DNA of 64,000 nt. It comes from an uncultured Acidobacteriota bacterium (GTDB lineage: Bacteria; Acidobacteriota; UBA6911). Positions 1-64,000 of the stretch are shown piece by piece (position 1 is the stretch's first letter; the number at the start of each line of letters is the position of its first letter). Below the pieces are notes generated by a model that saw only the letters and a program-made list of their open reading frames with translations, was not told the origin of the DNA and did no database searches. The position numbers were made by a program, and so were the translations under genes. The stretch spans positions 418,682 through 482,681 of the forward strand of contig CAWHCF010000049.1 of the NCBI GenBank assembly GCA_963827655.1, written 5' to 3'.

Positions 1-1
1 G

Positions 2-130
2 ATGGCCTGGGTTCCCGCGGAGTTCGCCAAAGAGGGAACGCGGATTGAAGTCCACGTGGATGGCAGGCTGGGATCTGCGACGATCGTCGAAAAACCCTTC
101 TATGATCCTGATGGGTTACGGTTGAAATGA
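2..130 (+). CDS. C-terminal end of sarcosine oxidase alpha subunit / GcvT-family aminomethyltransferase (partial)
   Basis: Manual translation MAWVPAEFAKEGTRIEVHVDGRLGSATIVEKPFYDPDGLRLK*; PFYDPxG is the typical GcvT/SoxA C-terminus; stop overlaps next start (ATGA). Confidence 0.75.
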   Translation: MAWVPAEFAKEGTRIEVHVDGRLGSATIVEKPFYDPDGLRLK

Positions 131-852
131 ATGACATCTACAAGCTGACCCCTATCCATCACTGGCATCAGCAACATGGTGCCCGTTTCGTGCTGGAGGC
201 AGGGTGGAAGCGGGTCGAAAGCTACGGCAACCCGGAACAGGAGGTGTCGCAGGTTTCCACGGCGGCCGGCATCTGCGACGCCACCCCGCTGACCAAAATC
301 GATCTTCAAGGTAAGGATGCAGCCGCTTTCCTGGCCAGGCAGCTGCCTGGAGCCGCCATCCCCGCGTTGGGATTTCACAACCGCGTCCGCCTCTCCGGCG
401 ATGAGAAAGGCGGTGAACTTCAAGTTGCCCGCTTGAAGACCGAGCGTTTGCTGGTCTTTGGCCCTCCTGATGCACGGGATGTTTTAGTTCCACGCTTCGC
501 CGAGCGCGCTACTAGCCTGGAATGCTCGCACGTCACCGACTTGACCTCGGCCTTTGCTGCGATGCGTCTGGTCGGTCCTTCAAGCGCCGCCGTGCTGAAG
601 AAAATCTGCCCGCTTGATTTGGATCGACTGGCCTCTGGGCGGTGTGCCCAGGCGCCGGTTGCGCGAGTGGGGGCGGTGGTGCTGCGGGATGACCTCATGG
701 GATGGATGGGCTACCTGATCCTGGTTTCCAGGGACTATGGCGAATATGTCTGGAAAAGCATGCTGTCCGCCGGGGAAGGGCTTCATATGGGTTATTTCGG
801 TTTGACGGCGGAAAAGAGAGTGAAAAGTAAAAAAGTAAAAAGTGCTGAGTAG
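127..852 (+). CDS. Sarcosine oxidase gamma-like / aminomethyltransferase folate-binding protein
   Basis: TPIHHWH..GARF, ICDATPLTKIDLQGKDA, DLTSAFAAMRLVGP..LKKICPLDL motifs; operon context. Confidence 0.75.
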   Translation: MNDIYKLTPIHHWHQQHGARFVLEAGWKRVESYGNPEQEVSQVSTAAGICDATPLTKIDLQGKDAAAFLARQLPGAAIPALGFHNRVRLSGDEKGGELQVARLKTERLLVFGPPDARDVLVPRFAERATSLECSHVTDLTSAFAAMRLVGPSSAAVLKKICPLDLDRLASGRCAQAPVARVGAVVLRDDLMGWMGYLILVSRDYGEYVWKSMLSAGEGLHMGYFGLTAEKRVKSKKVKSAE

Positions 853-883
853 AAAGTGCTGAGGGGAAAGTAGGGAGGAAGCG

Positions 884-943
884 ATGGCGGAGAGAAAAAG
901 AGTCGAACGGTTTGAGGATTTGATTGCGTGGCAGAAGGCGCGC
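884..943 (+). pseudogene. N-terminal remnant of a four-helix-bundle (IVS-type) protein
   Basis: RBS GGAGG then MAERKRVERFEDLIAWQKAR, matching the FxDLxxWQKA family start; similarity ends after ~20 codons. Confidence 0.7.
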
Positions 944-1043
944 GTTGAGGCTCTCTGCCCTCAAGCGGAGGAGGTGAACATCGGTCGCTTAGCGTTTCTT
1001 TGTGTCTTTGTGTCTTGGAGGTTGTTTTTTCCGCCGAGCACTT

Positions 1044-2243
1044 ATGAATAGCGAACCCATGTGGCGCAAGGCACCGCTGCGAGATCGATATGATGTGGTT
1101 ATCGTCGGCGCCGGAGTGCATGGCCTGGCCATCGCATACTATCTCTGCAAACGCGGAATCAGAAATATCGCGGTCCTGGAGCGAGGGTACCTTGGCATCG
1201 GCAACAGCGGGCGAAACACGGCCATCCTGCGCTCGAACTACAGGACCCCGGAAGCTATTCCTTTCTACAACGAAAGTATCAAACGGTGGGAGGGCCTCTC
1301 GGCGGAACTGGAATTCAACCTGCTGTTTTCTCAGCAGGGCCACCTCACCCTCGCGCACACCGATTCGGCCCTGAACGGGCTCCGGGTGCGCGCCGACGCC
1401 AACCGGCTGCTTGGGGTCGACAGCTACCTCGTCGGTCCGCAGGAGATCAAGAGACTGGTACCGGCCATCGATATCAGTTCCCATGTGCGCTATCCCATTG
1501 AGGGCGGTCTGTATCATCCTCCGGGAGGAATCATCCGTCACGATGCGGTGGTGTGGGCTTACGCTCGGGCCGCCAGCCGGATGGGAGCCGAAATCCACAC
1601 CCATACCGAGGTCGTGGGAATCGGAAGAGGCAACAATCAAATCGAATCGGTTAAAACCAGTCGGGGGGACATCAACACGGGGGTCGTTGTCAATGCCACG
1701 TCGGGCTGGTGCACGACCGTGGCCCGGATGGCGGGCGTTTCCTTGCCGGTGACGTCGCACCCGCTGCAAGCCTGCGTCACGGAGACTCTCAACCCTTTTT
1801 TGAGCAAAGTGGTGGTTTCGGCAAACCTGCACGTTTACGTGAATCAGACCGATCGAGGCGAGGTGGTCCTTGGCTCTGAAATTGATCCCTATGCTTCTTA
1901 CAGCCAGCGTTCCACGCTTCCAACCCTGGAGATGATTGCTGCCCATACCCTGGATTTGTTTCCCTGTCTGCGTCACGTGTGCGTGATGCGCCAGTGGACC
2001 GGCGTGTGCGACATGACTCCGGATTTCAGCCCTATCATCGGGGAGGCGCCCGGCGTGAAAGGATTCATCCTGGATGTGGGCTGGGGGACTTACGGTTTCA
2101 AAAGCGGCCCGGTCGCCGGATATCGGGTCGCCGAGTTGATTGACACGGGGAAAACTCCCGACCTGATACGTCCGTTCGCGCTCTCCAGGTTCAGCGAAGA
2201 TCGACTGGTAGGCGAGAAAGCCGCGGCCGCGGTTTCTTCATGA
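1044..2243 (+). CDS. soxB: Sarcosine oxidase beta subunit family FAD-dependent oxidoreductase
   Basis: YDVVIVGAGVHGLA, GNSGRNTAILRSNY, RHDAVVWAYARAA, GWGTYGFK, C-terminal GEKAAAAV. Confidence 0.9.
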   Translation: MNSEPMWRKAPLRDRYDVVIVGAGVHGLAIAYYLCKRGIRNIAVLERGYLGIGNSGRNTAILRSNYRTPEAIPFYNESIKRWEGLSAELEFNLLFSQQGHLTLAHTDSALNGLRVRADANRLLGVDSYLVGPQEIKRLVPAIDISSHVRYPIEGGLYHPPGGIIRHDAVVWAYARAASRMGAEIHTHTEVVGIGRGNNQIESVKTSRGDINTGVVVNATSGWCTTVARMAGVSLPVTSHPLQACVTETLNPFLSKVVVSANLHVYVNQTDRGEVVLGSEIDPYASYSQRSTLPTLEMIAAHTLDLFPCLRHVCVMRQWTGVCDMTPDFSPIIGEAPGVKGFILDVGWGTYGFKSGPVAGYRVAELIDTGKTPDLIRPFALSRFSEDRLVGEKAAAAVSS

Positions 2244-2510
2244 CAAGAAAAATGGATCGGCGAGTCCTCGACGCCGCAGGTTCTCACCGGCGCAGCTCAT
2301 TCTGTCGCCGAGGAAATGTCGGTAACAATGGTGCCCCCCTGGTTCGGAGCTTCCGTCATCAATCGTGGTGAAGACCAATCCGGATTTTTTTGGTCGTCGC
2401 CGATTGTCCGAATCTGTCCGTCTGAAGCTCCCGCAACGGAGAGTGCGGCTATTTTTCGATCATTGAACCGGCAAAAGTGGGCTGCTCTTTCGAGCCAGCG
2501 ATCAAGATTT

Positions 2511-3086
2511 TCATGAGTTCTTAGACCCAGCCTCTCCACCGTCTTCAGGCGGATAATAATAATGAGGCACTGGGTCTAAACGCCGGAACAGGACCACGCC
2601 TCCCTCGAATGGCTCAGCGCGGAGCACGTCCTGCCGGTGGCGGGCCGCCTCGAGACCAGGCACGTCGTCCGCCACCAGCGTGATTCCGAACAAGGTATCG
2701 GCTTGGTACTCCTCGGGATCAATATCGGCTTCGGCCTCCTCATCGAAGAACACGTACTGCAGGTGGAGGCGCCGCAGGAGTTCTTCTCCGATGTGAATCA
2801 AGGTGCGCGTCAGTTCTTTCCGCCCATGCCGGTTCCCCACCGCCTCGAACAGTTCTTCGTCAATGTCCAGCGTAGAAGCGACCCATCCGTCCCGCTGGTA
2901 GGATCGGCAGGTCATCGGCAGGCCCTCCCCGACGAAGGAAAGAATCCACTGCCTCACTCGCATCCCATCCATCGAAACGCCGGCGTCGCCGGGATTCAGC
3001 CCGGCGTGTTCCAGAGCCTGATCCAAAGTGGCGGCATCCTCGAGCGATCCCGGCCAACCAAAGGCTAAGCTGACAAAGGCACCCAT
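2511..3086 (-). CDS. Putative immunity protein of the upstream toxin
   Basis: Acidic 191-aa ORF starting 3 bp after the toxin stop codon on the same strand. Confidence 0.6.
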   Translation of the reverse strand: MGAFVSLAFGWPGSLEDAATLDQALEHAGLNPGDAGVSMDGMRVRQWILSFVGEGLPMTCRSYQRDGWVASTLDIDEELFEAVGNRHGRKELTRTLIHIGEELLRRLHLQYVFFDEEAEADIDPEEYQADTLFGITLVADDVPGLEAARHRQDVLRAEPFEGGVVLFRRLDPVPHYYYPPEDGGEAGSKNS

Positions 3087-3089
3087 CGG

Positions 3090-5210
3090 CTACCTCACCC
3101 GGAAGTTCGAAGCGCCTGACGGTGGCGCAGTCAGTTTGACGCCGGCCAGTTTGTTGGCCGCATTGGTCCAGCCGCTAATGAAATTCCCCGAAAGATCGGT
3201 GACCACGATCTGATTCCCCTTAAAGGCATGCACGGCCCATGGAGAATTGTGATACGGACCGAGATAGACTTCATCGGCTTTGGCGACCACTTCGTCCACG
3301 GCGTTCTTAAACTGGGCATGGGCTGCCTTATCCGTCGCCTTCCACGACGTCGCGACACCGAAGTCGGCAGCATGTTTCCACTTCTTCTGGAGGCTCGACG
3401 CGGACATCGTCGTGGCCGTGAGCGCAGCGGCCTTGTCGAGATCGGCCTTGCCAACCTTTTGAAGCGCTTCGCCCCCATATTTGATCATCGCATCGGCGCC
3501 GTCCTGCGTGACGAGCTTGACGAAGTCATCCACGCCGACCTTGGCGATCGTGTCCTTGAGGGTCAGCCCGTGGAACGTCGTCGCGTCCATACTCTTGAAC
3601 AGGCGCTCGGTGACGCTGGCGCCTAGCTCTTTGGTCAGTTTCTCGACGACGTTCTGGCCCAATTCCTTGAGTAACTTGCCCGCGGCTTCCGCGCCAAACT
3701 TGTCTACAAGACCCTTGAGACCCGCCGCCGTCATGTCGGCGGTGAGATCGCCCACCGCTTTGGCTCCCATCTCCCGCGTCAGCGCCTGAACCGCGTCCAC
3801 GCCAAGCGTGTCCACAAGCTCCTTCAACCCCTTAGCTCCGAGGCGGTCGGTAAGTTCCTTGACGGCGTTCACTCCGAGCTTCTCTACGACGGTTTTGAGC
3901 GTCGCCGAGCCAAGCGTCTCGGCGAGTTGTTTCACGCCCTGGGTGCCGAGGTTATCTACGACTTGTTTCAAAGTTCGTGGGCTGAGCTCCTCGGCTAGTT
4001 CGGCTGTCAGCTTAGGGCCGAGTTCCTTCGCCAGCTTCTCGAAGCCTTCCTTGCCGAACTCTTTGATCATCTCGCGGGTAACCGTTTGCCGCTCAGGCGT
4101 ATCGTGACCTCCAACGCGGCGATCTTACCCGCGACCTTGCTACGCACCAGCTTGCTCAGCCACTTCACGCCCTTACCAATCCCCTTGGCGCCCTTGGCCA
4201 CATATTTCAGAAGGTTGCCCAGCCCTGGGATCGCGAAAATGCCGGAGATGATCCGGCCGACGATGCCGACTTTCTCCCCCGTAACGGGATTGACGCCGGT
4301 CACAGCAATGATGGCATCCTTCACATTGCTTACTCCCGGGGCGAAATCGGTCCCAGATCGGCGATGATTTCTCCGACATCGGTTTTATCCTCCTTCTCTC
4401 AGGTTTCTGCTCTCGCTCCTCTTCGGAAAGAGGCGGCGCCGAAGACAGCGGGGCGGGAAACATGTAGGGTTGTCCGGCGTTCTTGTCGGACCGGGGCGAG
4501 AAGACGTAAACGTCATAATCGAAGGGTTGCTTCAGCCAGAGCTTGGAGTCAGGCTCGCGCTCAGGGTGGTACCCGACGCGTTCCGCGAACGCGCGCGCGA
4601 CAATCCCTTTGGTGGGGTGCCGAAAGGCCGTGTAGGATGGGCGAATCGTGCCGCCCTTCACGTACTTGCGATAGACGAAACTCGCCGTGGTTTCCGCTAA
4701 GAGATCGCGATCAATCCCGGCGTTCTCGGCGATGATGGCGCGAACGAGCAGTGCGCCGGGCTTTGTGCTGTAGAACGTAGATCCAGCCCGGTGCCAGCGA
4801 TATCCAGGGAAGCTCTCCTCATCGATGGGGTCGGTTGCTTCGGTGGGAGATTTGTCATCAGGATGACGTTGAAGCGTGGGCGACGCCGTAGCTCCTATCT
4901 GGAGGCCTGCGTTGGCGGGCGCCTGGAGTAAACGCTGCATGTAGCGGTTGCCGTAATGCTGCTGCAGCCGCTCGGCCAGTGCGTGCTGCACTGGACGGCT
5001 GGCCGGGCTACCGCGTTGCCGGCCAGTGAGGAGGGAGCGGTGGCGTTCGACGGGCGGATTCGTCAGTCTTCCGCCGCCGTTCGTCTGCGTCGAAGCCGCA
5101 TCGGCCACGCGCTGTGCCGGTGTCAACTGCGGTTGTGGTGCGAGCTCCGGTTCGGTGGAGTGCTTAAGCTCTTCGGTTTTCTTACTCGTGGATTCTCTGC
5201 TCGCCGTCAT
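3090..5210 (-). CDS. Polymorphic toxin: LQxxxGNxxxQR leader, pre-toxin TG segment, helical repeats, C-terminal colicin-D-like tRNase domain (frameshifted)
   Basis: ORFs 4173-5210, 4067-4324 and 3090-4070 join across shifts near ~4400, ~4350, ~4075; DFAPGVSNVKDAIIAVTGVNPVTGEKV (PT-TG); SLQKKWKHAADFGV...GNFISGW (colicin D-like). Confidence 0.75.
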
Positions 5211-5911
5211 TGAGCGGATAGGTAGGGCAAGGAGCCTTTTTCGGGGGTAGTTCTGCGGCGGCTTTCCTCAACGGTTTCTGAGTTCAGCTAACTTCCGGCA
5301 GTTCCTGCACCGTTGCCAATCGGGCCGGAAGGGCTATCTTACCTCGATCGATGCCGACAACGGTGGAGTTTTCGCACACTCCGTCTTCCGGCGCGAGCTG
5401 CGGGCGCTACTCGAGGAGCAGCGAGCGAACCAGCGTGGTCCGAGGTCCGAGGGATCGGCCCTCCGAATGTACAGGACCTTCGGCACGTATACGACCTTCA
5501 GCGCTCATGGTTGTGAGCCCCAATTTTCCCGGCCTCAGTCCGGGTATAGCGAAGCAACGCCTGGGGCGGTAGCAAGCTTGCGCCTTGTGCCGCGGGCACC
5601 TTGCTGCCGCGAAATGACCAATCTCCAGGCGCGGGTCTGATCGGCGCCACACAAGCCAAAACGCTCCGGTCAATCGAGAACTGTTCACTGAATTGTTCAC
5701 ACTTCTCACAGACGGGCTAGTACGGTTGGCCCTTGTGGCTTTCCCCGTCTTCGTTCTCGGCCAGCGAGCACTGTCTGAATCTCAGGACTGTATTTGGTGG
5801 AGATAGATTTTCCTTTCGGGAATAATGCAAATCAGCCGCTTCCCGTGGGATCACCCGAACGAGGAATCACTGTCCCGACGGATCGCGCGGCGAAAATCTT
5901 GTTGATACTGG

Positions 5912-8296
5912 ATGAATCAAAGGGAGGTGGCCGTACCCATGCTTCGAATTCTACCGCTTCTTTTCCTTGTTTCCGCGGCGCTCGCCCAGACACCCGATCG
6001 CGCGCCGGCTTCCGACGAGTGGGGATACCGGCCGCTCGACGGTTCGATGGTCTCGCTGAACCCGCCTTCTTTGACCTGGGTACACGAACCCGAGAGCGCT
6101 TCGTACGTTCTCGAATGGTCACAGGACGCTGATTTCAAGGACGTCGCGACCGTGAAAGACCTGCCCTGGAGCGTCTACACGTACAACCAGCCGTTGTCAG
6201 CCGGAACGTATCACTGGCGCTACCGGATTATCAGGCGAAATGGCGACCCGTCACCGTGGAGCCGCATCCGGCGATTCACGGTGCCGGCTGACGCAGTGGT
6301 TTTTCCGCAGCCGAGCATGGATGAATTGCGCCGCAGGATTCCCAGCCAGCACCCGCGCGTATTCGTCACCCAGGGAGACCTTGTGCGCCTTCGGACGTGG
6401 GCGGAAGGCGAGGGCCAGCAAGCCTTCCAGAAGCTCCTGCGAAGGGCGGACGAACTGCTCGTCAGCGAGCCGACAGCCGAACCTTCCGTACGCGCCAGCG
6501 CGTCCGATCCGGCGACCAACCAGTTCTGGTGGTCCAATCGTCTCCAGGCGATCCGGGCTGCCCAGGAGGCCGAGGTCCTGTCATTCGTTTACCTTCTGAC
6601 TGGAAACGAAAAATACAAGGCGCCAACCCGGCGCCGGATTCTTGGTCTGGCCTCATGGGATCCTGATGGGCCGACCAACTGGAAGGTGAACTGCGAAGCC
6701 GCGAAACCCATGCTCCATCGCCTTGCGCGCGTCTATGACTGGGGATACGCAACACTCAGCGATGAGGAACGCCGGAGGGTGCAGGCGGTTCTGCTACGGC
6801 GGGCGATGGATGCGTGGAACAGCGGTGAAGTGAGACAGGGCGCCGGTCACCTGAACCAGCCCTACAACAGCCACGGCAACCGTACCTGGCACAAGCTCGC
6901 TGAAAACGCGCTCGCCACTTTCGGCGAAACGCCCGAGTCCGAGAAGTTTTTGCACTATGCGGTCTCGAAGTTTTTCGCCGCATACCCCGTTTGGGCCGAT
7001 GACGATGGCGGCTGGCACGAAGGCCTCAACTATTGGGCGGGCTACATGGCCAAGGCTACGTGGTGGTTGTCGCTGGCTAAAACAACGCTTGGTATCGACG
7101 GCTTCAAGAAACCATTCTTTACCCATTTCGCGGATTACGCGCTGTACACGGCTCCGCCGGGCTCGCCGAACATGGGCCTCGGTGACCTCGCCTACCGACC
7201 GCCTTCCCCTTCCTGGTCATTCCTCTATTACGTGATTCGCGAGACCCGGCAACCGTCTTGGGCCTGGTGGGCCGGGCAATGGAAGATCCAGACCGAGCCG
7301 GATGAACCGGTGCTTGCCTTCCTGTGGGGCGCCGCGCCGCCGGTCGAGCCTCGGACTCCCGCGGACCTGCCTTCGTCCAAGGTCTTTAGCGGCATCGGCG
7401 TCGCCATCTTGAACAGCACGCTCATCGACGCCGCTACCAATGTGCAGGTCCGCTTCAAGTCGAGTCCGTTTGGCAGCCGCAGCCATGGACTGGACCCCCA
7501 GAATTCTTTCACCTTCACAGCCTACGGAGAACCGCTCCTTGTCAACAATACGTATCGCGATTTGTACGGAAGTCCGTTTCATAAGGGTTGGTGCTGGACC
7601 ACCAGGGCTCATAATGCCGTGCTGGTGAATGGCGAGGGTCAAAAGTCCCGTTCGCCGGATCCGGCGGGCCGCATCGTTTCATGGAGTTTTCAGGACGGCC
7701 TGGACCACGTGGCAGGCGATGGAACCGCCTCTTATGAAGGCAGGCTAAAGCGCGCCGTGCGGCATGTTCTCTTCGTCAAGCCTGATCTGGCCATCATCGT
7801 TGACGATCTGGAAGCGCCACGGCCGAGCACGTTTCAGTGGATGCTGCACGGACTCAACCCCTTCAAGATTGATGAACAGGCCGCGCGTCTGGAGCGAAAC
7901 AACGCCAGCGTTCTGGTTGACTACGTCAGTTCCCAACCGCTCAGTCTCCGTCAGTGGACTGGTTACGACCCGCCGCCTGACGCGCGGTACCTCGCCTCCA
8001 TCAATCACCCGGGAATTCCGGAACAGTGGCACCTGGAAGCCGCCACATCTTCGCCTGCCGAACGCAGTTTCACCCTGACTGTGCTCCGTCCTTTTCGCCG
8101 CGATCAACCTCCGGCATCGAAAATCAAAGTGGAACAGAACGACACGGCAGTTCTGCTGCGGGTTCATGGTGATTCCGAAACTACGGTCGCGTTGCGCAAA
8201 CCCGGCGCCGCAAAAGCGCTGATCGGCAGTCTGTCATTTAGTGATTTCGCCCTCGTGCGCAAGGCCGCTCGGGAGTGGAGGGTGAAAGCGGAGTAG
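5912..8296 (+). CDS. DUF4962 / heparinase II/III-like polysaccharide lyase family protein
   Basis: Signal peptide, NPPSLTW, YNSHG, DGGWHEGLNYW, FKSSPFGSRSHG, TRAHNAVLVNGEGQ. Confidence 0.8.
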   Translation: MNQREVAVPMLRILPLLFLVSAALAQTPDRAPASDEWGYRPLDGSMVSLNPPSLTWVHEPESASYVLEWSQDADFKDVATVKDLPWSVYTYNQPLSAGTYHWRYRIIRRNGDPSPWSRIRRFTVPADAVVFPQPSMDELRRRIPSQHPRVFVTQGDLVRLRTWAEGEGQQAFQKLLRRADELLVSEPTAEPSVRASASDPATNQFWWSNRLQAIRAAQEAEVLSFVYLLTGNEKYKAPTRRRILGLASWDPDGPTNWKVNCEAAKPMLHRLARVYDWGYATLSDEERRRVQAVLLRRAMDAWNSGEVRQGAGHLNQPYNSHGNRTWHKLAENALATFGETPESEKFLHYAVSKFFAAYPVWADDDGGWHEGLNYWAGYMAKATWWLSLAKTTLGIDGFKKPFFTHFADYALYTAPPGSPNMGLGDLAYRPPSPSWSFLYYVIRETRQPSWAWWAGQWKIQTEPDEPVLAFLWGAAPPVEPRTPADLPSSKVFSGIGVAILNSTLIDAATNVQVRFKSSPFGSRSHGLDPQNSFTFTAYGEPLLVNNTYRDLYGSPFHKGWCWTTRAHNAVLVNGEGQKSRSPDPAGRIVSWSFQDGLDHVAGDGTASYEGRLKRAVRHVLFVKPDLAIIVDDLEAPRPSTFQWMLHGLNPFKIDEQAARLERNNASVLVDYVSSQPLSLRQWTGYDPPPDARYLASINHPGIPEQWHLEAATSSPAERSFTLTVLRPFRRDQPPASKIKVEQNDTAVLLRVHGDSETTVALRKPGAAKALIGSLSFSDFALVRKAAREWRVKAE

Positions 8297-8518
8297 CGCT
8301 GCGAAACAAATACCACCAGGATCCAAAGACACGCTAGCGCTTCTTCCGGTGCACCAACGACCCGGTTGCCGGCGCCAGGCCGAAATTCGTTTGTTCCGTG
8401 GCCGCCCGCGTGATAGAAACGGTTATCCTCGGCGAAGGCAGGAGAGAAATCAAACGTTGCAGGGCAACTATTGATGAATTGTCAGCCGCGGCACCGGTTA
8501 CGGGGAGGCAGCCGTTGT

Positions 8519-10204
8519 ATGGTCCTGCCCGTCATGCGAGGATTGTTGCCGCTGATCCCTATTCTCACGCTCCTTGCCTGGGCGGATCTTCCATCGCGCA
8601 GGCCTTTTCCGGGACAAACGCGCGTCAAGCTGGCGATTCGCACGCCGCAAGGAAAACCCACGGGCTTGCGTTTGCGCGTGACCGACGCCTCGGGAGCCTA
8701 CTTCGCGCCTCTCGGTCACGCTTCGATCGCAGAAAGCCGCCGGTCCGCCGGCGACGTACTTTTCGGCGACGGCAAGACCTCGCCTTTCGAGCTAGCCGCC
8801 CTGGTCTACGACGGCGCACAAATCGATCTTCCGCCCGGATCGTATAAATTTGCCGCCCGCAAGGGCTTCGAGTACGAGCCCGTCGACATGCAGGTCTCGA
8901 TCGGGACGGCGCCGGAGCAGACGGTGACGCTTCCCTTGCGGAAGTTCGCCGATTTCGAGGCGCAAGGCTGGTACCCGGGCGACACGCACATGCACTTTCC
9001 CGATCCATCCGGCATCCGCTACGAGATGGAGTGCGAGGGCCTGCGGGTTTGCAGCCTCCTCATTTATAAGAACGGCTACGCCCGCCCGCCTCGCCCCGGC
9101 GAGGGGGTGTTCCTGAACGTCGAGCACTTCACCGGCAAGTTGTCCCCCGTCTCGGACGCGGAGCATTTCGTGAAGGTGGGCGAAGAGTTTCGCAATGGCC
9201 TGTTGGCCCACCTCATCTTCCAGAACCTGAAGCAGATCGTCTGGCCGGTGTCGACCGGCGGCCTGCGTGAGAGCGGCACCGGAGGTTACGACTGGCCCTT
9301 GATGCTGGGCGCGTCCGACGACGCCCGCGCGCAGCGCGCGCTCGTCACCTGGGCGCACTGGCCCTACCCCAGCATGGAGGCGCCGCTAGACATCGCGCTC
9401 GGGCGCATCGACTCGCTGGACATCCTCACGACCGGCAATCCGTTCGAGCACCATCCCGAACTGGTCCAGATTTATAAGATGCACGGACCGAAAGCCTACA
9501 GCACGCCGCCCATCGAGATGTACTACCACTACCTCAACTGCGGCTTCCGCCTGGCCGTGTCGTCGGGTTCGGACAAGATGGCCCAGAACCCGCCCATGGG
9601 CAGCGCTCGGGTTTACGTCAAGACCAAGGGACGCCTCGACTACGATTCGTGGATCGAGGGCATCAGGGAGGGACGGACCTTCATCAGCAACTACCCCCTG
9701 CTCGAGATGTCCGTCGACGGAAAAATCGCCGGGGACACGCTGCGCCTTTCGCCGGGCAAGGCCAAGTTGCACGTACGCGCCCGCGCCCGCTCGATCGAGC
9801 CCTACGAGGTGCTGGAGATCATCGTCAACGGTGCCGTGGTGGCGAAGTCCACGCCCGGGGGCCCCGGCACCCGATACGAAGCGGCTCTCGATCAGGTGAT
9901 CGAAGTCGAACGCGGCGGCTGGATCGCGGCGCGGGCGCATGGACCGATGATGCTGCCTTACGGGGCCACCTGGTGGCAGATGCCGGTCTTCGCCCACACC
10001 TCGCCGATCTACCTCGACATGCCGGGTCGTCCGGCGATTGCGGAGAAATCGGCCGAGATTCTCCTCGAACAGCTGGGATATCTCGAGCGCTGGGCCAAGG
10101 AGAAGGCCAACTTTCCCACCGCCGATGCCCGCGCCCAGGCGCTCGACTACATCGCCCAGGCCACGAAGGTATACGAGGACGCGAAGGCCGGCTCGGGGAA
10201 GTAG
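8519..10204 (+). CDS. CehA/McbA-family (PHP-like) metallohydrolase
   Basis: GWYPGDTHMHF, WAHWPYP, YYHYLNCGFRLAVSSGSD, FAHTSPIY. Confidence 0.8.
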   Translation: MVLPVMRGLLPLIPILTLLAWADLPSRRPFPGQTRVKLAIRTPQGKPTGLRLRVTDASGAYFAPLGHASIAESRRSAGDVLFGDGKTSPFELAALVYDGAQIDLPPGSYKFAARKGFEYEPVDMQVSIGTAPEQTVTLPLRKFADFEAQGWYPGDTHMHFPDPSGIRYEMECEGLRVCSLLIYKNGYARPPRPGEGVFLNVEHFTGKLSPVSDAEHFVKVGEEFRNGLLAHLIFQNLKQIVWPVSTGGLRESGTGGYDWPLMLGASDDARAQRALVTWAHWPYPSMEAPLDIALGRIDSLDILTTGNPFEHHPELVQIYKMHGPKAYSTPPIEMYYHYLNCGFRLAVSSGSDKMAQNPPMGSARVYVKTKGRLDYDSWIEGIREGRTFISNYPLLEMSVDGKIAGDTLRLSPGKAKLHVRARARSIEPYEVLEIIVNGAVVAKSTPGGPGTRYEAALDQVIEVERGGWIAARAHGPMMLPYGATWWQMPVFAHTSPIYLDMPGRPAIAEKSAEILLEQLGYLERWAKEKANFPTADARAQALDYIAQATKVYEDAKAGSGK

Positions 10205-10834
10205 CTCACGGCCCCCTCCACCTCCACAAGCACGAGACCGCTTCAGTCAGAAAGGCCGATGATCACCTCTGCCGTGGCCTTCTAGGCGGCGCGAACGAGT
10301 ACTACCACCTCGTGGTCAATTCCCGACCAGTTGCGGCACGAGGAACTTGCCGGCCGCCCGCTGCCACCGCGACCAAGACTCTCATCGCGGCGGCTCCGCC
10401 AGGGGGCGGTCTGTCGCCAGCACGGGTGAAGCGGACGCCGGATGTTCATAGCAGCGGCCTGACTTCCTCGAATCGATCCGCCGACCTGCGCCCAAACAGG
10501 ACGGTCTCCATGCCGCGGCATGTAGATCGCTCGCCTTGCTGACTTCACTACGGTATCCGGAGCTGTGCGTGCTCAGAGCCTCAAGACGTCTAGATGTCAC
10601 TTCGTCTGCCTTGCCGAATGGACCGGCGGCAGGGCAAGAAACGTGTTGTTCGTTCCTCAGTTTCGGTTAAACTTGGTATTGCGCTGACAGACGCAGCGAC
10701 AACCGACCGAGCCACTGGCGTGGCGCATGTAAGTCCGGGACTTGATCAACTGCTGACAGGTACCAGGCAATGACGAGCGACCTTTTCACTCCATCATTTC
10801 CGCACCTATCAGCTTGCCTCCAATGAGGTGAGCC

Positions 10835-11623
10835 ATGAACGTCTCTATTTTTCTTACTGCCAAGATCGAGGGCAGAAAGCTCTCGCTGGTTACCTGCTAC
10901 GATTACACCTTTGCCCGGCTGCTGTCGAAGAGCTCCGTTGATGCGATCCTTGTCGGTGACAGCGCGGCTATGGTGATGCACGGACATCCCTCGACTCTTC
11001 AGGCGACTCTGGAGATCATGCGCCTCCACACCGAGGCGGTTGTGCGCGGGGCTGGAAAAAAATGTGTTATCGCCGATATGCCGTTTCTGACATTCCGGAA
11101 AGGAGTTCCGGCTGCCCTTGAAGTTGCGCAAGCGCTCATGAGCGCCGGCGCCGCTGCGGTCAAGCTCGAAGGCGTAAGGGGGCATGAGGATGTTGTCCAG
11201 CGCCTGGTGGAGAGCGGTATTCCGGTTATGGGTCATCTCGGGCTTGAGCCCCAGTCGATGCGGCGCTACGGCGGTTACCATGTCCAGGGCCGTGATGAGG
11301 ATCAGGCGCGGAAAATACTCGATCATGCACGAGTGCTCGAAGAGCTTGGCGCATTTGCGGTGGTTTTGGAGTGCATTCCTTCGTCACTTGCCGCCAAGAT
11401 CTCGGTCGCTCTGAAAATTCCAACCATCGGGATTGGTGCCGGCGTTGCCTGCGACGGGCAGATTCTGGTGTTGCAAGACCTTCTTGGGTTAAATACCGAT
11501 TTCCATCCGAGATTTGCACGGACCTTTGCGGACATCGGTCAGTGCGTCCTGGCAGCGATTGAAAGCTATGACCGCGCCGTAAAGACCGAACAATTTCCGG
11601 CGAGCGAGGAGAGCTTTACGTGA
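10835..11623 (+). CDS. panB: 3-methyl-2-oxobutanoate hydroxymethyltransferase
   Basis: TCYDY, LVGDS, ADMPF, VKLEG, GHLGL, PTIGIGAG..CDGQILV. Confidence 0.97.
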   Translation: MNVSIFLTAKIEGRKLSLVTCYDYTFARLLSKSSVDAILVGDSAAMVMHGHPSTLQATLEIMRLHTEAVVRGAGKKCVIADMPFLTFRKGVPAALEVAQALMSAGAAAVKLEGVRGHEDVVQRLVESGIPVMGHLGLEPQSMRRYGGYHVQGRDEDQARKILDHARVLEELGAFAVVLECIPSSLAAKISVALKIPTIGIGAGVACDGQILVLQDLLGLNTDFHPRFARTFADIGQCVLAAIESYDRAVKTEQFPASEESFT

Positions 11624-12408
11624 TGCAGGTTTGGGAAACTGTTCCGGAATGGAGCGAGCGCCGTCGCGCATTGAATGGCCGGGAAATTGGTTTTGTGCCG
11701 ACCATGGGCGCCCTTCACAGAGGACATGCCTCGCTCGTCGAGCGCTGCCGGATGGAGAATGAAGTTGCCGTCGTGAGCATCTTCGTCAATCCGGCGCAAT
11801 TCAACGATCCGCAGGACCTTGAACGTTATCCAAGAAATCTCGATGATGATTTGGCCCTGCTCGAGTCTCTTGGCGTAGACGAGGTTCTTCTGCCGCGCGC
11901 AAAAGACCTCTATCCGTGTGGCTACCGTTTCCGCATTGAAGAAGAGGGTCTTACCAGACTGATGGAAGGCGCCTGCAGGCCCGGATTCTTTCAAGGCGTG
12001 ATGACAGTCGTCTTGAAGCTTCTGAATCTCGTACGGCCGTCACGCGCCTACTTTGGCGAAAAGGATTATCAGCAGCTTCGGGTTATCAAAGAAATGACCA
12101 GAGAGTTTTTTGTTCCTACGGAGATCGTGGCCTGTCCTACGGTTCGCGAAGAGTCGGGCCTCGCGGCAAGTTCCCGAAATGCCCTTCTTTCTGCCGCGGG
12201 AAGGGAAAAAGCTGCCGTCATGGCGCAGGCTCTGCGGCAGGCGCCAACTTGCGCGAAAGCGGCGGAGATGCTTGAAGGCGCGGGCTTCCTGGTGGAGTAT
12301 GTGGAAGAACATTTCGGCCGGCGTTTTGCGGCCGCACGCCTTGAAGGCGTGCGGCTTATCGATAATGTGCCGGCCGGTGGATGCGAAGCGAATGCTTCTG
12401 TGTCTTGA
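11620..12408 (+). CDS. panC: Pantoate-beta-alanine ligase
   Basis: GFVPTMGALHRGH, SIFVNPAQF, YFGEKDYQQ, SSRN, VRLIDN. Confidence 0.97.
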   Translation: MMQVWETVPEWSERRRALNGREIGFVPTMGALHRGHASLVERCRMENEVAVVSIFVNPAQFNDPQDLERYPRNLDDDLALLESLGVDEVLLPRAKDLYPCGYRFRIEEEGLTRLMEGACRPGFFQGVMTVVLKLLNLVRPSRAYFGEKDYQQLRVIKEMTREFFVPTEIVACPTVREESGLAASSRNALLSAAGREKAAVMAQALRQAPTCAKAAEMLEGAGFLVEYVEEHFGRRFAAARLEGVRLIDNVPAGGCEANASVS

Positions 12409-13210
12409 TGTCGGGAACACTCAGATTTTCGGCGGTGTTTACGAGGGAGACGATTTACGTTCTACCTTTCGGCGCACGTCAAGCATCCGCGCCTCCTCGG
12501 ACGAATTTGGGATGTTCTTGCGCGCAGTCCTTCGCGAGAACGGCATCGAGCCGGATCGGATCGCGATGGCGGCGATCTGTTCGGTCGTTCCCGACGTGCT
12601 CCATTCGCTCCGGAACTGTTTTCGCAAATACTTCAGTTTCGAACCGTTCATCCTCCAACCCGGCGCAAAGACCGGACTGAAAATCCGCTACCGGAATCCG
12701 CTCGAGGTCGGAGCCGATAAGATTGCCAACGCGGTCGGAGGACTTTTTTGCTTTCCGGGAAAGAATCTGCTGATCATTGATTTCGGAACTGCGACAACTC
12801 TCTGCGCAGTGACGAAAAACAAGGAATACCTCGGGGGAATCATTACGCCTGGCATTTACGCTTCGATGGAGCTTCTGGAATCGAAAACGGCGCGGCTTCC
12901 TGCAGTAGAGATCGTGCGGCCGAGAGAGATCCTCGGACGCTCGGCGGTGGAAAGCATTCAGTCTGGTCTGTATTACGGTACGCTGGCGGCCATAAAGGGA
13001 CTCGCCGCCGCCCTCACGAAAGAGCATTTTGCAGCCGAACGACCGTTCATCCTCGCGACCGGAGGATTCGGCCGGCTCTTTGAGGCGGAGTCCTTTTTCG
13101 ACGCGTTCTTACCCGAACTCGCGCTCATCGGTCTCCGCCGCGCTGCAGAGCTAAGGGCTCGCGCAGAAATAACTTCACATTCTGGTGCGAAATCCGGCGG
13201 TCAATCATGA
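12392..13210 (+). CDS. coaX: Type III pantothenate kinase; last codons supplied by an inserted MITE
   Basis: MLLCLDVGNT, VGADKIAN, IDFGTATT, LGGIITPG, ATGG; start ATG 12392 overlaps panC end. Confidence 0.95.
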   Translation: MLLCLDVGNTQIFGGVYEGDDLRSTFRRTSSIRASSDEFGMFLRAVLRENGIEPDRIAMAAICSVVPDVLHSLRNCFRKYFSFEPFILQPGAKTGLKIRYRNPLEVGADKIANAVGGLFCFPGKNLLIIDFGTATTLCAVTKNKEYLGGIITPGIYASMELLESKTARLPAVEIVRPREILGRSAVESIQSGLYYGTLAAIKGLAAALTKEHFAAERPFILATGGFGRLFEAESFFDAFLPELALIGLRRAAELRARAEITSHSGAKSGGQS

Positions 13211-13387
13211 ACCGGTTTCTGTTCGCTAAGCACGCTGAGGATCGCGCCCCTTCGGGCTGCGGCCCGCAGGCCCGCTGGCTTTGTTGCTCGCTCCTCACGT
13301 ACCGCACCGGGTACGCATCGTCGCTCGCGCCTCGCCAGCAGGCCTGGGGGCCTGCAGCAGAATGCGAACTTATTTCTGCGCGAACCC
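13155..13387 (+). mobile_element. MITE copy 1 (233 bp, 18-bp TIR, TAA duplication)
   Basis: GGGCTCGCGCAGAAATAA...TTATTTCTGCGCGAACCC flanked by TAA on both sides; near-identical to 16987-17219. Confidence 0.9.
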
Positions 13388-13786
13388 TAAGCGACCGCAC
13401 TAGCCGAGCATGACGCGGCGTACCGGGAAGCGAGGAAGCGAGCGAGGGCGATCTCTTTGATCCAGCCAAGTGTCTGGATGCGGCTGCGCGCGAAATCAGC
13501 GAATCGCTGCCCCCCAAGATTCTTGCCTCATTCACGCGGTTGACCTAAGATGGCCTCGGCTCGGGCGTCCGAGCGAAAAGAGTGACGTTCGGGTGCCGGC
13601 GACATCGACAGAGGGTCCTGCGGGACCATTCGGGTCTTTCAGGAACGCCGGTCTCTTTTTCGCTTCGCCGGTCGGACTCCTCGAATCTGACTGCTTCTGG
13701 AATACCTTCGCGATTGAAACGCTCGAAGCCGTGGCCGAGGGATCGATCGGCGCTTTCTGCGAAATGATCCAGAATAGGAGGGCACG

Positions 13787-15289
13787 TTGCGCAAACTTGG
13801 ATCTGCTTGGCTATTCGCGGCACTGCTGGCCGCCGCTGCGGCCTGGATGGTCGCGCAGAACCTACCTTTTCGGGCCAATCGCCATGACTACCACTGGGTC
13901 ACCGGCGAAACTGTCTGGCGCGGGACACAGGCCCTGAAGCTCTGCAACGGTCTCTTCGTGTCGAATCGCACCGTCGATCAGATCTACGCGCAGGAGTTGA
14001 CCGGCATGGGAGAGCCCATGCCAGCCGCGCGTGTCGAGATCGATTCTCGCCGAAAGACTGTCGTCGTCGGCACCGGGACCGATGATCTCATCCCGCCCAT
14101 GCGCGCGGCCCATCGCGACGGGATCGGCTGCGTCGTGATGGCGCCGGATCAGAGTTTTGCCGATATCGACAAGCTGCCGCTGCTGGAGATGCCCGCGATG
14201 CCGGGTGATGCGTCCGCGATTGCCTGGCCCGACGGCGATCGCGTGGAAAAGAAGAAGCTGGCCCAGGGTGTGAACGAGCTCGCCCTGAAGCGCGCCGGCG
14301 ACTGGGCCTTCGACCGGGCGGCGCACGGCGGCCACCGCGGCCAGGTTACGCTCAGCTTGCTCGTCGTCCACGGCGGGGAGATCGCCTACGAGCGGTATGC
14401 GCAAGGCATGGATATGGATACGCGAACGCGCACGTGGTCCACGGCGAAGAGCATCGCCTCCACGCTGATCGGTATTGCGGTCGCCCGTGGAGTCCTCAAG
14501 CTGGATGCGCCGCTTCCAGTCGCGTGGAAGCCCGACGCTGGGCCGGATACATCCGATCCACGCCGCAGGATCACGTTGCGCCACGTCCTTCACATGTCGA
14601 GCGGCCTCTACCCCGTGGACAACGATTACGGATCGGTTATCGGCTCGCCGCTCTCCTATTTCGCCGGCTGGAATTCGGCTGATGGCGCGCGCGATCGCGG
14701 CCTCATTCGAGAACCGGGAACGCACTGGGACTACGAGAACTACGACACGCTGCTTGCCGTGCTGGCGTTGAAGTCGGCTCTCGGCGACGAGAAGACATAC
14801 CGGGAGTTTCCGCGGCGTGCGCTGTTCGATCGCATCGGAATGAGGAACACGCTAGCCGGGATGGACCGCTTCGGGAACTATGTCATGAGCAGTCAGGTTT
14901 ACACGAACGCGCGGGACCTCGCGCGCCTCGGGCTGCTCTACCTCAATCGCGGAAAATGGAACGGCGAGCAGATTTTGCCCGAGGAGTGGGTCGACTTCGT
15001 CCGTATGCCCGCGCCCGCCACACGGCAGAGCGGCCGCAACTACGGCGGTCAATGGTGGCTCGTTCCGGACAGCCGCACGGATCTTCCGCAGGACGCGTAC
15101 TCGACGGCAGGCGCGCGCGGACAGTACACGATCGTGGTGCCGTCCTACGATCTGGTCGTCGTGCGCCGCGGGCTGGACTGGCGGCAAGGGGGCGGCCCGG
15201 GGCTCTCGCAATGGGACCTGCTGGCCGAGGTACTCGCAGCCTTTCCCCGCAGAGCGGGCGGAACGAAGCCCAGCGCCCCGACGCTCTAA
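13787..15289 (+). CDS. Serine hydrolase, beta-lactamase class C-like
   Basis: WSTAKS (SxxK), YEN, LRHVLHMSSGL, ARDLARLGLLYL, GARGQ; N-terminal signal/TM. Confidence 0.88.
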   Translation: MRKLGSAWLFAALLAAAAAWMVAQNLPFRANRHDYHWVTGETVWRGTQALKLCNGLFVSNRTVDQIYAQELTGMGEPMPAARVEIDSRRKTVVVGTGTDDLIPPMRAAHRDGIGCVVMAPDQSFADIDKLPLLEMPAMPGDASAIAWPDGDRVEKKKLAQGVNELALKRAGDWAFDRAAHGGHRGQVTLSLLVVHGGEIAYERYAQGMDMDTRTRTWSTAKSIASTLIGIAVARGVLKLDAPLPVAWKPDAGPDTSDPRRRITLRHVLHMSSGLYPVDNDYGSVIGSPLSYFAGWNSADGARDRGLIREPGTHWDYENYDTLLAVLALKSALGDEKTYREFPRRALFDRIGMRNTLAGMDRFGNYVMSSQVYTNARDLARLGLLYLNRGKWNGEQILPEEWVDFVRMPAPATRQSGRNYGGQWWLVPDSRTDLPQDAYSTAGARGQYTIVVPSYDLVVVRRGLDWRQGGGPGLSQWDLLAEVLAAFPRRAGGTKPSAPTL

Positions 15290-15371
15290 AGCGAGTGTGG
15301 AAGATCCGTACGGGAAACCGAGGATGGCCGTGTCCGAGCGCCCTGTGGCGACGGGCCATCCGGCCCGTCGC

Positions 15372-15530
15372 AAGCCCGTCAGGGCCGACAGGGCAATAGC
15401 CCCGGCCGTAAGGCTGGGGTTACAGCAAAACCCGTGCAGTCCGAGGGCCGAAGGTCCCGGATCGACACGGGTCGTGCGCTGGTCCGGACCTCCATGTCAT
15501 CTGACATCAGAACCACGCCCTGACGGGCTT
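15372..15530. repeat. REP-like intergenic element with 14-bp inverted ends and internal hairpins
   Basis: AAGCCCGTCAGGGC at 15372 and GCCCTGACGGGCTT at 15517; internal imperfect hairpin CCCCGGCC-GTAA-GGCTGGGG; lies between convergent genes. Confidence 0.55.
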
Positions 15531-15781
15531 ATCAGCCGTGCTCGGCCCGGCTGGACTGATCCTGTCAGCCACTTAGCCTTCAAAAGTTCATTTGTGCCAC
15601 CAATGGTCGGACGGGCTTGATAGCCCGTCCGCACAATGGATCGGGAGGTTTTGGAGACAGCCTCTTGAGACCTGCACTTCACGAGACAGGCTTCGAAACC
15701 AGCCTCCTGACGGCCTCGTTACCATTGCCGGCGCGTCGTTGGATACGACGGCGACGCGTGCCCGGCACTCGGGGCGGGACT

Positions 15782-16915
15782 CTACCGGGGAGGCAGTTTG
15801 ATCTGCGCCAGATAGATGGCCGACTTGCCCTCGTGTGACGAGTAGTAGCTCATCCACAAACGTCCGTCGTGCCAGACGAGTCCTGGATAACTGGTGTCGC
15901 CGCCGCTCGGCAGCGTGAGTGAGGGAGCGTAGTCCCCTGCGAGCTTCATCCGCGCCAGCACCGTCGTCGCGCCGCCGGGGTAGCTGCGACCGGCGGCCCA
16001 CAGGGTGCCGTCCGACAACACGATGAAGTTCGGTCCGCCGAGTCGGTGCGTCGTTTCCTTCCAGCTCCAGTCTGTGTAGGGAGCGCGGCTGCTGCCGATC
16101 CAGCCGAACCTGTTTCCCCCTTCGCGACGGACGAGCGCGATCATCTCGCCGCCGCGCAGGAAGCGAAGCGTCGTTTCGTTCGGATGGCCGGGGACGTCGA
16201 GGTGAGTGATGACGTCGTACTCGAGGCCGTCGTGGCTGGCGACGAGCTTGAGCTTCCAGTCCGCCGGACCGGGCGGCGCCGTTCCCGAGGCGGCGGCGGC
16301 CCTGGCTTCGTCGGTGCCGCGCATCGATGCGTTGTACGTGACCCCATAGCACCGGCCCTCATGCCAGGTGACGCGCCAGAGCCATTCCCCTTCGGAGAGG
16401 ACGCGCCGCGGCGGTGTCCACTCGCGGCCGTCCTTGGAGAACGCAACGCGGGGCTGGCGGCCGACGAGCGTCATGCCGTCGTAAACCGAGCCGCCCGCCA
16501 CGATCATCAACCGGTCGTCGGGCGTGACGGTGAGCTTGGGGTCGCGCAGATCGATGCCCTCTTCGCGGACGAGAGCGATCGACTCCCATCGTGTCGCGTC
16601 GCTCGACGTCAGCACGCGCAGCTGTCCGTTGCCGCCGACATGCGCGTCGGCCTCGCGAAAGATACAGTACCAGCGGTCATGCCAGCGGATCAGGTCGGTG
16701 AAGGCGTTGTGCCGCCCCTGGTTCCAGATCTGGATGACGGAAACGATCTCCGGCTCGGCAGCCGCCGCCTGCATGACCGCGAACAGAATTACCGCCACGA
16801 GTCTGCCCGGAATCACTAACTCCAGCGCTCGAACCGCTCCCGCGCGATGAGGTCGAGCAGGAGAAAGCGATCGGGGCAACCCGCCTTGCGATTCACTCGT
16901 CATTCGTTTCATCAA
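15782..16915 (-). CDS. Sialidase-like / BNR beta-propeller protein (true start probably further downstream)
   Basis: HNAFTDL..W.D.WYCIFRE, DLRDPKL, WLWRVTW, GGPN, GDTSYPG, SYYSSHEGK. Confidence 0.75.
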   Translation of the reverse strand: MMKRMTSESQGGLPRSLSPARPHRAGAVRALELVIPGRLVAVILFAVMQAAAAEPEIVSVIQIWNQGRHNAFTDLIRWHDRWYCIFREADAHVGGNGQLRVLTSSDATRWESIALVREEGIDLRDPKLTVTPDDRLMIVAGGSVYDGMTLVGRQPRVAFSKDGREWTPPRRVLSEGEWLWRVTWHEGRCYGVTYNASMRGTDEARAAAASGTAPPGPADWKLKLVASHDGLEYDVITHLDVPGHPNETTLRFLRGGEMIALVRREGGNRFGWIGSSRAPYTDWSWKETTHRLGGPNFIVLSDGTLWAAGRSYPGGATTVLARMKLAGDYAPSLTLPSGGDTSYPGLVWHDGRLWMSYYSSHEGKSAIYLAQIKLPPR

Positions 16916-16986
16916 TTGTGTCTTTCTGGTGGGAAGAAAATAAGCGGCCCTTACGGAGCGCCGCCTCTATGACGATCACTTCTTAA

Positions 16987-17219
16987 GGGCTCGCGCAAAA
17001 ATAACTTCACATTCTGGCGCGAGAGTCGGTGGTCAATCATGAACCGGTTTCTGTTCGCTAAGCACGCTGAGGATCGCGCCCCTTCGGGCTGCGGCCCGCA
17101 GGCCCGCTGGCTTTGTTGCTCGCTCCTCACGTACCGCACCGGGTACGCATCGTCGCTCGCGCCTCGCCAGCGGGCCTGGGGGCCTGCAGCAGAATGCGAA
17201 CTTATTTCTGCGCGAACCC
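16987..17219 (+). mobile_element. MITE copy 2 (233 bp)
   Basis: Same TIRs and TAA duplication as copy 1; intergenic. Confidence 0.9.
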
Positions 17220-17317
17220 TAAGAATGCTCACGAGGGCCGCCAAACCAGGGAACACCATGATGGCCAAACTGACGATTGCCACTACCAACGATGAGCAGA
17301 TTCCGTGGCCGGCGCAT

Positions 17318-18706
17318 TTAGACCCTTGAGTTCGGGAAGCCATGCGATCGAAGGTAGGCGACAGTGAGGTCGCGCAGCATCGGGCCCGGGCGCCCCCTTT
17401 GGATCCGGCCGAGTTTCTCGCTCCTTTCGCCGGCGATGTATGCGGTGGTGGCGATCGAGTAGGTCTTTTCGGAATTTGCGTCGATGCGTCGTTCACGAAG
17501 GCTGGTCAGGAGCATGCTGCTCAGGTTCGATCCTCGAACCTCGACCACTTCCGTCGTTTCCTGCCAGCTTTCGAGACTGTAGATATCGCCGGTGCGAATA
17601 AGTCCGGGACGCAGCCGGCCGGCGACGCTCGCCTCATCGTAGTAGGCGAAGTCCGCCCCGGTTTCGCTGCGCAATGCCGTTTCGAAAAGAGCCTTGACGC
17701 CTTTTCCGTCGAGCCATTCGGAATTGTTTCCGAGGGGTTCGCCGACCGAAAGCGGCGCATCGCCATCCATCGCCACATTGATAAAGGCGTGCACGTGCGG
17801 ATATCCACGGAAATAAAAGACCGCGGCGGGGCCCTCTAAACGAAAGACCTGGGCGTCAGGAATATCGCCGTCCTCGCCGTGCTGGTAGTAGCTCAGGAAG
17901 AGCGCGTCGAGCCCGCCATTCGCGGCGAGACACTCGCGCGCGTACGCCACGTCGTCGGGTGGATATGCTGAAAGGATGCGCTCGACCAGCTCGCGCACCA
18001 GAGCCTTGCCTTCCGGCGCGAGCTCGGCCACGGGAATTCCCGGCAACGAACCGTGCCGACCCTGAAGTTCGATCTTCGTTTGGACTGGAGCTTCTTCCAG
18101 AAGCGCGTGCTTCCTTCTCCCTTCGTCGAGGCTGCGGAGGAGACGTTGGCCGGACAGGAACTGGTCGCGATACAAATTGTCCGGCAATCCGGCGATCTCG
18201 TTCCCGCGCTGGTCGCCATAGACCTGCGGACCGCCGAAGGCCGCGCCTTCGCGGCTCTTTCCGCCAAGACGCAGGTTCAGATGCGCACCCGTGAGAATGA
18301 TTTGATACGGCCCTGCCGTGGGATCACCGCAGATCAGGACGCGCATCGAGTGCACGCCAGTCCAGCGCGTGAAGTACTCCTCGGGCACGCGGTCGCGCCC
18401 CTCCTCGGACAGACCTGCATATAAGAGATCAGTCAGGATTTGCCGCTGCTCGCGGTTGAAGGCGGCGAAAACCGATTGGCCTCCGCCCCAGACTCCGCGG
18501 TTGTGATATTGCCGCAGAGGATGGTCGTAACTCACGCAGGTTTGGGCGCGCTGATCGGCATCGAGACCCACATAGAGATGCCGCGCGAGCGCGTCCACCG
18601 GTTCGAGCACACGACTCCGCCGAGGCGGCAGAAACCGGTAGCCACCATAGGCCCCGGCCCCGGCGAGTACGCCGAGACCCAGTTTGAGAACAGCGCGGCG
18701 ATTCAT
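17318..18706 (-). CDS. Tat-exported DUF3500-like protein with 5'-nucleotidase C-terminal-like domain
   Basis: MNRRAVLK twin-arginine signal; GAHLNLR, FGGPQVYG, FRGYPHVH; C-terminal ALRSETGADFAY...GDIYS...YSIATTAY. Confidence 0.6.
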   Translation of the reverse strand: MNRRAVLKLGLGVLAGAGAYGGYRFLPPRRSRVLEPVDALARHLYVGLDADQRAQTCVSYDHPLRQYHNRGVWGGGQSVFAAFNREQRQILTDLLYAGLSEEGRDRVPEEYFTRWTGVHSMRVLICGDPTAGPYQIILTGAHLNLRLGGKSREGAAFGGPQVYGDQRGNEIAGLPDNLYRDQFLSGQRLLRSLDEGRRKHALLEEAPVQTKIELQGRHGSLPGIPVAELAPEGKALVRELVERILSAYPPDDVAYARECLAANGGLDALFLSYYQHGEDGDIPDAQVFRLEGPAAVFYFRGYPHVHAFINVAMDGDAPLSVGEPLGNNSEWLDGKGVKALFETALRSETGADFAYYDEASVAGRLRPGLIRTGDIYSLESWQETTEVVEVRGSNLSSMLLTSLRERRIDANSEKTYSIATTAYIAGERSEKLGRIQRGRPGPMLRDLTVAYLRSHGFPNSRV

Positions 18707-19015
18707 GATAGAGCACCTTCATATTACCAGACACGTCGCTCAGAGCGGATAGACGGAATCATTTTCAGCTCCCGGTACGCGCCCTCCTTGAGAATTCCCT
18801 TGTGCTCCGCAAATATTCGATCTGACACGAAAATTGGCTTTTGAGCATGTAAGATTTGTCCGCCATGCTGAACCTGCCCCAACTTGTATCCGGTTACCGG
18901 ACGATAAGGGCAAGTGGAACGTTAGTCGGATGCCACAGGCGTGTTTTCGAAGCAGATGCGGAACGGCGATCGGAAGCGAATAATCGAAGGCTCTCTGGGC
19001 AACCACCTGCAAGCT

Positions 19016-20422
19016 CTAATTGGATGACCCGATGGCATAGAGCGCGTTTCGGGTCCGAATGTACATTTGGCCTTTGCTGACTGCCGGAGTTGCGTAGATT
19101 TCCGAGTCGAATTCATTGATCGCCAGAATCTCCCAATCGCCAGCAGCACGCAGCACGACAACCTTGCCATGCTCGCTGGCGATGTAAACCTTACCGTCGA
19201 CGCCGATCGGTGAGGCGTAGTAGTCTTCGAGCGCGCCCGTCAAACGCGCCTGCTTGAGTACCTTGCCGGTCTGAGCGTCCAAAGTGGTCGCGATTCCGCC
19301 GCTTCGGACGAGGAACACCACGTCATTGTAAACGAGGGGCGCCGGTACGTCGGGCAGCGACTTTTCAAAGCGCCAGAGCACGTGCGTGTCTGTCACGTCG
19401 CCGCTGCCTCCGAGTTTCACCGCCAATAAACCGTTGCGCGAGGCACGGCGAGTGCGGAAAAACGTCCATTCCCTCTCGTTCAGAAAACCATCTCGATCCA
19501 AGTCGATCGCACGCCAGGTTCCTGTGGGCTGCCAGGGCTGTGGAAGTTCCGTCTGAGAGAGCTTCCTGTCGTGATTGGCATCGGCTGCGGCGATCACCTC
19601 GGCGAAGGTGGGCAGTTCGACCTGCTGTCCCGCGTCGTTCCCGGAAGTCCAACCGCTGAAGTAGACAATATCGCCGGCAATGGTTGGCGCCGATTTTGGC
19701 TGGCAGGTGAGACCCCGAACGAACCAGAGCGGTTCGCCGTCCAAGATGGAATACGCGGTGAGCTGGTAGGAGCCGGGTGCGATGACTTGTGCGGGGCCGC
19801 GGGCCGGACGGTAAATGATCGGGGTGGAGTACCCGTTGATGACGTCGCGTGGCGTTTTCCAGGCAATCTTGCCGCTATCTGCATCCACCGCGATAATGTA
19901 TGCGTCGGTGTCCTGATCGAAGACGAGGATCACTCTTCCATCGGCCTCGACAGGCGATGCAACCACGCCGTGTTGACTGTTAAATGGTCCGAGCGGCAAC
20001 TGCCATCGCTGTTTGCCCTCGAAATCATAAGCGACCAGGCCGAAATCAGCGAAGAAGACAAAGACGCTCTTTCCATCGGTCACCGCGGTCGGCGCCGCGC
20101 GGTGATTGAGGGTGTTCTGTGCTTCGCGCCTGGCAGCGCGGACGGATTGGCGCCACTGAACCTGGCCGGTGGTGCGGCTCAGGCACATCGTAATCAAATC
20201 ATCGCCCTCGGAAGCGGTAAGGAAAATGCGATCCCCGGCCAGGACGGGGGAGGACTTTCCTGCCGGCAGCTCTGTCTTCCACAGAACGTTTTTTTGAGGC
20301 CCAAACTCGGTTGGCAGTTGCCCGCAGGAAGGGCACAGTCCGGAGCCGTTCGGACCACGAAACTGAGGCCAGTCGGCGCCGAATAGACCGAGTGCTAGCA
20401 GCGGATAGAGTAGGGTGCGCAT
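19016..20422 (-). CDS. PQQ-like beta-propeller repeat protein with EF-hand-like motifs
   Basis: ADWPQFRGPNGSG, WKTELPAGKSSPV, DANHDRKLS and DLDRDGFLNEREW, YYASP. Confidence 0.85.
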   Translation of the reverse strand: MRTLLYPLLALGLFGADWPQFRGPNGSGLCPSCGQLPTEFGPQKNVLWKTELPAGKSSPVLAGDRIFLTASEGDDLITMCLSRTTGQVQWRQSVRAARREAQNTLNHRAAPTAVTDGKSVFVFFADFGLVAYDFEGKQRWQLPLGPFNSQHGVVASPVEADGRVILVFDQDTDAYIIAVDADSGKIAWKTPRDVINGYSTPIIYRPARGPAQVIAPGSYQLTAYSILDGEPLWFVRGLTCQPKSAPTIAGDIVYFSGWTSGNDAGQQVELPTFAEVIAAADANHDRKLSQTELPQPWQPTGTWRAIDLDRDGFLNEREWTFFRTRRASRNGLLAVKLGGSGDVTDTHVLWRFEKSLPDVPAPLVYNDVVFLVRSGGIATTLDAQTGKVLKQARLTGALEDYYASPIGVDGKVYIASEHGKVVVLRAAGDWEILAINEFDSEIYATPAVSKGQMYIRTRNALYAIGSSN

Positions 20423-20600
20423 GGATCTGTTACCCATATTAAGGTGTCGCAACTCATACAACGTCTCGATGGGCTGGTTTGAAACCTGATCCCGCTCGAG
20501 CCGGTTGATCATAGCATCAGCAGCGCTTCCGGACCTCATCGAGCATGCTGCGTCCGATTGGCACTGGGCACGTCGGCGGCTTTCAACCGCGCGAATCCGT

Positions 20601-21359
20601 TCACATCATCATTCCGCCGTCGATCACGACGGCTTGGCCGGTCATGAAGCGGGAGTCCTCCGAAGCGAGATAAAGAGCGAGAGCCGCGATCTCCTCCGCG
20701 GTTCCAAGCCGACCCATCGGTTGGCGGGCGACGAACGCCCGGCGCGTCGCGTCCGGATCGGGTGTGTCCGCGACGCGCTGGCGCATGGAAGGGGTATCGA
20801 CGGTGGCAGGACAGATGCAGTTGACGCGGAGACCGTCCTTGATGAAATCTGCGGCCAGGCTCTTGGTCAGCCCTATGACCGCGGACTTCGAGACCGAATA
20901 GGCGCCTCGATTTTGTACGCCCGTCAACCCGGCGACGGCGCCCATGTTGATGATGCATCCACCCCCCTGCTTGACCATCAGGGGAACCGCTTCCCGGCTG
21001 AGAAGGTACATCGATCCGATATTGACATCAATCGTTCTGCGCCACTGCTCCTCGGTGCAGTCGACGAGACTTCCCACGGGGACTATTCCGGCGTTGTTGA
21101 ACAGCACGTCGAGCCGACCGAAACGCTCCATCGTACGTTCGATGACCGAGCGGCAGACCGAGGGGCTCGAGACGTCGCCGGCAATATCCAGCACGGCGGC
21201 CCGGGCCTGCCCGAGATCACGAGCCAGCTTTTCGAGTTCGGCCCGATCCAGATCGACGAGCACCAGACGCGCGCCCTCGCGTGCAAAGAGGCGCGCCGAT
21301 GCTTCGCCGATGCCCGCGGCCGCTCCTGTGATGATCACGACTTTCTCCGTCAGCTTCAT
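20601..21359 (-). CDS. SDR-family oxidoreductase (sugar-acid dehydrogenase-like)
   Basis: ITGAAAGIG, NNAG, YSVSK, RQPMGRLG. Confidence 0.92.
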   Translation of the reverse strand: MKLTEKVVIITGAAAGIGEASARLFAREGARLVLVDLDRAELEKLARDLGQARAAVLDIAGDVSSPSVCRSVIERTMERFGRLDVLFNNAGIVPVGSLVDCTEEQWRRTIDVNIGSMYLLSREAVPLMVKQGGGCIINMGAVAGLTGVQNRGAYSVSKSAVIGLTKSLAADFIKDGLRVNCICPATVDTPSMRQRVADTPDPDATRRAFVARQPMGRLGTAEEIAALALYLASEDSRFMTGQAVVIDGGMMM

Positions 21360-21460
21360 GGTTCTAATTCCTCCCGCTCGCCCGTTCGGGACGCGATTTG
21401 TTTCAAATGGCTCATCTGCGAAAGAGTGCTTTCAACGGCTGGGCCGCCGGGGATGCGATC

Positions 21461-21690
21461 TCATTGACCGCTCCTGGAAGCGCTCTCCGGACACGAATCG
21501 CCGGACTGCCTCCTGGAGCAACCGGGGGGAGCGCCGGTCCACGCGTTGCGGGTGGAACCCGCCAGATGCGCGTTAGCGTCAGGCTCCAGTTTTCTCCATC
21601 GACTGTCCGGCGGCAGCGGCTCGTGCCAAAAAACATCCAGCGCTGCGCCCGCCAGGTGTCCTGTGCTCAGAGCCAATAGCCTAGCACTGC
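21461..21690 (-). pseudogene. C-terminal remnant of D-2-hydroxyacid dehydrogenase
   Basis: GHLAGAALDVFWHEPLPPDS...HLAGST; N-terminal part missing. Confidence 0.7.
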
Positions 21691-21792
21691 ATACCGCTCG
21701 CTGGCTGAGGAATGTGCCAGCGGCAGTTTTCCTGAGCCGGAGCACCCCAGATTGGCGGGGTCTTATTGGATGTAACAAAAAACGCCTATTTG

Positions 21793-21835
21793 TTGACAAT
21801 TCCCTTGACACATGTCACAACCAGCCACTATGAAT
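21793..21835 (+). promoter_or_regulatory. Possible sigma70 promoter/operator upstream of TonB-dependent receptor
   Basis: TTGACA at 21793 and 21805; imperfect palindrome TGACA-CA-TGTCA overlapping the second; AT-rich tract follows. Confidence 0.4.
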
Positions 21836-22098
21836 GTTTTATATATTGTAAACCGCGAGGACGTAACCAGCATCGCATTGTAGAGTAATCCGGCCACGCG
21901 CCTTGAGACGGAGTGTAAGAGCGAAGGGCCTCTCAACGCGCCAAGCCAGCGAGACGGAAGGGTAGAGCAGTAAAAGGCGGTTGAGGTCCCGGGCTCGCCG
22001 ACTTAAACCGACGGAGACTTCTTATGAGGATCAGCACCCAATCAGATAGGGCGGTCGTGCGCCGTGGACTCGCGGCTCGAGACGTTGTCAACAGCTCG

Positions 22099-25000
22099 AT
22101 GAAATTCCTGTTTTGCCTGTTAGTTCTGGCGTGCATGGCTCCGCCAGTTACTCTGATGGCCCAGACCTCGGGCACGGGCGCCATCACCGGTACGGTCAAG
22201 GACGCGTCCGGCGGGATTATTCCAGGGGTGACGGTTCAACTGACCCAGGCCAGCACGGGAGATATGCGCGAGGCCACAACTGGAAGCAACGGCCTTTACA
22301 GCTTCCGGCTGCTTGCGCCCGACACCTATAGCGTCAAGTTCTCCCAGCCTGGTTTCAAAACCGTAATCCGGGACGGGATCACCGTGCGGGTGACGGAAAC
22401 CTCCGTTGTGGACTTCGCACTCGAAGTGGCGTCGCAAAGCGAAGTGGTCACGGTCACGGGGGACGCTCCGCTGCTTCAAACCGACAACCCGGCCCTTGGG
22501 CGGGTTGTCGACTCACGCCAGATCACCGAGCTGCCTCTGGCCTCGCGCAACTTCACGCAGCTGACCGCGCTGTCTTCCGGGGCGCAGATGGCGCTGCCGG
22601 ACAGCGCGGCCCTTGGAAAAGGCACACGCAACTCCTTTACCAATGGGGTCTTTCAACAGGGGAACAATTACATAATCAACGGCATAGACGCCAACGATCC
22701 GTATACCCATTCGGCTTCTTCGCTCCGCGGATCCGGAGTGGGCACTCCCTCCCCCGAGAGCATTCAGGAGTTCAAGGTGCAAACCGGACTCTACGATGCT
22801 TCATATGGGAGAAACGCCGGAGCGAGCGTGGCGATCGTGACCCGTTCGGGGGGCTCGACCTATCATGGAGGGGTTTACGAGTTCTTCCGGAACGAAGTGC
22901 TCAACTCCAATAACTTCTTCTTCAACAGCGTCGGCAAGTCCCGTCCAATCCTGCGCCAGAACCAGTTCGGAGGGACGTTCGGAGGACCGGTTCTCAAGAA
23001 CAAACTGTTTTTTTTCACCTCCTATGAGGGGAGTCGCCAACTCAACGGCGCCTCCGCTTCTTCCACGCGCCAGCTGGTGCTGCCACCTGTTCCGCAGAAC
23101 CGCAGCGCCGCAAGTCTAGGGGCCGTTTTCGGGGGCCAGACGGGACTCCGGGGAGGATTGGCCATCGCTCCCGACGGTTCGAACATCCACCCGGTGGCTC
23201 TTAATCTGCTGAACTACAAGCTTCCCAACGGCGAGTTCCTCCTTCCGAGTCCGCAGCGCTCCGGGCCCGGCGTCAACTACGTCCTCTCCATTCCCGATGT
23301 CTTCGACGGGGACCAGTTCAACGTCAACCTCGATTACGAGGTCAGCGGAAACAACCGGCTGGCATGGAAGTACTTCTTCGCCACATCGTCCCAGGATAAT
23401 GGGCTGACCGGCCAAAACAATGTTGCGGGGTTCCCTGCGACCACAGAGTTCGGAAATCAGAATATTGCGCTGGCCGATACCCATATCTTCGGGTCCGCCA
23501 GGGTCAATGAGGTGAGGATCGGGTATGCCCGGAACCGCCGCTTCAATACCGGTACTTATGCGCTTGAAGATGCGGACGTGGGAATCTTCCGCGCCAACCA
23601 GGCTCAGTATCCGGGATTCCCAGCCACGTTTATTCCGGACGGATATAACCTTGGAGGTCCGGGAAATGAGTCGCAGCAGATCGCGAACACCTATTCTCTG
23701 GTTGACGTCTTTTCATTTCGACTGGGGAACCACTCCCTTCGAGCCGGAGGCGAGACCAAGAGGATCCAAATCAACAATAACACCTTCCGAGGCACCCAGG
23801 GCGGTGTCATGCGCATCCAGTCATTCGCCGATTTTCTCCTGGGAAGGCGTTCAGGCCCGATCGCTGAAGGAGGGAACGGGACCACCTTCAGCAACATCAA
23901 CCAGGTCAACATTGCGGGTCCGGCCAGGTTCAATTACCGGATGACCCGCACCTGGGATCAGAGTCTCTTTCTGGCTGACGACTGGAAGGTGAATCCGAGG
24001 CTTACCTTGAATCTGGGGCTCCGCTGGGAGTTCCTGGGCGATGCCTGGGATTACAATGGTTATAGTCTCAACTTTGATCCCCGTTTGTATCGGGTGCCAC
24101 CGCCAGGCGGTTTCAGCTCAGCCGGGTGGGTGCTGCCGGAGAATTCGCCGTATGCCGCGTCTTTCCCGGACATCCCGCTGGTGGGGCGGACGTTCCTTGA
24201 CTCCACCGACTGGAACAACTTCGGGCCTCGTTTCGGCTTCGCCTATCGGGCGTGGAAGAACATCGTGATCCGGGGTGGATACGGAATCTACTACGATAAG
24301 AAGAGCTTCCTGCCCGTGATTGCAGAGAGCGGGCTGATTCAGGCTCCCCTCGGGCGCAATGGCGTGGACAATGCGGCATCGACTCTGGACAATCCCTTTC
24401 CTGTTCCGCCGACAGGGGATCAGCCCATCAATCTCACGATCATCCCCGGGCCTCCGTTCGCGGGCCCAACGCTATCGAGGGGCTTCCTGGATCCGCTCAG
24501 CCGAACCCCCTATTTTCAAAACTACACCCTGAATGTACAGTACGAATTCACCAAGGATCTCATGCTGGAAACCGCCTATGTCGGCTCCAAGGGGACGAAA
24601 CTGTACCTTTCGGTAACGAAGAACCAGGCAGATCTGGCGAGTCCCTCGAATCCGATCAACGGCCAGACGACCAACAGCCCCGCGAACGCGGTGCTGAGAG
24701 CTCAGTGGCTGGGCTTTTCCAACGTAACCTGGAGCAACGAGAACACGGGCATCTCCAATTACCACTCGCTGCAGACGAGTCTGACCAAACGGATGAGTGA
24801 CGGGCTGGGATTTCTTGCTTCTTACACGTTCTCGAGGAGTCTCGGCAATGTTTCCGGAGGAGACGCCTTCGGGGATTTCGCCGGGAGCTTCGGCAACCTG
24901 GCGCAGAATCAGCACGACGTCCGGGGCACCGGATACGGGCCGCTCAACTTCGATCGCACCCACCGGTTCGTGATGAGTGGCCTCTATGAGCTGCCGTTCT

Positions 25001-25548
25001 TCCGGGGAAGCACGTCCGCGCTCGAGAAGGCTTTCGGAGGCTGGCAGCTCTCCGGGATCTGGACCGTGCAATCGGGCACGCCCTTCAGCATCATCGACAC
25101 GACCTCGGGCACGCTTTACGGACTCAGCGGGAGGGCGAGCTTTGCGCCGGGCGCAACGGCAGAAGCCGCCACCCTGTCGGGTTCCACTCAATCCCGACTG
25201 AACGCCTACTTCAACACAGCGGCCTTCATTCGGGCTTCCTCGATTCCAGCCGGCGGGACAACTCCCGACGGTTTCCCGGTCTCGGCGGCGGGGACGGTCT
25301 TCGGCAACACCGGGGTGAACATTCTCCGGGGACCGGGCCAGGCCAACCTGGATCTCGGTATCTTTAAGAGGTTCAGCCTGGGAGAGGAACGAAGGCTCGA
25401 GTTCCGAGCCGAGTTCTTCAACGCGCTGAATCAGGTCAATTTCGATTTGCCCGGGTCCGCCGTCTCCACGCCGGCAACCTTCGGCGTCATCAGCGACACG
25501 ACGGCGGCTCCACGGGTGATTCAGTTTGCCTTGCGACTCATGTTCTGA
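22099..25548 (+). CDS. TonB-dependent receptor with carboxypeptidase regulatory-like N-domain
   Basis: ITGTVKDASGG, LPLASRNF, EFKVQT, YEFFRN, RQNQFGG, NNFGPRFGFAY, RVIQFALRLMF. Confidence 0.92.
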   Translation: MKFLFCLLVLACMAPPVTLMAQTSGTGAITGTVKDASGGIIPGVTVQLTQASTGDMREATTGSNGLYSFRLLAPDTYSVKFSQPGFKTVIRDGITVRVTETSVVDFALEVASQSEVVTVTGDAPLLQTDNPALGRVVDSRQITELPLASRNFTQLTALSSGAQMALPDSAALGKGTRNSFTNGVFQQGNNYIINGIDANDPYTHSASSLRGSGVGTPSPESIQEFKVQTGLYDASYGRNAGASVAIVTRSGGSTYHGGVYEFFRNEVLNSNNFFFNSVGKSRPILRQNQFGGTFGGPVLKNKLFFFTSYEGSRQLNGASASSTRQLVLPPVPQNRSAASLGAVFGGQTGLRGGLAIAPDGSNIHPVALNLLNYKLPNGEFLLPSPQRSGPGVNYVLSIPDVFDGDQFNVNLDYEVSGNNRLAWKYFFATSSQDNGLTGQNNVAGFPATTEFGNQNIALADTHIFGSARVNEVRIGYARNRRFNTGTYALEDADVGIFRANQAQYPGFPATFIPDGYNLGGPGNESQQIANTYSLVDVFSFRLGNHSLRAGGETKRIQINNNTFRGTQGGVMRIQSFADFLLGRRSGPIAEGGNGTTFSNINQVNIAGPARFNYRMTRTWDQSLFLADDWKVNPRLTLNLGLRWEFLGDAWDYNGYSLNFDPRLYRVPPPGGFSSAGWVLPENSPYAASFPDIPLVGRTFLDSTDWNNFGPRFGFAYRAWKNIVIRGGYGIYYDKKSFLPVIAESGLIQAPLGRNGVDNAASTLDNPFPVPPTGDQPINLTIIPGPPFAGPTLSRGFLDPLSRTPYFQNYTLNVQYEFTKDLMLETAYVGSKGTKLYLSVTKNQADLASPSNPINGQTTNSPANAVLRAQWLGFSNVTWSNENTGISNYHSLQTSLTKRMSDGLGFLASYTFSRSLGNVSGGDAFGDFAGSFGNLAQNQHDVRGTGYGPLNFDRTHRFVMSGLYELPFFRGSTSALEKAFGGWQLSGIWTVQSGTPFSIIDTTSGTLYGLSGRASFAPGATAEAATLSGSTQSRLNAYFNTAAFIRASSIPAGGTTPDGFPVSAAGTVFGNTGVNILRGPGQANLDLGIFKRFSLGEERRLEFRAEFFNALNQVNFDLPGSAVSTPATFGVISDTTAAPRVIQFALRLMF

Positions 25549-25795
25549 AGGGACTGATTTTCAAAAGCCCGAGACGAGTCAGGAGCAAGAAGTTGGTTGG
25601 CACTACTTGAAAAGGATAACATACGAGATGGGTAGGTTACGTCAAAAGAAGGATGAATCTCCTGGAGGAAGTGAGCCGCCTGCTGAATGCATATGCAAAA
25701 GCGATTCTGGCTTCTGCTTCTGACTCCTGGCTTCTATCCCGCTGCTTTTGGCGAAATATCAAGGGCGCAGCCCTTGCCTGGTTAGGAGAATACGC

Positions 25796-27076
25796 ATGTC
25801 GGAGATGTATGGGTATCCCGTGAGACTTCACATTGTCCGGTGGGTCGTCCTTGTCGCCTCTGCTCTCCATTTCGCTGTTGTCGCCGATGGAAGGCCAGGG
25901 CGCCCGGAGAACCAGACCTCGATTACGTCTCCGCAGCCAGCGCGCTCTTCCACTGGCAGGAAAGAGGTCGGCATTTGTGCCTCAGGGGCGCTGGAAGTCT
26001 ATGCCCGGAACGAGGCGGAGGGCTGGGCGAAGACGCGTTGCGCGCCGGCTCCGCCGAACGTCCCGAGCGACAAGAATGGCCTAGCCCTGAACTGGCGCGA
26101 CGCGGCCGTCAAGAAGGCCGACGGGCTGACCTATGTGGTTTTCCTGATCCCGGGGGAGGATGCCGGAGGTCAGATCCGATTCAACGACGCTCCCTCGTAT
26201 GGCGCGATCGTCGTCGGGCACGGCGGGGGAGGTGGCACGGCCTGGCCCTTGAAGGCGCGCGACGGCGGACGGGAAGACGACACCGACTGGCAGGACCTGC
26301 AGGACAAGCACGGCATGAGGGTGGTGGAAGTCGCGTGGCACGACGCCGGAATCAAGAATGGGGGACGCTTCACACGCAATTCGCCGGCCGGGCGCACGCT
26401 CGGCGACATGCTGGAGCGGCCCAACCTCCTCTTCGAGTGGATCTACGACAACTTGAACGTCGAAGGGAAGCCGTTTGGCCTGATCGGTTCCAGCGGTGGC
26501 GCGGATGCCGTGCTGGCGCCGCAGGTTCTGCAATCGAGGATCAAAGACAAGATTTCCTATCTCGCGCCGGTCTCCTATCCGCCTCCCTTCTACGATCCGG
26601 TCGTTGCGTGCAACGGTCCCACTCCGCCGGGAACTTTCGTGACGGCGGCCACGGCAGCGCTGGGCGAATCCGGTATCGGCGTCAAGGTGGGGTCGGGGAA
26701 AAATGTGGTGGATAGCATCCTGCGCACGCCCGGCCAGAACTGCGCCGCCCAGACCATGACGAAGGCGCTCGCCGGCGGGTCGAGCACCAAGGAAAGCCTG
26801 GATGCCATCCTGGCGCGAGGAGGGAGCGGGTACAAAGGGGCGCTGCACGTCCTCATCGGCACCGCAACCACTGAACTCCGCAACAGCGATGTCGGCAACG
26901 GAGTGGTCTGGTCCTCGGGCAACCTTTTCCATCACCCCTACTTCGCCGGTGCCAGACGGATCTGGTTCGAGAGCGCCACTGAGGGCCATGGCGAGCCGTT
27001 CTGGAATGCCAGCGGCGCGGGGTTTTCTCAGGTGCACCGCGAGCTGGTGCGCACGTTGCTGGACCCGCAGAAATGA
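25796..27076 (+). CDS. Hypothetical secreted protein, possible alpha/beta-hydrolase fold (start uncertain)
   Basis: Long ORF, hydrophobic N-terminal segment, GLIGSSGGA (GxSxG), late EGH. Confidence 0.5.
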   Translation: MSEMYGYPVRLHIVRWVVLVASALHFAVVADGRPGRPENQTSITSPQPARSSTGRKEVGICASGALEVYARNEAEGWAKTRCAPAPPNVPSDKNGLALNWRDAAVKKADGLTYVVFLIPGEDAGGQIRFNDAPSYGAIVVGHGGGGGTAWPLKARDGGREDDTDWQDLQDKHGMRVVEVAWHDAGIKNGGRFTRNSPAGRTLGDMLERPNLLFEWIYDNLNVEGKPFGLIGSSGGADAVLAPQVLQSRIKDKISYLAPVSYPPPFYDPVVACNGPTPPGTFVTAATAALGESGIGVKVGSGKNVVDSILRTPGQNCAAQTMTKALAGGSSTKESLDAILARGGSGYKGALHVLIGTATTELRNSDVGNGVVWSSGNLFHHPYFAGARRIWFESATEGHGEPFWNASGAGFSQVHRELVRTLLDPQK

Positions 27077-27154
27077 TCGCCCGCGCGTCGAGATGAGTTC
27101 CATTGGCTTTGAGTTTTGGAAAAAGCCGATGTCCCCAAAAACCGTGAAAACCCG

Positions 27155-27390
27155 TTGCTTCAGGCTGCCGGCTACCACGTGACCCGCGCGGCGATCGCTC
27201 GGCATGTTTGATGTCATCGCGATCAATGCCCAGGGCGTCAGGCTCATCCAGTAAAGACCAACCGCGATGCTTCGCCGCTCGAGCGCGAGGCCATCCAGCT
27301 CTTCAATGGGGCTGCCGGCGAATGCCACCAAGGAAGTCTGGATCTTCCGGGACTATGCGCGGGCGCCGATCGTCAAGGCGATCGGGGTAG
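27155..27390 (+). pseudogene. Degraded Hjc-like PD-(D/E)xK nuclease
   Basis: Across frameshifts: LQAAGYHVTRAA/SLGMFDVIAINAQGVRLIQ/KTNRDASPLEREAI. Confidence 0.5.
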
Positions 27391-27483
27391 ACCTCCGAAC
27401 TTTGGTTCAATCTGAACCGAAGTCCTTCAAAGTGGTCAAACGAAAGTTTGATATCCGTAATGCGTTAAGCTACACTTTTCAAA

Positions 27484-27774
27484 GTGAGGATACGCAATTT
27501 TGTTCACAAGGGACTCAGGCGGTTCTATCTCGAGGGTGACTCCAAGGGCCTACCGCCCGAGGCGGTGGATAAATTGCGAAAGATCCTTGGGTTTCTCCAG
27601 GACATGGAAGACCCGGGTGAGCTGCGTTCGTTGCCATCATGGAAAGCCCATCAGATGAGCGGCGATCGCAAGGGTACCTGGAGTCTTTCGGTCACACGTA
27701 ACTGGCGTCTGACCTTCCGGGTAGATGCTACAGAGAACGAAATCACGGATATGGATTATGAAGACTACCATTGA
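27484..27774 (+). CDS. higB: HigB (RelE-family) toxin
   Basis: IRNFVHKGLRRFY, WSLSVTRNWRLTF, DYEDYH. Confidence 0.92.
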   Translation: MRIRNFVHKGLRRFYLEGDSKGLPPEAVDKLRKILGFLQDMEDPGELRSLPSWKAHQMSGDRKGTWSLSVTRNWRLTFRVDATENEITDMDYEDYH

Positions 27775-28087
27775 CGAGAAAACCAATCCGCGCATGGCAA
27801 ACCCGCCACACCCGGGTGATTTCATCCGGACGGAGATTATCGAGGCACTCGAGCTGTCGGTGACGGCCGCGGCCAAGATCCTCAGGGTTTCGCGGCCGGC
27901 GCTATCGACTCTGCTTAACGGCAGAGCGAATCTGTCCGGTGAAATGGCGCTCCGAGTAGAGAAGGCCTTCGGCGTGAAGATGGATACGCTCATGCGCATG
28001 CAGTCATCCTATGACATCGCCCGCACGCGGCGCGGCGCGAAGGCCATCAAGATTCGCCCTTATCAGCCCGAACATATTAGCGCCTGA
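27758..28087 (+). CDS. higA: HigA antitoxin (XRE HTH)
   Basis: MANPPHPGDFI, VSRPALSTLLNG, LSGEMALRVEKAFG, RMQSSYD. Confidence 0.92.
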   Translation: MKTTIDEKTNPRMANPPHPGDFIRTEIIEALELSVTAAAKILRVSRPALSTLLNGRANLSGEMALRVEKAFGVKMDTLMRMQSSYDIARTRRGAKAIKIRPYQPEHISA

Positions 28088-28136
28088 TACTCGCTTTCCG
28101 CCAAACGCCGTTTGTCTAAAGTGTTGAAAACAAAGT

Positions 28137-28207
28137 GTGCCTGTAGCTCAGTTGGATAGAGCAATGGTTTCCTAAACGGATCCTCCAAAATCCAAGCCCT
28201 TGGAAAT
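28137..28207 (+). repeat. att-like copy A: 5' half of tRNA-Arg(CCT) plus truncated arm sequence
   Basis: GTGCCTGTAGCTCAGTTGGATAGAGCAATGGTTTCCTAAAC then GGATCCTCCAAAATCCAAGCCCTTGGAAAT; no T-arm. Confidence 0.88.
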
Positions 28208-28279
28208 GACGATGCGATCGTTCCTTCGCGTCTTGATCATCCGAATACATTAGAGTTCATGATGAGAGCACCTGCCGAT

Positions 28280-30541
28280 CTACGGTGCATTCCCCAACTG
28301 CCGGAGTATCCCCGTCGCCCGCTCGCGCGTTGCTGCGTCCGAGCTGGACGCAGCTTTTTGAAGGTGCGGAACTGCGCCCCTCGAGTCGCCGACGGCTGCC
28401 AACGCCGAGCCTAATCCGAGATGCGCACGCGCAGATTCAGGCTTGATCCGAATGGCTTCGCGATAGCGCGGAACGGCATCCCGCGCTTGTCCCTTCGCCA
28501 TCAGCAGATCTCCGAGGAGCTGGTGGGCATCCGCAAATTCGGGGTCGGCGCGCAACCCAGCCTCCAACTCGCGCTGCGCGTCGTCGTACCGGTTGGTCCG
28601 GCCGAGCAGCATTGCATAGTTGTACCGGGTGGCGGCATCACCGGGCCGGAGCCGTAGGGCGATTTCGAAATGCTCCCGTGCCTCACCCGAGTTACCTGCT
28701 CCCGAAAGAAGATTGGCCAGGTTGCCGTGCGCGTCCGCGTAATCAGGGCGAATCCGGATGGCTTCTCGAAAGGCCGACTCGGCGCGCACCTGAGCACCTC
28801 CCGCAAACCACATAATGCCCAGGTTGTTGTGGGCCTCGGGCAGATCCGGATCGCGCTCGAGAGCCTTTCCAATTGCGGTCACGGCATCCGTGCTTCTGCC
28901 CAGCGCCCGGTACGTCAGACCCAGTTCGTGCCATATCAAGGCGTCCCCGGGCGCAATTGAAGCAGCCCGCTCTAAGACTTCCGCCGCTTCCGGGTATTGC
29001 CCAGACCGCCGCAACGCGGTGCCGAGTTTCTGTAATCCAACTGTGAACTTCGAATTTCGGCGCACAGCCTCGCGGTACATCGGCAAAGCTTTGGCCAACT
29101 GCCCGTTACTTTGCAGCGCCTCGGCGAGTTCCAGATAAAATTCCGCCCGCTGTGGCGAATACTTGGCGATTGCCTTCGTGAGTTGCGCGATACCCTCCCT
29201 CAGATTGCTCCCCTGTTTCACCTGCGCGACGGCGAGATACAGCTCGTTTTCCGGTGTATGAGGCAGCTTTTCGGGATAGTACAAAACCACCGGACCACGA
29301 TATGCGTTGGCGCCCGTCTCCTGCCTTTCCGCCTTTTCTGCCAGGAGGTCTCCCGCGGGCTTTTGCCGCTGGATAAAGTGATCAGTTACGGCTACGTGGA
29401 CTACGTCCTCCGTGCGCCGTTTCGGCATGTGACAACCGGCGCAGCCGTTCGCGCGCGTGTGTTTCCCCGCCGCGACTTGCTGGTCGAAAGCCGGCCCGTG
29501 GCATTGACGGCAGACCGCGGTGTAATGCCGCTCTGCCGCTTCTCCCCGCGGAGCATCATGCGGATTGTGACAAGTGGTGCACAGCATCTTGCCATTGCTC
29601 TTCAGAAAACAGGCCGAGCGGCGCAAGCGATAAGCCGCGTTGACGATCTCGAACTTTTCTTCACGGCCGGTGCCTGGCGCGTGATCGAAATTCAGGATGT
29701 ACGCTTCCAAGGGCTCGCCCGGCCGGTATGTGAACGGGCCGCGATCATATCGCTGAATCGCGTTCGGCAATGGGAAGCTGGTGGTCCCCAGATGGCACGA
29801 CATGCAAATCTCCATCTGCCGCTCTGCGCTCAGCCGGGAAGGATTCACTATGGCGCTGCGGATGTCTTGCCGCTTGGCGCCTGCGGTCGCGGCCAACTGC
29901 ATGTGCCGGCTCCCCGGACCATGACACCGCTGGCAATCGATGCCTTCCGGCAGCGGACCCTCATAGACGGATTGCGCGAACGGCTGCTCATGCCCCGCGG
30001 GAATAGGTGGATACGCGTTGTGGCAGAACATGCAATCGTATGTGATGGGGCGGCGGAAACCGTCGTGATCCGGACGGTCGTAGCCCGGGTTCATCCCCCA
30101 GTAGCCGCCCTTCTCGGCATACCAGCCCAGCGGCAGCTGAATTAGAGTGTCAGCCGCTGTCCGGTGGAAATACGCACGCGCGTGATTTCCCGAACCCATA
30201 ATGTAGTCGATGCGCTTCTCCATCATGTTGACCTGTTTGCCACGAGAATCGATCTGGTACCGGCGCTGATAATGTTCGCCGCCACGCTGTAGCATCGTGA
30301 AGTAGCTGTCCGACGCTTGATGGTAGAACGTATTCTTGTCGCGGAAGTCTTCGATCATGTTCTCCGGCCAGGGGCGATAGAAAGATCTCCCCATGCCGGT
30401 CCGGCGGTAGGTCTCCCACACGTCCCGATGGCAGCCGGCGCAAACAGGAGCGTTCCCACTCTGGGCGCCTGCCACCCCCTGTACGGGCGCCGCTGCCAGC
30501 GGTGCCATCAGGAGCACTTTCAAAAGCCAATCCTGCCGCAT
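28280..30541 (-). CDS. Multiheme cytochrome c / TPR protein
   Basis: Seven CxxCH motifs (CAGCH, CMFCH, CQRCH, CMSCH, CTTCH, CRQCH, CAGCH) followed by TPR repeats. Confidence 0.88.
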   Translation of the reverse strand: MRQDWLLKVLLMAPLAAAPVQGVAGAQSGNAPVCAGCHRDVWETYRRTGMGRSFYRPWPENMIEDFRDKNTFYHQASDSYFTMLQRGGEHYQRRYQIDSRGKQVNMMEKRIDYIMGSGNHARAYFHRTAADTLIQLPLGWYAEKGGYWGMNPGYDRPDHDGFRRPITYDCMFCHNAYPPIPAGHEQPFAQSVYEGPLPEGIDCQRCHGPGSRHMQLAATAGAKRQDIRSAIVNPSRLSAERQMEICMSCHLGTTSFPLPNAIQRYDRGPFTYRPGEPLEAYILNFDHAPGTGREEKFEIVNAAYRLRRSACFLKSNGKMLCTTCHNPHDAPRGEAAERHYTAVCRQCHGPAFDQQVAAGKHTRANGCAGCHMPKRRTEDVVHVAVTDHFIQRQKPAGDLLAEKAERQETGANAYRGPVVLYYPEKLPHTPENELYLAVAQVKQGSNLREGIAQLTKAIAKYSPQRAEFYLELAEALQSNGQLAKALPMYREAVRRNSKFTVGLQKLGTALRRSGQYPEAAEVLERAASIAPGDALIWHELGLTYRALGRSTDAVTAIGKALERDPDLPEAHNNLGIMWFAGGAQVRAESAFREAIRIRPDYADAHGNLANLLSGAGNSGEAREHFEIALRLRPGDAATRYNYAMLLGRTNRYDDAQRELEAGLRADPEFADAHQLLGDLLMAKGQARDAVPRYREAIRIKPESARAHLGLGSALAAVGDSRGAVPHLQKAASSSDAATRERATGILRQLGNAP

Positions 30542-30551
30542 CGTGGCCCTC

Positions 30552-30581
30552 ATGTTAGCAAACTCGGCAATGTTAGCAAAC
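30552..30581. promoter_or_regulatory. 12-bp direct repeat in a divergent promoter region, possible operator
   Basis: ATGTTAGCAAAC at 30552 and 30570. Confidence 0.4.
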
Positions 30582-30706
30582 CCACGTGACAACAGTTCCG
30601 GCTTCTGCTAGTATGCCGAAAAATTCGAAGGGGTAACGGTAAAGACCTGATTCCAGCGGGATCAGGTAGTTTTTCAACGCGATCGCGCCCGGTCCAGGGG
30701 GTTTCC

Positions 30707-33700
30707 ATGATCAGATTCCGCAGCATTCCGCAAAGGACAAAGACGATCCTATTTGTTGTATTCGCAGCGTGGTTAATGCTCCCCGCTAGCTTGCTCGCGC
30801 AAAGCGGTGCGGGTTCAATTCAGGGCACAGTTCAGGACGTGACCGCAGCCGCTATCCCGGGCTGCTCGATCCATGTCGTCAACCAGGCCACGAACGTTGC
30901 CATTGAGACAACCTCGAGTACAAGCGGTTTTTACTCCGTGCCAGGCTTGTTTGCTGGCACGTACACGCTCACCTTCAGCTCTCCGGGTATGAAGAAGCAC
31001 GAGGCGGTCATCACGCTGCAAAACGCGCAAGTTGCGGTTCTGAATGTCGCGTTGAGCGTGGGTGACGTCGCCGAGAAAGTCGTCGTCACCGCAGAAACGG
31101 TGCAGCTTGCGACCTACGACAGCGGCACGGTCAGCACCCACCTCGATTCCACGCGCATTGACCAACTTCCGCAAAACGGCCGCAACGTGCTCGGCCTGGC
31201 ACAGAACACCGTACCCGGCCTCGAGGGTAATGGGACGCGCGCCAACGGACTCATGCAGGAGGCCATGGAGTATTCCCAAGACGGCGCGCCAATGACGAAT
31301 CGCAACTTCGGTGGTGAAGCCAACTCGGCGCAAGCCACGCTGCCAGACCCCGATGCCGTTCAGGAAGCTAAGTTCGAAATCCTCAATTCCAGCGCCAAGT
31401 TCGCCACGCCGGCCACGGTTATCCTGACCACGAAGTCGGGCACCAACGAATTCCACGGTTCGCTGTTTGAAACATTTCGAAACAACTATTTCGGTGTCGC
31501 CAAGGCGCGACAGAATCCGGCGGACTTCGCGGCGCCACACCTGGTGCGCAATGAATTCGGAGCCTCCATCGGCGGCCCGATCCTGATCCCCAAAATCTAC
31601 GACGGCAGGAACAGGTCGTTTTTCTTTTACGCGTACGAGCGTTTCTCCCTTCGACAGGCGGCCAACCAGTTGGTTGCCGTGCCTACCGTGCCGATGAGAA
31701 ATGGCGACTTCAGCGGTCTGGTGAACAGAGCGGGGATCCTGCAGCAACTCTACGACCCTAACACCACGCAGGGACCCGAGAGCAACTACGCGCGCCTTCC
31801 GTTTGTGAACAACCAAATCCCGCTTAGTCGCATCAGCCCGCTCGCTAAGACGATATATGCCGCAACGCCGCTCCCGCAGACGCCCGACAACCCACTGATC
31901 AATTCCAATTTCAATGCCGTGAACAACATCGAGCAGACGGTCCCGAACCACACCGCCCGATTCGATCACGTGTTCAACGAGAACAACCGGGCGTATTTCC
32001 GGTTCACGGACATCAATCAGCAGCAGCAGGCTCTGCGCAACTACCCGGCAAATTCGCCGGCCAACATTGAAGGCGGCGGACTGCCGGCAGGCGCGACAGG
32101 GTTTCAGCGGATCCCGATCCGGACGATCAGCGGCGCATTGGGCTATTCGAAAGTGTTTTCCCCGACATTCTTCTCCGAGACCGTCTTCAGCATGCAATGG
32201 CAGAGGATGTATGTCGAAGGGAACGAAGCCTCGCAAAGGAATTACGAAAAGCAGTTGGGCCTTCCGAATAACTTCGGCCAAATCGGTTTTCCCGACATTG
32301 GCGCGAACTTGATCATGCCTTATGGCGGTTCCATGTGGAATTACGGCATGAGCCAGCGCCTCTCCACGATCGACGAGAACCTCAACAAATTATGGGGTAA
32401 ACATGAGTTTGCGTTTGGCTTCCGTTACCGCCACGAAAAATTCGGCTATCTGTCCGACCGTTCTCCTGACCAGGTTGCTTTCACGAATTTTGGCACTGCC
32501 ATATACGATCCGACAACGGGGGCGAATTACGGCGCCCGTGCCAACACCGGCTATGCAGATGCAGACTTCTTCCTTGGATTGGGAAGCAGCTACAACCAGC
32601 GCAGGAACGCGCCGTTCAACGATTGTAGCCTGCAGGAGTTCGTTCTCTATTTGCAGGACAACTACCGCGTCAGCCAGAGGCTTACCCTTAATCTCGGACT
32701 CCGCTGGGAGGCGCATCCAGCTCCGCGCGCCCGCAATGATTACTTGGTGACCTTCGACCTCAAAAGCACATCGCTCGTCCTCCCCCGGCCGCTCGAGTAT
32801 TACGTTCAAGAGGGTCTGACGAGTCAGGCCATCCTCACCAACCTGAAGAATCTGGGTGTTAACTTCGCGACGCCCGATCAGGTCGGACTTCCCTCGCGCG
32901 GGTTCTACGGCAGTTATGGAAACTTCCTCCCGCGGCTGGGTTTTGCATACACACCTTCGTTCGGCCGGAACGGCACGGTCATCCGCGGAGGTTACGGCGA
33001 ACATATCTATCCGGTGCCCGTCCGTAACTCCATCCGGTATCTGACCGCTAACTACCCCTTCACCGCCAGCTACTCACAAAGCTACACGGCGGCTTCTCAG
33101 TCGCCGGACGGATTGCCGAACTTCCTGCTTCGGTCGGCGCCGGCCGTCATCGCCGGACAGAACAGCAGTAACGTAGTGAACAGCGAATCAACAACCGCGC
33201 TGCTTCCGGGCATTTCACTCGGCACAACTCTAAGTGCGGAATTATCCTCCGGCTCGGGTACGTGAAGGTAACATGAGCGTCGAACAGCCCTTCGGCGACG
33301 GCTCCGTGTTCCGGATTACGTACGTGTTCACGCACGGGGAAAATCTCGATCAGAACTATCAGTGGAACAACGCACCGTCCGCTTACGTGTGGCAGATGGC
33401 CACGGGAACCACGCCCCCCACCGGACCGCTAGCGTCCGTCGCGACCCGTCCCTACGACCAGACGGTATGGGGCGGCGGCAACCTGTCGATGAAGACGGGC
33501 TGGTCGAATGACAGCGCTCTGCAACTGAACTATCAACGGCCCTTCAGCAAGGGCATCGCGTACCAGATCTTCTACGTCTACTCGCGCGCCTTCCGCGTCG
33601 GAGGCAACACGTTCCGCGACAACACGCTTTATCCAGCCGCGAACTTTGCGCCCGGAGTGCTTCCTGCCGGCCTGGACGTCGGCACGCCTCTCGAGCCCAG

Positions 33701-34433
33701 CCGCGCTCTGAACCGCTACCAGAATTACATGGTCGATACCGCGATCCCGTTGCATCGCATCACCTTCAATGGAGTCTGGGACCTGCCGGCAGGCAGGGGC
33801 AAGCGCTTCCTGGGGAATTCGAACCGGTTGGTGGACGCGCTGCTTGGCGGCTATCAGGTGGCGTTCGTCGGCACGGTGGTCTCGCAGGCTTTCGCGGTGG
33901 CTTCAACGAACTGGGGCGCCACCAGTCCGATTCAGCGGTATAAGAACTCGGTTCCGGTGACGGACTGCCGCAGCGGCGTGTGCCATCCGGCGTACATGTG
34001 GTTCAACGGATACCTCTCGCCGACGCAGATAAACACGGCAAACGGTGTTCAGGGTCTTCCTTCCGGCTACACTCCGTATCTCGCTCCGATCAACAACACT
34101 CCCGGCGCCCCGAACTTCGGGAACAACAATGTGCCCGTCACGCTGAGTGACGGCAGGCAGGTAGTCACGGCGTACTCACCCGGACCGGGAACGGGCGCCC
34201 ATCCGTACGGCCATAGCGTCCTGGAGGGACCGATCAACCACCGTACGGACATTTCGTTGTACAAGATTTTCACCATCACTGAGAGTGTCAAGCTGCGATT
34301 CAACATGGACGCCTTCAATGCGTTCAACATCCAGGGTCTCGTGAACCCGAATTCGTCGGACGGCATCCAGTCTCTCCAGACCTCCTACTGGACGCCGCGT
34401 CAGATTCAGTTCACTCTTCGCCTGTTGTTCTAG
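30707..34433 (+). CDS. TonB-dependent receptor (one frameshift near 33235)
   Basis: ORFs 30707-33265 and 33234-34433 form one receptor ending RQIQFTLRLLF. Confidence 0.88.
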
Positions 34434-34595
34434 TAGCTCAGTTGGATAGAGCAACGGTTTCCTAAACGGATCCTCCAAAATCCAAGCCCTTGGAAATCAA
34501 GCATTTTCAAGGGCTTGATTTTTTCCTGCTTTGGGTTTCGTTGGGCAAAGTTGGGTATCTCTGTTGCTCGCGGGCAAAGTCTGGGCAAAGTCAAA
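34433..34595 (+). repeat. att-like copy B: 5' half of tRNA-Arg(CCT) (first bases missing) plus full arm sequence
   Basis: GTAGCTCAGTTGGATAGAGCAACGGTTTCCTAAAC, inverted repeat AAGCCCTTG...CAAGGGCTT, three GGGCAAAGT repeats. Confidence 0.9.
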
Positions 34596-34863
34596 TAAGA
34601 AACTCGAAGGGATGTTTCAAGTGGAGCATCCATGTGAATAGGGCCATTATTCTTATTTTGCCCGAACGGACGGTGGCAATCCGGATAAACAGAAGGTCGC
34701 GGAAATTCACAGGACTTTCGGCATTGGGTGGCTGGATCTGGATGCCGGATTCGGATGACATGTCGGAGTGAAGACGGGCAGGCCTCGGTTGGCCGATCTG
34801 ACCGAACCAAGCTTGTGCACTCCAATGAGAGTCGTTCGCTGCTGACCGCCTGGATGCCAGTCA

Positions 34864-35574
34864 ATGAGAACCATGGGGACGAGCTCTTTTCCGCCTACCC
34901 GCTGGAGCCTGATTATTGCTACGCGGGAGCGGCCAACCACGGAGGCGCGCAGGGCGCTGGCCACCCTGTGCGGCAGCTATTGGTATCCGCTTTATGCTTA
35001 TGCGCGAAGGGTCGGCCATAGCGTCGCTGACGCGGAAGATCTGACCCAGGGCTTTTTCGCGCGTTTGATCGAGAAGCACTATCTCGAGGACTACGACCGG
35101 GAGCGCGGGCGATTCCGGTCGTTCTTGCTCGCTTCGTTTCGTCATTACATTGCCAATGAACGGGACCGGGCGCTCGCTTGGAAGCGCGGTGGCGGTCGGG
35201 TGGTCGCTTTGGACCTCGAGGATGCCGAACGGCGTTACCGCCTGGAACCTGCCGATCCGATCACACCCGAACGCCTGTATGAGCGGCGCTGGGCGATGCT
35301 GCTGATCGAACGGGCGATGGAGAAGCTGGAAGCTGAGGCCGATCGACCCAGCCACTTCCAGCGCCTGCGCTTGTTCCTGACGGGCGAGCCGGCTAAGACT
35401 TCGTACCGGCAGCTTGCGGAACAGATGGGAGTCTCCGAAGGGGCCGCCAAGATGGCCGTGCACCGGCTGCGCGGGAAGTTCCGCAATCTGCTCCAGGCGC
35501 AAGTCGCCGAGACAGTGTCGGGCCCGGAAGAAACCAAGGAAGAATTGCGTTATCTGCTTTCGGTTCTGGCGTGA
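34864..35574 (+). CDS. ECF sigma-70 factor (kinase-associated type)
   Basis: FPPTRWSL, YWYPLYAY, AEDLTQGFF, RGRFRSFLL, VHRLR. Confidence 0.88.
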   Translation: MRTMGTSSFPPTRWSLIIATRERPTTEARRALATLCGSYWYPLYAYARRVGHSVADAEDLTQGFFARLIEKHYLEDYDRERGRFRSFLLASFRHYIANERDRALAWKRGGGRVVALDLEDAERRYRLEPADPITPERLYERRWAMLLIERAMEKLEAEADRPSHFQRLRLFLTGEPAKTSYRQLAEQMGVSEGAAKMAVHRLRGKFRNLLQAQVAETVSGPEETKEELRYLLSVLA

Positions 35575-35625
35575 CTTTATCCTCTGGTTGCTTCATTAAC
35601 AAAATGGAGCCAGGAGGTCGATAAC

Positions 35626-38556
35626 ATGAATGAGTGTCCCCAGTGCGGCGCGCCCCTGCCGCCCGAGGGCATATGCCCGCAGTGCCTGTTGCGTGTCGCG
35701 CTGGAAACAGATCCAGACTCCAAGCAGAGCACGAACTCGCAGTCCACTCCTGGCGCGCAGGCCTCCGGCGAGCGCATCGGCCCCTACAAGCTCCTGCGCG
35801 TGGTGGGCGAGGGCGGTATGGGTGTCGTATGGCTCGCCGATCAAGATCAGCCTCTCCGCCGCCGCGTCGCCGTAAAGCTCATCAAGCAGGGCATGGATTC
35901 CCGAGAAGTGATCACCCGTTTTGAGTCCGAGCGGCAAGCCCTGGCTCTGATGGACCATCCGAACATCGCCACGGTCTTCGACGCCGGCTCTACGACGGAC
36001 GGCCGCCCCTTCTTCGTCATGGAATATGTGCCCGGCCTGCCGATCACCCGTTATTGCGATGAGCGAAGGCTGGGCAACCGCGAGCGGCTGGAGCTGTTCG
36101 TGCAAGTCTGTCAGGCAGTGGAGCACGCACACAAAAGAGCTGTCATCCATCGCGACTTGAAACCATCGAACGTGCTGGTGATGGAGGTGGAGGGCAAGCC
36201 GCTGCCCAAAGTGATCGACTTCGGGATTGCCAAAGCTACGAACCAGGGGCTGACAGAAAAGACGCTATTCACGGAGCTGGGACGGTTAATCGGGACGCCG
36301 GAGTACATGAGCCCTGAGCAAGCGTCCGGAGACGGCCAGGAAGTGGACGCCACCACCGACATCTACTCCCTGGGCGTGCTGTTGTACGAGCTGCTGGCCG
36401 GCGTCCTGCCCTTCGATCCCAAGGAACTCCGGAAGGCCGGCTATGAAGGGATCTTGCGCATCATTCGGCAGCAGGAGCCGCCTACTCCTACCAAACGCAT
36501 TAGCAGCCTGGGTGCCGCCGCCAGCGAAATCGCGGCCAGGCGCAAGACAGACCCGGCGACTTTGGCAAGACAGCTCCGCGGTGAACTGGAATGGATCACG
36601 CTCAAGGCAATAGAGAAGGATCGTCACAGACGGTACGTCTCGGCGGCAGAATTCGGCGTGGATGTGGCGCGGTACCTGAAGGACGAGCCGGTGCTGGCCC
36701 GCCGCCCCAGCGCGATCTACCGCTGGCGAAAGTGGGCAAGGAAGCGCCGGGGAGCGGTCGCAGCCACGGCGATAACCCTTGCGATAGCGGCTATCAGCAC
36801 AGTTCTGGTCATTCAAGCAAATCGCGGTCAGATGAGCGCCGCACCACCTGTGCTCATTCAAGTGACCCGTGACGCCGGCCTGACGATCGAGCCGGCAGTT
36901 TCACCTGACGATAAGCGGCTTGCTTACGCTTCGGATCGCGCCGGCGACGGCAACCTCGATCTTTGGATCCAGCCTCTGCCGGTGGGCGACCCCATCCGGT
37001 TGACCCGGCACCCGGCTGATGAGCACGAACCGGCTTTTTTGCCCGACGGAACGCGGATTGTGTATCGCTCCGAGCGGGAGGGCGGTGGCATCTACGTTAT
37101 CTCCATCGATGGAGGGCAAGAGCGGCTCCTTGCCAAGGAGGGACGCCGGCCGCGAGTCTCGCCCGACGGAAAGTGGATTGCGTACTGGGTCGGGAATCCA
37201 ATGTCGAGTACTCTCGACTCGTCCAAAATCTACGTCGCGCCGGCCGAAGGCGGCGATCCGCGGCAAGTGGCTACGGAGTTCAAGGTGGCCGCGTATCCCG
37301 CCTGGTCGCCCGATGGACGGAGCCTCCTGTTCTACGGAATTGCCCTTGATCCAACCACGGGCGGGTGGAAAGGGTTCTGGTGGGTGTACCCGCTGGCGGG
37401 AGGAACACCGGCGCAAGTAAACGCTTCGGTTCTCCTGCGCGGGATCATCCCGGGTTGGTGGCTGCGGTCCAACCGCGTCATCTACGAGTACTCGCCACAT
37501 TTCGGCCTTCGGGAAGGCACCAACATCTGGGAAATCCCGATCCACCCGCAGACTCTGAAAGCAGGCGAACCGAGCCAGCTCTCGTTTGGGTCTGGCGCCG
37601 ACAAGTCGCCAGTCATGACAGGCGACGGCCGGCTGATCTTCTCGGCGGTCACTACCCAAACTGATCTCTGGGCAGTCCCCCTGCCGGCGGGTACGCTCGG
37701 GGAACAACTACAACGGTTGACCCAAGACAACATCGCTGAAACCAGCCCGTCGGTTTCTCGTGACGGACGGCGGCTGCTTTTTGGAGCGCGCGGCATGGGG
37801 AACCATGAGATCTGGTTGCGAGAACTCGACAGCAACAAGCAACGCCGGTTGTATGTCTCGCCGAATTTTACATTCTGGCCCCACATCACGGCTGATGGGA
37901 CGATCGCATTTTTTACCGAATCTGCAAAACAGCACCAGATCTACCGGATGCGCATAGGGTTTCCTCCTGAAAGGGTATGCGAAGGCGCCAACAGCGCCCA
38001 GGGTGTGACGGCGGACGGAACGCGGCTGGCGTCCACTGTCAGCACCGGTCCTGGTGGCGCAGGCCTTGGTTTCCGGATCATGGAAGTGTCGAGCGGGCGC
38101 GAGTTGACCCGGTTCGAGCATCCACAGCATTCCCTATATGACCCGAAGTTCGCGCCGGACGGACGATGGCTGGCGTTTAATGCGTCAGCTGGTCCGGACA
38201 AGCGGCGTCTGTTCGTGGCCCGTCTCACGGACTCACAGCGCTCTGGCCCCGAGGACTGGATTGCCATCACCGACGGGACCAGCTGGCTGGACAAGGCCGA
38301 CTGGTCGGTAGACGGCCGTCTGCTCTATTACGTGTCTTCCATCGATGGCTACTGGTGCATCTGGGCGCAGCAGCTCGACGAGAATTCGAGGCAGCCCTTG
38401 GGAGGGCCCGTCGCCGTTCACCACTTCCACGACAATCGCGCCTCGATGCGAAACCTGGAAACGTCGAAATTAAAGCTCGCAGTCGCCAACGACAAGATCA
38501 TTTTTAGTATGGGCGAGCTTTCCGGCAATGTCTGGATGGCGACGCGCGAGCAATAG
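35626..38556 (+). CDS. Ser/Thr protein kinase with TM segment and TolB/PD40 propeller repeats
   Basis: N-terminal CPQC..CPQC, GEGGMGVV, HRDLKPSN, DFG, GTPEYMSPEQ, SPDG repeats. Confidence 0.92.
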   Translation: MNECPQCGAPLPPEGICPQCLLRVALETDPDSKQSTNSQSTPGAQASGERIGPYKLLRVVGEGGMGVVWLADQDQPLRRRVAVKLIKQGMDSREVITRFESERQALALMDHPNIATVFDAGSTTDGRPFFVMEYVPGLPITRYCDERRLGNRERLELFVQVCQAVEHAHKRAVIHRDLKPSNVLVMEVEGKPLPKVIDFGIAKATNQGLTEKTLFTELGRLIGTPEYMSPEQASGDGQEVDATTDIYSLGVLLYELLAGVLPFDPKELRKAGYEGILRIIRQQEPPTPTKRISSLGAAASEIAARRKTDPATLARQLRGELEWITLKAIEKDRHRRYVSAAEFGVDVARYLKDEPVLARRPSAIYRWRKWARKRRGAVAATAITLAIAAISTVLVIQANRGQMSAAPPVLIQVTRDAGLTIEPAVSPDDKRLAYASDRAGDGNLDLWIQPLPVGDPIRLTRHPADEHEPAFLPDGTRIVYRSEREGGGIYVISIDGGQERLLAKEGRRPRVSPDGKWIAYWVGNPMSSTLDSSKIYVAPAEGGDPRQVATEFKVAAYPAWSPDGRSLLFYGIALDPTTGGWKGFWWVYPLAGGTPAQVNASVLLRGIIPGWWLRSNRVIYEYSPHFGLREGTNIWEIPIHPQTLKAGEPSQLSFGSGADKSPVMTGDGRLIFSAVTTQTDLWAVPLPAGTLGEQLQRLTQDNIAETSPSVSRDGRRLLFGARGMGNHEIWLRELDSNKQRRLYVSPNFTFWPHITADGTIAFFTESAKQHQIYRMRIGFPPERVCEGANSAQGVTADGTRLASTVSTGPGGAGLGFRIMEVSSGRELTRFEHPQHSLYDPKFAPDGRWLAFNASAGPDKRRLFVARLTDSQRSGPEDWIAITDGTSWLDKADWSVDGRLLYYVSSIDGYWCIWAQQLDENSRQPLGGPVAVHHFHDNRASMRNLETSKLKLAVANDKIIFSMGELSGNVWMATREQ

Positions 38557-38567
38557 TCAAGGGTAAG

Positions 38568-38742
38568 GATAGAGTATCGAGAATCGAAGATAGAGGATCG
38601 AAGAAGGCGATTTTCAATTTTCAAGCACAAGCGGATGGCCGCAACCAAAGTGCTTTTAGTGTTTCTTTGTGTCTTCGTGACTTCGTGGTTAGAGCCGTCT
38701 AACAAATACCACTAAGGCTCAAAGACACGAAGAAACACTAAG
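38568..38742. repeat. Degenerate heptamer tandem repeats followed by inverted nonamer-repeat arms
   Basis: GATAGAG TATCGAG AATCGAA GATAGAG GATCGAA; TTAGTGTTTCTTTGTGTCTTCGTG...CAAAGACACGAAGAAACACTAA. Confidence 0.6.
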
Positions 38743-38871
38743 AATCTTTGCAGGAAAAAAGGTCGTGAGAACGCAGGCAAGCAACACGGAAAGTCAGAAG
38801 GTGAGCAGTATCCTGAGACGGGAACGCGCCGACGGCTGCGCAGTTGGCAAAAAAGAATGACCCCCCAAAAC

Positions 38872-40071
38872 ATGACGCCTGAAAGGTGGAGGCAGGTCGA
38901 GAAGCTCTACCGCGCCGCGCTGGAACTCGAGCCGGCGGCGAGGGCGGATTTCCTCGCAAGCGCCTGCGCGGCCGACACGGAATTGAGAGAGGAACTGAAG
39001 TCGCTACTGGTGTTCAATGACCAGAAGCGGACGTTCATCGAGTCGCCTGCGGTGGAGGTCGTGGCGCAGTTGCTGTCCAGGAGCGAGAAGCACTTAACAG
39101 GCCACAGCTTCGGTCCATACCGCATCGTACAGTTCCTCGGCTCGGGCGGGATGGGTGAAGTCTACCTCGCGCGCGACGGCCGGCTGGACCGCAACGTCGC
39201 GCTCAAGCTGCTCCCTTTCCACTTTACCATCCTGGCGGAGCACTTGATCCGGTTCAAGAAGGAGGCGCGAGTCGCCGCGGCCCTCAACCACCCGAACATT
39301 GTCACGATCTACGAGATCGGCGAGTTCGAGGGGGAACACCTCATAGCGGCGGAGTTCGTCGACGGCTTGACGCTCCGCAAGCGGCTTACGGAAGGGGCCA
39401 TGGGACTCCTGGAGGCCGTTAGGATCGTCGTTCAGATTTCGAGCGCCCTTGGCGCGGCCCATCAGGCGGGAGTCATTCACTGCGACATCAAACCCGAGAA
39501 CATCATGCTGCGGCGGGACGGCTACGTCAAAGTGCTCGACTTCGGGCTCGCCAAGCTCGCCGGTCACGGCTCCGGCGCTTCGGGCGAGCAGACTCCAAGC
39601 ACCGCCACCATGCCAGGCATGGTCGTGGGGACGGTTCGGTACATGTCGCCGGAACAGGCGCGGGGGGCCGCGACCGACCCGCGGACGGACATCTTCAGTC
39701 TTGGAATCGTCCTGTACGAGATGGTTACCGGGCGGCTCCCGTTCGAGGGCGCCTCGACCAGCGACCAGATTGCGGCGCTGCTCGTCTGCGAGCCGCCGCC
39801 CCCATCGCAGTATGCTCCCATGCCGCCCGAACTCGAGCGAATCATCCAGAAGATGCTGGCCAAAAAGGTCGACGAGCGCCACCAGACGGCCGCCGACCTC
39901 CAGGCCAACCTCGAAGGGCTCAAGCGCGACCTTGAGTTCGAGTCGAAGCTGGAGGAGTGGGCCTCGGCGCCGCGTAGCTCGCCTCAATCGGTGCCGGAAG
40001 CCCGCTGGAGTGGCTCCGGGGTGAAGCTAGAGCCGGTGGGGGGCGCCGTGCCGCTCGACTCAGGTTTTTAG
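38872..40071 (+). CDS. Ser/Thr protein kinase, kinase domain only (probably C-terminally truncated)
   Basis: MTPERWRQVE, GSGGMGEVY, HCDIKPEN, DFG, GTVRYMSPEQ. Confidence 0.85.
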   Translation: MTPERWRQVEKLYRAALELEPAARADFLASACAADTELREELKSLLVFNDQKRTFIESPAVEVVAQLLSRSEKHLTGHSFGPYRIVQFLGSGGMGEVYLARDGRLDRNVALKLLPFHFTILAEHLIRFKKEARVAAALNHPNIVTIYEIGEFEGEHLIAAEFVDGLTLRKRLTEGAMGLLEAVRIVVQISSALGAAHQAGVIHCDIKPENIMLRRDGYVKVLDFGLAKLAGHGSGASGEQTPSTATMPGMVVGTVRYMSPEQARGAATDPRTDIFSLGIVLYEMVTGRLPFEGASTSDQIAALLVCEPPPPSQYAPMPPELERIIQKMLAKKVDERHQTAADLQANLEGLKRDLEFESKLEEWASAPRSSPQSVPEARWSGSGVKLEPVGGAVPLDSGF

Positions 40072-40203
40072 CTGAGCTCTTGACGGTAAGGCTGGAGGCA
40101 GCCATGGAGCAGGAAGTGTTGGCGCGAGACAAGGAATAATATGCATCGAGACGTGCCATTTCCTGGTTTTCTGCCCCGACCGTCGAGCCAGTGGAAGGAC
40201 GCG

Positions 40204-40779
40204 ATGACAGCCCCCTCGGACGGTGAGATCAGTCAGCTCCTCCTGGCCTGGAGCGACGGCGACGAGGCGGCGCTCGAGCAGCTGGCGCCGCTCGTGTACG
40301 CGGAGCTACACCGCCTGGCCCGGCATTACCTCGATCGAGAGGGCCGGCGGCAGTCGATTCAGGCCACGGAGCTCGTCAACGAGGCCTACCTGCGCCTGGT
40401 GGACTGTAAGGGCGTCCGCTGGCACAACCGCGCCCACTTCTTCGCGCTGTCGGCTCGGATGATGCGGCGCATCCTGGTCGACTTCGCGCGCGCGCGGGGG
40501 AGGGCCAAGCGTTGGGGCGACCTGGAGCGGGTCTCGCTCGGCCAGGCGGCCGGGCTTACCCTGGAGCCGCCCGCCGACCTCGTCGCGCTGGACGAGGCGC
40601 TTGACAGTCTGGCCGCGCTCGATCCAAGGAAAGCGCAGGTGGTCGAGCTGCGATTTTTTGGCGGCCTGACCGTCGACGAGACGGCGGAGGCGTTGAAGGT
40701 TTCCGCGGAAACGGTGATGCGCGAGTGGAGCCTGGCACGCGCCTGGCTGCTGCGCGCCCTAAGCCTGGACCTTAGTTAG
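40204..40779 (+). CDS. ECF sigma factor, TIGR02999-like
   Basis: ISQLLLAWSDGD, LVYAELHRLA, TELVNEAYLRL, RAHFF, VELRFFGGLT, ARAWL. Confidence 0.9.
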   Translation: MTAPSDGEISQLLLAWSDGDEAALEQLAPLVYAELHRLARHYLDREGRRQSIQATELVNEAYLRLVDCKGVRWHNRAHFFALSARMMRRILVDFARARGRAKRWGDLERVSLGQAAGLTLEPPADLVALDEALDSLAALDPRKAQVVELRFFGGLTVDETAEALKVSAETVMREWSLARAWLLRALSLDLS

Positions 40780-40849
40780 CCGCGCCCAGGAAGCGCTTCC
40801 TGTGGCGAAAAAGGCCTCAATGGTCGGTTCAGACCAATGGACTACCAAA

Positions 40850-41395
40850 GCTGCCGCGCGGCGTTCTCCGAAGAATGGCAATACGTGCAGCCGCATGCGC
40901 ATCTGCAGATCAAGAAGAGATCGTCGGGCGTCGTTTACAACATCCTCGGCGATCTCGCCGAATTTTGATCCGTGCCAACCTCGGCATTACAGGCACGCCG
41001 CGAGCGATATCTCCCCGGCGAAGCTGTAGAAGCGTTTTGGCGTCGGATTCCCGGTTGCTTCCAGAACTCTCTCGCATCGGTACTCCGTCGCGATAGTACT
41101 TAGGGTTCGCGCAGAAATAAGTTCGCATTCTGCTGCAGGTCCGGCGCTGGCGAGCGCGAGCGCGATGCGTACCCGGTGGGTACGTGAGGAGCGAGCCCCG
41201 CGGGCTGCGGCCGCAGCCCGAAGGGGCGCGATCCTCAGCGTGTTAGCAACAGAAACTGGTCCATGATTGAGCACCGACCCTGCGCAGAATGTGAAGTTAT
41301 TTCTGCGCGAGCCCTTAATCCACCACACGCTACTCGCGTACATCCCATCCGTCTTCTTGTCCTGTACTTTGGTTAGTAAATGCTTCCCACTACTT
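40850..41395 (-). pseudogene. N-terminal remnant of a tyrosine integrase, interrupted by MITE copy 3
   Basis: Removing the MITE restores SVWWIKYYRDGVPMRESSGSNRESDAKTLLQLRRGDIARG; continues with a shift to FGEIAEDVVND..RRSL..LHVLPFFG. Confidence 0.7.
41103..41314 (-). mobile_element. MITE copy 3 (212 bp, diverged, inverted)
   Basis: TTA-GGGTTCGCGCAGAAATAA...TTATTTCTGCGCGAGCCC-TTA. Confidence 0.88.
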
Positions 41396-41801
41396 TCTCG
41401 TTTCCCCAGTTAATCAAAACCACTAGGTCCGCCGATTCTATGCGTTCGGACGTCAAGAATCGTCCAACTCGTTAAAGTTCTGGCGCGCCGATGACGCTTT
41501 AGTTAGTGAGGGCAGTAAGAAGGTGAAGCAGAATCGCCAGACGTTAGGAATTTTGGCTATGCAAGGGAATAGTTCAACCTCGGTAATTATTTCTTTGCCC
41601 AGGGGCGCTCCACGGTCTGGGCGAAAAGTTTGCCCCCAATCTTCACACAGGCACTTTCAGCTTCCATTCCCGCCTCTATTGATGAGCAAGAGAGACAGGC
41701 TGGCGGGCCACTAGGTCTGATCCGCCGGCGCGGGTGACTAAGGATCAGCTTCGACCCGTCATAACAGACCAATTGCCAGTTCAATGAATAGGAGATGAAC
41801 C

Positions 41802-42884
41802 ATGCCAGTAACCATCTACGAACATGCAGATTTTCAAGGGCGTTCTCAGGTATTGCCCAAAGGGCAGTACGATAATGCCCTCGGTCAAATCACCATTGGG
41901 AATGACACCCTCAGTTCCATCAAGGTAGCTCCGGGGTTAGTGGCCAGGCTCTACGAGCACTGGCTCTTCCGCGGAGAGTTCATAGACATCCGGGCAAATA
42001 CCCCAGCCATCACTCTGCCCTGGAATGATCGAGTCTCTTCCATCGTCGTCTATGACGAAGGCCAACAACCGACCATCAAACCGTATGGTCCGTTGGTTGG
42101 CGTCAATAGTCTCGACGCAAACAGTGGCGGCGGGATTGGCGTGTACGCTGAAAGCCAGGTGAACGGTCTCCAGGCGGAGGGAGGCGCCAATGGCGTATAC
42201 GCAAAGGGCAAGAGCTGGTGTGGCGTTATAGGTATTAGCGAAAGTACGACCGGTGGATTTGGCGTTTATGGCGCGAATACCACAGGTGGTACCGGTGTAG
42301 TTGGGGAAAGTAAAGGATGGATAGGTGTCTATGGAAAAAGCGAAAGCGCAACGGGTGGCGCCGGCGTGATGGGCGAGGCGGTTGGTCAGGGCGCAGTTGG
42401 GGTCTATGGCAAAGGACGTGTTGCTGGACGCTTTGAGGGCGATGTCGAAGTTACCGGCGACATCCGACTGCTCAACGCCGATTGCGCCGAAGATTTCGAC
42501 ATCTGCGAAACGGAGCAGATTGAACCCGGAATGGTGATGGCGCTGGGCGAAGATGGGAAATTGCGGCAAAGTCAACAAGCTTACGACAAGCGCGTCGCCG
42601 GCGTGGTCTCCGGCGCGGGCGATTACAAGCCGGGAATCGTGCTCGATCAGCAGCCATCCACAGGCCTCCGCCTACCGATCGCATTGCTCGGCAAGGTTTA
42701 CTGCAAAACGGATGCGAGCTATGGGGAGATCAGGATCGGTGATCTGCTGACGACTTCGCCAACCCCAGGGCACGCTATGAAAGCGGATGATCCGGCGCAG
42801 GCGTTTGGGGCGGTGATCGGGAAAGCGCTACGACCTCTTAAGGAAGGCCAGGGGCTGATTCCCGTGCTTATCGCCTTGCAGTAA
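41802..42884 (+). CDS. Beta/gamma-crystallin domain + GVYG repeats + fibre-like C-terminal domain
   Basis: VTIYEHADFQG, NDTLSSIKV, WNDRVSSI; GVxG repeats; ADCAEDF...VAGVVSG...GDLLTTS..PGHAMKA. Confidence 0.7.
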   Translation: MPVTIYEHADFQGRSQVLPKGQYDNALGQITIGNDTLSSIKVAPGLVARLYEHWLFRGEFIDIRANTPAITLPWNDRVSSIVVYDEGQQPTIKPYGPLVGVNSLDANSGGGIGVYAESQVNGLQAEGGANGVYAKGKSWCGVIGISESTTGGFGVYGANTTGGTGVVGESKGWIGVYGKSESATGGAGVMGEAVGQGAVGVYGKGRVAGRFEGDVEVTGDIRLLNADCAEDFDICETEQIEPGMVMALGEDGKLRQSQQAYDKRVAGVVSGAGDYKPGIVLDQQPSTGLRLPIALLGKVYCKTDASYGEIRIGDLLTTSPTPGHAMKADDPAQAFGAVIGKALRPLKEGQGLIPVLIALQ

Positions 42885-42911
42885 CCAAACCTGGATGAAG
42901 GGAGAATCATC

Positions 42912-45197
42912 ATGATCAGCGTCAGCGTCCGTAACGTCCTGAACCTGGTAGGGCAATCAGCCAGCATCCGACAGGTTGTGCGCCAACACAATTTGCCATT
43001 CCCCAGATGGTCGTACCCGCTCTCGTTGCGCAAGTTCGTTGGCGCGCTTCCGCCGGGCCGGATTCTGCGGAAAGTGATCCCGCTGGATTTATTGCAGCGC
43101 AAGTTTGACGAGTTTTTCAACAACCGGCCCAGGCCGCTGTTCAAATTCAAACTCCACGGCGATGAATGGGGGAAAGGCGAGTTCACCATTCTGTTTGACT
43201 ATCCGGTAGAGGGGTATAAGCCCTACCGCGATCCCACGCCTCTTGAGTCTCTATGGCTCGATGTGCAATGGCCCCTTCCCAATACCAGCTACCGCTTCAA
43301 TGATCTGAACACTGACCGGATCACCGCGAATGTCATTCCCGGGCAACCGGTGGGCATCGAGCTGCGGGTCTATTTCGAGACGGAGGGAGAGGAACTCAAA
43401 TTAGAACAATATCCCAACGTCGACTTCGACGGGCTCAATATCAAGCTGAAGGTGGAGTTTGGCGTTCACAACGGGGCCATAGACCTGTTCAGTTGGATGG
43501 AGGCGGTAGACGCGGCAACGGCAGCCGCAGTGGTCACGCCGGTCGGCAATAACCTTCTGCGTCTCAGCGTGAATTTCAGGGGGAAGATGTTTGAGGCCAC
43601 CGGCTATCCGCTGCCGTTGGTCAAGAACCTGCTCAGGGAGAAACTGAACAAGGAATTTATTCTCGCCGATGCGTCGGTGAACGTTGATGTGCTGCCTGAT
43701 GGCTGGGTCGCGCGTAAGATTGAGGGCACGGTAAATTCAAAAATATTTGAGGCGTTGACGAAAGAACCCGAACCCGGGGAACAAAGCGTCCGCGACTCTC
43801 TTAAGCAGAAAGTGACCACGTGGCTGGTGGGCGGCGCGTTCCATATCATTGGAGTCGCCAGTGATGGGCAGGCGCTGACGATTGATTACGTCTTGCCGTT
43901 AGGCCAGCTCGAACCTTTCCCCGAAAATCCGCAGCCGCCGCTTGATCCGGGACGACTTGCCAACATAGACCACATCGTGGTGCTGATGATGGAGAACCGT
44001 TCGTTCGACCACATGCTCGGTTACCTGAGCAAGCACGGCGGGCGAAACGACATCGATGGACTGCGTGGCGGCGAGAAGAATCCTTACAAGGGATTGGACT
44101 ACCTTTCTTCCCCGCTGCCTGGCACAGTGTTTCTGTACGGTCCCTGTCACGGACACGAGTGTGTCACAAATCAGGTGAATGGGGGCAAGATGGATGGCTT
44201 TGTGACGGATTTCGCTCCGCGCGCCGAAGAAAAAGGCATTAGTCCCGGCGAGGTGATGGGCTATTACAATGCCGCCCAGGTACCGGTCTACGATAGTTTG
44301 GCGCGTGAGTTCCTGATCTGCCAGCGCTGGTTCGCTGCGCATCCGGGGCCGACCTTCCCCAACCGTCATTACACCTTGACTGGCCGGCTCAATCGCGACT
44401 CGTATGGCCGCTGGGAATTCGACAATCCCCACGGCAGCGATTTCACGCCGGTCGCCGCCAAAAACATCTTTGACCACTTGACCGCTCAGGGCGTCTCCTG
44501 GCGCTTCTACGAGCACGGCGGCTACTGCTCCCTGCGCTTGTTCGAGCGGTACACCTTCGACACAGTGAATATCGTTGACGCTGGCATAGATGCTCAAAAC
44601 TTCGTCGCGAGCGCGCTGGCCGGAACGCTCCCATCGGTGACGTTTATTGACCCTGACTTCATTAACGTTCCAACCGGCAACGACGACCAGCCGCCAGCGG
44701 ACATTGCGCATGGACAGCGCCTGATCGGAAGAGTGGTGGACGCGCTGGTTAATAGCCCGCGCTGGAACAAGACGCTGCTGATAATTACTTATGATGAGCA
44801 CGGTGGCTTCTTCGATCACGTGCCGCCGCCGCAAGCGCCTGCCGTGTCGGGTATTGATCGTTACGGCACGCGGCTGCCCGCGTTCGTCATTTCCCCTTGG
44901 GTGGAACGCGGCAAGGCGACCGACGTTGTGTTCGATCACACCTCGATCCTCAAAACCATCATCCGCCGTTTCCTCAGCGTCCGCCCGCCCGATTTGGGCG
45001 AGCGCGTAGCCGCTGCCAATGATCTGTCAATGGTGTTGCGGCCAACTGCGCGCTCCGATAAGCCGCGCATCCCTGTGCCACCCGCGCCCCCGCCCAGCCC
45101 CGCCCTAGCCAGGCTCGCAGAAATGCCGACAGAAGGCGATAGGGATTTCAGGGCGCTGCTGCGCTCGGTGCGCTCCCGTTATCCCATTCGCAGATAG
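42912..45197 (+). CDS. Phosphoesterase / phospholipase C family protein with unrecognised N-terminal ~345 aa
   Basis: IDHIVVLMMENRSFDHMLG, PGPTFPNR, TYDEHGGFFDHVPPP, FDHTSI. Confidence 0.88.
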   Translation: MISVSVRNVLNLVGQSASIRQVVRQHNLPFPRWSYPLSLRKFVGALPPGRILRKVIPLDLLQRKFDEFFNNRPRPLFKFKLHGDEWGKGEFTILFDYPVEGYKPYRDPTPLESLWLDVQWPLPNTSYRFNDLNTDRITANVIPGQPVGIELRVYFETEGEELKLEQYPNVDFDGLNIKLKVEFGVHNGAIDLFSWMEAVDAATAAAVVTPVGNNLLRLSVNFRGKMFEATGYPLPLVKNLLREKLNKEFILADASVNVDVLPDGWVARKIEGTVNSKIFEALTKEPEPGEQSVRDSLKQKVTTWLVGGAFHIIGVASDGQALTIDYVLPLGQLEPFPENPQPPLDPGRLANIDHIVVLMMENRSFDHMLGYLSKHGGRNDIDGLRGGEKNPYKGLDYLSSPLPGTVFLYGPCHGHECVTNQVNGGKMDGFVTDFAPRAEEKGISPGEVMGYYNAAQVPVYDSLAREFLICQRWFAAHPGPTFPNRHYTLTGRLNRDSYGRWEFDNPHGSDFTPVAAKNIFDHLTAQGVSWRFYEHGGYCSLRLFERYTFDTVNIVDAGIDAQNFVASALAGTLPSVTFIDPDFINVPTGNDDQPPADIAHGQRLIGRVVDALVNSPRWNKTLLIITYDEHGGFFDHVPPPQAPAVSGIDRYGTRLPAFVISPWVERGKATDVVFDHTSILKTIIRRFLSVRPPDLGERVAAANDLSMVLRPTARSDKPRIPVPPAPPPSPALARLAEMPTEGDRDFRALLRSVRSRYPIRR

Positions 45198-45220
45198 ATC
45201 GGACGCGCGACGAACTCACG

Positions 45221-45348
45221 GCATAACATGGTCAGGGCGATCTCTCTGATGCGGCCAAACGCCTGGATGGGGCGGCGGGCAAGTTACGGGCAAAGTCGGC
45301 TAATCCGATATGGTAGAATCTGCCGGCAACTGATTGATTCTACAGTGT
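45221..45348 (+). pseudogene. 3' tip of a tyrosine integrase gene, arm repeats and extended -10-like motif
   Basis: HNMV../GDLSDAAKRLDGAAGK; GGGCAAGTTACGGGCAAAGTC; TGGTAGAAT; homologous to 58975-59103. Confidence 0.7.
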
Positions 45349-45518
45349 GCGCCTGTAGCTCAGTTGGATAGAGCAACGGTTTCCTAAACGGATCTCCTAA
45401 AATCCAAGCCCTTGGAAATCAAGTATTTTCAAGGGCTTAATTTTTTCTTGCTTTGGGTTTCGTTGGGTAAAATTGGGTATCTTTTGTTGCCCGCGGGCAA
45501 AGTCTGGGCAAAGTCAAA
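45349..45518 (+). repeat. att-like copy C: 5' half of tRNA-Arg(CCT) plus full arm sequence
   Basis: GCGCCTGTAGCTCAGTTGGATAGAGCAACGGTTTCCTAAAC then ~130 bp closely similar to copy B. Confidence 0.9.
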
Positions 45519-45769
45519 CGCCGATCAGCGACCGACACCTGATTCAAATTCTGGCGCCAGACGCGAGATTGAGTTAAGCCTCGAAGAGCCTTTAGGAAGG
45601 AACCACCTTTCCTCCTAAACAAGTTTGGCTTACGAGAGAAGATTCGATACCGGACAGCCGATGTCTGTTCTCTTCTCGGCATAAGTTCGGGTTTGCTTCG
45701 GTGGCGTTTTCTCAGGGGCAAATATGCTGAAGCATATTAGGTCATGTCGTCGGCAAGGCTGTGAGGCAC

Positions 45770-45920
45770 TCCTTTGGGAAAACCATCGCGGATCTTCCAC
45801 GACGTGTGCGCGTACTTGGCTGACGTCCAGCGCCGGATCCAACGCGAACGCACAATGGCGCCATGCCAGCAGCATCCAAGCCAGTACAAAGACCAGGCGC
45901 GACGATGTCTCGACCTCGTC
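45770..45920 (-). pseudogene. N-terminal fragment of a propeller-type two-component sensor
   Basis: LAWMLLAWRHCAFALDPALDVSQ/AHTSWKIRDGFPK. Confidence 0.55.
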
Positions 45921-46136
45921 CGAACGCTCTCTCCCTAGCGCGCACATCTTACCACGGGGCGCCTGCGTTCATCTTTCGGCCTAAACGTACGCTGGAGTGC
46001 TGGGCCAAGCTCATTCGTCCAGTGTCGCGGACGAAAACAGAGATGAGGTATTTGTCCCATCACCCTATTGAGGATGTTGACCGACGTAGAGCCCAGGAGT
46101 AACCTCCCGTTTAGCCCGTGGCACCGAGGTTGACTT

Positions 46137-46907
46137 ATGTGCCGAGTTCCCGCATTCGCGTTCCTCCTCCTTCTTTCGTGCACGTCTGTTCTTCGCGCCC
46201 AATCCACAAATGCCTCGCTCACGGGTTGCATAACTGATCCCGCGAAAGCCCTGATTGTTGATGCCAAAGTCGCCGCTACCAGCATCGATACAAATGTCCG
46301 TTACAAAACCACGACCAGCGTCACAGGCGAATACCACCTGGCGAACCTCCCCCCAAGCCTCTATCGAATCGAAATCGAAAAATCCGGCTTCAAAAAGTTA
46401 ATCAAGCCGGATGTGATCCTTCACGTTCAGGATGCGCTCGAAATCGACTTCGAGATGACGCTCGGTCCAGTGTCCGAAACCATCATGGTGGAAGCGGGCG
46501 CGCCGCTGGTGAATACGGAGTCGGGGACGGTCAGCACGGTGATCGACCGCACCTTCATCGAGAATCTTCCTCTCAATGGCCGGAGTTTCCAGACGGTGAT
46601 CACGCTCACGCCGGGTGTGGTCGTGATCGCCAAAAGGTTCGACGACCAGGGACAATTCAGCGTGAATGGACAACGCGCGGATGCGAACTACTTCACCGTA
46701 GATGGGGTCAGCGCCAATTTCGGCGTAACCGGATTACTTCAATTGGTGCAGACCGCTGGCGGAGCGCTGCCCGCCCTCAGCGCTTCGGGCGGGACAAACA
46801 GCCTGGTGTCGGCGGATGCCATGCAGGAGTGGGACTACGGCGAATCCGAAGGGACGAACTGCACAACCAGCTTTGAGGGTTGCCAGAAGACGGGAAACAC
46901 TCGGTAA
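46137..46907 (+). pseudogene. Truncated TonB-dependent receptor (N-terminal quarter)
   Basis: ASLTGCITDP, LPLNGRSFQ, GQFSVNGQR, SLVSADAMQE then unrelated sequence. Confidence 0.8.
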
Positions 46908-46982
46908 GCTCGTTGGGCCGTGTGCAACACACAGTTCAACGAACAACTTGATCCGCCGCTACCGAAATATGAAGGAAGGAGC

Positions 46983-47918
46983 ATGATGAAAACGATCGGC
47001 TATGACAAACCACTTTACGTTCTGCCCTTCGACCATCGAGGCTCATTCGAGACCAAGATGTTCGGCTGGCATGGAGATTTGACCGCCACACAAACAGCCG
47101 AAATCGCCGCCGCCAAGGAGGTGATCTATGACGGCTTCAAGGCTGCGGTCGAAGCCGGTGTACCCAAGGAGAAGGCCGGCATCCTGGTGGACGAGCAATT
47201 CGGCGCCGGCATCCTTCGCGATGCGGCGGCACAGGGGTACGCGATTGCATGCCCGGCCGAGAAGAGCGGGCAGGAAGAGTTCGACTTCGATTACGGCGAG
47301 GACTTCGCCAACCATATCGAGGCCTTCCATCCGACCTTCTGCAAGGTGCTGGTGCGTTATAACCCCGATGGTGATGCAGTCATGAACCGGAGGCAGGCGG
47401 CACGCCTAAAACGATTGTCTGATTACCTGCACAGCAAGGGACAGAGCCGATTCATGTTCGAACTGCTGGTGCCGGCAGAAAAGTCACAGCTCGAACTGGT
47501 CAAGGGAGAGAAGAAGGCGTACGACCTGGAGCTTCGCCCCAAGTTGATGGTGCAGGCGATGCTGCAGCTTCAGGACGCGGGCGTCGAGCCGGATGTTTGG
47601 AAGATCGAAGGACTAGATCGCCGCCAGGAATGCGAGAAGATCGTGGCTGCCGCGCACCGCGCAGGTCGTGACCAGGTAGGCTGCATTGTTCTAGGCCGCG
47701 GTGAAGATGAAGAGAAGGTGCGCGAATGGCTGACGACGGCAGCCGGAGTTTCGGGGTTCATTGGTTTCGCCGTGGGCCGGACGGACTTCTGGCAACCACT
47801 TGTCGACTTTAGGGCGAAGAAGATCACACGCGAAGCCGCGGTCGCCGAGATTGCCGGCCGCTATCGGAAGTTTGTGGACGTTTTTGAGAACGCTCGCGTC
47901 GGGATCAGCGCTGCGTGA
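46983..47918 (+). CDS. DUF2090 / IolC-associated aldolase-like protein
   Basis: LPFDHRGSF, GILVDEQFG, KVLVRYNP, PDVWKIEG, GFAVGRT. Confidence 0.85.
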   Translation: MMKTIGYDKPLYVLPFDHRGSFETKMFGWHGDLTATQTAEIAAAKEVIYDGFKAAVEAGVPKEKAGILVDEQFGAGILRDAAAQGYAIACPAEKSGQEEFDFDYGEDFANHIEAFHPTFCKVLVRYNPDGDAVMNRRQAARLKRLSDYLHSKGQSRFMFELLVPAEKSQLELVKGEKKAYDLELRPKLMVQAMLQLQDAGVEPDVWKIEGLDRRQECEKIVAAAHRAGRDQVGCIVLGRGEDEEKVREWLTTAAGVSGFIGFAVGRTDFWQPLVDFRAKKITREAAVAEIAGRYRKFVDVFENARVGISAA

Positions 47919-47985
47919 CGCGATCACTTGCGGCGCGCACTAACGCTTAGAAAATGGACAACGATTGTTTCAACAAGGAGGGCTT

Positions 47986-49010
47986 ATGCAACTTGGAATG
48001 ATAGGGCTTGGCAGGATGGGCGCCAACATGGTGCGGCGCTTGATCAAGAATGGTCACACTTGCGTGGTGTTTGATCGGTCGCCGGAAACCGTGAGCAAGC
48101 TTGTACAAGAGAAGGCGGCGGGAGCCGCCTCACTCGCGGACCTGGTAAAGAGGCTCGAGAAGCCGCGGGTGGTCTGGCTGATGGTTCCCGCGGCAGTCGT
48201 GGACGAGACCATTAATGATCTTCTGCCGCTGCTCGATGCAGGGGACATTCTGATTGACGGCGGGAATTCTTACTACGTAGACGACATCCGACGCGCAAAG
48301 GAACTGGCGCCGAAACATATCCATTACGTTGACGTTGGCACGAGCGGTGGCGTGTGGGGACTGGAGCGAGGCTACTGCATGATGATTGGCGGCGAGACGG
48401 ATATGGTTAAACATCTCGATCCGATCTTCGCGACGCTGGCGCCGGGCGCAGGTGACATCCCGCGCACGCCGGGACGCGAAAAGACTGAGGGGACTGCCGA
48501 TCAGGGCTACCTGCACTGCGGTCCGAGCGGGGCCGGCCATTTTGTGAAGATGGTGCATAACGGAATCGAGTACGGAATTATGGCTGCATACGCCGAAGGG
48601 TTGGGCGTGCTGCGCTCCGCCAATGTCGGCAAGCAGAAGCATGGAATTGACGCCGAGACGACGCCACTTGCGCGATCCCGAGCATTATCGGTACGACCTC
48701 AATCTATCTGACATCGCCGAGGTATGGCGGCGTGGCAGCGTGATCGCATCGTGGTTGCTGGATCTCACTGCGACAGCTCTGCATGAAGATCCGACTCTTT
48801 CGAATTTCGCGGGCCGTGTGTCCGACTCCGGCGAGGGCCGCTGGACGATTAAGGCCGCGATTGATGAGGCGGTGCCGGTCCCGGTTCTAACTTCGGCTTT
48901 ATTCGAGCGATTCGAGTCTCGAGGCGAAGCGGGCTTTGTGGACAAACTGCTTGTCCGCCATGCGCTATCAATTCGGTGGACACCTGGAGAAGGCAGCCGA
49001 AAAGTCATAG
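47986..49010 (+). CDS. gnd: 6-phosphogluconate dehydrogenase, short decarboxylating type (frameshifts near 48670 and 48950)
   Basis: [44 protein letters not shown]. Confidence 0.9.
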
Positions 49011-49027
49011 GCCGCAAGGAGGTACGC

Positions 49028-50433
49028 ATGAGGAATCTACCATCGGACGCGCTGGTCTTCTTCGGCGCGACAGGCGATCTGGCCTACAAGAAGATTTTCC
49101 CAGCGCTGCAAGGCATGGTGAAGCGTGGGCATCTGAATGTGCCAGTGATCGGCGTGGCCAAATCCGGCTGGAATCTGGAACAGTTCCGAGCGCGGGCGCA
49201 GGACAGCCTTGAAAAACACGGCGGGGTCGATCCTGCTGCTTTCGAAAAATTGTGCGGTTTACTGCGCTACGTGGATGGTGATTACCAGGACCGGGCGACT
49301 TTCGAGGCGCTCCGAAAAGAACTGGACGGGGCCGAGCGGCCGGCACACTATCTGGCGATCCCGCCGCTTCTATTCGGAGCGGTCGTGGAACAGCTGGCGA
49401 AATCGGGCTGCACCAAAGGAGCCCGTGTCATCGTCGAAAAACCCTTCGGACATGATCTTGAATCCGCACGGGAACTGAACCAGATTCTGCTTGGCGCCTT
49501 CGCACGAAGCAAATATCTTTCGCATCGACCACTATCTAGGGAAGCGGCCGGTGAACAATCTGCTGGTGTTTCGCTTCGCGAATACATTTGTCGAGTCGTT
49601 CTGGAACCGCAATTACATCGAGAGCGTGCAGATCACGATGGCCGAGGATTTCGGCGTCCAGGGCCGGGGAGCTTTCTACGATAAGACCGGCGCCATGCGC
49701 GACGTGATTCAGAATCATCTGTTTCAGGTTCTCTCGAGTCTGGCGATGGAGCCGCCAGCCAGAATCGACAGCGAAGCCATCCGCGACGAAAAGGTTAAGG
49801 TGCTGAAAGCGATTCCGCCTATAGCGGAGAAAGACCTGGTCCGCGGTCAATTCCGCGGCTACCGCAACGAGAATGGCGTGGCGAAGGACTCGCAGGTGGA
49901 AACCTTTGCCGCGTTGAAGCTCGAGATCAATTCCTGGCGCTGGCAAGGGGTCCCTTTCTACATTCGGGCCGGGAAATGCCTGCCGGTAACCTGCACTGAA
50001 ATTGTCGGCCAGTTTCGCAAGCCTCCATCACTGGTCCCTGCCGAGGTCCTGAAGGAGAACCACCTGCGGCTCCGCCTCAATCCCGACGTGACGATCGCTA
50101 TGGGAATGATGGTGATGACTCCGGGCGAGGAGGTGCACGGCCAGCCAGTGGAAATGCTGGCGAGCCGTTCGCCGCGCGCCGGCGACATGGACGCTTACGA
50201 ACGGGTTCTGGGAGCCGCGATGGAAGGGGACGCCACTACTGTTTGCCCGGGAGGATTACGTCGAAGAGGCGTGGCGCGTTGTTGATCCGGTGCTGAAAAC
50301 GGGGACACCGGTCTACGAATACGAAACGAATACGTGGGGGCCGAGCGAGGTGGGGCGAGTGACTCCGGCGGGAGGCTGGAGCAATCCGACAACCGGCGGA
50401 GAAACGGTTGCTGTCGCCGGCCATGCCGCGTGA
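49028..50433 (+). CDS. zwf: Glucose-6-phosphate dehydrogenase (frameshifts near 49495 and 50240)
   Basis: [37 protein letters not shown]. Confidence 0.9.
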
Positions 50434-50466
50434 GAAGTAGTTGTATCAGTCAGGGTTGGAGAAATT

Positions 50467-51180
50467 GTGATGAGAGTTGAAGTATTTGCCGATGCCGGCT
50501 CGGTTGCTCGAGAGGCTGCCGCCATTGTGGCTGCTGAGGCCAGAGCGGCGATCGCTGCGCGTGGCGGCTTCGTCATCGCCGTGAGCGGCGGACGCACGCC
50601 ATGGCTTATGCTTCGTGCTCTAGCAAGTGAAGACCTCCCTTGGGACGCTGTGCATGTCGTGCAGGTTGATGAGCGAGTCGCGCCCGCCGGGGATCCTGAT
50701 AGAAACCTGACACACTTGCGTGAAAGCCTGCTGGGACACGCTTCGTTGCGACCTGAGCAGATTCACGCCATGCCGGTGGAAGCGCCCGACCTGGACGAAG
50801 CAGCCGCCCAATACGCAGTGGCTCTCCAGCAGATCGCGGGTTCACCACCTGTGCTGGATCTCGTTCACCTGGGCCTCGGACCTGACGGGCATACTGCTTC
50901 CCTGGTACCCGGAGATCCGGTCTTGCACGTCGATGAGGCGGACGTCGCACTCACGGCGGTTTATCAGGGAAGACGCCGGATGACGTTGACCTATCCGATT
51001 CTCAATCGGTCCCGCCGTGTACTGTGGCTCGTAACCGGTCATGACAAAGCTGAAATGTTCGGGCGCCTCTACGCCGGAGATACTTCGATTCCGGCCGGAC
51101 GGGTTTGCCGCGACCGTGCCTTGATACTCGCGGATCGCGCAGCGGCGGGCCGAGAGTACAGCGTTCAAACAAAGGAGTGA
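50467..51180 (+). CDS. pgl: 6-phosphogluconolactonase
   Basis: SGGRTP, DER, LGLGPDGHTASL, RMTLT. Confidence 0.92.
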   Translation: MMRVEVFADAGSVAREAAAIVAAEARAAIAARGGFVIAVSGGRTPWLMLRALASEDLPWDAVHVVQVDERVAPAGDPDRNLTHLRESLLGHASLRPEQIHAMPVEAPDLDEAAAQYAVALQQIAGSPPVLDLVHLGLGPDGHTASLVPGDPVLHVDEADVALTAVYQGRRRMTLTYPILNRSRRVLWLVTGHDKAEMFGRLYAGDTSIPAGRVCRDRALILADRAAAGREYSVQTKE

Positions 51181-51295
51181 ATGTGCGAGGCCGAGTTCAG
51201 TCAGGCCGAACGCCACCTGCGCCGCCTGGGCAAAGTCGCTTCACTGGAGAAGCAAGTCACTAGCAACAGTACCAGAGTATAACGAGGAAATAACC

Positions 51296-53378
51296 ATGAG
51301 CGCCGCGCAAGTCATTGACGCTTTGGCCGAAACGAAACTTGATCAACTTTGCATCAACACCATTCGCACGCTTTCGATCGATGCCGTGCAGCAGGCCAAA
51401 TCCGGACATCCCGGCACGCCGATGGCGCTGGCGCCGTTGGTCTACACGATCTGGAATCGGGTTCTGCGCTTCGATCCTCAAGAATCCGATCTGGCCCAAT
51501 CGGGATCGCTTTGTCCTGTCGAACGGCCATGCTTCGATGTTGCTCTGGTCGGCGCTTCATCTCAGCGGCACGCGGGCCGTCAACGCCGATTATGAAAGGC
51601 TTGGTGCAGCCCTCGGTGACGCTCGACGACATCCGGCGGTTCCGCCAGCTCGACAGTAAGGCGCCCGGTCACCCTGAGTACCATTGGGTGTCGGGCGTTG
51701 AGACGACGACGGGTCCCCTGGGGCAGGGCGTCGCCACGAGCGTCGGCATGGCCATCGCCGAGAAGTGGCTCACCAGCCGCTTCAACCGACCCGGCTTCGA
51801 GATCTTCGACTACAACATCTATGCCGTTTGCGGAGATGGCTGTTAATGGAGGGCGTTGCGTCTGAAGCGGCATCGCTGGCTGGTCATCTTGGGCTCGACA
51901 ATCTATGCTGGGTCTACGACAACAACCACATCACGATCGAGGGGAACACGCGTCTGGCGTTCACTGAGGATGTCGTGGCTCGCTTCCTGGCCTATGGTTG
52001 GAACGTCCTGCGGATCGGCGACGCGAACGATCGTGAGCGCATCGCGCAGGCGCTGGACATCTTCCGAAAGACGAAGGGGCGCCCACGTTCATCATTCTGG
52101 ACAGCCACATCGGGTACGGTTCGCCGCACAAGCAGGACACCGCAGCAGCTCATGGCGAGCCGCTCGGCGACGATGAGGTCCGGCTCACGAAACGCAGCTA
52201 CGAGTGGCCTGAGGATGAAAAATTTCTTGTTCCGGATGGAGTGTACGAGCACTTCGCGGCCGGCGTTGGCGCACGCGGCGCGAATTTGCGGCGTGAATGG
52301 ACGGGGCTGTTCGAAGCCTATAGAGCCAAGCACCCCGAACTGGCAAACGAGATCGAACTGATGGAGCGGCGGGAGCTCCCGATCGAGTGGGATCGCAACT
52401 TGCCTGTTTTTCCGCCCGATGCAAAGGGAATCGCTGGGCGGGACGCGTCGGGAAAGGCATTGAACGTGCTCGCACAAAATATCCCGTGGTTCCTCGGCGG
52501 CTCTGCGGATCTCGGGCCATCGAACAAGACCACCCTGAAGTTCGCCGGCGCGGGAGATTTCCAGGCTGAGAGCCCCAGCGGGAAGAACCTGCATTTCGGT
52601 ATTCGCGAGCACGCGATGGCCGCGATTGTGAACGGCCTCTCGTTGTCCAAACTCCGGGCTTTCGGCGCAAGCTTCTTCATCTTCAGCGACTACGCGCGCC
52701 CTGCGATTCGGCTCGCGGCGCTGATGGAGCTGCCCGCTATTTTCGTCTTTACGCACGACGCTATGGGCGACGGAGAAGACGGTCCCACTCACCAACCGGT
52801 CGAGCACCTTGCTTCGATGCGCGCGATACCCGGGCTGATCACATTGCGGCCCGGCGACGCCAACGAGGTAGTCGAGGCTTACCGCTACGTCATGCAATTA
52901 CGCCATCAGCCCGCGGCGTTGGCATTGTCGCGCCAACCGCTGCCGACGCTGGATCGCGGCAAATACGCGCCGGCGTCAGGGGTCGCGCACGGCGCCTATG
53001 TGCTCGCCGACGCTCCCGGCGGAGACCCCGAAGTGATCTCATCGCCTCGGGCAGCGAAGTCATCCTGGCGGTCGAGGCCCACGATAAGCTGCTCGCCGAA
53101 GGCATCCGTTCGCGGGTAGTGTCTATGCCTCCTGGGAGATTTTCGATCACCAGACCGAGGAGTACCGGGACAGCGTGCTGCCACCGAACGTAAAGGCGCG
53201 CGTCGCCGTGGAGCAGGCCTCCACTTTGGGATGGGAGCGATACGTTGGCCCCTCTGGTCACGTCATCGGCATGAAGACGTTCGGGGCTTCGGCGCCGCTC
53301 AAGGAATTGCAGCGGAAGTTCGGGTTCGAACCGGACCAGGTGGTTGCGGCCGCAAAGAAGCAATTGGACAGGAAATGA
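51296..53378 (+). CDS. tkt: Transketolase (multiple frameshifts)
   Basis: [56 protein letters not shown] spread over several frames. Confidence 0.9.
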
Positions 53379-53397
53379 GTCGCCTAAGGATCGTACT

Positions 53398-53662
53398 ATG
53401 GCTGACGCAATTGCCGTCCTGAACGCTGGCTCATCCAGCATTGACTTCTCCCTCTTCGTCAGGCGCGGCGGTGAGCTGGAGCTCGAACTCGAACTGCGCG
53501 GCCAGGTCGAAGGGATCTACACCATGCCTCACTTCATCGCGAAAAGGCGTGGCGGGCCGACGGCGGCGGAAAAGTCCTGGGCCGAGGGCACGAAGCTCGG
53601 CCATGATTGCGCGCTCGATCACCTGGTCGCGTTTCTGCGCTCCGAGCTCGCGGATGACCGTC
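53398..53662 (+). pseudogene. ackA: Acetate kinase N-terminal fragment
   Basis: MADAIAVLNAGSSSIDFSLF; ends before the GHRVVHGG motif. Confidence 0.75.
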
Positions 53663-53797
53663 TATACAAGCGCCAGCTGCTGAACGCGCTTCGGATCGTG
53701 GTGCTTTGTAGCCAGTTCCGGGAAGTTCTCAAGTGATCGAACCATCGCCGAGTACGCGGCCGACATCTGGAACGTGAAGCAGTGACCGGTGGAGTGA
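53663..53797 (+). pseudogene. glgP: Two fused fragments of glycogen phosphorylase
   Basis: [14 protein letters not shown] then [19 protein letters not shown]. Confidence 0.8.
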
Positions 53798-53831
53798 AGT
53801 CGCCGGCAAAATTATCGAAGGGGAACGACCC

Positions 53832-55514
53832 ATGCCAATTTCTCCACTTGCAGGCAAGCCTGCCGACCCATCGTTGCTGATCAACGTGCCCCGGCTGGTA
53901 ACCGCGTATTACACGAGGCAACCGGATCCAGCAGTACCCGCACAACGCGTCGTGTTTGGAACTTCCGGGCACCGCGGCTCCGCGCTCGATAATGCGTTCA
54001 ATGAGGCGCATATCCTCGCAATCACGCAGGCGATTTGCCTCTATCGCAAACAGCAGGGCATCGACGGACCTCTCTACATCGGCGCCGATACGCACGCGCT
54101 TTCGGAGCCCGCTTTTGCCAGCGCTTTGGAGGTGCTGGTAGCGAATGGCGTCGACGTGATGGTCGATGCCGACAATGGCTACACTCCTACCCCGGTAATC
54201 TCGCACGCGATTCTCACCTACAATCGCGGACGGAAGCGCGGGCTCGCGGACGGCATCGTCATTACACCATCGCATAATCCGCCACGATTCGGCGGCTTCA
54301 AATACGATCCGCCCACCGGTGGACCCGCAGACACCCACGTCACCGAATGGATAGAACGACAGGCGAACGCCTTGATTGCCGACGGCCTGCGCGGGGTGGC
54401 GAGAGTACCGTTTGAACGTGCTCGGAGCGCTTCCACCGTACACCCCCATCAGTACCTCGATTCCTATGTGCGCGATCTTCCTTCGGTGATCGATCTTCAG
54501 GCAATCCGCGAGAGCAAGGTTCGCATCGGTGTGGATCCGTTGGGCGGCGCCAGCGTGGCTTACTGGGATGCCATTGGCGACCGCTACGGACTCAATCTGG
54601 AGGTCGTGAACCACGTCATCGATCCTACCTTCCGCTTCATGACGGTCGATTGGGACGGCCAAATCCGGATGGACCCTTCGTCGGTGTATGCGATGGCAAG
54701 CCTGGTCGGACTCAAGGAGCGATTCGACGTAGCCTTTGCCAGCGACACCGATGCCGATCGGCACGGAGTTGTAAGCCGCAGCCATGGGCTCTTAGATCCG
54801 AACCGCTATCTCTCAGTTGCTATCTCATACGTGTTCGCCAACCGCCCGCAATGGTCGCATGCGGTCGCCGTTGGCAAGACCGTCGTCAGCAGCAGCATGA
54901 TCGATCGCGTGGTGAAAAGGCTAGGCCGACGGCTGGTTGAAGTTCCGGTAGGTTTCAAGTGGTTCGTGGGAGGACTCATCGACGGCTCACTCGGATTCTG
55001 CGGCGAGGAAAGCTCGGGCGCAACATTCTTGCGTCGTGATGGCACGGTCTGGACGACGGATAAAGATGGGCTTGTCCCGAACTTGTTAGCAGCCGAGATC
55101 ACCGCGCGGACAGGCAAAGACCCGGGCGAGCACTATCAAGAACTGACAGCCGAGTTCGGCACCCCATACTACACACGCATCGATGCCCCAGCGACGCCGG
55201 AACAGAAAGCGAGACTGCAAAAATTGTCGCCCGAGGTGGTTGTAACTGCGAAACTCGCTGGCGAGCCGATCACAACCAAACTGACTGCGGCCCCGGGTGA
55301 CGAGGCACCGATCGGCGGCCTCAAGGTAGTGACTGCCAACGGCTGGTTCGCCGCCCGACCCTCCGGCACCGAGGATATCTACAAGATCTATGCGGAGAGT
55401 TTTAAGGATCAAGGCCACCTGGACGCGATCGTGAGCGAAGCCCATGAGATCGTGAACGATGCACTAAATTCCTTTGATTCAGTTCACCAGCAGCGGGAGG
55501 GCGCTCCGAAATGA
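53832..55514 (+). CDS. pgm: Phosphoglucomutase (alpha-D-glucose-phosphate-specific)
   Basis: [35 protein letters not shown]. Confidence 0.95.
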
Positions 55515-55527
55515 CGGAGGCCGCGTC

Positions 55528-56199
55528 ATGACCCCGAGCCCAATTGTTTTTCTAGTTGACGTCGACAACACGCTACTCGACAACGACCGGGTCCAGAATG
55601 ACCTCAAGCGTCACCTTGAACGTGAGTTCGGGGCGCCCTGCCGCGACCGGTATTGGGCGATTCTCGAACAGCTCTTCACTGATCTGGGCTACCGCGATTA
55701 TCTCGGCGCCCTTCAACTCTATCGGGTCGAACACCCGCAAGATATTCACCTGCTGTCGATGTCGTCATTCCTGTTGGACTACCCGTTCGCCAATCGTCTC
55801 TATCCCGGATCGCTCGACGTGCTTGAGCGGTTCCGCTCCTGGGGACAAACGGTAATCCTCTCGGACGGCGATGTGGTTTTTCAACCACGCAAGATCGAAC
55901 GCTCGGGCATCTTCGAAGCTGTCGAAGGCAACGTCCTCATCTACATTCACAAAGAAGAGGCGCTGGATGACGTCAAGCGGCGTTACCCGGCTCAGCACTA
56001 TGTTCTCGTGGACGACAAGCTGCGCGTCTTGACCGCAGTTAAGAAGGCCTGGAGGTCGCGCGTGACCACGGTCTTTCCCCGGCAAGGTCAATATGCCCAT
56101 GACCGAAACATCATTGCCCAATCCCCGCCCGCGGACCTAACGGTAGAGCGCATCGGCGACCTGCTTGACTATGAACTGTCCGCCTTGCTCGCGGGTTAA
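55528..56199 (+). CDS. HAD-family hydrolase
   Basis: DVDNTL, LSDGD, VDDK. Confidence 0.85.
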   Translation: MTPSPIVFLVDVDNTLLDNDRVQNDLKRHLEREFGAPCRDRYWAILEQLFTDLGYRDYLGALQLYRVEHPQDIHLLSMSSFLLDYPFANRLYPGSLDVLERFRSWGQTVILSDGDVVFQPRKIERSGIFEAVEGNVLIYIHKEEALDDVKRRYPAQHYVLVDDKLRVLTAVKKAWRSRVTTVFPRQGQYAHDRNIIAQSPPADLTVERIGDLLDYELSALLAG

Positions 56200-56231
56200 C
56201 GGTCGGTTCATCTTTCTCAGGAGGTGACAAG

Positions 56232-56380
56232 ATGATGCATCAAACTGAGTGGGCCGTGATTCTGGCGGGTGGAGACGGAACCAGACTAAACCCACCCTTG
56301 TGGCCTGAGCGATTGGCCGTGATCAAGGTCGATAGGTAAGGCATTTTGGCGATTCATTGACTTGGGTTGGGGCGCAACCT
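56232..56380 (+). pseudogene. Internally deleted sugar-phosphate nucleotidyltransferase remnant
   Basis: RBS then MMHQTEWAVILAGGDGTRL, followed closely by PERLAVIKVD. Confidence 0.6.
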
Positions 56381-56473
56381 TGACTTGCGACGACATGGTG
56401 GTCCATCTTGATGCTCTTTGGCTATCGCTTCTTCGGGTTACGAATGCTGTCTACTCATTGCGCCTAAGCGCCG

Positions 56474-57265
56474 TCAGATATCATTCCTTCTCATGACGAT
56501 GATCGTCTCATCATCCAGACGCTCTCCGTCTCCGCGAAAGGCCCGGAGTGCTGACGCGAGTTGAGTGCCGAGTGCTTCGGCGGAGCTGGAGTCAAGCGCG
56601 CGCGCCATATTCATCAGGCCGTCCCGACCGAGTTCATTTCCAGCTGGACTGGTGGCTTCGGAGACGCCGTCGCTGTATAGCACCATCAGGTCGCCTGATT
56701 GCGGTTTGACGATTAACCGGTCGTAGGTGACGTCGGGGAGCAGGCCAAGCGGCAGACCCGCCGGTCGCCCTCGCTCGCTCGCGCGTTGCGTTTCAAGCCA
56801 GCTCCACTCGTCGCGCGAGGCACGATACCAAAGAGGAGGAGGGTGCCCCGCGTTCGTCATTACCACCAGACCCCGACGGCCGTGCCACCCAAGTGCCACC
56901 ATCGTGGCGTAGTGCCCGTCGCCAAGTCCTTCTCGAACCGCCTGATTGAGATCCCGCATCAGTGCGATCTGTTCCAGGTCGCGAAGGTACCGCTGCATGA
57001 GGTTTCGGAGCTTCTCGCCGAACACCGCCACTGCCTGTCCGTGGCCGCTCACATCCGCAAGCGCGATCCGCGAAACGATGCAACTCGGACACACGGACAC
57101 GTAGTGGACATCGCCGCCAGTGTGAGTTGGCCCCACCGGCACCGAATGCACCCATGCAGTTAAACCTGGCAGTTCGACCAGACTCGCGGCACGCTCGCTA
57201 CCGGCCCATGTTTCTGCACACGCAAGGTGCCGCGGCATCGACTGGATCGGATTTTCACTGTTCAC
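56474..57265 (-). CDS. PP2C/SpoIIE-family phosphatase
   Basis: GGDVH, ADVSGHG, NAGHPPP, YSDGVSE, DDET. Confidence 0.9.
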   Translation of the reverse strand: MNSENPIQSMPRHLACAETWAGSERAASLVELPGLTAWVHSVPVGPTHTGGDVHYVSVCPSCIVSRIALADVSGHGQAVAVFGEKLRNLMQRYLRDLEQIALMRDLNQAVREGLGDGHYATMVALGWHGRRGLVVMTNAGHPPPLWYRASRDEWSWLETQRASERGRPAGLPLGLLPDVTYDRLIVKPQSGDLMVLYSDGVSEATSPAGNELGRDGLMNMARALDSSSAEALGTQLASALRAFRGDGERLDDETIIVMRRNDI

Positions 57266-57306
57266 GGCAAGCCCCGTTAACGTTCATCGCTCTTCTTTCT
57301 CAGTAC

Positions 57307-57765
57307 CTGTTCCTGGCGAATTCTGAATTCGGCGTCATTCCGTTCACGCGTCCAGGACGAATTGTCCCAATCCTTCGACTTTCCGATTTTCAAACGCGGC
57401 ACCCAAATTGAAACCGGACTATTCAAAGGTGAACGGGCGAGTCTGACGCGCTGAGCCATTGCTCAGCCCTATTCGCTTGCCCGGAATGCGTTCGATGACC
57501 GTTATCGTAATGTTGGAAATCAAGTAGCTTCGTCTCCAGATCTGTCGTGGTCCAGAATAGAATTCGGTCGAGGTGTTCGCGCCGAACCGTACCGATAAGG
57601 CGTTCTACGAACGGATGCGAGAGCGGCAGGTAAGGGACAGTCTTGATTTCCGTCATCTCGAGTACTCGAAGATTGGCTTGCCATTGGTGGAACCGAAACA
57701 GCGGATTATGATCCGAGCTGAGGTATTTTAGCAGACTTTGCCCGCAAATCGTTCGATTGAACATC
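57307..57765 (-). mobile_element. 3' remnant of an integrase-core (rve) transposase element
   Basis: YLSSDHNPLF, PLSHPFVERLIGTVRREHLD, YDNGHRTH. Confidence 0.75.
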
Positions 57766-57789
57766 CGGCGGTGTCGTCAAGCCGCTTAT

Positions 57790-58770
57790 CTCGAAAATCG
57801 AGGATTGCTAAACAGCGTGCGGCTCCAGCGTAACTTTATGTACCAACTTCTCGAGACGCTTTACCAAGTAACGAGCCAGACGATCCCTTTGGAGGTGGTC
57901 AAAAAAGTTCTCTCCCAGTTCCTGGTAGACTGCGCGATGTTTTAGGAGGCGGTAGACTACGATCAGGATCGTATGTCCCACAGCCATAATGGCTCGTTTC
58001 CGTCCGCGCCTAGCCGCCAAACGGTGGTATTGGGCTTTCAAATAGGTGCCCTTCGTTCGGTTGCCAGCCCAGGCTGCTTCGCATAAGCTGCGGCGCAGCC
58101 AACGACTCCCCTTGCGGGTTCTGACGGACCGGCGTTTGCCTGCGCTCTCGTTTTGTCCCGGGCACATTCGGGCCCACGAGGCCAAGTTCCTGGCGGTGGG
58201 GAACTGACTCATGTCGGGACCTAGTTCCGCGATCAGGTTTTCCGCGGCTCGTCGGTCAATCCCAGGAATCGTACAAGCGTACAGACTCCTGAAGCGGAGC
58301 CATACGCCTTTCAATCTCTGCGGAGACTCGGGCGATGGTTTGGTCCAGATACTGCACTGTGGTTCATCAACTCGCCCAGCAAGAAACGGTGGTGATCCGT
58401 TAAGCGACCCTCCAGAGACTTTCTCAATTGGTTCGTCTTGCTCTTCAGGCGGCCTCGGGCCATGTCGGCCAGCACCACCACATCTTGTTGACCGGCAATC
58501 AAAGCCTGCAAGATGGCCACGCCGGATCGCCCCAATACGTTACTGGCTACCGAACCTAGCTTGATATTGGCGTCCTCCAGTACCTTCTGAACGCGATTGG
58601 CTACCGTCGCTCGCTGTTGGCTCAATTTGCTCCGGTGGCGCGTCAGGTCTCGCAGTTCTCGGACTGGACGAGGGGGGTACAAAGCTGCCGCGCAACAACC
58701 CATGTTGGAGCAGTTGCGCGATCCATTCGCAGTTGTCTGACGTCAACCATTTCTTTTTCCCGTAGTGACT
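57790..58770 (-). mobile_element. Degraded IS110-family transposase
   Basis: WIAQLLQHGLLRGSFVP, ELRDLTR, IPGI..RAAENLIAELG, CPGQNESAGK; frameshifts, N-terminus missing. Confidence 0.85.
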
Positions 58771-58974
58771 CACCGAAAAATCTAACTATCCGGAAGTTGT
58801 TGCTTCATAACTCTTAAAGAGAAAGCCGGAAAGAGAGAATCAGTATCATCTGGTTTCTTGTTTTTGGCGTTTGGTTGTTACCTTTTGCGCAACCAAATTC
58901 CGATGCTCGCCGGACCCAACGAGATCATCTTGTCTCGTTTCTTCGCCAGGCAGCTGGCCTTTCGTTCGAGCTCG

Positions 58975-59103
58975 GCCATAACATCGTCAGCGAGGGCGAT
59001 CTCTTCGATGCCGCCAAGCGCCTGGATGCGGCGGCGGGCAAAGTCAGCCATTTTCAGCGCGCCGATATGTTAAATCTGCCGGCAACTGATTGATTCTACT
59101 AGT
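58975..59103 (+). pseudogene. 3' tip of a tyrosine integrase gene plus extended -10-like motif
   Basis: HNIVSEGDLFDAAKRLDAAAGKV; TGTTAAAT; TCTGCCGGCAACTGATTGATTCTAC shared with 45319-45343. Confidence 0.72.
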
Positions 59104-59145
59104 GCGCCTGTAGCTCAGTTGGATAGAGCAACGGTTTCCTAAACC
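59104..59145 (+). repeat. att-like copy D: 5' half of tRNA-Arg(CCT), followed by a different arm type
   Basis: GCGCCTGTAGCTCAGTTGGATAGAGCAACGGTTTCCTAAACC; downstream ATGCACAATTT x2 near 59252-59274. Confidence 0.88.
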
Positions 59146-59379
59146 AGAATCTGCAGCATCGTAAATCCTGTAACCACATTACTTGTCAAACACTTGCCAA
59201 ATTGCAAAAGTTTGGTGGAGTAGGTTAGAATGGGGTGATTTTGGTTCTAGTATGCACAATTTCATGCACAATTTTGAGGGGGTAAAGTGACCGTGCTCGG
59301 CTCGGATCTGGCTAGGAGTTGCTGACCTTCGTCGCTGAAATCCGACCCGGGAGCGGCTGATAGCTTCAAATTGGAAATA

Positions 59380-59449
59380 GCGCCGAGGGCGGACTCGAAC
59401 CCGCACGCCCTTGCGGGGGCCCAGGATTTTAAGTCGCCCCCTCGGCACC
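59380..59449 (-). pseudogene. tRNA-Leu(TAA) fragment lacking the D-arm
   Basis: Minus strand GACTTAAAATCC...CGCAAGG...GGTTCGAGTCCGCCCTCGGC. Confidence 0.75.
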
Positions 59450-59634
59450 TTGCAAATCTCGCAATTATTTGACTTGAAAGGATGTTGTATTCACCTGGAT
59501 CTTGGGTATTGTTGGGTATTTTTCGCTTTTTTTTGTCGCGACAGACACAGTGATAAGCACAGTGCCGAGGGCCCATTTTCCCGGGCTAGATCGGAATTCC
59601 TCATTCTACTGCGACCCAACTGCAGCGAAATGAA

Positions 59635-59679
59635 TGGCGGAGCTGACGGGGATCGAACCCTGACCTCCTGACTGCCAGT
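59635..59679 (-). pseudogene. 3' half of tRNA-Ala(GGC), att-like
   Basis: Minus strand ACTGGCAGTCAGGAGGTCAGGGTTCGATCCCCGTCAGCTCCGCCA. Confidence 0.75.
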
Positions 59680-60019
59680 GGGGTCAGGGCCAAGAGCTCA
59701 GACCCCTTTTCTTTCTATGGATCGGTGCCGAATCCCGCGCCGATTCAGGGTTTCGGGACTCTCCAGAAATTACAAGAATTATGCCCAGGCGAGGCAATAT
59801 CATCCAAGTTCGACGAAAAAAGTGGCACAAAAACTGACACAGCGATTCTCTTGCTTACCGATCTCGTGAACCCGACCTCTTCATCGTCCAGGCTGGGCGC
59901 AAATCCGGTCGAAGTCCCGTTTCGTCACCCGTGGTGTGTCGTCAAAACTCCGTGAGGCAGCAAATTCAAGCAATTAATGCGGGCGCCGGAACGGACCCCT
60001 ATGCTATAAATCCGTACCC

Positions 60020-60860
60020 ATGATTCCATTTTTTATCAGCTTCTCACCTGCCTCAGCGCATTCTTCCGTTCGCGCTACAACCTCGGCCTCGAGATCCTTG
60101 CCCTCCGTCAGCAGTTGGGCATACTCAAGCGAAAACAGCCTCACCCTCGGCTGCGAATCCAGGATCGAATATTTTGGATCCTGCTCCGCCGCCTCTGGCC
60201 TGCATGGAGCAACATCCTGATCATCGTCAAACCAGAAACCGTTGTCGCCTGGCATCGGGCTGGCTTTCGGTTGTTCTGGCGCCTTCGCTCGCGCCCAAAG
60301 AGCCTTGGCAGGCCAAAGATCGATGCCGCGGTTCGAGCTCTGATCCGGCGGATGGTGAAGGAGAATTCCACATGGGGCGCTCCCCGGATTCATGGTGAAC
60401 TTCTCAAGCTCGGCTTCGAGTCTCTGAACGCACAGTTTCTCGCTACATCCGGCGCTTGTCTCCTCCCGAGCAGGCACGGAAACTCTGGGCTACTTTCCTG
60501 CGCAATCACCGCGAGGTCATCACGGCCATGGACTTCTTCACCGTGCCGACCCTCACTTTCCGAGTCTTGTATTGTTTCTTCGTCATCGAACACGATCGAC
60601 GCAAGATTCTCCATTTCAACGTCACGGAACACCCAACCGGCCCCTGGATAGTGCAGCAACTGAGAGAAGCCTTTCCGGAATCCTGTCCGTACCGCTACGC
60701 GATCCTGGATGGTGATTCCAAGTTTGGCCAGGAGGTTACCGATATGCTGAGAGCGGACGGCATAAAACCCGTGCACATAAGCCCTGCAAGCCCGTGGCAG
60801 AATGGAGTCGCGGAACGCTGGATCGGAAGCTGTCGCAGAGAGCTTCTCGATCACCTGATG
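60020..60860 (+). mobile_element. Frameshifted, truncated integrase-core (rve) transposase
   Basis: LEILALRQQL, VKPETVVAWHRAGF, WGAPRIHGEL, DFFTV, SPWQNGVAERWIGSCRRELLDH. Confidence 0.85.
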
Positions 60861-60881
60861 GATCATTACTCATACTGCGCC

Positions 60882-62951
60882 TCATTCCTCATCTGATGAG
60901 TGAAGTCCGTGAGGTACACGACGACGATCCTCTTTGGCGGGGTGAGCACATGGTAATGGGCCCGTCGGCGGTTGGAACAGCAGATCCTTGCCATTAGCAC
61001 GAACGGCACGCAGAATCCCTTCTTTTGCGTAGATCCTGGCGGTGTGGGGATGCACTCCGATCTTGCGTGCAATCTCAGGCAAGGTGAGCCAACCACTACG
61101 CTGTAGGTGCTGGCAATAGCTCTCAATGCCATAAGCAAAACGGATATACCTCACCCTGGATGCCGTAAAACTTTTTCCTGTCCCTGAGCGATAACGGCGA
61201 GAGTTGAGAGTGCATGCAATCTGATCATCGGCCTGTCCTGTCGCCAGGACGCGGATCTCTTCTATGACTGCAGCAGGAGTGCGGACAAGTTCGAAGCAGG
61301 TGTGGGGCCGTGGTACATCGAGCGAGGTGGTTGCCCCACCTTTCCAACGAATGTGTACACGGATCAGTTCTCCGTCCCGTGCCAGTGTCACGTCGTCGAT
61401 CAGGAGCCTCAACATGCGCTTGCGATCACGCGCTGACGTCCTCGGATCTTTCCACACTCGAGGAAAGTCTGATGCCAAAGCTCCAATACGTTCCTTGACC
61501 TCAGTGCTCAGCTCCAGGGTGCCGTCCGCCTTCGTGGCACGTGAGTATTCCGCCTCCGCCTGAGCAAGTCTCGCCATGCTTTCATTCCATTGTCGCTCGA
61601 GAGTGTCCACAACAAGTCGGTTCTCCGGCCGTGCCAGCATATACTGACGTTGGGCCAGTTCCGCCTCCTCTCTCGCCCGTTCGACCTGAGCACGCCGGAG
61701 GCGGTCCACCTCAGCTTTGCGCGCGCGTAGTTCTTCGAAAACCTGCAATGCCACATCCAGTGTCGCGGGCGTCACGGCCTCAACCGTAGCCTGCCCGACC
61801 GCTCCATCAACCGCGAGGCCAACAATGCACTGGCACATAGGCCCCGCCGACTCAATGCCCCGCCGGGCGCAGACATAGTTCGATATCTGATGGCCCTTGC
61901 GGACACTGTATCGCACCGTCATGCGCAAACCGCAACGACCACACAGTACCAACCCCTGCAGCAGGGCATTGCCTTCGCGGGCGGGTCCCTTGTGACGGTC
62001 CCTACCGTCGCTGTGCCCATTCTCGCGCAACTTGGCCTGATTGGTTTCGTACTCCTGCCAGGAGATGTAACCAGGGTGGGCGTCGGGCAGAAAAACCTTC
62101 CAGTCCTGATGTGCCAGTAAACAGATGTGCATCCTACCATCCGGCCCCTTCCTTGTCCGTGTGCGCCCGTAAACGAACGCTCCAGCGTAGCGAGGGTTAT
62201 GCAAGATATTCAGAACCATGCCGCGCTGCAGTTTCCCGAAGACCACCTTGCCGGCTCTTTTGCCTTCAAAAAGTCGGCTGGGCCAAAGGATCGAATGCTT
62301 TGAGAAGTACTTCACGACTTGCCCGGCTGATCCGGTCCGACGGAAAGTTTCAAAGAGAAGCCGTACCGCACTGTGGATTTGCTCGTCCGGGTCGAACACG
62401 AGTCTTTGGCTCTCGTCGTAGACGTAGCCAGTGAGCGGACGTACCCACAGCTCTCCGCGTCGAGCTTTGTTGAGCAGACCGCCTATGAGTCGGGCCCGCA
62501 GCATGTACAGCTCCGCTTCGCTCATCGTACCCTTCAGCCCGAGGAGCAGACGATCGTTGAAATGGTTTGGGTCGTAGACTCCATCTTCGTCTACGATGAG
62601 CGTCCCTGTCAGCGCACAGATCTCCAATAACCGATGCCAGTCCGCGTTGTTCCGGGCGAGACGGGATGCGTTTAATCCCATCACGAGTCCCACCCGTCCC
62701 AAAGTGACCTCCGCTACCAGGCGCTGGAACCCGCTCCTGTCGGTAGCGGTGGCAGCAGATTCTTCGAGATCCTCGTCGATCACAACAGTCTGTTCGACAC
62801 TCCAGCCGAGCTCCTGTGCGTGGCGCTTGAGGTCGTACTGCAGTGCGGTGCTCTCACGATTCTCCTTCACTTGATGCAACGTAGATTGCCGGACATAGAG
62901 GATCGCCTGCTTTCGTAGGTGGTCGGCGGTGACCTTTGTCTGCGCGTTCAT
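60882..62951 (-). CDS. Large serine recombinase
   Basis: YVRQST, SRLARN, GLKGTMSEAE, LHNPRYAG, LLQGLVLCGRCG zinc ribbon, coiled coil, C-terminal HTH. Confidence 0.92.
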   Translation of the reverse strand: MNAQTKVTADHLRKQAILYVRQSTLHQVKENRESTALQYDLKRHAQELGWSVEQTVVIDEDLEESAATATDRSGFQRLVAEVTLGRVGLVMGLNASRLARNNADWHRLLEICALTGTLIVDEDGVYDPNHFNDRLLLGLKGTMSEAELYMLRARLIGGLLNKARRGELWVRPLTGYVYDESQRLVFDPDEQIHSAVRLLFETFRRTGSAGQVVKYFSKHSILWPSRLFEGKRAGKVVFGKLQRGMVLNILHNPRYAGAFVYGRTRTRKGPDGRMHICLLAHQDWKVFLPDAHPGYISWQEYETNQAKLRENGHSDGRDRHKGPAREGNALLQGLVLCGRCGLRMTVRYSVRKGHQISNYVCARRGIESAGPMCQCIVGLAVDGAVGQATVEAVTPATLDVALQVFEELRARKAEVDRLRRAQVERAREEAELAQRQYMLARPENRLVVDTLERQWNESMARLAQAEAEYSRATKADGTLELSTEVKERIGALASDFPRVWKDPRTSARDRKRMLRLLIDDVTLARDGELIRVHIRWKGGATTSLDVPRPHTCFELVRTPAAVIEEIRVLATGQADDQIACTLNSRRYRSGTGKSFTASRVRYIRFAYGIESYCQHLQRSGWLTLPEIARKIGVHPHTARIYAKEGILRAVRANGKDLLFQPPTGPLPCAHPAKEDRRRVPHGLHSSDEE

Positions 62952-63247
62952 GTCGTTGTCTCCAGATGTAAAGCAAGGACCATGTCAGCCAATACGGATG
63001 TGAAGTCGGACTGTACAGAAGAGGGGAGATTCGGCTTGCAACCTGATGATCCCCTCTCGTTCGGATGGTACGGCCTTTCCGCCGACTGCGCCAATACAGC
63101 AAGCGCAGTGAGCCAACCCGGCATTCCGCGGGTCAGAAAAAGTGCAAGCCCATGCCCTCGGCGTACGACTGAGTCGGTGTCAAGCGCCTGTTTGCGAAGT
63201 GCCTCGTACTGATCCACCATAAAGCCCGGATCCGATCGAAAAAACAT
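62948..63247 (-). CDS. Small hypothetical protein coupled to the recombinase
   Basis: YEALR...GLALFLTRGMPGW; ATGA overlap with recombinase start. Confidence 0.7.
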   Translation of the reverse strand: MFFRSDPGFMVDQYEALRKQALDTDSVVRRGHGLALFLTRGMPGWLTALAVLAQSAERPYHPNERGSSGCKPNLPSSVQSDFTSVLADMVLALHLETTT

Positions 63248-63728
63248 CAGCCTTGGGTCTCCAGTTTCGTCGGCGGTTTTTTTTGCGCCGCTTCAGGGCA
63301 CGCTCGATAGAACGAGGATTGATGGTCACGCCGAAGCGATGCCGTACCGCTTCGACAATGGTCTCTTTGCCGTCGGCTGTCTGACGCCACTGATCCACGA
63401 AATCCAGGATCTCGTCCGTGCACTTATGGGCACGCCTCGGGCCGCGTCGCCGCGGCAGCAGCCCTGGAAGGCCGCGGTTTAGAAAACTTGCATCCGTGAC
63501 GTAGAAGGCCTGCCGGCTGACCCCGAACGAATGGGCAACATCCGAGACGGCCTTGCCATCAATGCGGTGGCGGCGGAGCATCTCGTATCTCACCTGTACA
63601 AGGTCCCGGGGATCGAAAAAATCAACAGAACGGAAAGTTTCGTCCTGGACATTCTCAGGGTGGCGATGGAGCGCGCGTTGTTCTCGCAGGGACTTGAGCT
63701 TTGGATCATCTAAAGGTTTGACCGGCAT
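63180..63728 (-). CDS. Helix-turn-helix protein, first gene of the recombinase module
   Basis: FFDPRDLVQVRYEMLR, FGVSRQAFY, GLLPRRRGPRRAHK, PRSIERAL; real stop may be near 63246 if the A8 run lacks one base. Confidence 0.8.
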   Translation of the reverse strand: MPVKPLDDPKLKSLREQRALHRHPENVQDETFRSVDFFDPRDLVQVRYEMLRRHRIDGKAVSDVAHSFGVSRQAFYVTDASFLNRGLPGLLPRRRGPRRAHKCTDEILDFVDQWRQTADGKETIVEAVRHRFGVTINPRSIERALKRRKKNRRRNWRPKADVFSIGSGLYGGSVRGTSQTGA

Positions 63729-64000
63729 GTCAATCTTATTTAATACACACACTGGTATACTGTCAAGAACAATTTCATATAGAATCCATCTATACACGTA
63801 TTTATACACGGGTATCTGAGCATATGATATAAACAATCCGTAATTACCCGTCCGGTTCATGTGGAGTAATCAAATTGACAGTATGGACGAAATATGATTG
63901 ACATAACCCTCCTTATGAATCAATCCCTCTCAGCAGATCGGCGAGCGCAACTAGGTCCTCGACTCGGAAATGAGATCGACCCTGCCCGATCATCAAGTAT

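What the first reader, a model, noticed from the sequence alone, without database searches (positions are those of the whole stretch)
28137..59145. Tandem array of integrase-less cargo cassettes delimited by 5' halves of tRNA-Arg(CCT)
Seen: four direct-repeat copies of the tRNA-Arg(CCT) 5' half (28137, 34433, 45349, 59104), all ending just after the anticodon loop TTCCTAA. Three continue into the same arm-like sequence with an inverted repeat and GGGCAAAGT repeats (truncated in the first). They bracket unrelated cargo: cytochrome/TPR + TonB receptor; ECF/kinase pairs + crystallin + phosphoesterase; pentose-phosphate cluster. Known: many tyrosine integrases cross over in the 7-bp anticodon loop, but most islands duplicate the tRNA 3' part. 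Inference: sister elements carrying the 5' half in attP integrated serially at one site, lack their own integrase, and form an integron-like or MITE-like cargo array mobilised in trans.
Basis: partly seen in the sequence, partly recalled or inferred. Interest (0 to 1): 0.9.

Follow-up and report, generated by a model that had tools for sequence, protein, structure and literature searches.

The report
Decayed tandem islands at tRNA-Arg gene
Four leftover front halves of one arginine tRNA gene mark where related mobile DNA islands inserted one after another into that gene and then lost their own insertion enzymes, which is a known way for bacterial genomes to pile up foreign genes.

Summary
Four direct copies of the tRNA-Arg(CCT) 5' half lie at 28137, 34433, 45349 and 59104, all ending just after the anticodon loop. 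Three run into the same arm, which carries GGGCAAAGT repeats.

The array is best read as serial integration (tandem accretion) of tyrosine-integrase islands whose attP carries the tRNA 5' half.
- The intact tRNA sits on another contig (C41), directly behind a full-length but frameshifted integrase ending ERYNIVSEGDL.
- Units 2 and 3 keep about 25-30 codons of an integrase tail just left of copies 3 and 4, so they descend from integrase-bearing elements.
- The integrase family is large. A tRNA follows the gene in 48 of 80 fetched loci: 15 co-oriented (5' type) and 33 convergent (3' type).
- Relatives show single 5'-type elements at tRNA-Arg(CCT). They also show similar decayed arrays at tRNA-Leu.

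No cognate intact integrase was found in this 90%-complete genome. No reads were available to test for circular forms. An integron-like or MITE-like system is not supported. The closest known concept is CIME/accretion arrays and Islander-type tRNA islands, of which 159 of 3919 have 5' fragments. I rate it a new member of a known kind, of modest interest.

The parts
28137..28177 (+). Copy 1 of the tRNA-Arg(CCT) 5' half (positions 1-41, 2 mismatches). Leftmost recognisable junction, of attL type.
28178..28207 (+). Truncated P' arm of unit 1. 30 nt identical to the arm after copy 2, cut inside the hairpin; a 33-nt sequence repeated elsewhere in the genome follows.
28208..34432 (.). Unit 1 cargo: a multihaem cytochrome/TPR protein (28280-30592, minus strand) and a TonB-dependent receptor in two frames (30707-33265 and 33234-34433). 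No integrase and no P arm; the receptor's stop codon abuts copy 2.
34433..34467 (+). Copy 2 of the tRNA 5' half (positions 7-41, 100% identical); its first 6 nt are deleted.
34468..34595 (+). P' arm of unit 2: terminator-like hairpin with T run, TTGGGT repeats, and GGGCAAAGT at 34543, 34572 and 34583.
34596..45221 (.). Unit 2 cargo: ECF sigma factor with Ser/Thr kinase-PD40; a second kinase with ECF sigma; a MITE (41099-41318) next to a minus-strand integrase N-terminal fragment (40843-41101); a crystallin-like protein; a phosphoesterase.
45222..45348 (+). P arm of unit 2: integrase C-terminal remnant (..GDLSDAAKRLDGAAGKLRAKSAN) holding arm sites GGGCAAGTT and GGGCAAAGT, then 27 nt identical to the sequence upstream of copy 4.
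45349..45389 (+). Copy 3 of the tRNA 5' half (positions 1-41, 100% identical).
45390..45518 (+). P' arm of unit 3: terminator-like hairpin at 45406-45438 with T run, TTGGGT repeats, and GGGCAAAGT at 45495 and 45506.
45519..58976 (.). Unit 3 cargo, much of it broken: a truncated TonB receptor, DUF2090, 6PGD and G6PD (frameshifted), 6PGL, transketolase in pieces, phosphoglucomutase, HAD, a SpoIIE phosphatase, an rve_3 fragment and IS110 transposase in two pieces.
58977..59103 (+). P arm of unit 3: integrase C-terminal remnant (..NIVSEGDLFDAAKRLDAAAGKV..) with GGGCAAAGT at 59036.
59104..59145 (+). Copy 4 of the tRNA 5' half (positions 1-42, 100% identical).
59146..59380 (+). P' arm of unit 4, of a different type. 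ATGCACAAT occurs twice (59252, 59264); a 23-nt stretch (59250-59272) is identical to the P arm between the integrase and the intact tRNA on C41.
59381..64000 (.). Left part of unit 4, running to the contig end. It contains a minus-strand 3' half of a tRNA-Leu(TAA) (about 59380-59436) followed by TTGGGTATTGTTGGGTAT, HTH fragments, a large serine recombinase (60882-62951, minus strand) and transposase-like HTH fragments.

Best explanation
The region is a tandem accretion array of integrative genomic islands at the single tRNA-Arg(CCT) gene.

**How each element integrates.** Each element belongs to one family of tyrosine-integrase elements whose core site is the anticodon stem-loop of a tRNA gene. 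In these elements the integrase gene sits at one end. Its 3' tail overlaps the P arm, and the tRNA part carried in attP follows directly. Here the tRNA is co-oriented with the integrase, so attP carries the 5' half (presumably with the tRNA's upstream region). Integration rebuilds an intact tRNA at the integrase-proximal end. The old 5' half is left at the far end, next to the P' arm.

**How the array grew.** On the simplest reading, each newcomer entered the regenerated tRNA and pushed the older units leftwards. The result is: half 1 - unit 1 - half 2 - unit 2 - half 3 - unit 3 - half 4 - unit 4 - integrase - intact tRNA (on contig C41).

**How it decayed.**
- Unit 1 has lost its integrase and P arm entirely.
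- Units 2 and 3 keep only the last 25-30 integrase codons with the arm-type sites.
- Unit 4 keeps a full-length integrase with one frameshift.
- Units 3 and 4 carry many broken genes.
- Units 1-3 are therefore CIME-like relics.

**Shown:** the repeats, the arms, the integrase remnants, the intact tRNA with its integrase, the family-wide link between integrase and tRNA in both orientations, and comparable elements in relatives.

**Inferred:** the physical link from the C49 end to the C41 end, the order of integration, the hairpin acting as a terminator for the orphaned 5' half, and the present immobility of the units.
For: **1. Junction anatomy.** There are four direct 5' halves, each ending 2-3 nt after the anticodon loop.
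- The junctions at copies 2 and 3 look like attP (P arm - core - P' arm), as expected between tandem elements.
- GGGCAAAGT arm-type repeats flank the cores, all on the + strand: 9 found against 0.46 expected, 7 of the 9 in the arms.

**2. Integrase remnants.** They lie left of copies 3 and 4. In L040 an apparently intact relative has two GGGCAAAG sites inside its C-terminal coding tail, just before its tRNA.

**3. The intact tRNA-Arg(CCT).** It is on C41, 40 nt downstream of a co-oriented integrase that reads full-length in two frames and is 96% identical to an intact 358-aa protein.
- Its P arm shares a 23-nt exact stretch, containing ATGCACAAT twice, with the arm after copy 4.
- Genes downstream of the C41 tRNA have orthologues (62% and 51% identity) just downstream of tRNA-Arg(CCT) in relative G006.

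**4. Family behaviour.** In 48 of 80 fetched loci a tRNA lies within 400 nt of the integrase 3' end: 15 co-oriented and 33 convergent.
- Within the flanks of 10 kb or less, 3 of the 15 co-oriented loci show an upstream 5'-half copy (positions 1-41 to 1-45). Five of the 33 convergent loci show a 3'-half copy (starting at positions 27-39).
- On a quick tree of 45 rows the orientation type changes at least 4 times.
- 7 of the 120 listed homologues have ORFs that read into the tRNA 5' half (..PVAQLDRATVS).

**5. Relatives of the same bacterial family.**
- G006 and G065 each have: 5' half - element (9.1 kb and 3.2 kb) - integrase - intact tRNA-Arg(CCT).
- G013 has two 5' halves on one contig.
- The same P' arm module (TTGGGT and GGGCAAAGT repeats, 78-85% identity) follows displaced 3' halves of tRNA-Leu(TAA) or tRNA-Phe(GAA) in five other genomes.
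- G022 and G044 have tandem junctions with no integrase or a decayed one.

**6. Decay.** Coverage by ORFs of 250 aa or more has a genome median of 0.76.
- Unit 3 scores 0.53 (8th percentile).
- The unit 4 part in the window scores 0.42 (2nd percentile).
- The unit 4 part on C41 scores 0.14 (lowest of 790 bins).
- Soil-metagenome contigs of relatives differ by 1-nt indels at 48668 and 51478, where the 6PGD and transketolase frames break.

**7. Literature (passages read).**
- Islander lists 159 of 3919 islands with 5' fragments, 2083 with anticodon-centred attP, 125 tandems of 2 or more, and 4 tandems of 3 or more (PMC4383910).
- Serial integration with fragmented integrases and scattered partial tRNAs is described in Prochlorococcus islands (10.1101/2020.12.28.424599).
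- CIMEs and accretion are described in PMC5704250.
Against: - The link between the window and the intact tRNA is not shown. The window stops at the contig end, and the ends of C49 and C41 share no sequence.
- Unit 1 has no integrase trace. Similarity of the sequence left of copy 1 to the integrase tail is not significant (15-30 of 500 shuffles score as well), so whether copy 1 is the original attL is open.
- Left-flank synteny with relatives was not found. The two proteins tried have their matches on other contigs than those with tRNA-Arg(CCT).
- The tail remnants start within about 10 codons of each other: left of copies 3 and 4, at 13441-13520, and beside tRNA-Val on C29. Random independent deletions would not be expected to do this.
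- Cargo of the presumed oldest units (1 and 2) is more intact than that of the youngest. This fits the model only with an added assumption that useful genes were kept.
- A tRNA-Leu 3' half inside unit 4 and a minus-strand integrase N-terminal fragment inside unit 2 show later rearrangements that the simple model does not describe.
- No close relative (same genus) was available for presence/absence comparison.
Confidence: 0.8

Rival explanations
1. The units are non-autonomous cargo cassettes that spread as such. Each keeps only a minimal attP-like module of about 300 bp: integrase tail with P-arm sites, tRNA 5' half, terminator and P' arm. A cognate integrase encoded elsewhere inserts and excises them in trans. 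This is the first reader's idea, close to CIMEs or to satellites of integrative elements.
For: - Units 2 and 3 retain both arms and intact cores.
- The integrase remnants left of copies 3 and 4 begin at the same point, and two further tail-only remnants exist: 13441-13520, and C29 beside tRNA-Val.
- The arm module is conserved at 78-85% identity across genera while the flanks differ.
- An integrase-less 6.3-kb unit between two junctions exists in G022.
- Integrases with GGGCAAAG arm sites exist elsewhere (L040).
Against: - No intact family member is found in this genome, which is 90% complete: 0 of the 9 matching stretches (about 5 loci) is an intact gene.
- The exact P-arm pattern was found in 0 metagenome contigs. 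The arms plus tRNA half gave no arm match next to a tRNA-Arg half in 50 relatives.
- In relatives, C-terminal integrase fragments start anywhere from about position 235 to 303 of the 355-position profile, so there is no fixed boundary. Retention of the tail can be explained by its closeness to the tRNA that was once intact.
- Unit 1 lacks a P arm, and the right end of the G022 unit has no tail.
- Many cargo genes are broken.
Confidence: 0.13
2. The repeated junctions arose without site-specific integration. Either one junction was duplicated by segmental duplication or unequal crossing-over, or repeats were collapsed or mis-joined during assembly.
For: - The junction repeats are short (41-300 bp) and could mislead an assembler.
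- No reads were available to check. No run holds half of the sampled words; the best holds 0.12.
Against: - The copies differ from one another: 93% identity between the arms of copies 2 and 3, and 84% between the left arms of copies 3 and 4.
- Each copy is embedded in unique sequence within a 482-kb contig.
- The arms have the polarity and arm-type repeats expected of att sites.
- The same architecture is seen as single elements in other genomes.
Confidence: 0.03
3. The 5' halves followed by hairpin and T run are expressed genes for small RNAs (tRNA-half-like), kept for a function of their own.
For: The 5' half plus terminator-like hairpin would give a defined transcript of about 100 nt at copies 2 and 3. 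Similar hairpins follow displaced 5' halves in 3 of 7 external junctions.
Against: - No Rfam family matches at E of 1 or less in 27000-64000.
- Copies 1 and 4 lack the hairpin.
- Copy 2 lacks the tRNA's first 6 nt and its upstream region.
- No sigma-70-like promoter was called upstream of copy 1 or copy 3.
- Expression could not be tested.
Confidence: 0.03

Closest known systems
Islander-type genomic islands in tRNA genes with anticodon-centred attP and a 5' tDNA fragment (Hudson, Lau and Williams 2015, PMC4383910; passages read)
   Same: A tyrosine integrase next to the regenerated tRNA. The displaced tRNA fragment marks the far end. The identity block ends at the anticodon loop. Tandem arrays occur at one tDNA.
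   Different: Only 159 of 3919 Islander islands have 5' fragments, and only 4 arrays have 3 or more members. Islander accepts a tandem member only if it has its own integrase, so units 1-3 here would be missed. The host here is a soil acidobacterium-like genome (the named homologues are annotated as Acidobacteria; the loci are mostly so labelled).
CIMEs and tandem accretion of ICEs/IMEs in streptococci (reviewed in PMC5704250; passage read; primary papers by Pavlovic 2004 and Bellanger 2011 seen only as references)
   Same: Elements that have lost integration genes but keep attL and attR, standing in tandem with a later-arriving element at the same target gene.
   Different: - No conjugation or mobilisation genes were seen.
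- The neighbouring integrase (unit 4) is frameshifted and has other arm-type sites (ATGCACAAT, not GGGCAAAGT), so cis-mobilisation is unlikely.
- The target here is the 5' half of the tRNA, not the 3' end of a gene.
- Mobility is untested.
Tycheposon-built islands at tRNA genes in Prochlorococcus (10.1101/2020.12.28.424599; passages read)
   Same: Successive integrations at one tRNA separated only by partial tRNA copies. Newcomers push older elements into the island. Fragmented integrases and extra partial tRNAs remain as remnants. The cargo is metabolic.
   Different: A different phylum. Whether the integrases are related was not tested. No replication or packaging modules were seen here.
Integron cassette arrays
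   Same: A linear series of cargo units separated by recombination sites at one platform.
   Different: No IntI and no attI or attC sites. The units are 6-14 kb and multi-gene on both strands. The sites are tRNA halves with arm-type repeats.

Membership tests
tRNA-integrating tyrosine-integrase island (Islander criteria) | A displaced tDNA fragment, in the same orientation as the intact tDNA and on the correct side of it (5' fragment upstream) | tested here: inconclusive
   Four 5' fragments lie on the + strand of C49. The intact tRNA is on another contig (C41) and the contig ends do not overlap. The configuration is met in relatives G006 and G065 and in L023, L032 and L057.
tRNA-integrating tyrosine-integrase island (Islander criteria) | A tyrosine integrase gene (PF00589) inside each island | tested here: not met
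   - Units 1-3 have none. Units 2 and 3 keep only 25-30 tail codons.
- Unit 4 has a full-length gene broken by one frameshift.
- Its intact 96% relative P0002 scores 65.2 bits against a cut-off of 27.1.
tRNA-integrating tyrosine-integrase island (Islander criteria) | The identity block between fragment and tDNA ends at a known sublocation (anticodon loop) | tested here: met
   Fragments end at tRNA position 41 or 42, 2-3 nt past the loop TTCCTAA. Most 3'-type fragments in this genome and family start at positions 27-33, with outliers at 21, 39 and 55-57.
tRNA-integrating tyrosine-integrase island (Islander criteria) | Arm-type repeats on both sides of the core | tested here: met
   - GGGCAAAGT occurs 9 times against 0.46 expected; 7 of the 9 are in P or P' arms.
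- ATGCACAAT occurs twice in both the P' arm (window) and the P arm (C41) of unit 4.
- Binding by the integrase was not tested.
CIME (cis-mobilizable element) | Has lost integration and transfer genes | tested here: met
   No intact recombinase of the family lies in units 1-3. The IS110 and rve_3 pieces in unit 3 are fragments.
CIME (cis-mobilizable element) | Retains both attL and attR | tested here: inconclusive
   Units 2 and 3 have core plus arms at both ends. Unit 1 has a truncated P' arm and no P arm. Whether the sites still function is untested.
CIME (cis-mobilizable element) | Excises or transfers together with a neighbouring functional element | not testable with these tools
   No sequencing run holds the region. 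The neighbouring integrase is frameshifted and has different arm sites.
Integron | IntI integrase with attI, and cassettes ending in attC | tested here: not met
   - No integron integrase appears among the Pfam and NCBIfam hits.
- The junctions are tRNA halves with arms.
- The units are multi-gene, 6.3, 10.9 and 13.8 kb long (spacings).
MITE-like non-autonomous transposon | Terminal inverted repeats (and target-site duplication) delimiting the unit | tested here: not met
   The units are bounded by direct repeats. The only MITE-like elements (13152-13391, 16984-17223, 41099-41318) are separate 240-nt insertions.

The most novel reading that the evidence does not exclude
These acidobacterial integrases use the symmetric anticodon stem-loop in either orientation. 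Their 5'-type elements replace the front of the tRNA gene, and often add a terminator behind the orphaned half. In this reading, integrase-less derivatives that keep only the roughly 300-bp att module remain substrates for cognate integrases encoded elsewhere. The tRNA gene then works as an open gene-capture platform: an integron-like array of large metabolic and regulatory cassettes, shuffled in trans among soil bacteria.
Probability: 0.12. Interest if true: 0.65.

Novelty: new member of a known kind. Interest (0 to 1): 0.3.

Why it matters
- It gives a clear, well-delimited example of how a large soil-bacterial genome (8.2 Mb) stacks foreign gene blocks at one tRNA gene. The blocks include sigma/kinase pairs, TonB receptors and a pentose-phosphate cluster.
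- It shows that one abundant integrase family (2009 database relatives at E of 0.001 or less) serves tRNA genes from either side.
- For annotation, integrase-requiring island finders would miss three of the four units. Orphan 5' tRNA halves are useful boundary markers.
- Seen as plain decay it adds nothing new in mechanism. If the integrase-less units proved mobilisable in trans it would be of wider interest.

Tried and rejected
**Reads.**
- The look-up of sequencing runs found no run holding the stretch. The best share was 0.12, and 0 of 9 holders had half of the words.
- Laying four soil or rhizosphere runs gave only short contigs (up to about 700 nt) of relatives. None bridged a junction, so circular forms, empty sites and assembly order could not be tested.

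**Searches for the arms and the integrase.**
- An exact scan of metagenome contigs for a 23-nt P-arm stretch gave 0 hits.
- The DNA search in 40 relatives with the left flank matched little beyond the tRNA, the toxin-antitoxin genes and a repeat at the flank's first bases. No same-genus genome is held.

**Flanks.**
- Left-flank synteny was not found with the two proteins tried. Matches lie on other contigs than those with tRNA-Arg(CCT).
- An integrase-tail remnant left of copy 1 was considered and rejected as not significant. MAFFT did not align it either.

**Other tests.**
- Rfam gave no match in 27000-64000 at E of 1 or less.
- The sigma-70 promoter scan upstream of the tRNA halves and of the intact tRNA gave none, so no claim is made on the tRNA promoter.
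- An inversion between the inverted MITE copies (13.2 kb and 41.1 kb) was considered as the origin of the two isolated integrase fragments. It was rejected because the predicted arrangement does not rebuild one gene (reasoning).
- The second ARAGORN 'tRNA-Arg(cct)' on C51 (88 nt, 70% GC) lies in what reads as repeat-protein coding sequence. It bears no similarity to the halves and I treat it as a false call.
- The careful tree did not finish; the quick tree was used.

Full report
**1. Observation**

The window is the last 64 kb of a 482,681-bp contig (C49) of an 8.18-Mb, 53-contig genome that is 90% complete. ARAGORN finds no tRNA in the window.

The repeat finder gives four direct copies of a 43-nt block at 28135, 34425, 45347 and 59102. 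I compared them with the genome's tRNA-Arg(CCT), at C41 c[225091,225167]. They cover tRNA positions 3-41 (97% identical), 7-41, 1-41 and 1-42 (all three 100%). Every copy stops 2-3 nt after the anticodon loop TTCCTAA.

Downstream of the copies:
- Copies 2 and 3 share 164 nt at 93% identity.
- Copy 1 shares only the first 30 nt of that arm.
- Copy 4 runs into different sequence.

The shared arm holds a 14-bp hairpin followed by a T run. It then has TTGGGT repeats and GGGCAAAGT repeats. GGGCAAAGT occurs 9 times in the window against 0.46 expected; none of 100 shuffles reaches 9, and 7 of the 9 lie in the arms.

**2. Integrase traces**

Left of copies 3 and 4 the two sequences are 84% identical over 172 nt. 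They translate to ..GDLSDAAKRLDGAAGKLRAKSAN and ..NIVSEGDLFDAAKRLDAAAGKV... This is the C-terminal tail of a tyrosine integrase, and the GGGCAA(A/G)(G/T)T sites lie inside that coding tail.

An apparently intact relative from another acidobacterial genome (L040) ends ..ERYNIVSEGDLFEAARKLDAFAGKDTGKDG. It has two GGGCAAAG sites in the same place, just before its tRNA. Units 2 and 3 therefore derive from integrase-bearing elements, and in this family the P arm overlaps the end of the integrase gene.

Unit 1 has no such trace. The TonB receptor gene ends in ..LLF-stop exactly where the 5'-truncated copy 2 begins. Similarity of the sequence left of copy 1 to the tail is not significant.

**3. The intact tRNA**

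The tRNA-Arg(CCT) on C41 lies 6.7 kb from that contig's end. It sits 40 nt downstream of a co-oriented integrase gene. The gene is full-length but read in two frames, with one frameshift after ..ARVFP in a short C run. An intact 358-aa database protein is 96% identical to it over the searched N-terminal region, and 91% over the C-terminal part.

Between the integrase stop and the tRNA lies ATGCACAATTTCATGCACAAT. The same 23-nt stretch occurs 105 nt after copy 4, at 59250-59272. I infer that unit 4 starts at copy 4, runs off the end of C49, and ends at the C41 integrase and tRNA. The two contig ends share no sequence, so this link is inferred and not shown.

Two genes downstream of the C41 tRNA have orthologues (62% and 51% identity) directly downstream of tRNA-Arg(CCT) in relative G006. 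This fits C41 being the ancestral right flank.

**4. The integrase family**

The family has 2009 database relatives at E of 0.001 or less among 2988 candidates. The few that a source names are annotated as Acidobacteria. The catalytic signature R..H-x-x-R..H..Y is invariant in a 19-sequence alignment.

Of the 80 best loci fetched from species-representative genomes, 48 have a tRNA within 400 nt of the integrase 3' end. It is co-oriented in 15 and convergent in 33. The other 32 have none, and several of those have under 300 nt of sequence left after the gene.

Within flanks of at most 10 kb:
- 3 of the 15 co-oriented loci show a copy of the tRNA 5' half upstream: Arg-TCT positions 1-45, Lys-TTT 1-41 and Arg-CCT 1-43.
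- 5 of the 33 convergent loci show a 3'-half copy, starting at positions 27-39.
- 2 co-oriented loci show a 3' half downstream instead.

A quick maximum-likelihood tree was built from 45 of the 48 loci. Three were dropped: two with stops and one too short. It needs at least 4 changes of orientation type on well-supported branches.

Seven of the 120 listed homologues end in ..PVAQLDRA(T/A)VS. This is the translation of the tRNA 5' half up to the TAA of the anticodon loop.

In the window's own genome, the family members are:
- the frameshifted C41 copy;
- broken copies beside tRNA-Met on C46 and on C27;
- a tail-only remnant beside tRNA-Val on C29;
- an N-terminal fragment in the window, at 40843-41101 on the minus strand.
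None is intact.

The family thus uses the anticodon stem-loop as core. It always sits with its 3' end towards the tRNA. It carries whichever tRNA half lies on its side.

**5. Relatives of the same bacterial family (50 genomes; none of the same genus)**

- G006 has: 5' half - 9.1 kb - integrase - intact tRNA-Arg(CCT).
- G065 has the same layout with 3.2 kb.
- G013 has two 5' halves on a 5.6-kb contig.

The P' arm module of units 2 and 3 recurs at 78-85% identity in seven places in six other genomes. In each place it lies about 70 nt behind a displaced 3' half of tRNA-Leu(TAA) or tRNA-Phe(GAA) on the opposite strand (the tRNA identities are my reading of the printed sequences). This is the mirror arrangement expected for 3'-type elements.

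G022 has two such junctions 6.4 kb apart. They enclose an FMN reductase, a kinase-PD40 protein and an MFS transporter, with no integrase. G044 has a truncated, mutated integrase followed by a junction, and a second junction 6 kb on. Decayed tandem arrays are therefore common in this group.

**6. Decay**

Pfam shows split genes inside the array:
- TonB receptor;
- 6PGD and G6PD;
- transketolase;
- IS110 transposase;
- and, on C41, an astacin, a TIR-NTPase and the integrase.
I saw no split genes among the 22 ORFs scanned in the 28 kb left of the array.

| Region | Coverage by ORFs of 250 aa or more | Rank among 790 genome bins |
|---|---|---|
| Genome median | 0.76 | - |
| Left flank | 0.79 | - |
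| Unit 1 | 0.96 | - |
| Unit 2 | 0.69 | - |
| Unit 3 | 0.53 | 8th percentile |
| Unit 4, window part | 0.42 | 2nd percentile |
| Unit 4, C41 part | 0.14 | lowest |

(All values.)

Relatives' metagenome contigs differ by single-base indels at 48668 and 51478, where the 6PGD and transketolase frames break. Whether these breaks are mutations or assembly errors cannot be told without reads. They are concentrated in units 3 and 4, which argues against a genome-wide error rate.

**7. Mechanism proposed**

*Shown:* the att-like anatomy, the family's link to tRNA genes, and the decay.

*Inferred:* each element integrated by integrase-mediated crossover in the anticodon loop between attP (integrase tail/P arm - tRNA 5' half - P' arm) and the chromosomal tRNA. 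Newcomers entered the regenerated tRNA, so older units lie to the left. The integrases were then lost.

The hairpin and T run behind the orphaned 5' half may stop transcription from the displaced tRNA start. Such hairpins follow:
- 2 of 4 window halves;
- 3 of 7 external 5'-type halves;
- 1 of 5 3'-type fragments.
This is suggestive only.

Tail-only remnants may persist because a deletion reaching further would have damaged the then-functional tRNA and its upstream region. In relatives, C-terminal fragments are frequent but start anywhere between about profile positions 235 and 303.

**8. What remains unexplained**

- The near-identical start of four tail remnants in this genome.
- The better state of cargo in the presumed older units.
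- The tRNA-Leu(TAA) 3' half with its own TTGGGTAT arm inside unit 4.
- The minus-strand integrase fragment beside a MITE in unit 2.
- A 3' half of tRNA-Arg(CCT) on contig C40.

**9. Comparison with known systems**

Passages read in Islander (PMC4383910) list 159 of 3919 islands with 5' fragments, 2083 with anticodon-centred attP, 125 tandems of 2 or more, and 4 tandems of 3 or more. A tandem member there must carry its own integrase.

The tycheposon preprint (10.1101/2020.12.28.424599) describes neighbouring elements separated by partial tRNAs, with fragmented integrases as remnants.

The IME review (PMC5704250) defines CIMEs and accretion.

My recollection that Williams (2002) described sublocation preferences of integrase subfamilies comes from no call.

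The array is a member of this known kind. Its less common features are the 5' configuration, four junctions in a row, and the host group. It is not an integron and is not MITE-like.

**10. Verdict**

Interest is 0.3.

No supplementary files were consulted.

Noticed in passing
window 13152-13391, 16984-17223, 41099-41318 (inverted): A 240-nt MITE-like element with roughly 33-nt terminal inverted repeats (TAAGGGCTCGCGCAGAAATAACTTCACATTCTG...). Three copies, 87-100% alike. One lies just upstream of an integrase-tail remnant and one abuts an integrase N-terminal fragment.
   Followed up: partly
window 13441-13520: An isolated integrase C-terminal remnant, 78% identical to the one left of copy 4. 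It lies 15 kb left of the array with no tRNA half beside it, and may mark an older, eroded junction.
   Followed up: partly
window 59380-59436 (minus) and 59501-59519: A 3' half of a tRNA-Leu(TAA), starting at the anticodon loop, followed by TTGGGTATTGTTGGGTAT. This is an attL-like junction of a 3'-type element inside unit 4. ARAGORN finds no intact tRNA-Leu(TAA) in the 53 contigs.
   Followed up: partly
G000 C40:69473-69516: A 3' half of tRNA-Arg(CCT) (positions 33-77, 96% identical), 5 kb from that contig's end. It suggests a 3'-type event at the same tRNA or a rearrangement.
   Followed up: no
window 25700-27116: A 1.4-kb stretch with a 442-aa ORF (no Pfam or NCBIfam hit) is 99% identical to C28:2210-3628. 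Its first 86 nt recur on C50, C27 and C32 and in other genera. It is probably an uncharacterised insertion sequence just left of the array.
   Followed up: partly
window 27484-28087: A HigB-like toxin and HTH antitoxin pair directly left of copy 1. An 87% identical copy lies on C8:11013-11670, about 500 nt from a tRNA-Glu 3' fragment (C8:10447-10491). The pair may itself travel with integrative elements.
   Followed up: no
window 3090-4070 (minus): A 326-aa ORF with a C-terminal Colicin_D domain (PF11429, E 1.1e-13). I recall that colicin D cleaves arginine tRNAs in the anticodon loop. No link to the array was examined.
   Followed up: no
window 28207-28239: A 33-nt sequence at the break of unit 1's P' arm recurs at 88-91% identity in five other places in the genome (C49, C6, C2 twice, C28). 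Its nature is unknown.
   Followed up: no
window 60882-62951 (minus): A 689-aa large serine recombinase (Resolvase, Recombinase and zinc-ribbon domains; weak XisF-like match) in unit 4. This is a second, unrelated recombination function.
   Followed up: no
G000 C29:18178-18300: A tail-only integrase remnant (..AVFERYNIVDEGDLFDAARRLE..) with ATGGCCAAAGTC twice, directly beside the intact tRNA-Val(TAC). It has the same kind of boundary as the remnants in the window.
   Followed up: partly

Follow-up and report, generated by a model that had tools for sequence, protein, structure and literature searches.

Integrase-tail remnants as probable attachment arms of consecutive integrase-less islands in a tandem array at tRNA-Arg(CCT)

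Results

Four tRNA-Arg(CCT) 5′ halves in one window

The window analysed here, a stretch of 64,000 nt, contains four 5′ halves of a tRNA-Arg(CCT) gene, J1–J4, all on the + strand (at 28137, ∼34427, 45349 and 59104; 0.00 expected by chance). No intact tRNA was found in the 64 kb with ARAGORN. The halves and their surroundings are listed below; the words island and arm anticipate the reading that we think probable.

13441–13545, + strand: third integrase-tail remnant (SEGDLFDPAKCLDAAAREIS...), starting 12 nt deeper in the gene than do A and B
28137–28177, + strand: J1, tRNA-Arg(CCT) 5′ half with 2 mismatches; a HigB/HigA pair and no integrase tail before it
28178–28207, + strand: truncated left arm at J1, the first ∼30 nt of a P′ arm only; 98% identical to J2
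34433–34467, + strand: J2, tRNA-Arg(CCT) 5′ half, first ∼7 nt missing; 35/35 identical to J4
34468–34595, + strand: putative left (P′) arm of S2, 93% identical to 45390–45518; terminator-like hairpin at 34483–34517
34468–45348, + strand: putative island S2, 10.9 kb, limited by its P′ arm and remnant A
40840–41370, − strand: integrase N-terminal remnant, residues ∼8–116 of ∼377, inside S2
45222–45348, + strand: remnant A, last ∼38 codons of a tyrosine-integrase gene plus spacer; putative right (P) arm of S2
45349–45389, + strand: J3, tRNA-Arg(CCT) 5′ half, with acceptor strand, D arm, anticodon stem and loop
45390–45518, + strand: putative left (P′) arm of S3; terminator-like hairpin at 45406–45438, then a T run
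45390–59103, + strand: putative island S3, 13.7 kb, limited by its P′ arm and remnant B
58977–59103, + strand: remnant B, in-frame integrase tail (HNIVSEGDLFDAAKRLDAAAGKVSHFQRADMLNLPATD, then a stop) plus spacer; putative right (P) arm of S3
59104–59144, + strand: J4, tRNA-Arg(CCT) 5′ half, 41/41 identical to 45349–45389
59145–59274, + strand: left end of S4, the next putative island; unrelated to the other P′ arms

Only the 5′ part aligned to the Rfam tRNA model, with UUCCUAA as the anticodon loop; the scores were 16.8 and 19.1 bits, compared with a gathering score of 29 bits. In J3 the anticodon is at 45383–45385, and identity extends only to the second base of the 3′ strand of the anticodon stem. 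The islands are delimited, as in an island array, by end fragments of a single tRNA gene that all point the same way. J2 adjoins the stop codon of an outer-membrane protein gene and lacks an integrase tail; the absence of such tails at J1 and J2, together with the loss of the first 7 nt of J2, suggests that the array has been partly rearranged.

The cargo of S2 comprises sigma factors, two Ser/Thr kinases, a crystallin-domain protein and a phosphoesterase, and that of S3 pentose-phosphate genes split by frameshifts, a phosphoglucomutase, a SpoIIE phosphatase and insertion-sequence (IS) debris. No intact recombinase was found in S2 or S3 when 42 selected larger ORFs from 25.7–64 kb were compared with Pfam, only IS debris, and tblastn with 66 full-length integrases revealed only remnants in the window. 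The islands therefore have no integrase of their own; the only pieces found in the window were three tails (A, B and the remnant at 13441) and a single inverted N-terminal piece. The latter, interrupted by a MITE-like insert (∼41102–41313) and a frameshift, lies inside S2, where a simple accretion history would not predict it. The 13441 remnant is not followed by a tRNA half and lies 49 nt past a 240-nt MITE (miniature inverted-repeat transposable element) and a coaX gene. Two further observations speak against an array: base composition carries no clear island signature (GC 0.54–0.65 throughout), and much of the cargo resembles ordinary acidobacterial chromosomal genes.

A and B are remnants of a family of tyrosine-integrase genes

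The homology of A and B, which an earlier note on this DNA had reported, was evident both by pairwise alignment and by blastn, which returned one block of 49 nt (89.8%; 45234–45282 against 58993–59041; E 7e-11) and one of 73 nt (95.9%; 45317–45389 against 59073–59144; E 1e-27). The ∼30 nt between the blocks are unaligned and include an 11-nt repeat duplication in A. Similarity begins in both at CATAAC, at 45222 in A and 58977 in B, 1–2 nt from where the note had placed it. DNA upstream of this point is unrelated, as had also been claimed: local alignments of the upstream 30, 60, 120 and 300 nt were at shuffle level, their scores being reached by 261, 323, 308 and 78 of 500 shuffles respectively. 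The note was wrong to end the homology at 45348 and 59103, since a further 41 identical nucleotides (45349–45389 and 59104–59144) carry it into the 5′ half of the tRNA gene, where it stops in the anticodon stem.

The peptide of A and B (...TGHKTRSVFERYNIVSEGDL...) fits the end of a large tyrosine-integrase family, and tblastn, Pfam and a DNA profile agree with the earlier assignment to integrase C-termini. B matched the family protein P0001 in 29 of 32 residues by tblastn (E 1.6e-14), while A and the 13441 remnant gave E values of 7e-8 and 3e-4. With nhmmer and a DNA profile of the family 3′ end, the corresponding values were 1.7e-12 for B, 4.6e-5 for A and 2.4e-4 for the 13441 remnant, with alignments that started at profile positions 449, 450 and 460; none aligned further upstream. 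Pfam PF00589 (tyrosine recombinase/phage integrase) was found in P0002 and the full-length family members matched. The family is an uncharacterised soil group (Acidobacteriota/Binatia). Its ending ...GHKTRSVFERYNIVSEGDL..., which the note had given, was present in all 16 full-length sequences read and at 30 of the 33 related genomic loci. The exceptions are L006, with a 1-nt insertion, L023, with a stop codon, and L028, with a Cys codon, and in each of them homology continues upstream. A and B are remnants of integrase genes, not genes: CAT stands in place of the Tyr codon in both and no catalytic domain lies upstream of either, whereas a working integrase has both. The frame of A is additionally broken by a 4-nt deletion after HNMV.

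In other sequences, too, int lies immediately upstream of this tRNA half. A tRNA is on the same strand 138–300 nt past the Asn codon at 5 of the 33 loci (L001, L011, L018, L021 and L026) and on the opposite strand at 104–161 nt at another nine; at L015 it is 418 nt away. P0001 ends ...SAPVAQ, and the predicted P0011, P0012 and P0018 end ...APVAQ(L/V)DRATVS; such ends are the translation of the tRNA half itself. Some family ORFs extend across the tRNA half to a stop codon in the anticodon loop, so that int and the attachment site overlap. This overlap recalls elements of the SSV type, in which the attachment site lies inside int and integration splits the gene between the island ends, and A and B might on that account be the C-terminal parts of split genes. 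We regard this as highly improbable. The overlap leaves int intact, because tail and tRNA half stay joined; the crossover maps to the anticodon stem rather than to the Tyr codon; and the left ends of S2 and S3 carry no N-terminal part, the sole one being internal to S2 and on the opposite strand. The absence of a same-strand N-terminal part at the opposite island end contradicts a split integrase of this type.

The integrase tail carries candidate arm-type repeats

The 10-mer GGGCAAAGTC occurs in eight exact copies in the window, against 0.22 expected, and six of these are in the junctions: one in A (45288–45297, preceded by GGGCAAGTTA at 45277–45286), one in B (59036–59045), and two in each of the left arms of S2 (34572–34581 and 34583–34592) and S3 (45495–45504 and 45506–45515). 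The similarity between the left arms at J2 and J3 ends directly past the second repeat. S2 and S3 have no further repeats in common. The left end of S4 has instead two ATGCACAATTT repeats (59252–59262 and 59264–59274), and this pair is spaced from the anticodon loop just as the GGGCAAAGTC pair at J3 is.

We then counted the related motif GGGCA[AC]A[AG] in the 212 nt past the conserved tail motif at the 33 related loci. The tails contained 4.19 matches per kb (29 matches), compared with 0.149 per kb elsewhere, a ∼28-fold enrichment, and 11 of the 33 loci had at least two copies in tandem, usually 12 nt apart. A repeated motif is therefore present on both arms and kept in place among relatives, which supports the note's proposal that arm sites lie within the end of the integrase gene. 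In the integrase tail the right-arm repeats appear as short repeated peptides (GKVTGKI, GTISGTI and the like). Judged from this comparison of sequences, the repeats are candidate arm-type binding sites for the integrase, embedded in the coding part of its own tail.

The right arms might additionally supply a promoter to the tRNA. This idea comes from a TGGTAGAAT extended −10-like sequence at 45311–45319 in A; a search of both right arms for sigma-70-type promoters found none.

The shared edge at the tyrosine codon

Both copies start at the same nucleotide with CAT at the position of the catalytic Tyr codon, as the note had described. It had read the CAT as a Tyr-to-His change, for which we find no support, given that family homology begins only at that codon. 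A TAT codon could have become CAT by a single change and a TAC codon by two, so the CAT may simply be junction sequence, and we prefer this reading to a substitution in a working enzyme. The boundary common to A and B stands, but the third remnant does not share it, beginning 12 nt further in. Nor did the left boundary expected in other genomic copies appear: no cut at the Tyr codon was seen in any of the 33 related loci.

The note had tentatively derived A and B from one non-autonomous ancestor. In that case an element whose integrase had already been deleted to the Tyr codon would have spread by means of a borrowed integrase and exchanged its cargo. In a gene of ∼1.1 kb, two cuts made at random would fall together about once in 1000, and the sharing of CAT before the Asn codon contributes a further factor of 1/64; in both S2 and S3 the left and right arms are cognate and share the 10-mer; and A, B and the 13441 copy are mutually 79–88% identical over 48 nt, as against a median of 58% and a best value of 81% with the 33 loci. 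However, over EGDLFDAAKRLDAAAGKV (EGDL...GKV) B is identical to the Tyr-bearing P0001 and P0002 at 18/18 positions, while A differs at 4/18 and has indels, so that B matches Tyr-bearing genes better than it matches A; this is not the pattern to be expected had A and B separated after the truncation and both drifted. A second breakpoint at this position would be required in any case, because the two upstream sequences show no relationship even next to the junction, and no other copy with this edge was seen (0/33 loci, 0/4 close protein matches). A common ancestor is thus not demonstrated, and we think it possible but on balance somewhat doubtful.

Alternatively, int may have eroded separately in each island, deletions being halted at the outer edge of the right arm, ∼150–162 nt from the anticodon loop, because the remaining stretch was needed for recombination or for tRNA expression while it fronted the live gene. 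That the three remnants begin within 12 nt of one another (profile positions 449, 450 and 460), that there are no longer C-terminal remnants, and that the S2 and S3 left arms likewise lose similarity at one point just past the second repeat would all be expected. The limits of lambda attP are −152 to +82, and the right arms resemble it in size. Separate erosion leaves the exact-nucleotide agreement of A and B and their common CAT unexplained. The 55 nt from the edge to the first repeat contain no demonstrated site, no tRNA half follows the 13441 copy, and the neighbouring pseudogenes in S3 are frameshifted rather than eroded, which implies that erosion was not extensive. We consider this explanation unlikely.

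A site-specific event at the Tyr codon of int, followed by deletion of the upstream part, appears distinctly improbable. An IS110-type element, a group II intron or an integrase acting at a secondary site could be the agent. Conserved int sequence is targeted by such elements elsewhere: at L006, L017 and L022, all in one MAG, a group II intron (69.3 bits) is found in int ∼280 nt upstream of the Asn codon. In the window, debris of the IS110 family is present 270 nt before the start of B, and one MITE is found 49 nt before the 13441 copy and another as an insert in the N-terminal remnant. But ∼110 N-terminal residues are missing from the IS110 remnant, which therefore does not end naturally at 58976; upstream of B no RNA family matched at E up to 10 except two chance-level rows; A, B and the 13441 copy have no common end sequence upstream and no decayed tRNA half there, 17%, 66% and 89% of background segments respectively scoring equally; and an insertion at the Tyr codon was seen at 0/33 loci. 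The edge, as we see it, reflects an int deletion inherited once or else the outer limit of what must be kept.

Discussion

We believe, with a probability of about 0.8, that A and B are the right attachment arms of two consecutive integrase-less islands in a tandem array at tRNA-Arg(CCT) in an acidobacterium-like genome. The elements would derive from the large tyrosine-integrase family described above, whose int ends ∼25–60 nt from the attachment site, and in this subfamily the site presumably extends from the first base of the tRNA through the anticodon loop, directly downstream of int. An incoming circle would recombine in the anticodon loop, so that the front of the working tRNA is now formed by the int tail, spacer and tRNA 5′ half that the circle brought, while the resident 5′ half and the DNA upstream of it are pushed to the left. 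Repeated integrations would then leave the four displaced 5′ halves seen in the window. The live tRNA should be to the right of 64000; because it and any full-length integrase are outside the window, we infer the polarity of the array.

In S2 and S3 the left arms have a terminator-like hairpin directly after the tRNA half, which would stop transcripts from the displaced half, and the two GGGCAAAGTC repeats are ∼111–122 nt from the anticodon. Each right arm is the terminal ∼128 nt of int and carries this repeat ∼96–107 nt from the anticodon. With both arms kept and the integrase lost, S2 and S3 look like decayed elements of the cis-mobilizable kind, which a related integrase could presumably still recombine.

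A more tentative extension, which we think improbable, is that the integrase tail may be dual-coded, specifying both the protein end and arm-type sites, and that some integrase-less islands persist as a lineage because they keep just this part of the gene. The outer edge of that part would fall at the catalytic Tyr codon either because all of the DNA inward from it is required for mobility with a borrowed integrase, or through site-specific clipping of int genes there.

The window illustrates how islands accumulate and decay at a single tRNA gene in a soil group that has been little studied; the polarity is the rarer one, in which the front half of the tRNA comes from the element. Island finders that require an integrase per island would miss such arrays. 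The family-wide tail repeats predict an arm-site sequence for thousands of uncharacterised integrases, which could help in using these enzymes or in mapping their islands.

Comparison with known systems

Lambda-type attP has arm-type Int-binding sites. The arrangement proposed here would be similar, with short repeats on both arms ∼100–120 nt from the core and int beside the site; it differs in that the right-arm candidate repeats are inside the coding sequence of the integrase tail. In SSV1-type archaeal integrases attP is inside int. The integrase ORF likewise overlaps a tRNA-derived attachment site in the present family, although here the gene is left unsplit by integration.

Decayed elements that retain att sites are documented as CIMEs in a review that also covers the site-specific accretion of ICEs and IMEs (PMC5704250). 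S2 and S3 are flanked, as CIMEs are, by attL- and attR-type sequences, with a tRNA half and an arm on each side and a common 10-mer, and they have no integration or transfer genes of their own among the 42 ORFs compared with Pfam and by tblastn with the 66 integrases. Unlike S2 and S3, known cases are mostly in Firmicutes and at gene 3′ ends. The present setting has no conjugation genes or helper element in view.

The islands of the Islander survey are, with CIMEs, the closest parallel: tyrosine-integrase elements there interrupt a tRNA gene in its anticodon region and make it whole again with the copy that they bring, leaving a displaced fragment as the mark of the island end, and arrays arise when a site is used repeatedly (PMC4383910). 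Of the 3919 islands surveyed, 159 have 5′ tDNA fragments, and 125 arrays have at least two members and four at least three (PMC4383910). At least four fragments are found here within 31 kb, whereas only those four arrays of at least three are listed there; as the present islands lack their own integrase, the filters of that survey would reject them. Accretion at tRNA sites is a known route for foreign DNA, and it is the orientation that is unusual here.

Two integrase-gene tails run into tRNA halves

Segments A and B, the two remnants of the tail of a tyrosine-integrase gene (int), are similar from the CATAAC at 45222 and 58977 onwards, which bears out the homology claimed in the earlier note. 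They align over 49 nt at 89.8% identity and over 73 nt at 95.9%, on either side of ∼30 nt that do not align and in which an 11-nt repeat is duplicated in A. The right ends given earlier were, however, too short, because 41 more identical bases follow (45349–45389 = 59104–59144). These are the 5′ half of tRNA-Arg(CCT), consisting of acceptor strand, D arm, anticodon stem and the loop UUCCUAA, and the last two identical bases are the first two on the 3′ strand of that stem. Upstream of A and B the DNA is unrelated, again as claimed: over 30–300 nt the two are no more alike than shuffles (261, 323, 308 and 78 of 500 reach the observed score), and neither upstream piece is repeated in the window or in 33 related int loci of other genomes. 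The observation of the pair is therefore confirmed and extended, while its interpretation is only partly supported.

Four such tRNA halves lie in the window, all on the + strand, against a chance expectation of 0.00.

tRNA-Arg(CCT) 5′ halves at the four junctions
28137, +, J1: tRNA 5′ half with 2 mismatches
34433, +, J2: tRNA 5′ half without its first ∼7 nt, directly next to the stop codon of a gene for an outer-membrane protein
45349, +, J3: complete tRNA 5′ half
59104, +, J4: complete tRNA 5′ half

No intact tRNA was found within the window by ARAGORN, and no Rfam family at gathering scores. For the sequence that follows 45389 and 59144 the Rfam tRNA model gave sub-threshold partial fits only, and the idea of a decayed 3′ half there was rejected. 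A HigB-like toxin and HTH antitoxin pair (27484–28087) immediately precedes J1, and the outer-membrane β-barrel gene at 30707–34433, which is in two parts (852 + 399 aa), has a stop codon that overlaps the start of J2.

Read in frame, B encodes HNIVSEGDLFDAAKRLDAAAGKVSHFQRADMLNLPATD and then a stop. It matches the related integrase P0001 at 29 of 32 residues and also matches P0002 (Pfam PF00589); both proteins read ...TGHKTRSVFERYNIVSEGDL... at this position. With P0002 as query for longer proteins, 6512 were recovered at E up to 1e-5, typically 360–400 aa long, and RYNIVS.GDL was present in all 16 of those whose sequences were read. A is the same tail with a 4-nt deletion. On a DNA profile of the last 510 nt of the integrase family, B begins at position 449, A at 450 and a third tail remnant, at 13441, at 460, and the profile detected no int homology further upstream of any of them. 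The protein matches and the profile bear out the C-terminal motif and the His-for-Tyr position described previously. CAT does stand where the catalytic Tyr is expected; as homology starts at that very codon, it is indistinguishable from junction sequence, and a Tyr-to-His change as such does not follow. At 5367–5454 (+) the central part of the integrase family is matched weakly (nhmmer E 0.048, tblastn E 0.35), perhaps by another scrap or by chance.

Repeats on both sides of the tRNA half

Past their tRNA halves, J2 and J3 have 128 nt in common at 93% identity. This left arm contains a terminator-like hairpin (15 and 14 pairs, with a T run) and GGGCAAAGTC twice at an 11-nt interval, and similarity ends directly past the second repeat; J1 retains only the first ∼30 nt. 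The same repeat occurs in the integrase tails, at 45288 in A (with a variant at 45277) and at 59036 in B. Both arms, left and right, of the islands S2 (34468–45348) and S3 (45390–59103) carry it. There are eight exact copies in the window against 0.22 expected, six of them in the junctions. The other two lie inside S3, at 51228–51237 (+) and in the 57728–57747 (−) region, and may be debris of older arms. The latter copy falls within a 20-nt match (18/20) to the repeat region of A, a score reached by 0 of 1000 shuffles; as this arm-like stretch is the only significant match there, a fourth tail remnant at 57700–57830 (−) was rejected. The left end of S4, the next island (from 59145), is unrelated to the other left arms and has ATGCACAATTT twice, as far from the anticodon loop as the GGGCAAAGTC pair is in J3.

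The repeats are not peculiar to this window. Over the 33 loci, the 212 nt past the conserved tail motif contain 29 instances of GGGCA[AC]A[AG], a density of 4.19 per kb compared with 0.149 per kb elsewhere, and in 11 loci it is present at least twice, mostly at a 12-nt interval. Variant repeats were seen by eye, uncounted, in other loci of the set. Within the gene the repeats translate to repeated short peptides (GKVTGKI, GTISGTI, GKDTGKD). A second, TAAGTnnTTGA-like motif is present in A and B at +102/+103, and 7 of the 33 loci have it between +112 and +143.

We read this arrangement as a lambda-like attachment site, in which the crossover would take place in the anticodon loop, flanked by the integrase tail as one arm and by the stretch of hairpin plus repeats as the other. 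The repeats are putative integrase-binding sites, and the suggestion that arm sites are kept within the gene end gains from the copies in A and B and from the enrichment in other tails. That arm repeats are written into the integrase tail is a family-level detail worth testing. The idea of an arm promoter comes solely from the TGGTAGAAT sequence in A; a promoter scan found no sigma-70 or two-hexamer promoter in the right arms.

The integrase gene adjoins its site in other genomes

The predicted integrases P0011, P0012 and P0018 end in ...APVAQ(L/V)DRATVS and P0001 in ...SAPVAQ, and 45349–45387 of the window translates to APVAQLDRATVS followed by a stop. These ORFs therefore continue across the tRNA-Arg(CCT) half as far as the anticodon loop, where P0011, P0012 and P0018 terminate at TAA; gene callers thus append the half to the protein.

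An initial scan of genome contigs with peptide alignment gave 39 pattern matches, none confirmed. A second scan, with a degenerate pattern for NIVSEGDLxxAAxxLD, gave the 33 loci, the majority of them in MAGs of Acidobacteriota and Binatia. A same-strand tRNA lies 138–300 nt past the Asn codon in five of them, and an opposite-strand tRNA at 104–161 nt in nine and at 418 nt in one; in the remaining 18 ARAGORN found no tRNA downstream of this codon, one of these (L031) having a tRNA-His ∼400 nt upstream. Because the downstream tRNA may be on either strand, the integrase family uses both polarities, with the gene end always adjoining the site.

The shared edge at the Tyr codon

That A and B agree at their left edge calls for a cause, since random cuts in a ∼1.1-kb gene would seldom fall at one position and leave CAT in both copies. 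The earlier note proposed that both may descend from one non-autonomous ancestor, already truncated. Three points argue against this. B equals the Tyr-bearing P0001 and P0002 at 18 of 18 residues, A differing at four; a cut at the Tyr codon is present in none of the 33 loci and none of the four close protein matches (two ‘longer’ and two ‘near’, all with RY); and the unrelated upstream DNA calls in any case for another break at this same position. L006 and L023 appear truncated in translation, but the cause is a 1-nt insertion in the one and a stop codon in the other.

The 13441 remnant starts 12 nt further in than A and B, which suggests that the edge position is special. It may mark the functional limit of the arm, ∼150–162 nt from the anticodon loop, or a hotspot. 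Decayed tRNA halves upstream, as a deletion joining the core site to a pseudo-site within int would have left them, were tested for and rejected. Nor is the edge a natural IS110 end at 58976, the transposase there being without its N-terminal ∼110 residues; no group II intron or other Rfam family was found upstream of B, and no shared end sequences upstream of the junctions. Elsewhere, int is interrupted in three loci of a single MAG (L006, L017 and L022) by a group II intron (Rfam RF02003, 69.3 bits), in all three at one position ∼410–530 nt upstream of the Asn codon, and a locus of another MAG (L029) has the same tail without the intron. Targeted hits on this integrase family therefore do occur, at another position.

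Decayed islands, probably stacked at one site

Beyond their arms, S2 and S3 have no further sequence in common, and no intact recombinase was found in either among 42 ORFs scanned between 25.7 and 64 kb. The cargo of S2 comprises kinases, sigma factors and a phosphoesterase. On its opposite strand (40840–41370, −) lies an integrase N-terminal remnant, residues ∼8–116, matched by 59 of 66 full-length queries and interrupted by a MITE-like insert; it could be the flipped front of A's gene, left by inversion and then deletion. The MITE-like repeat, ∼240 nt with terminal inverted repeats, occurs at 13152–13391, 16984–17223 and ∼41102–41313; the two full copies are 97% identical, and the third set of ends is the one inside the inverted remnant. 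No known RNA was found around 13300–13900.

S3 carries frameshift-broken pentose-phosphate genes together with IS110 and rve_3 debris. The former, at 46137–53119, are a second sugar-phosphate set: 6-phosphogluconate dehydrogenase (split into two ORFs), glucose-6-phosphate dehydrogenase (two), 6-phosphogluconolactonase and transketolase (three). The window's long ORFs outside this set are unbroken, and the breaks look like real decay rather than sequencing error. The IS110-family transposase (57423–58703, −) lacks ∼110 N-terminal residues, is frameshifted and adjoins an rve_3 fragment. S4 encodes a large serine recombinase (60882–62951, −; 689 aa) with HTH-domain neighbours. The region 3090–4070 (−) encodes a protein with a colicin-D-like C-terminal domain; the 191-aa ORF that comes next, without a Pfam match, could be its immunity gene.

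A split integrase of the SSV type does not fit the arrangement of S2 and S3. The feature belongs to a known kind, and its one unexplained regularity is the edge at the Tyr codon. In the counts of the Islander survey that concern such cases (PMC4383910), islands displacing the 5′ fragment are a minority of 159 in 3919, and arrays number 125 with two or more members and four with three or more. By analogy with the elements treated under CIMEs and accretion in PMC5704250, which are likewise decayed and keep their att sites, S2 and S3 fit a description as CIMEs stacked by accretion.
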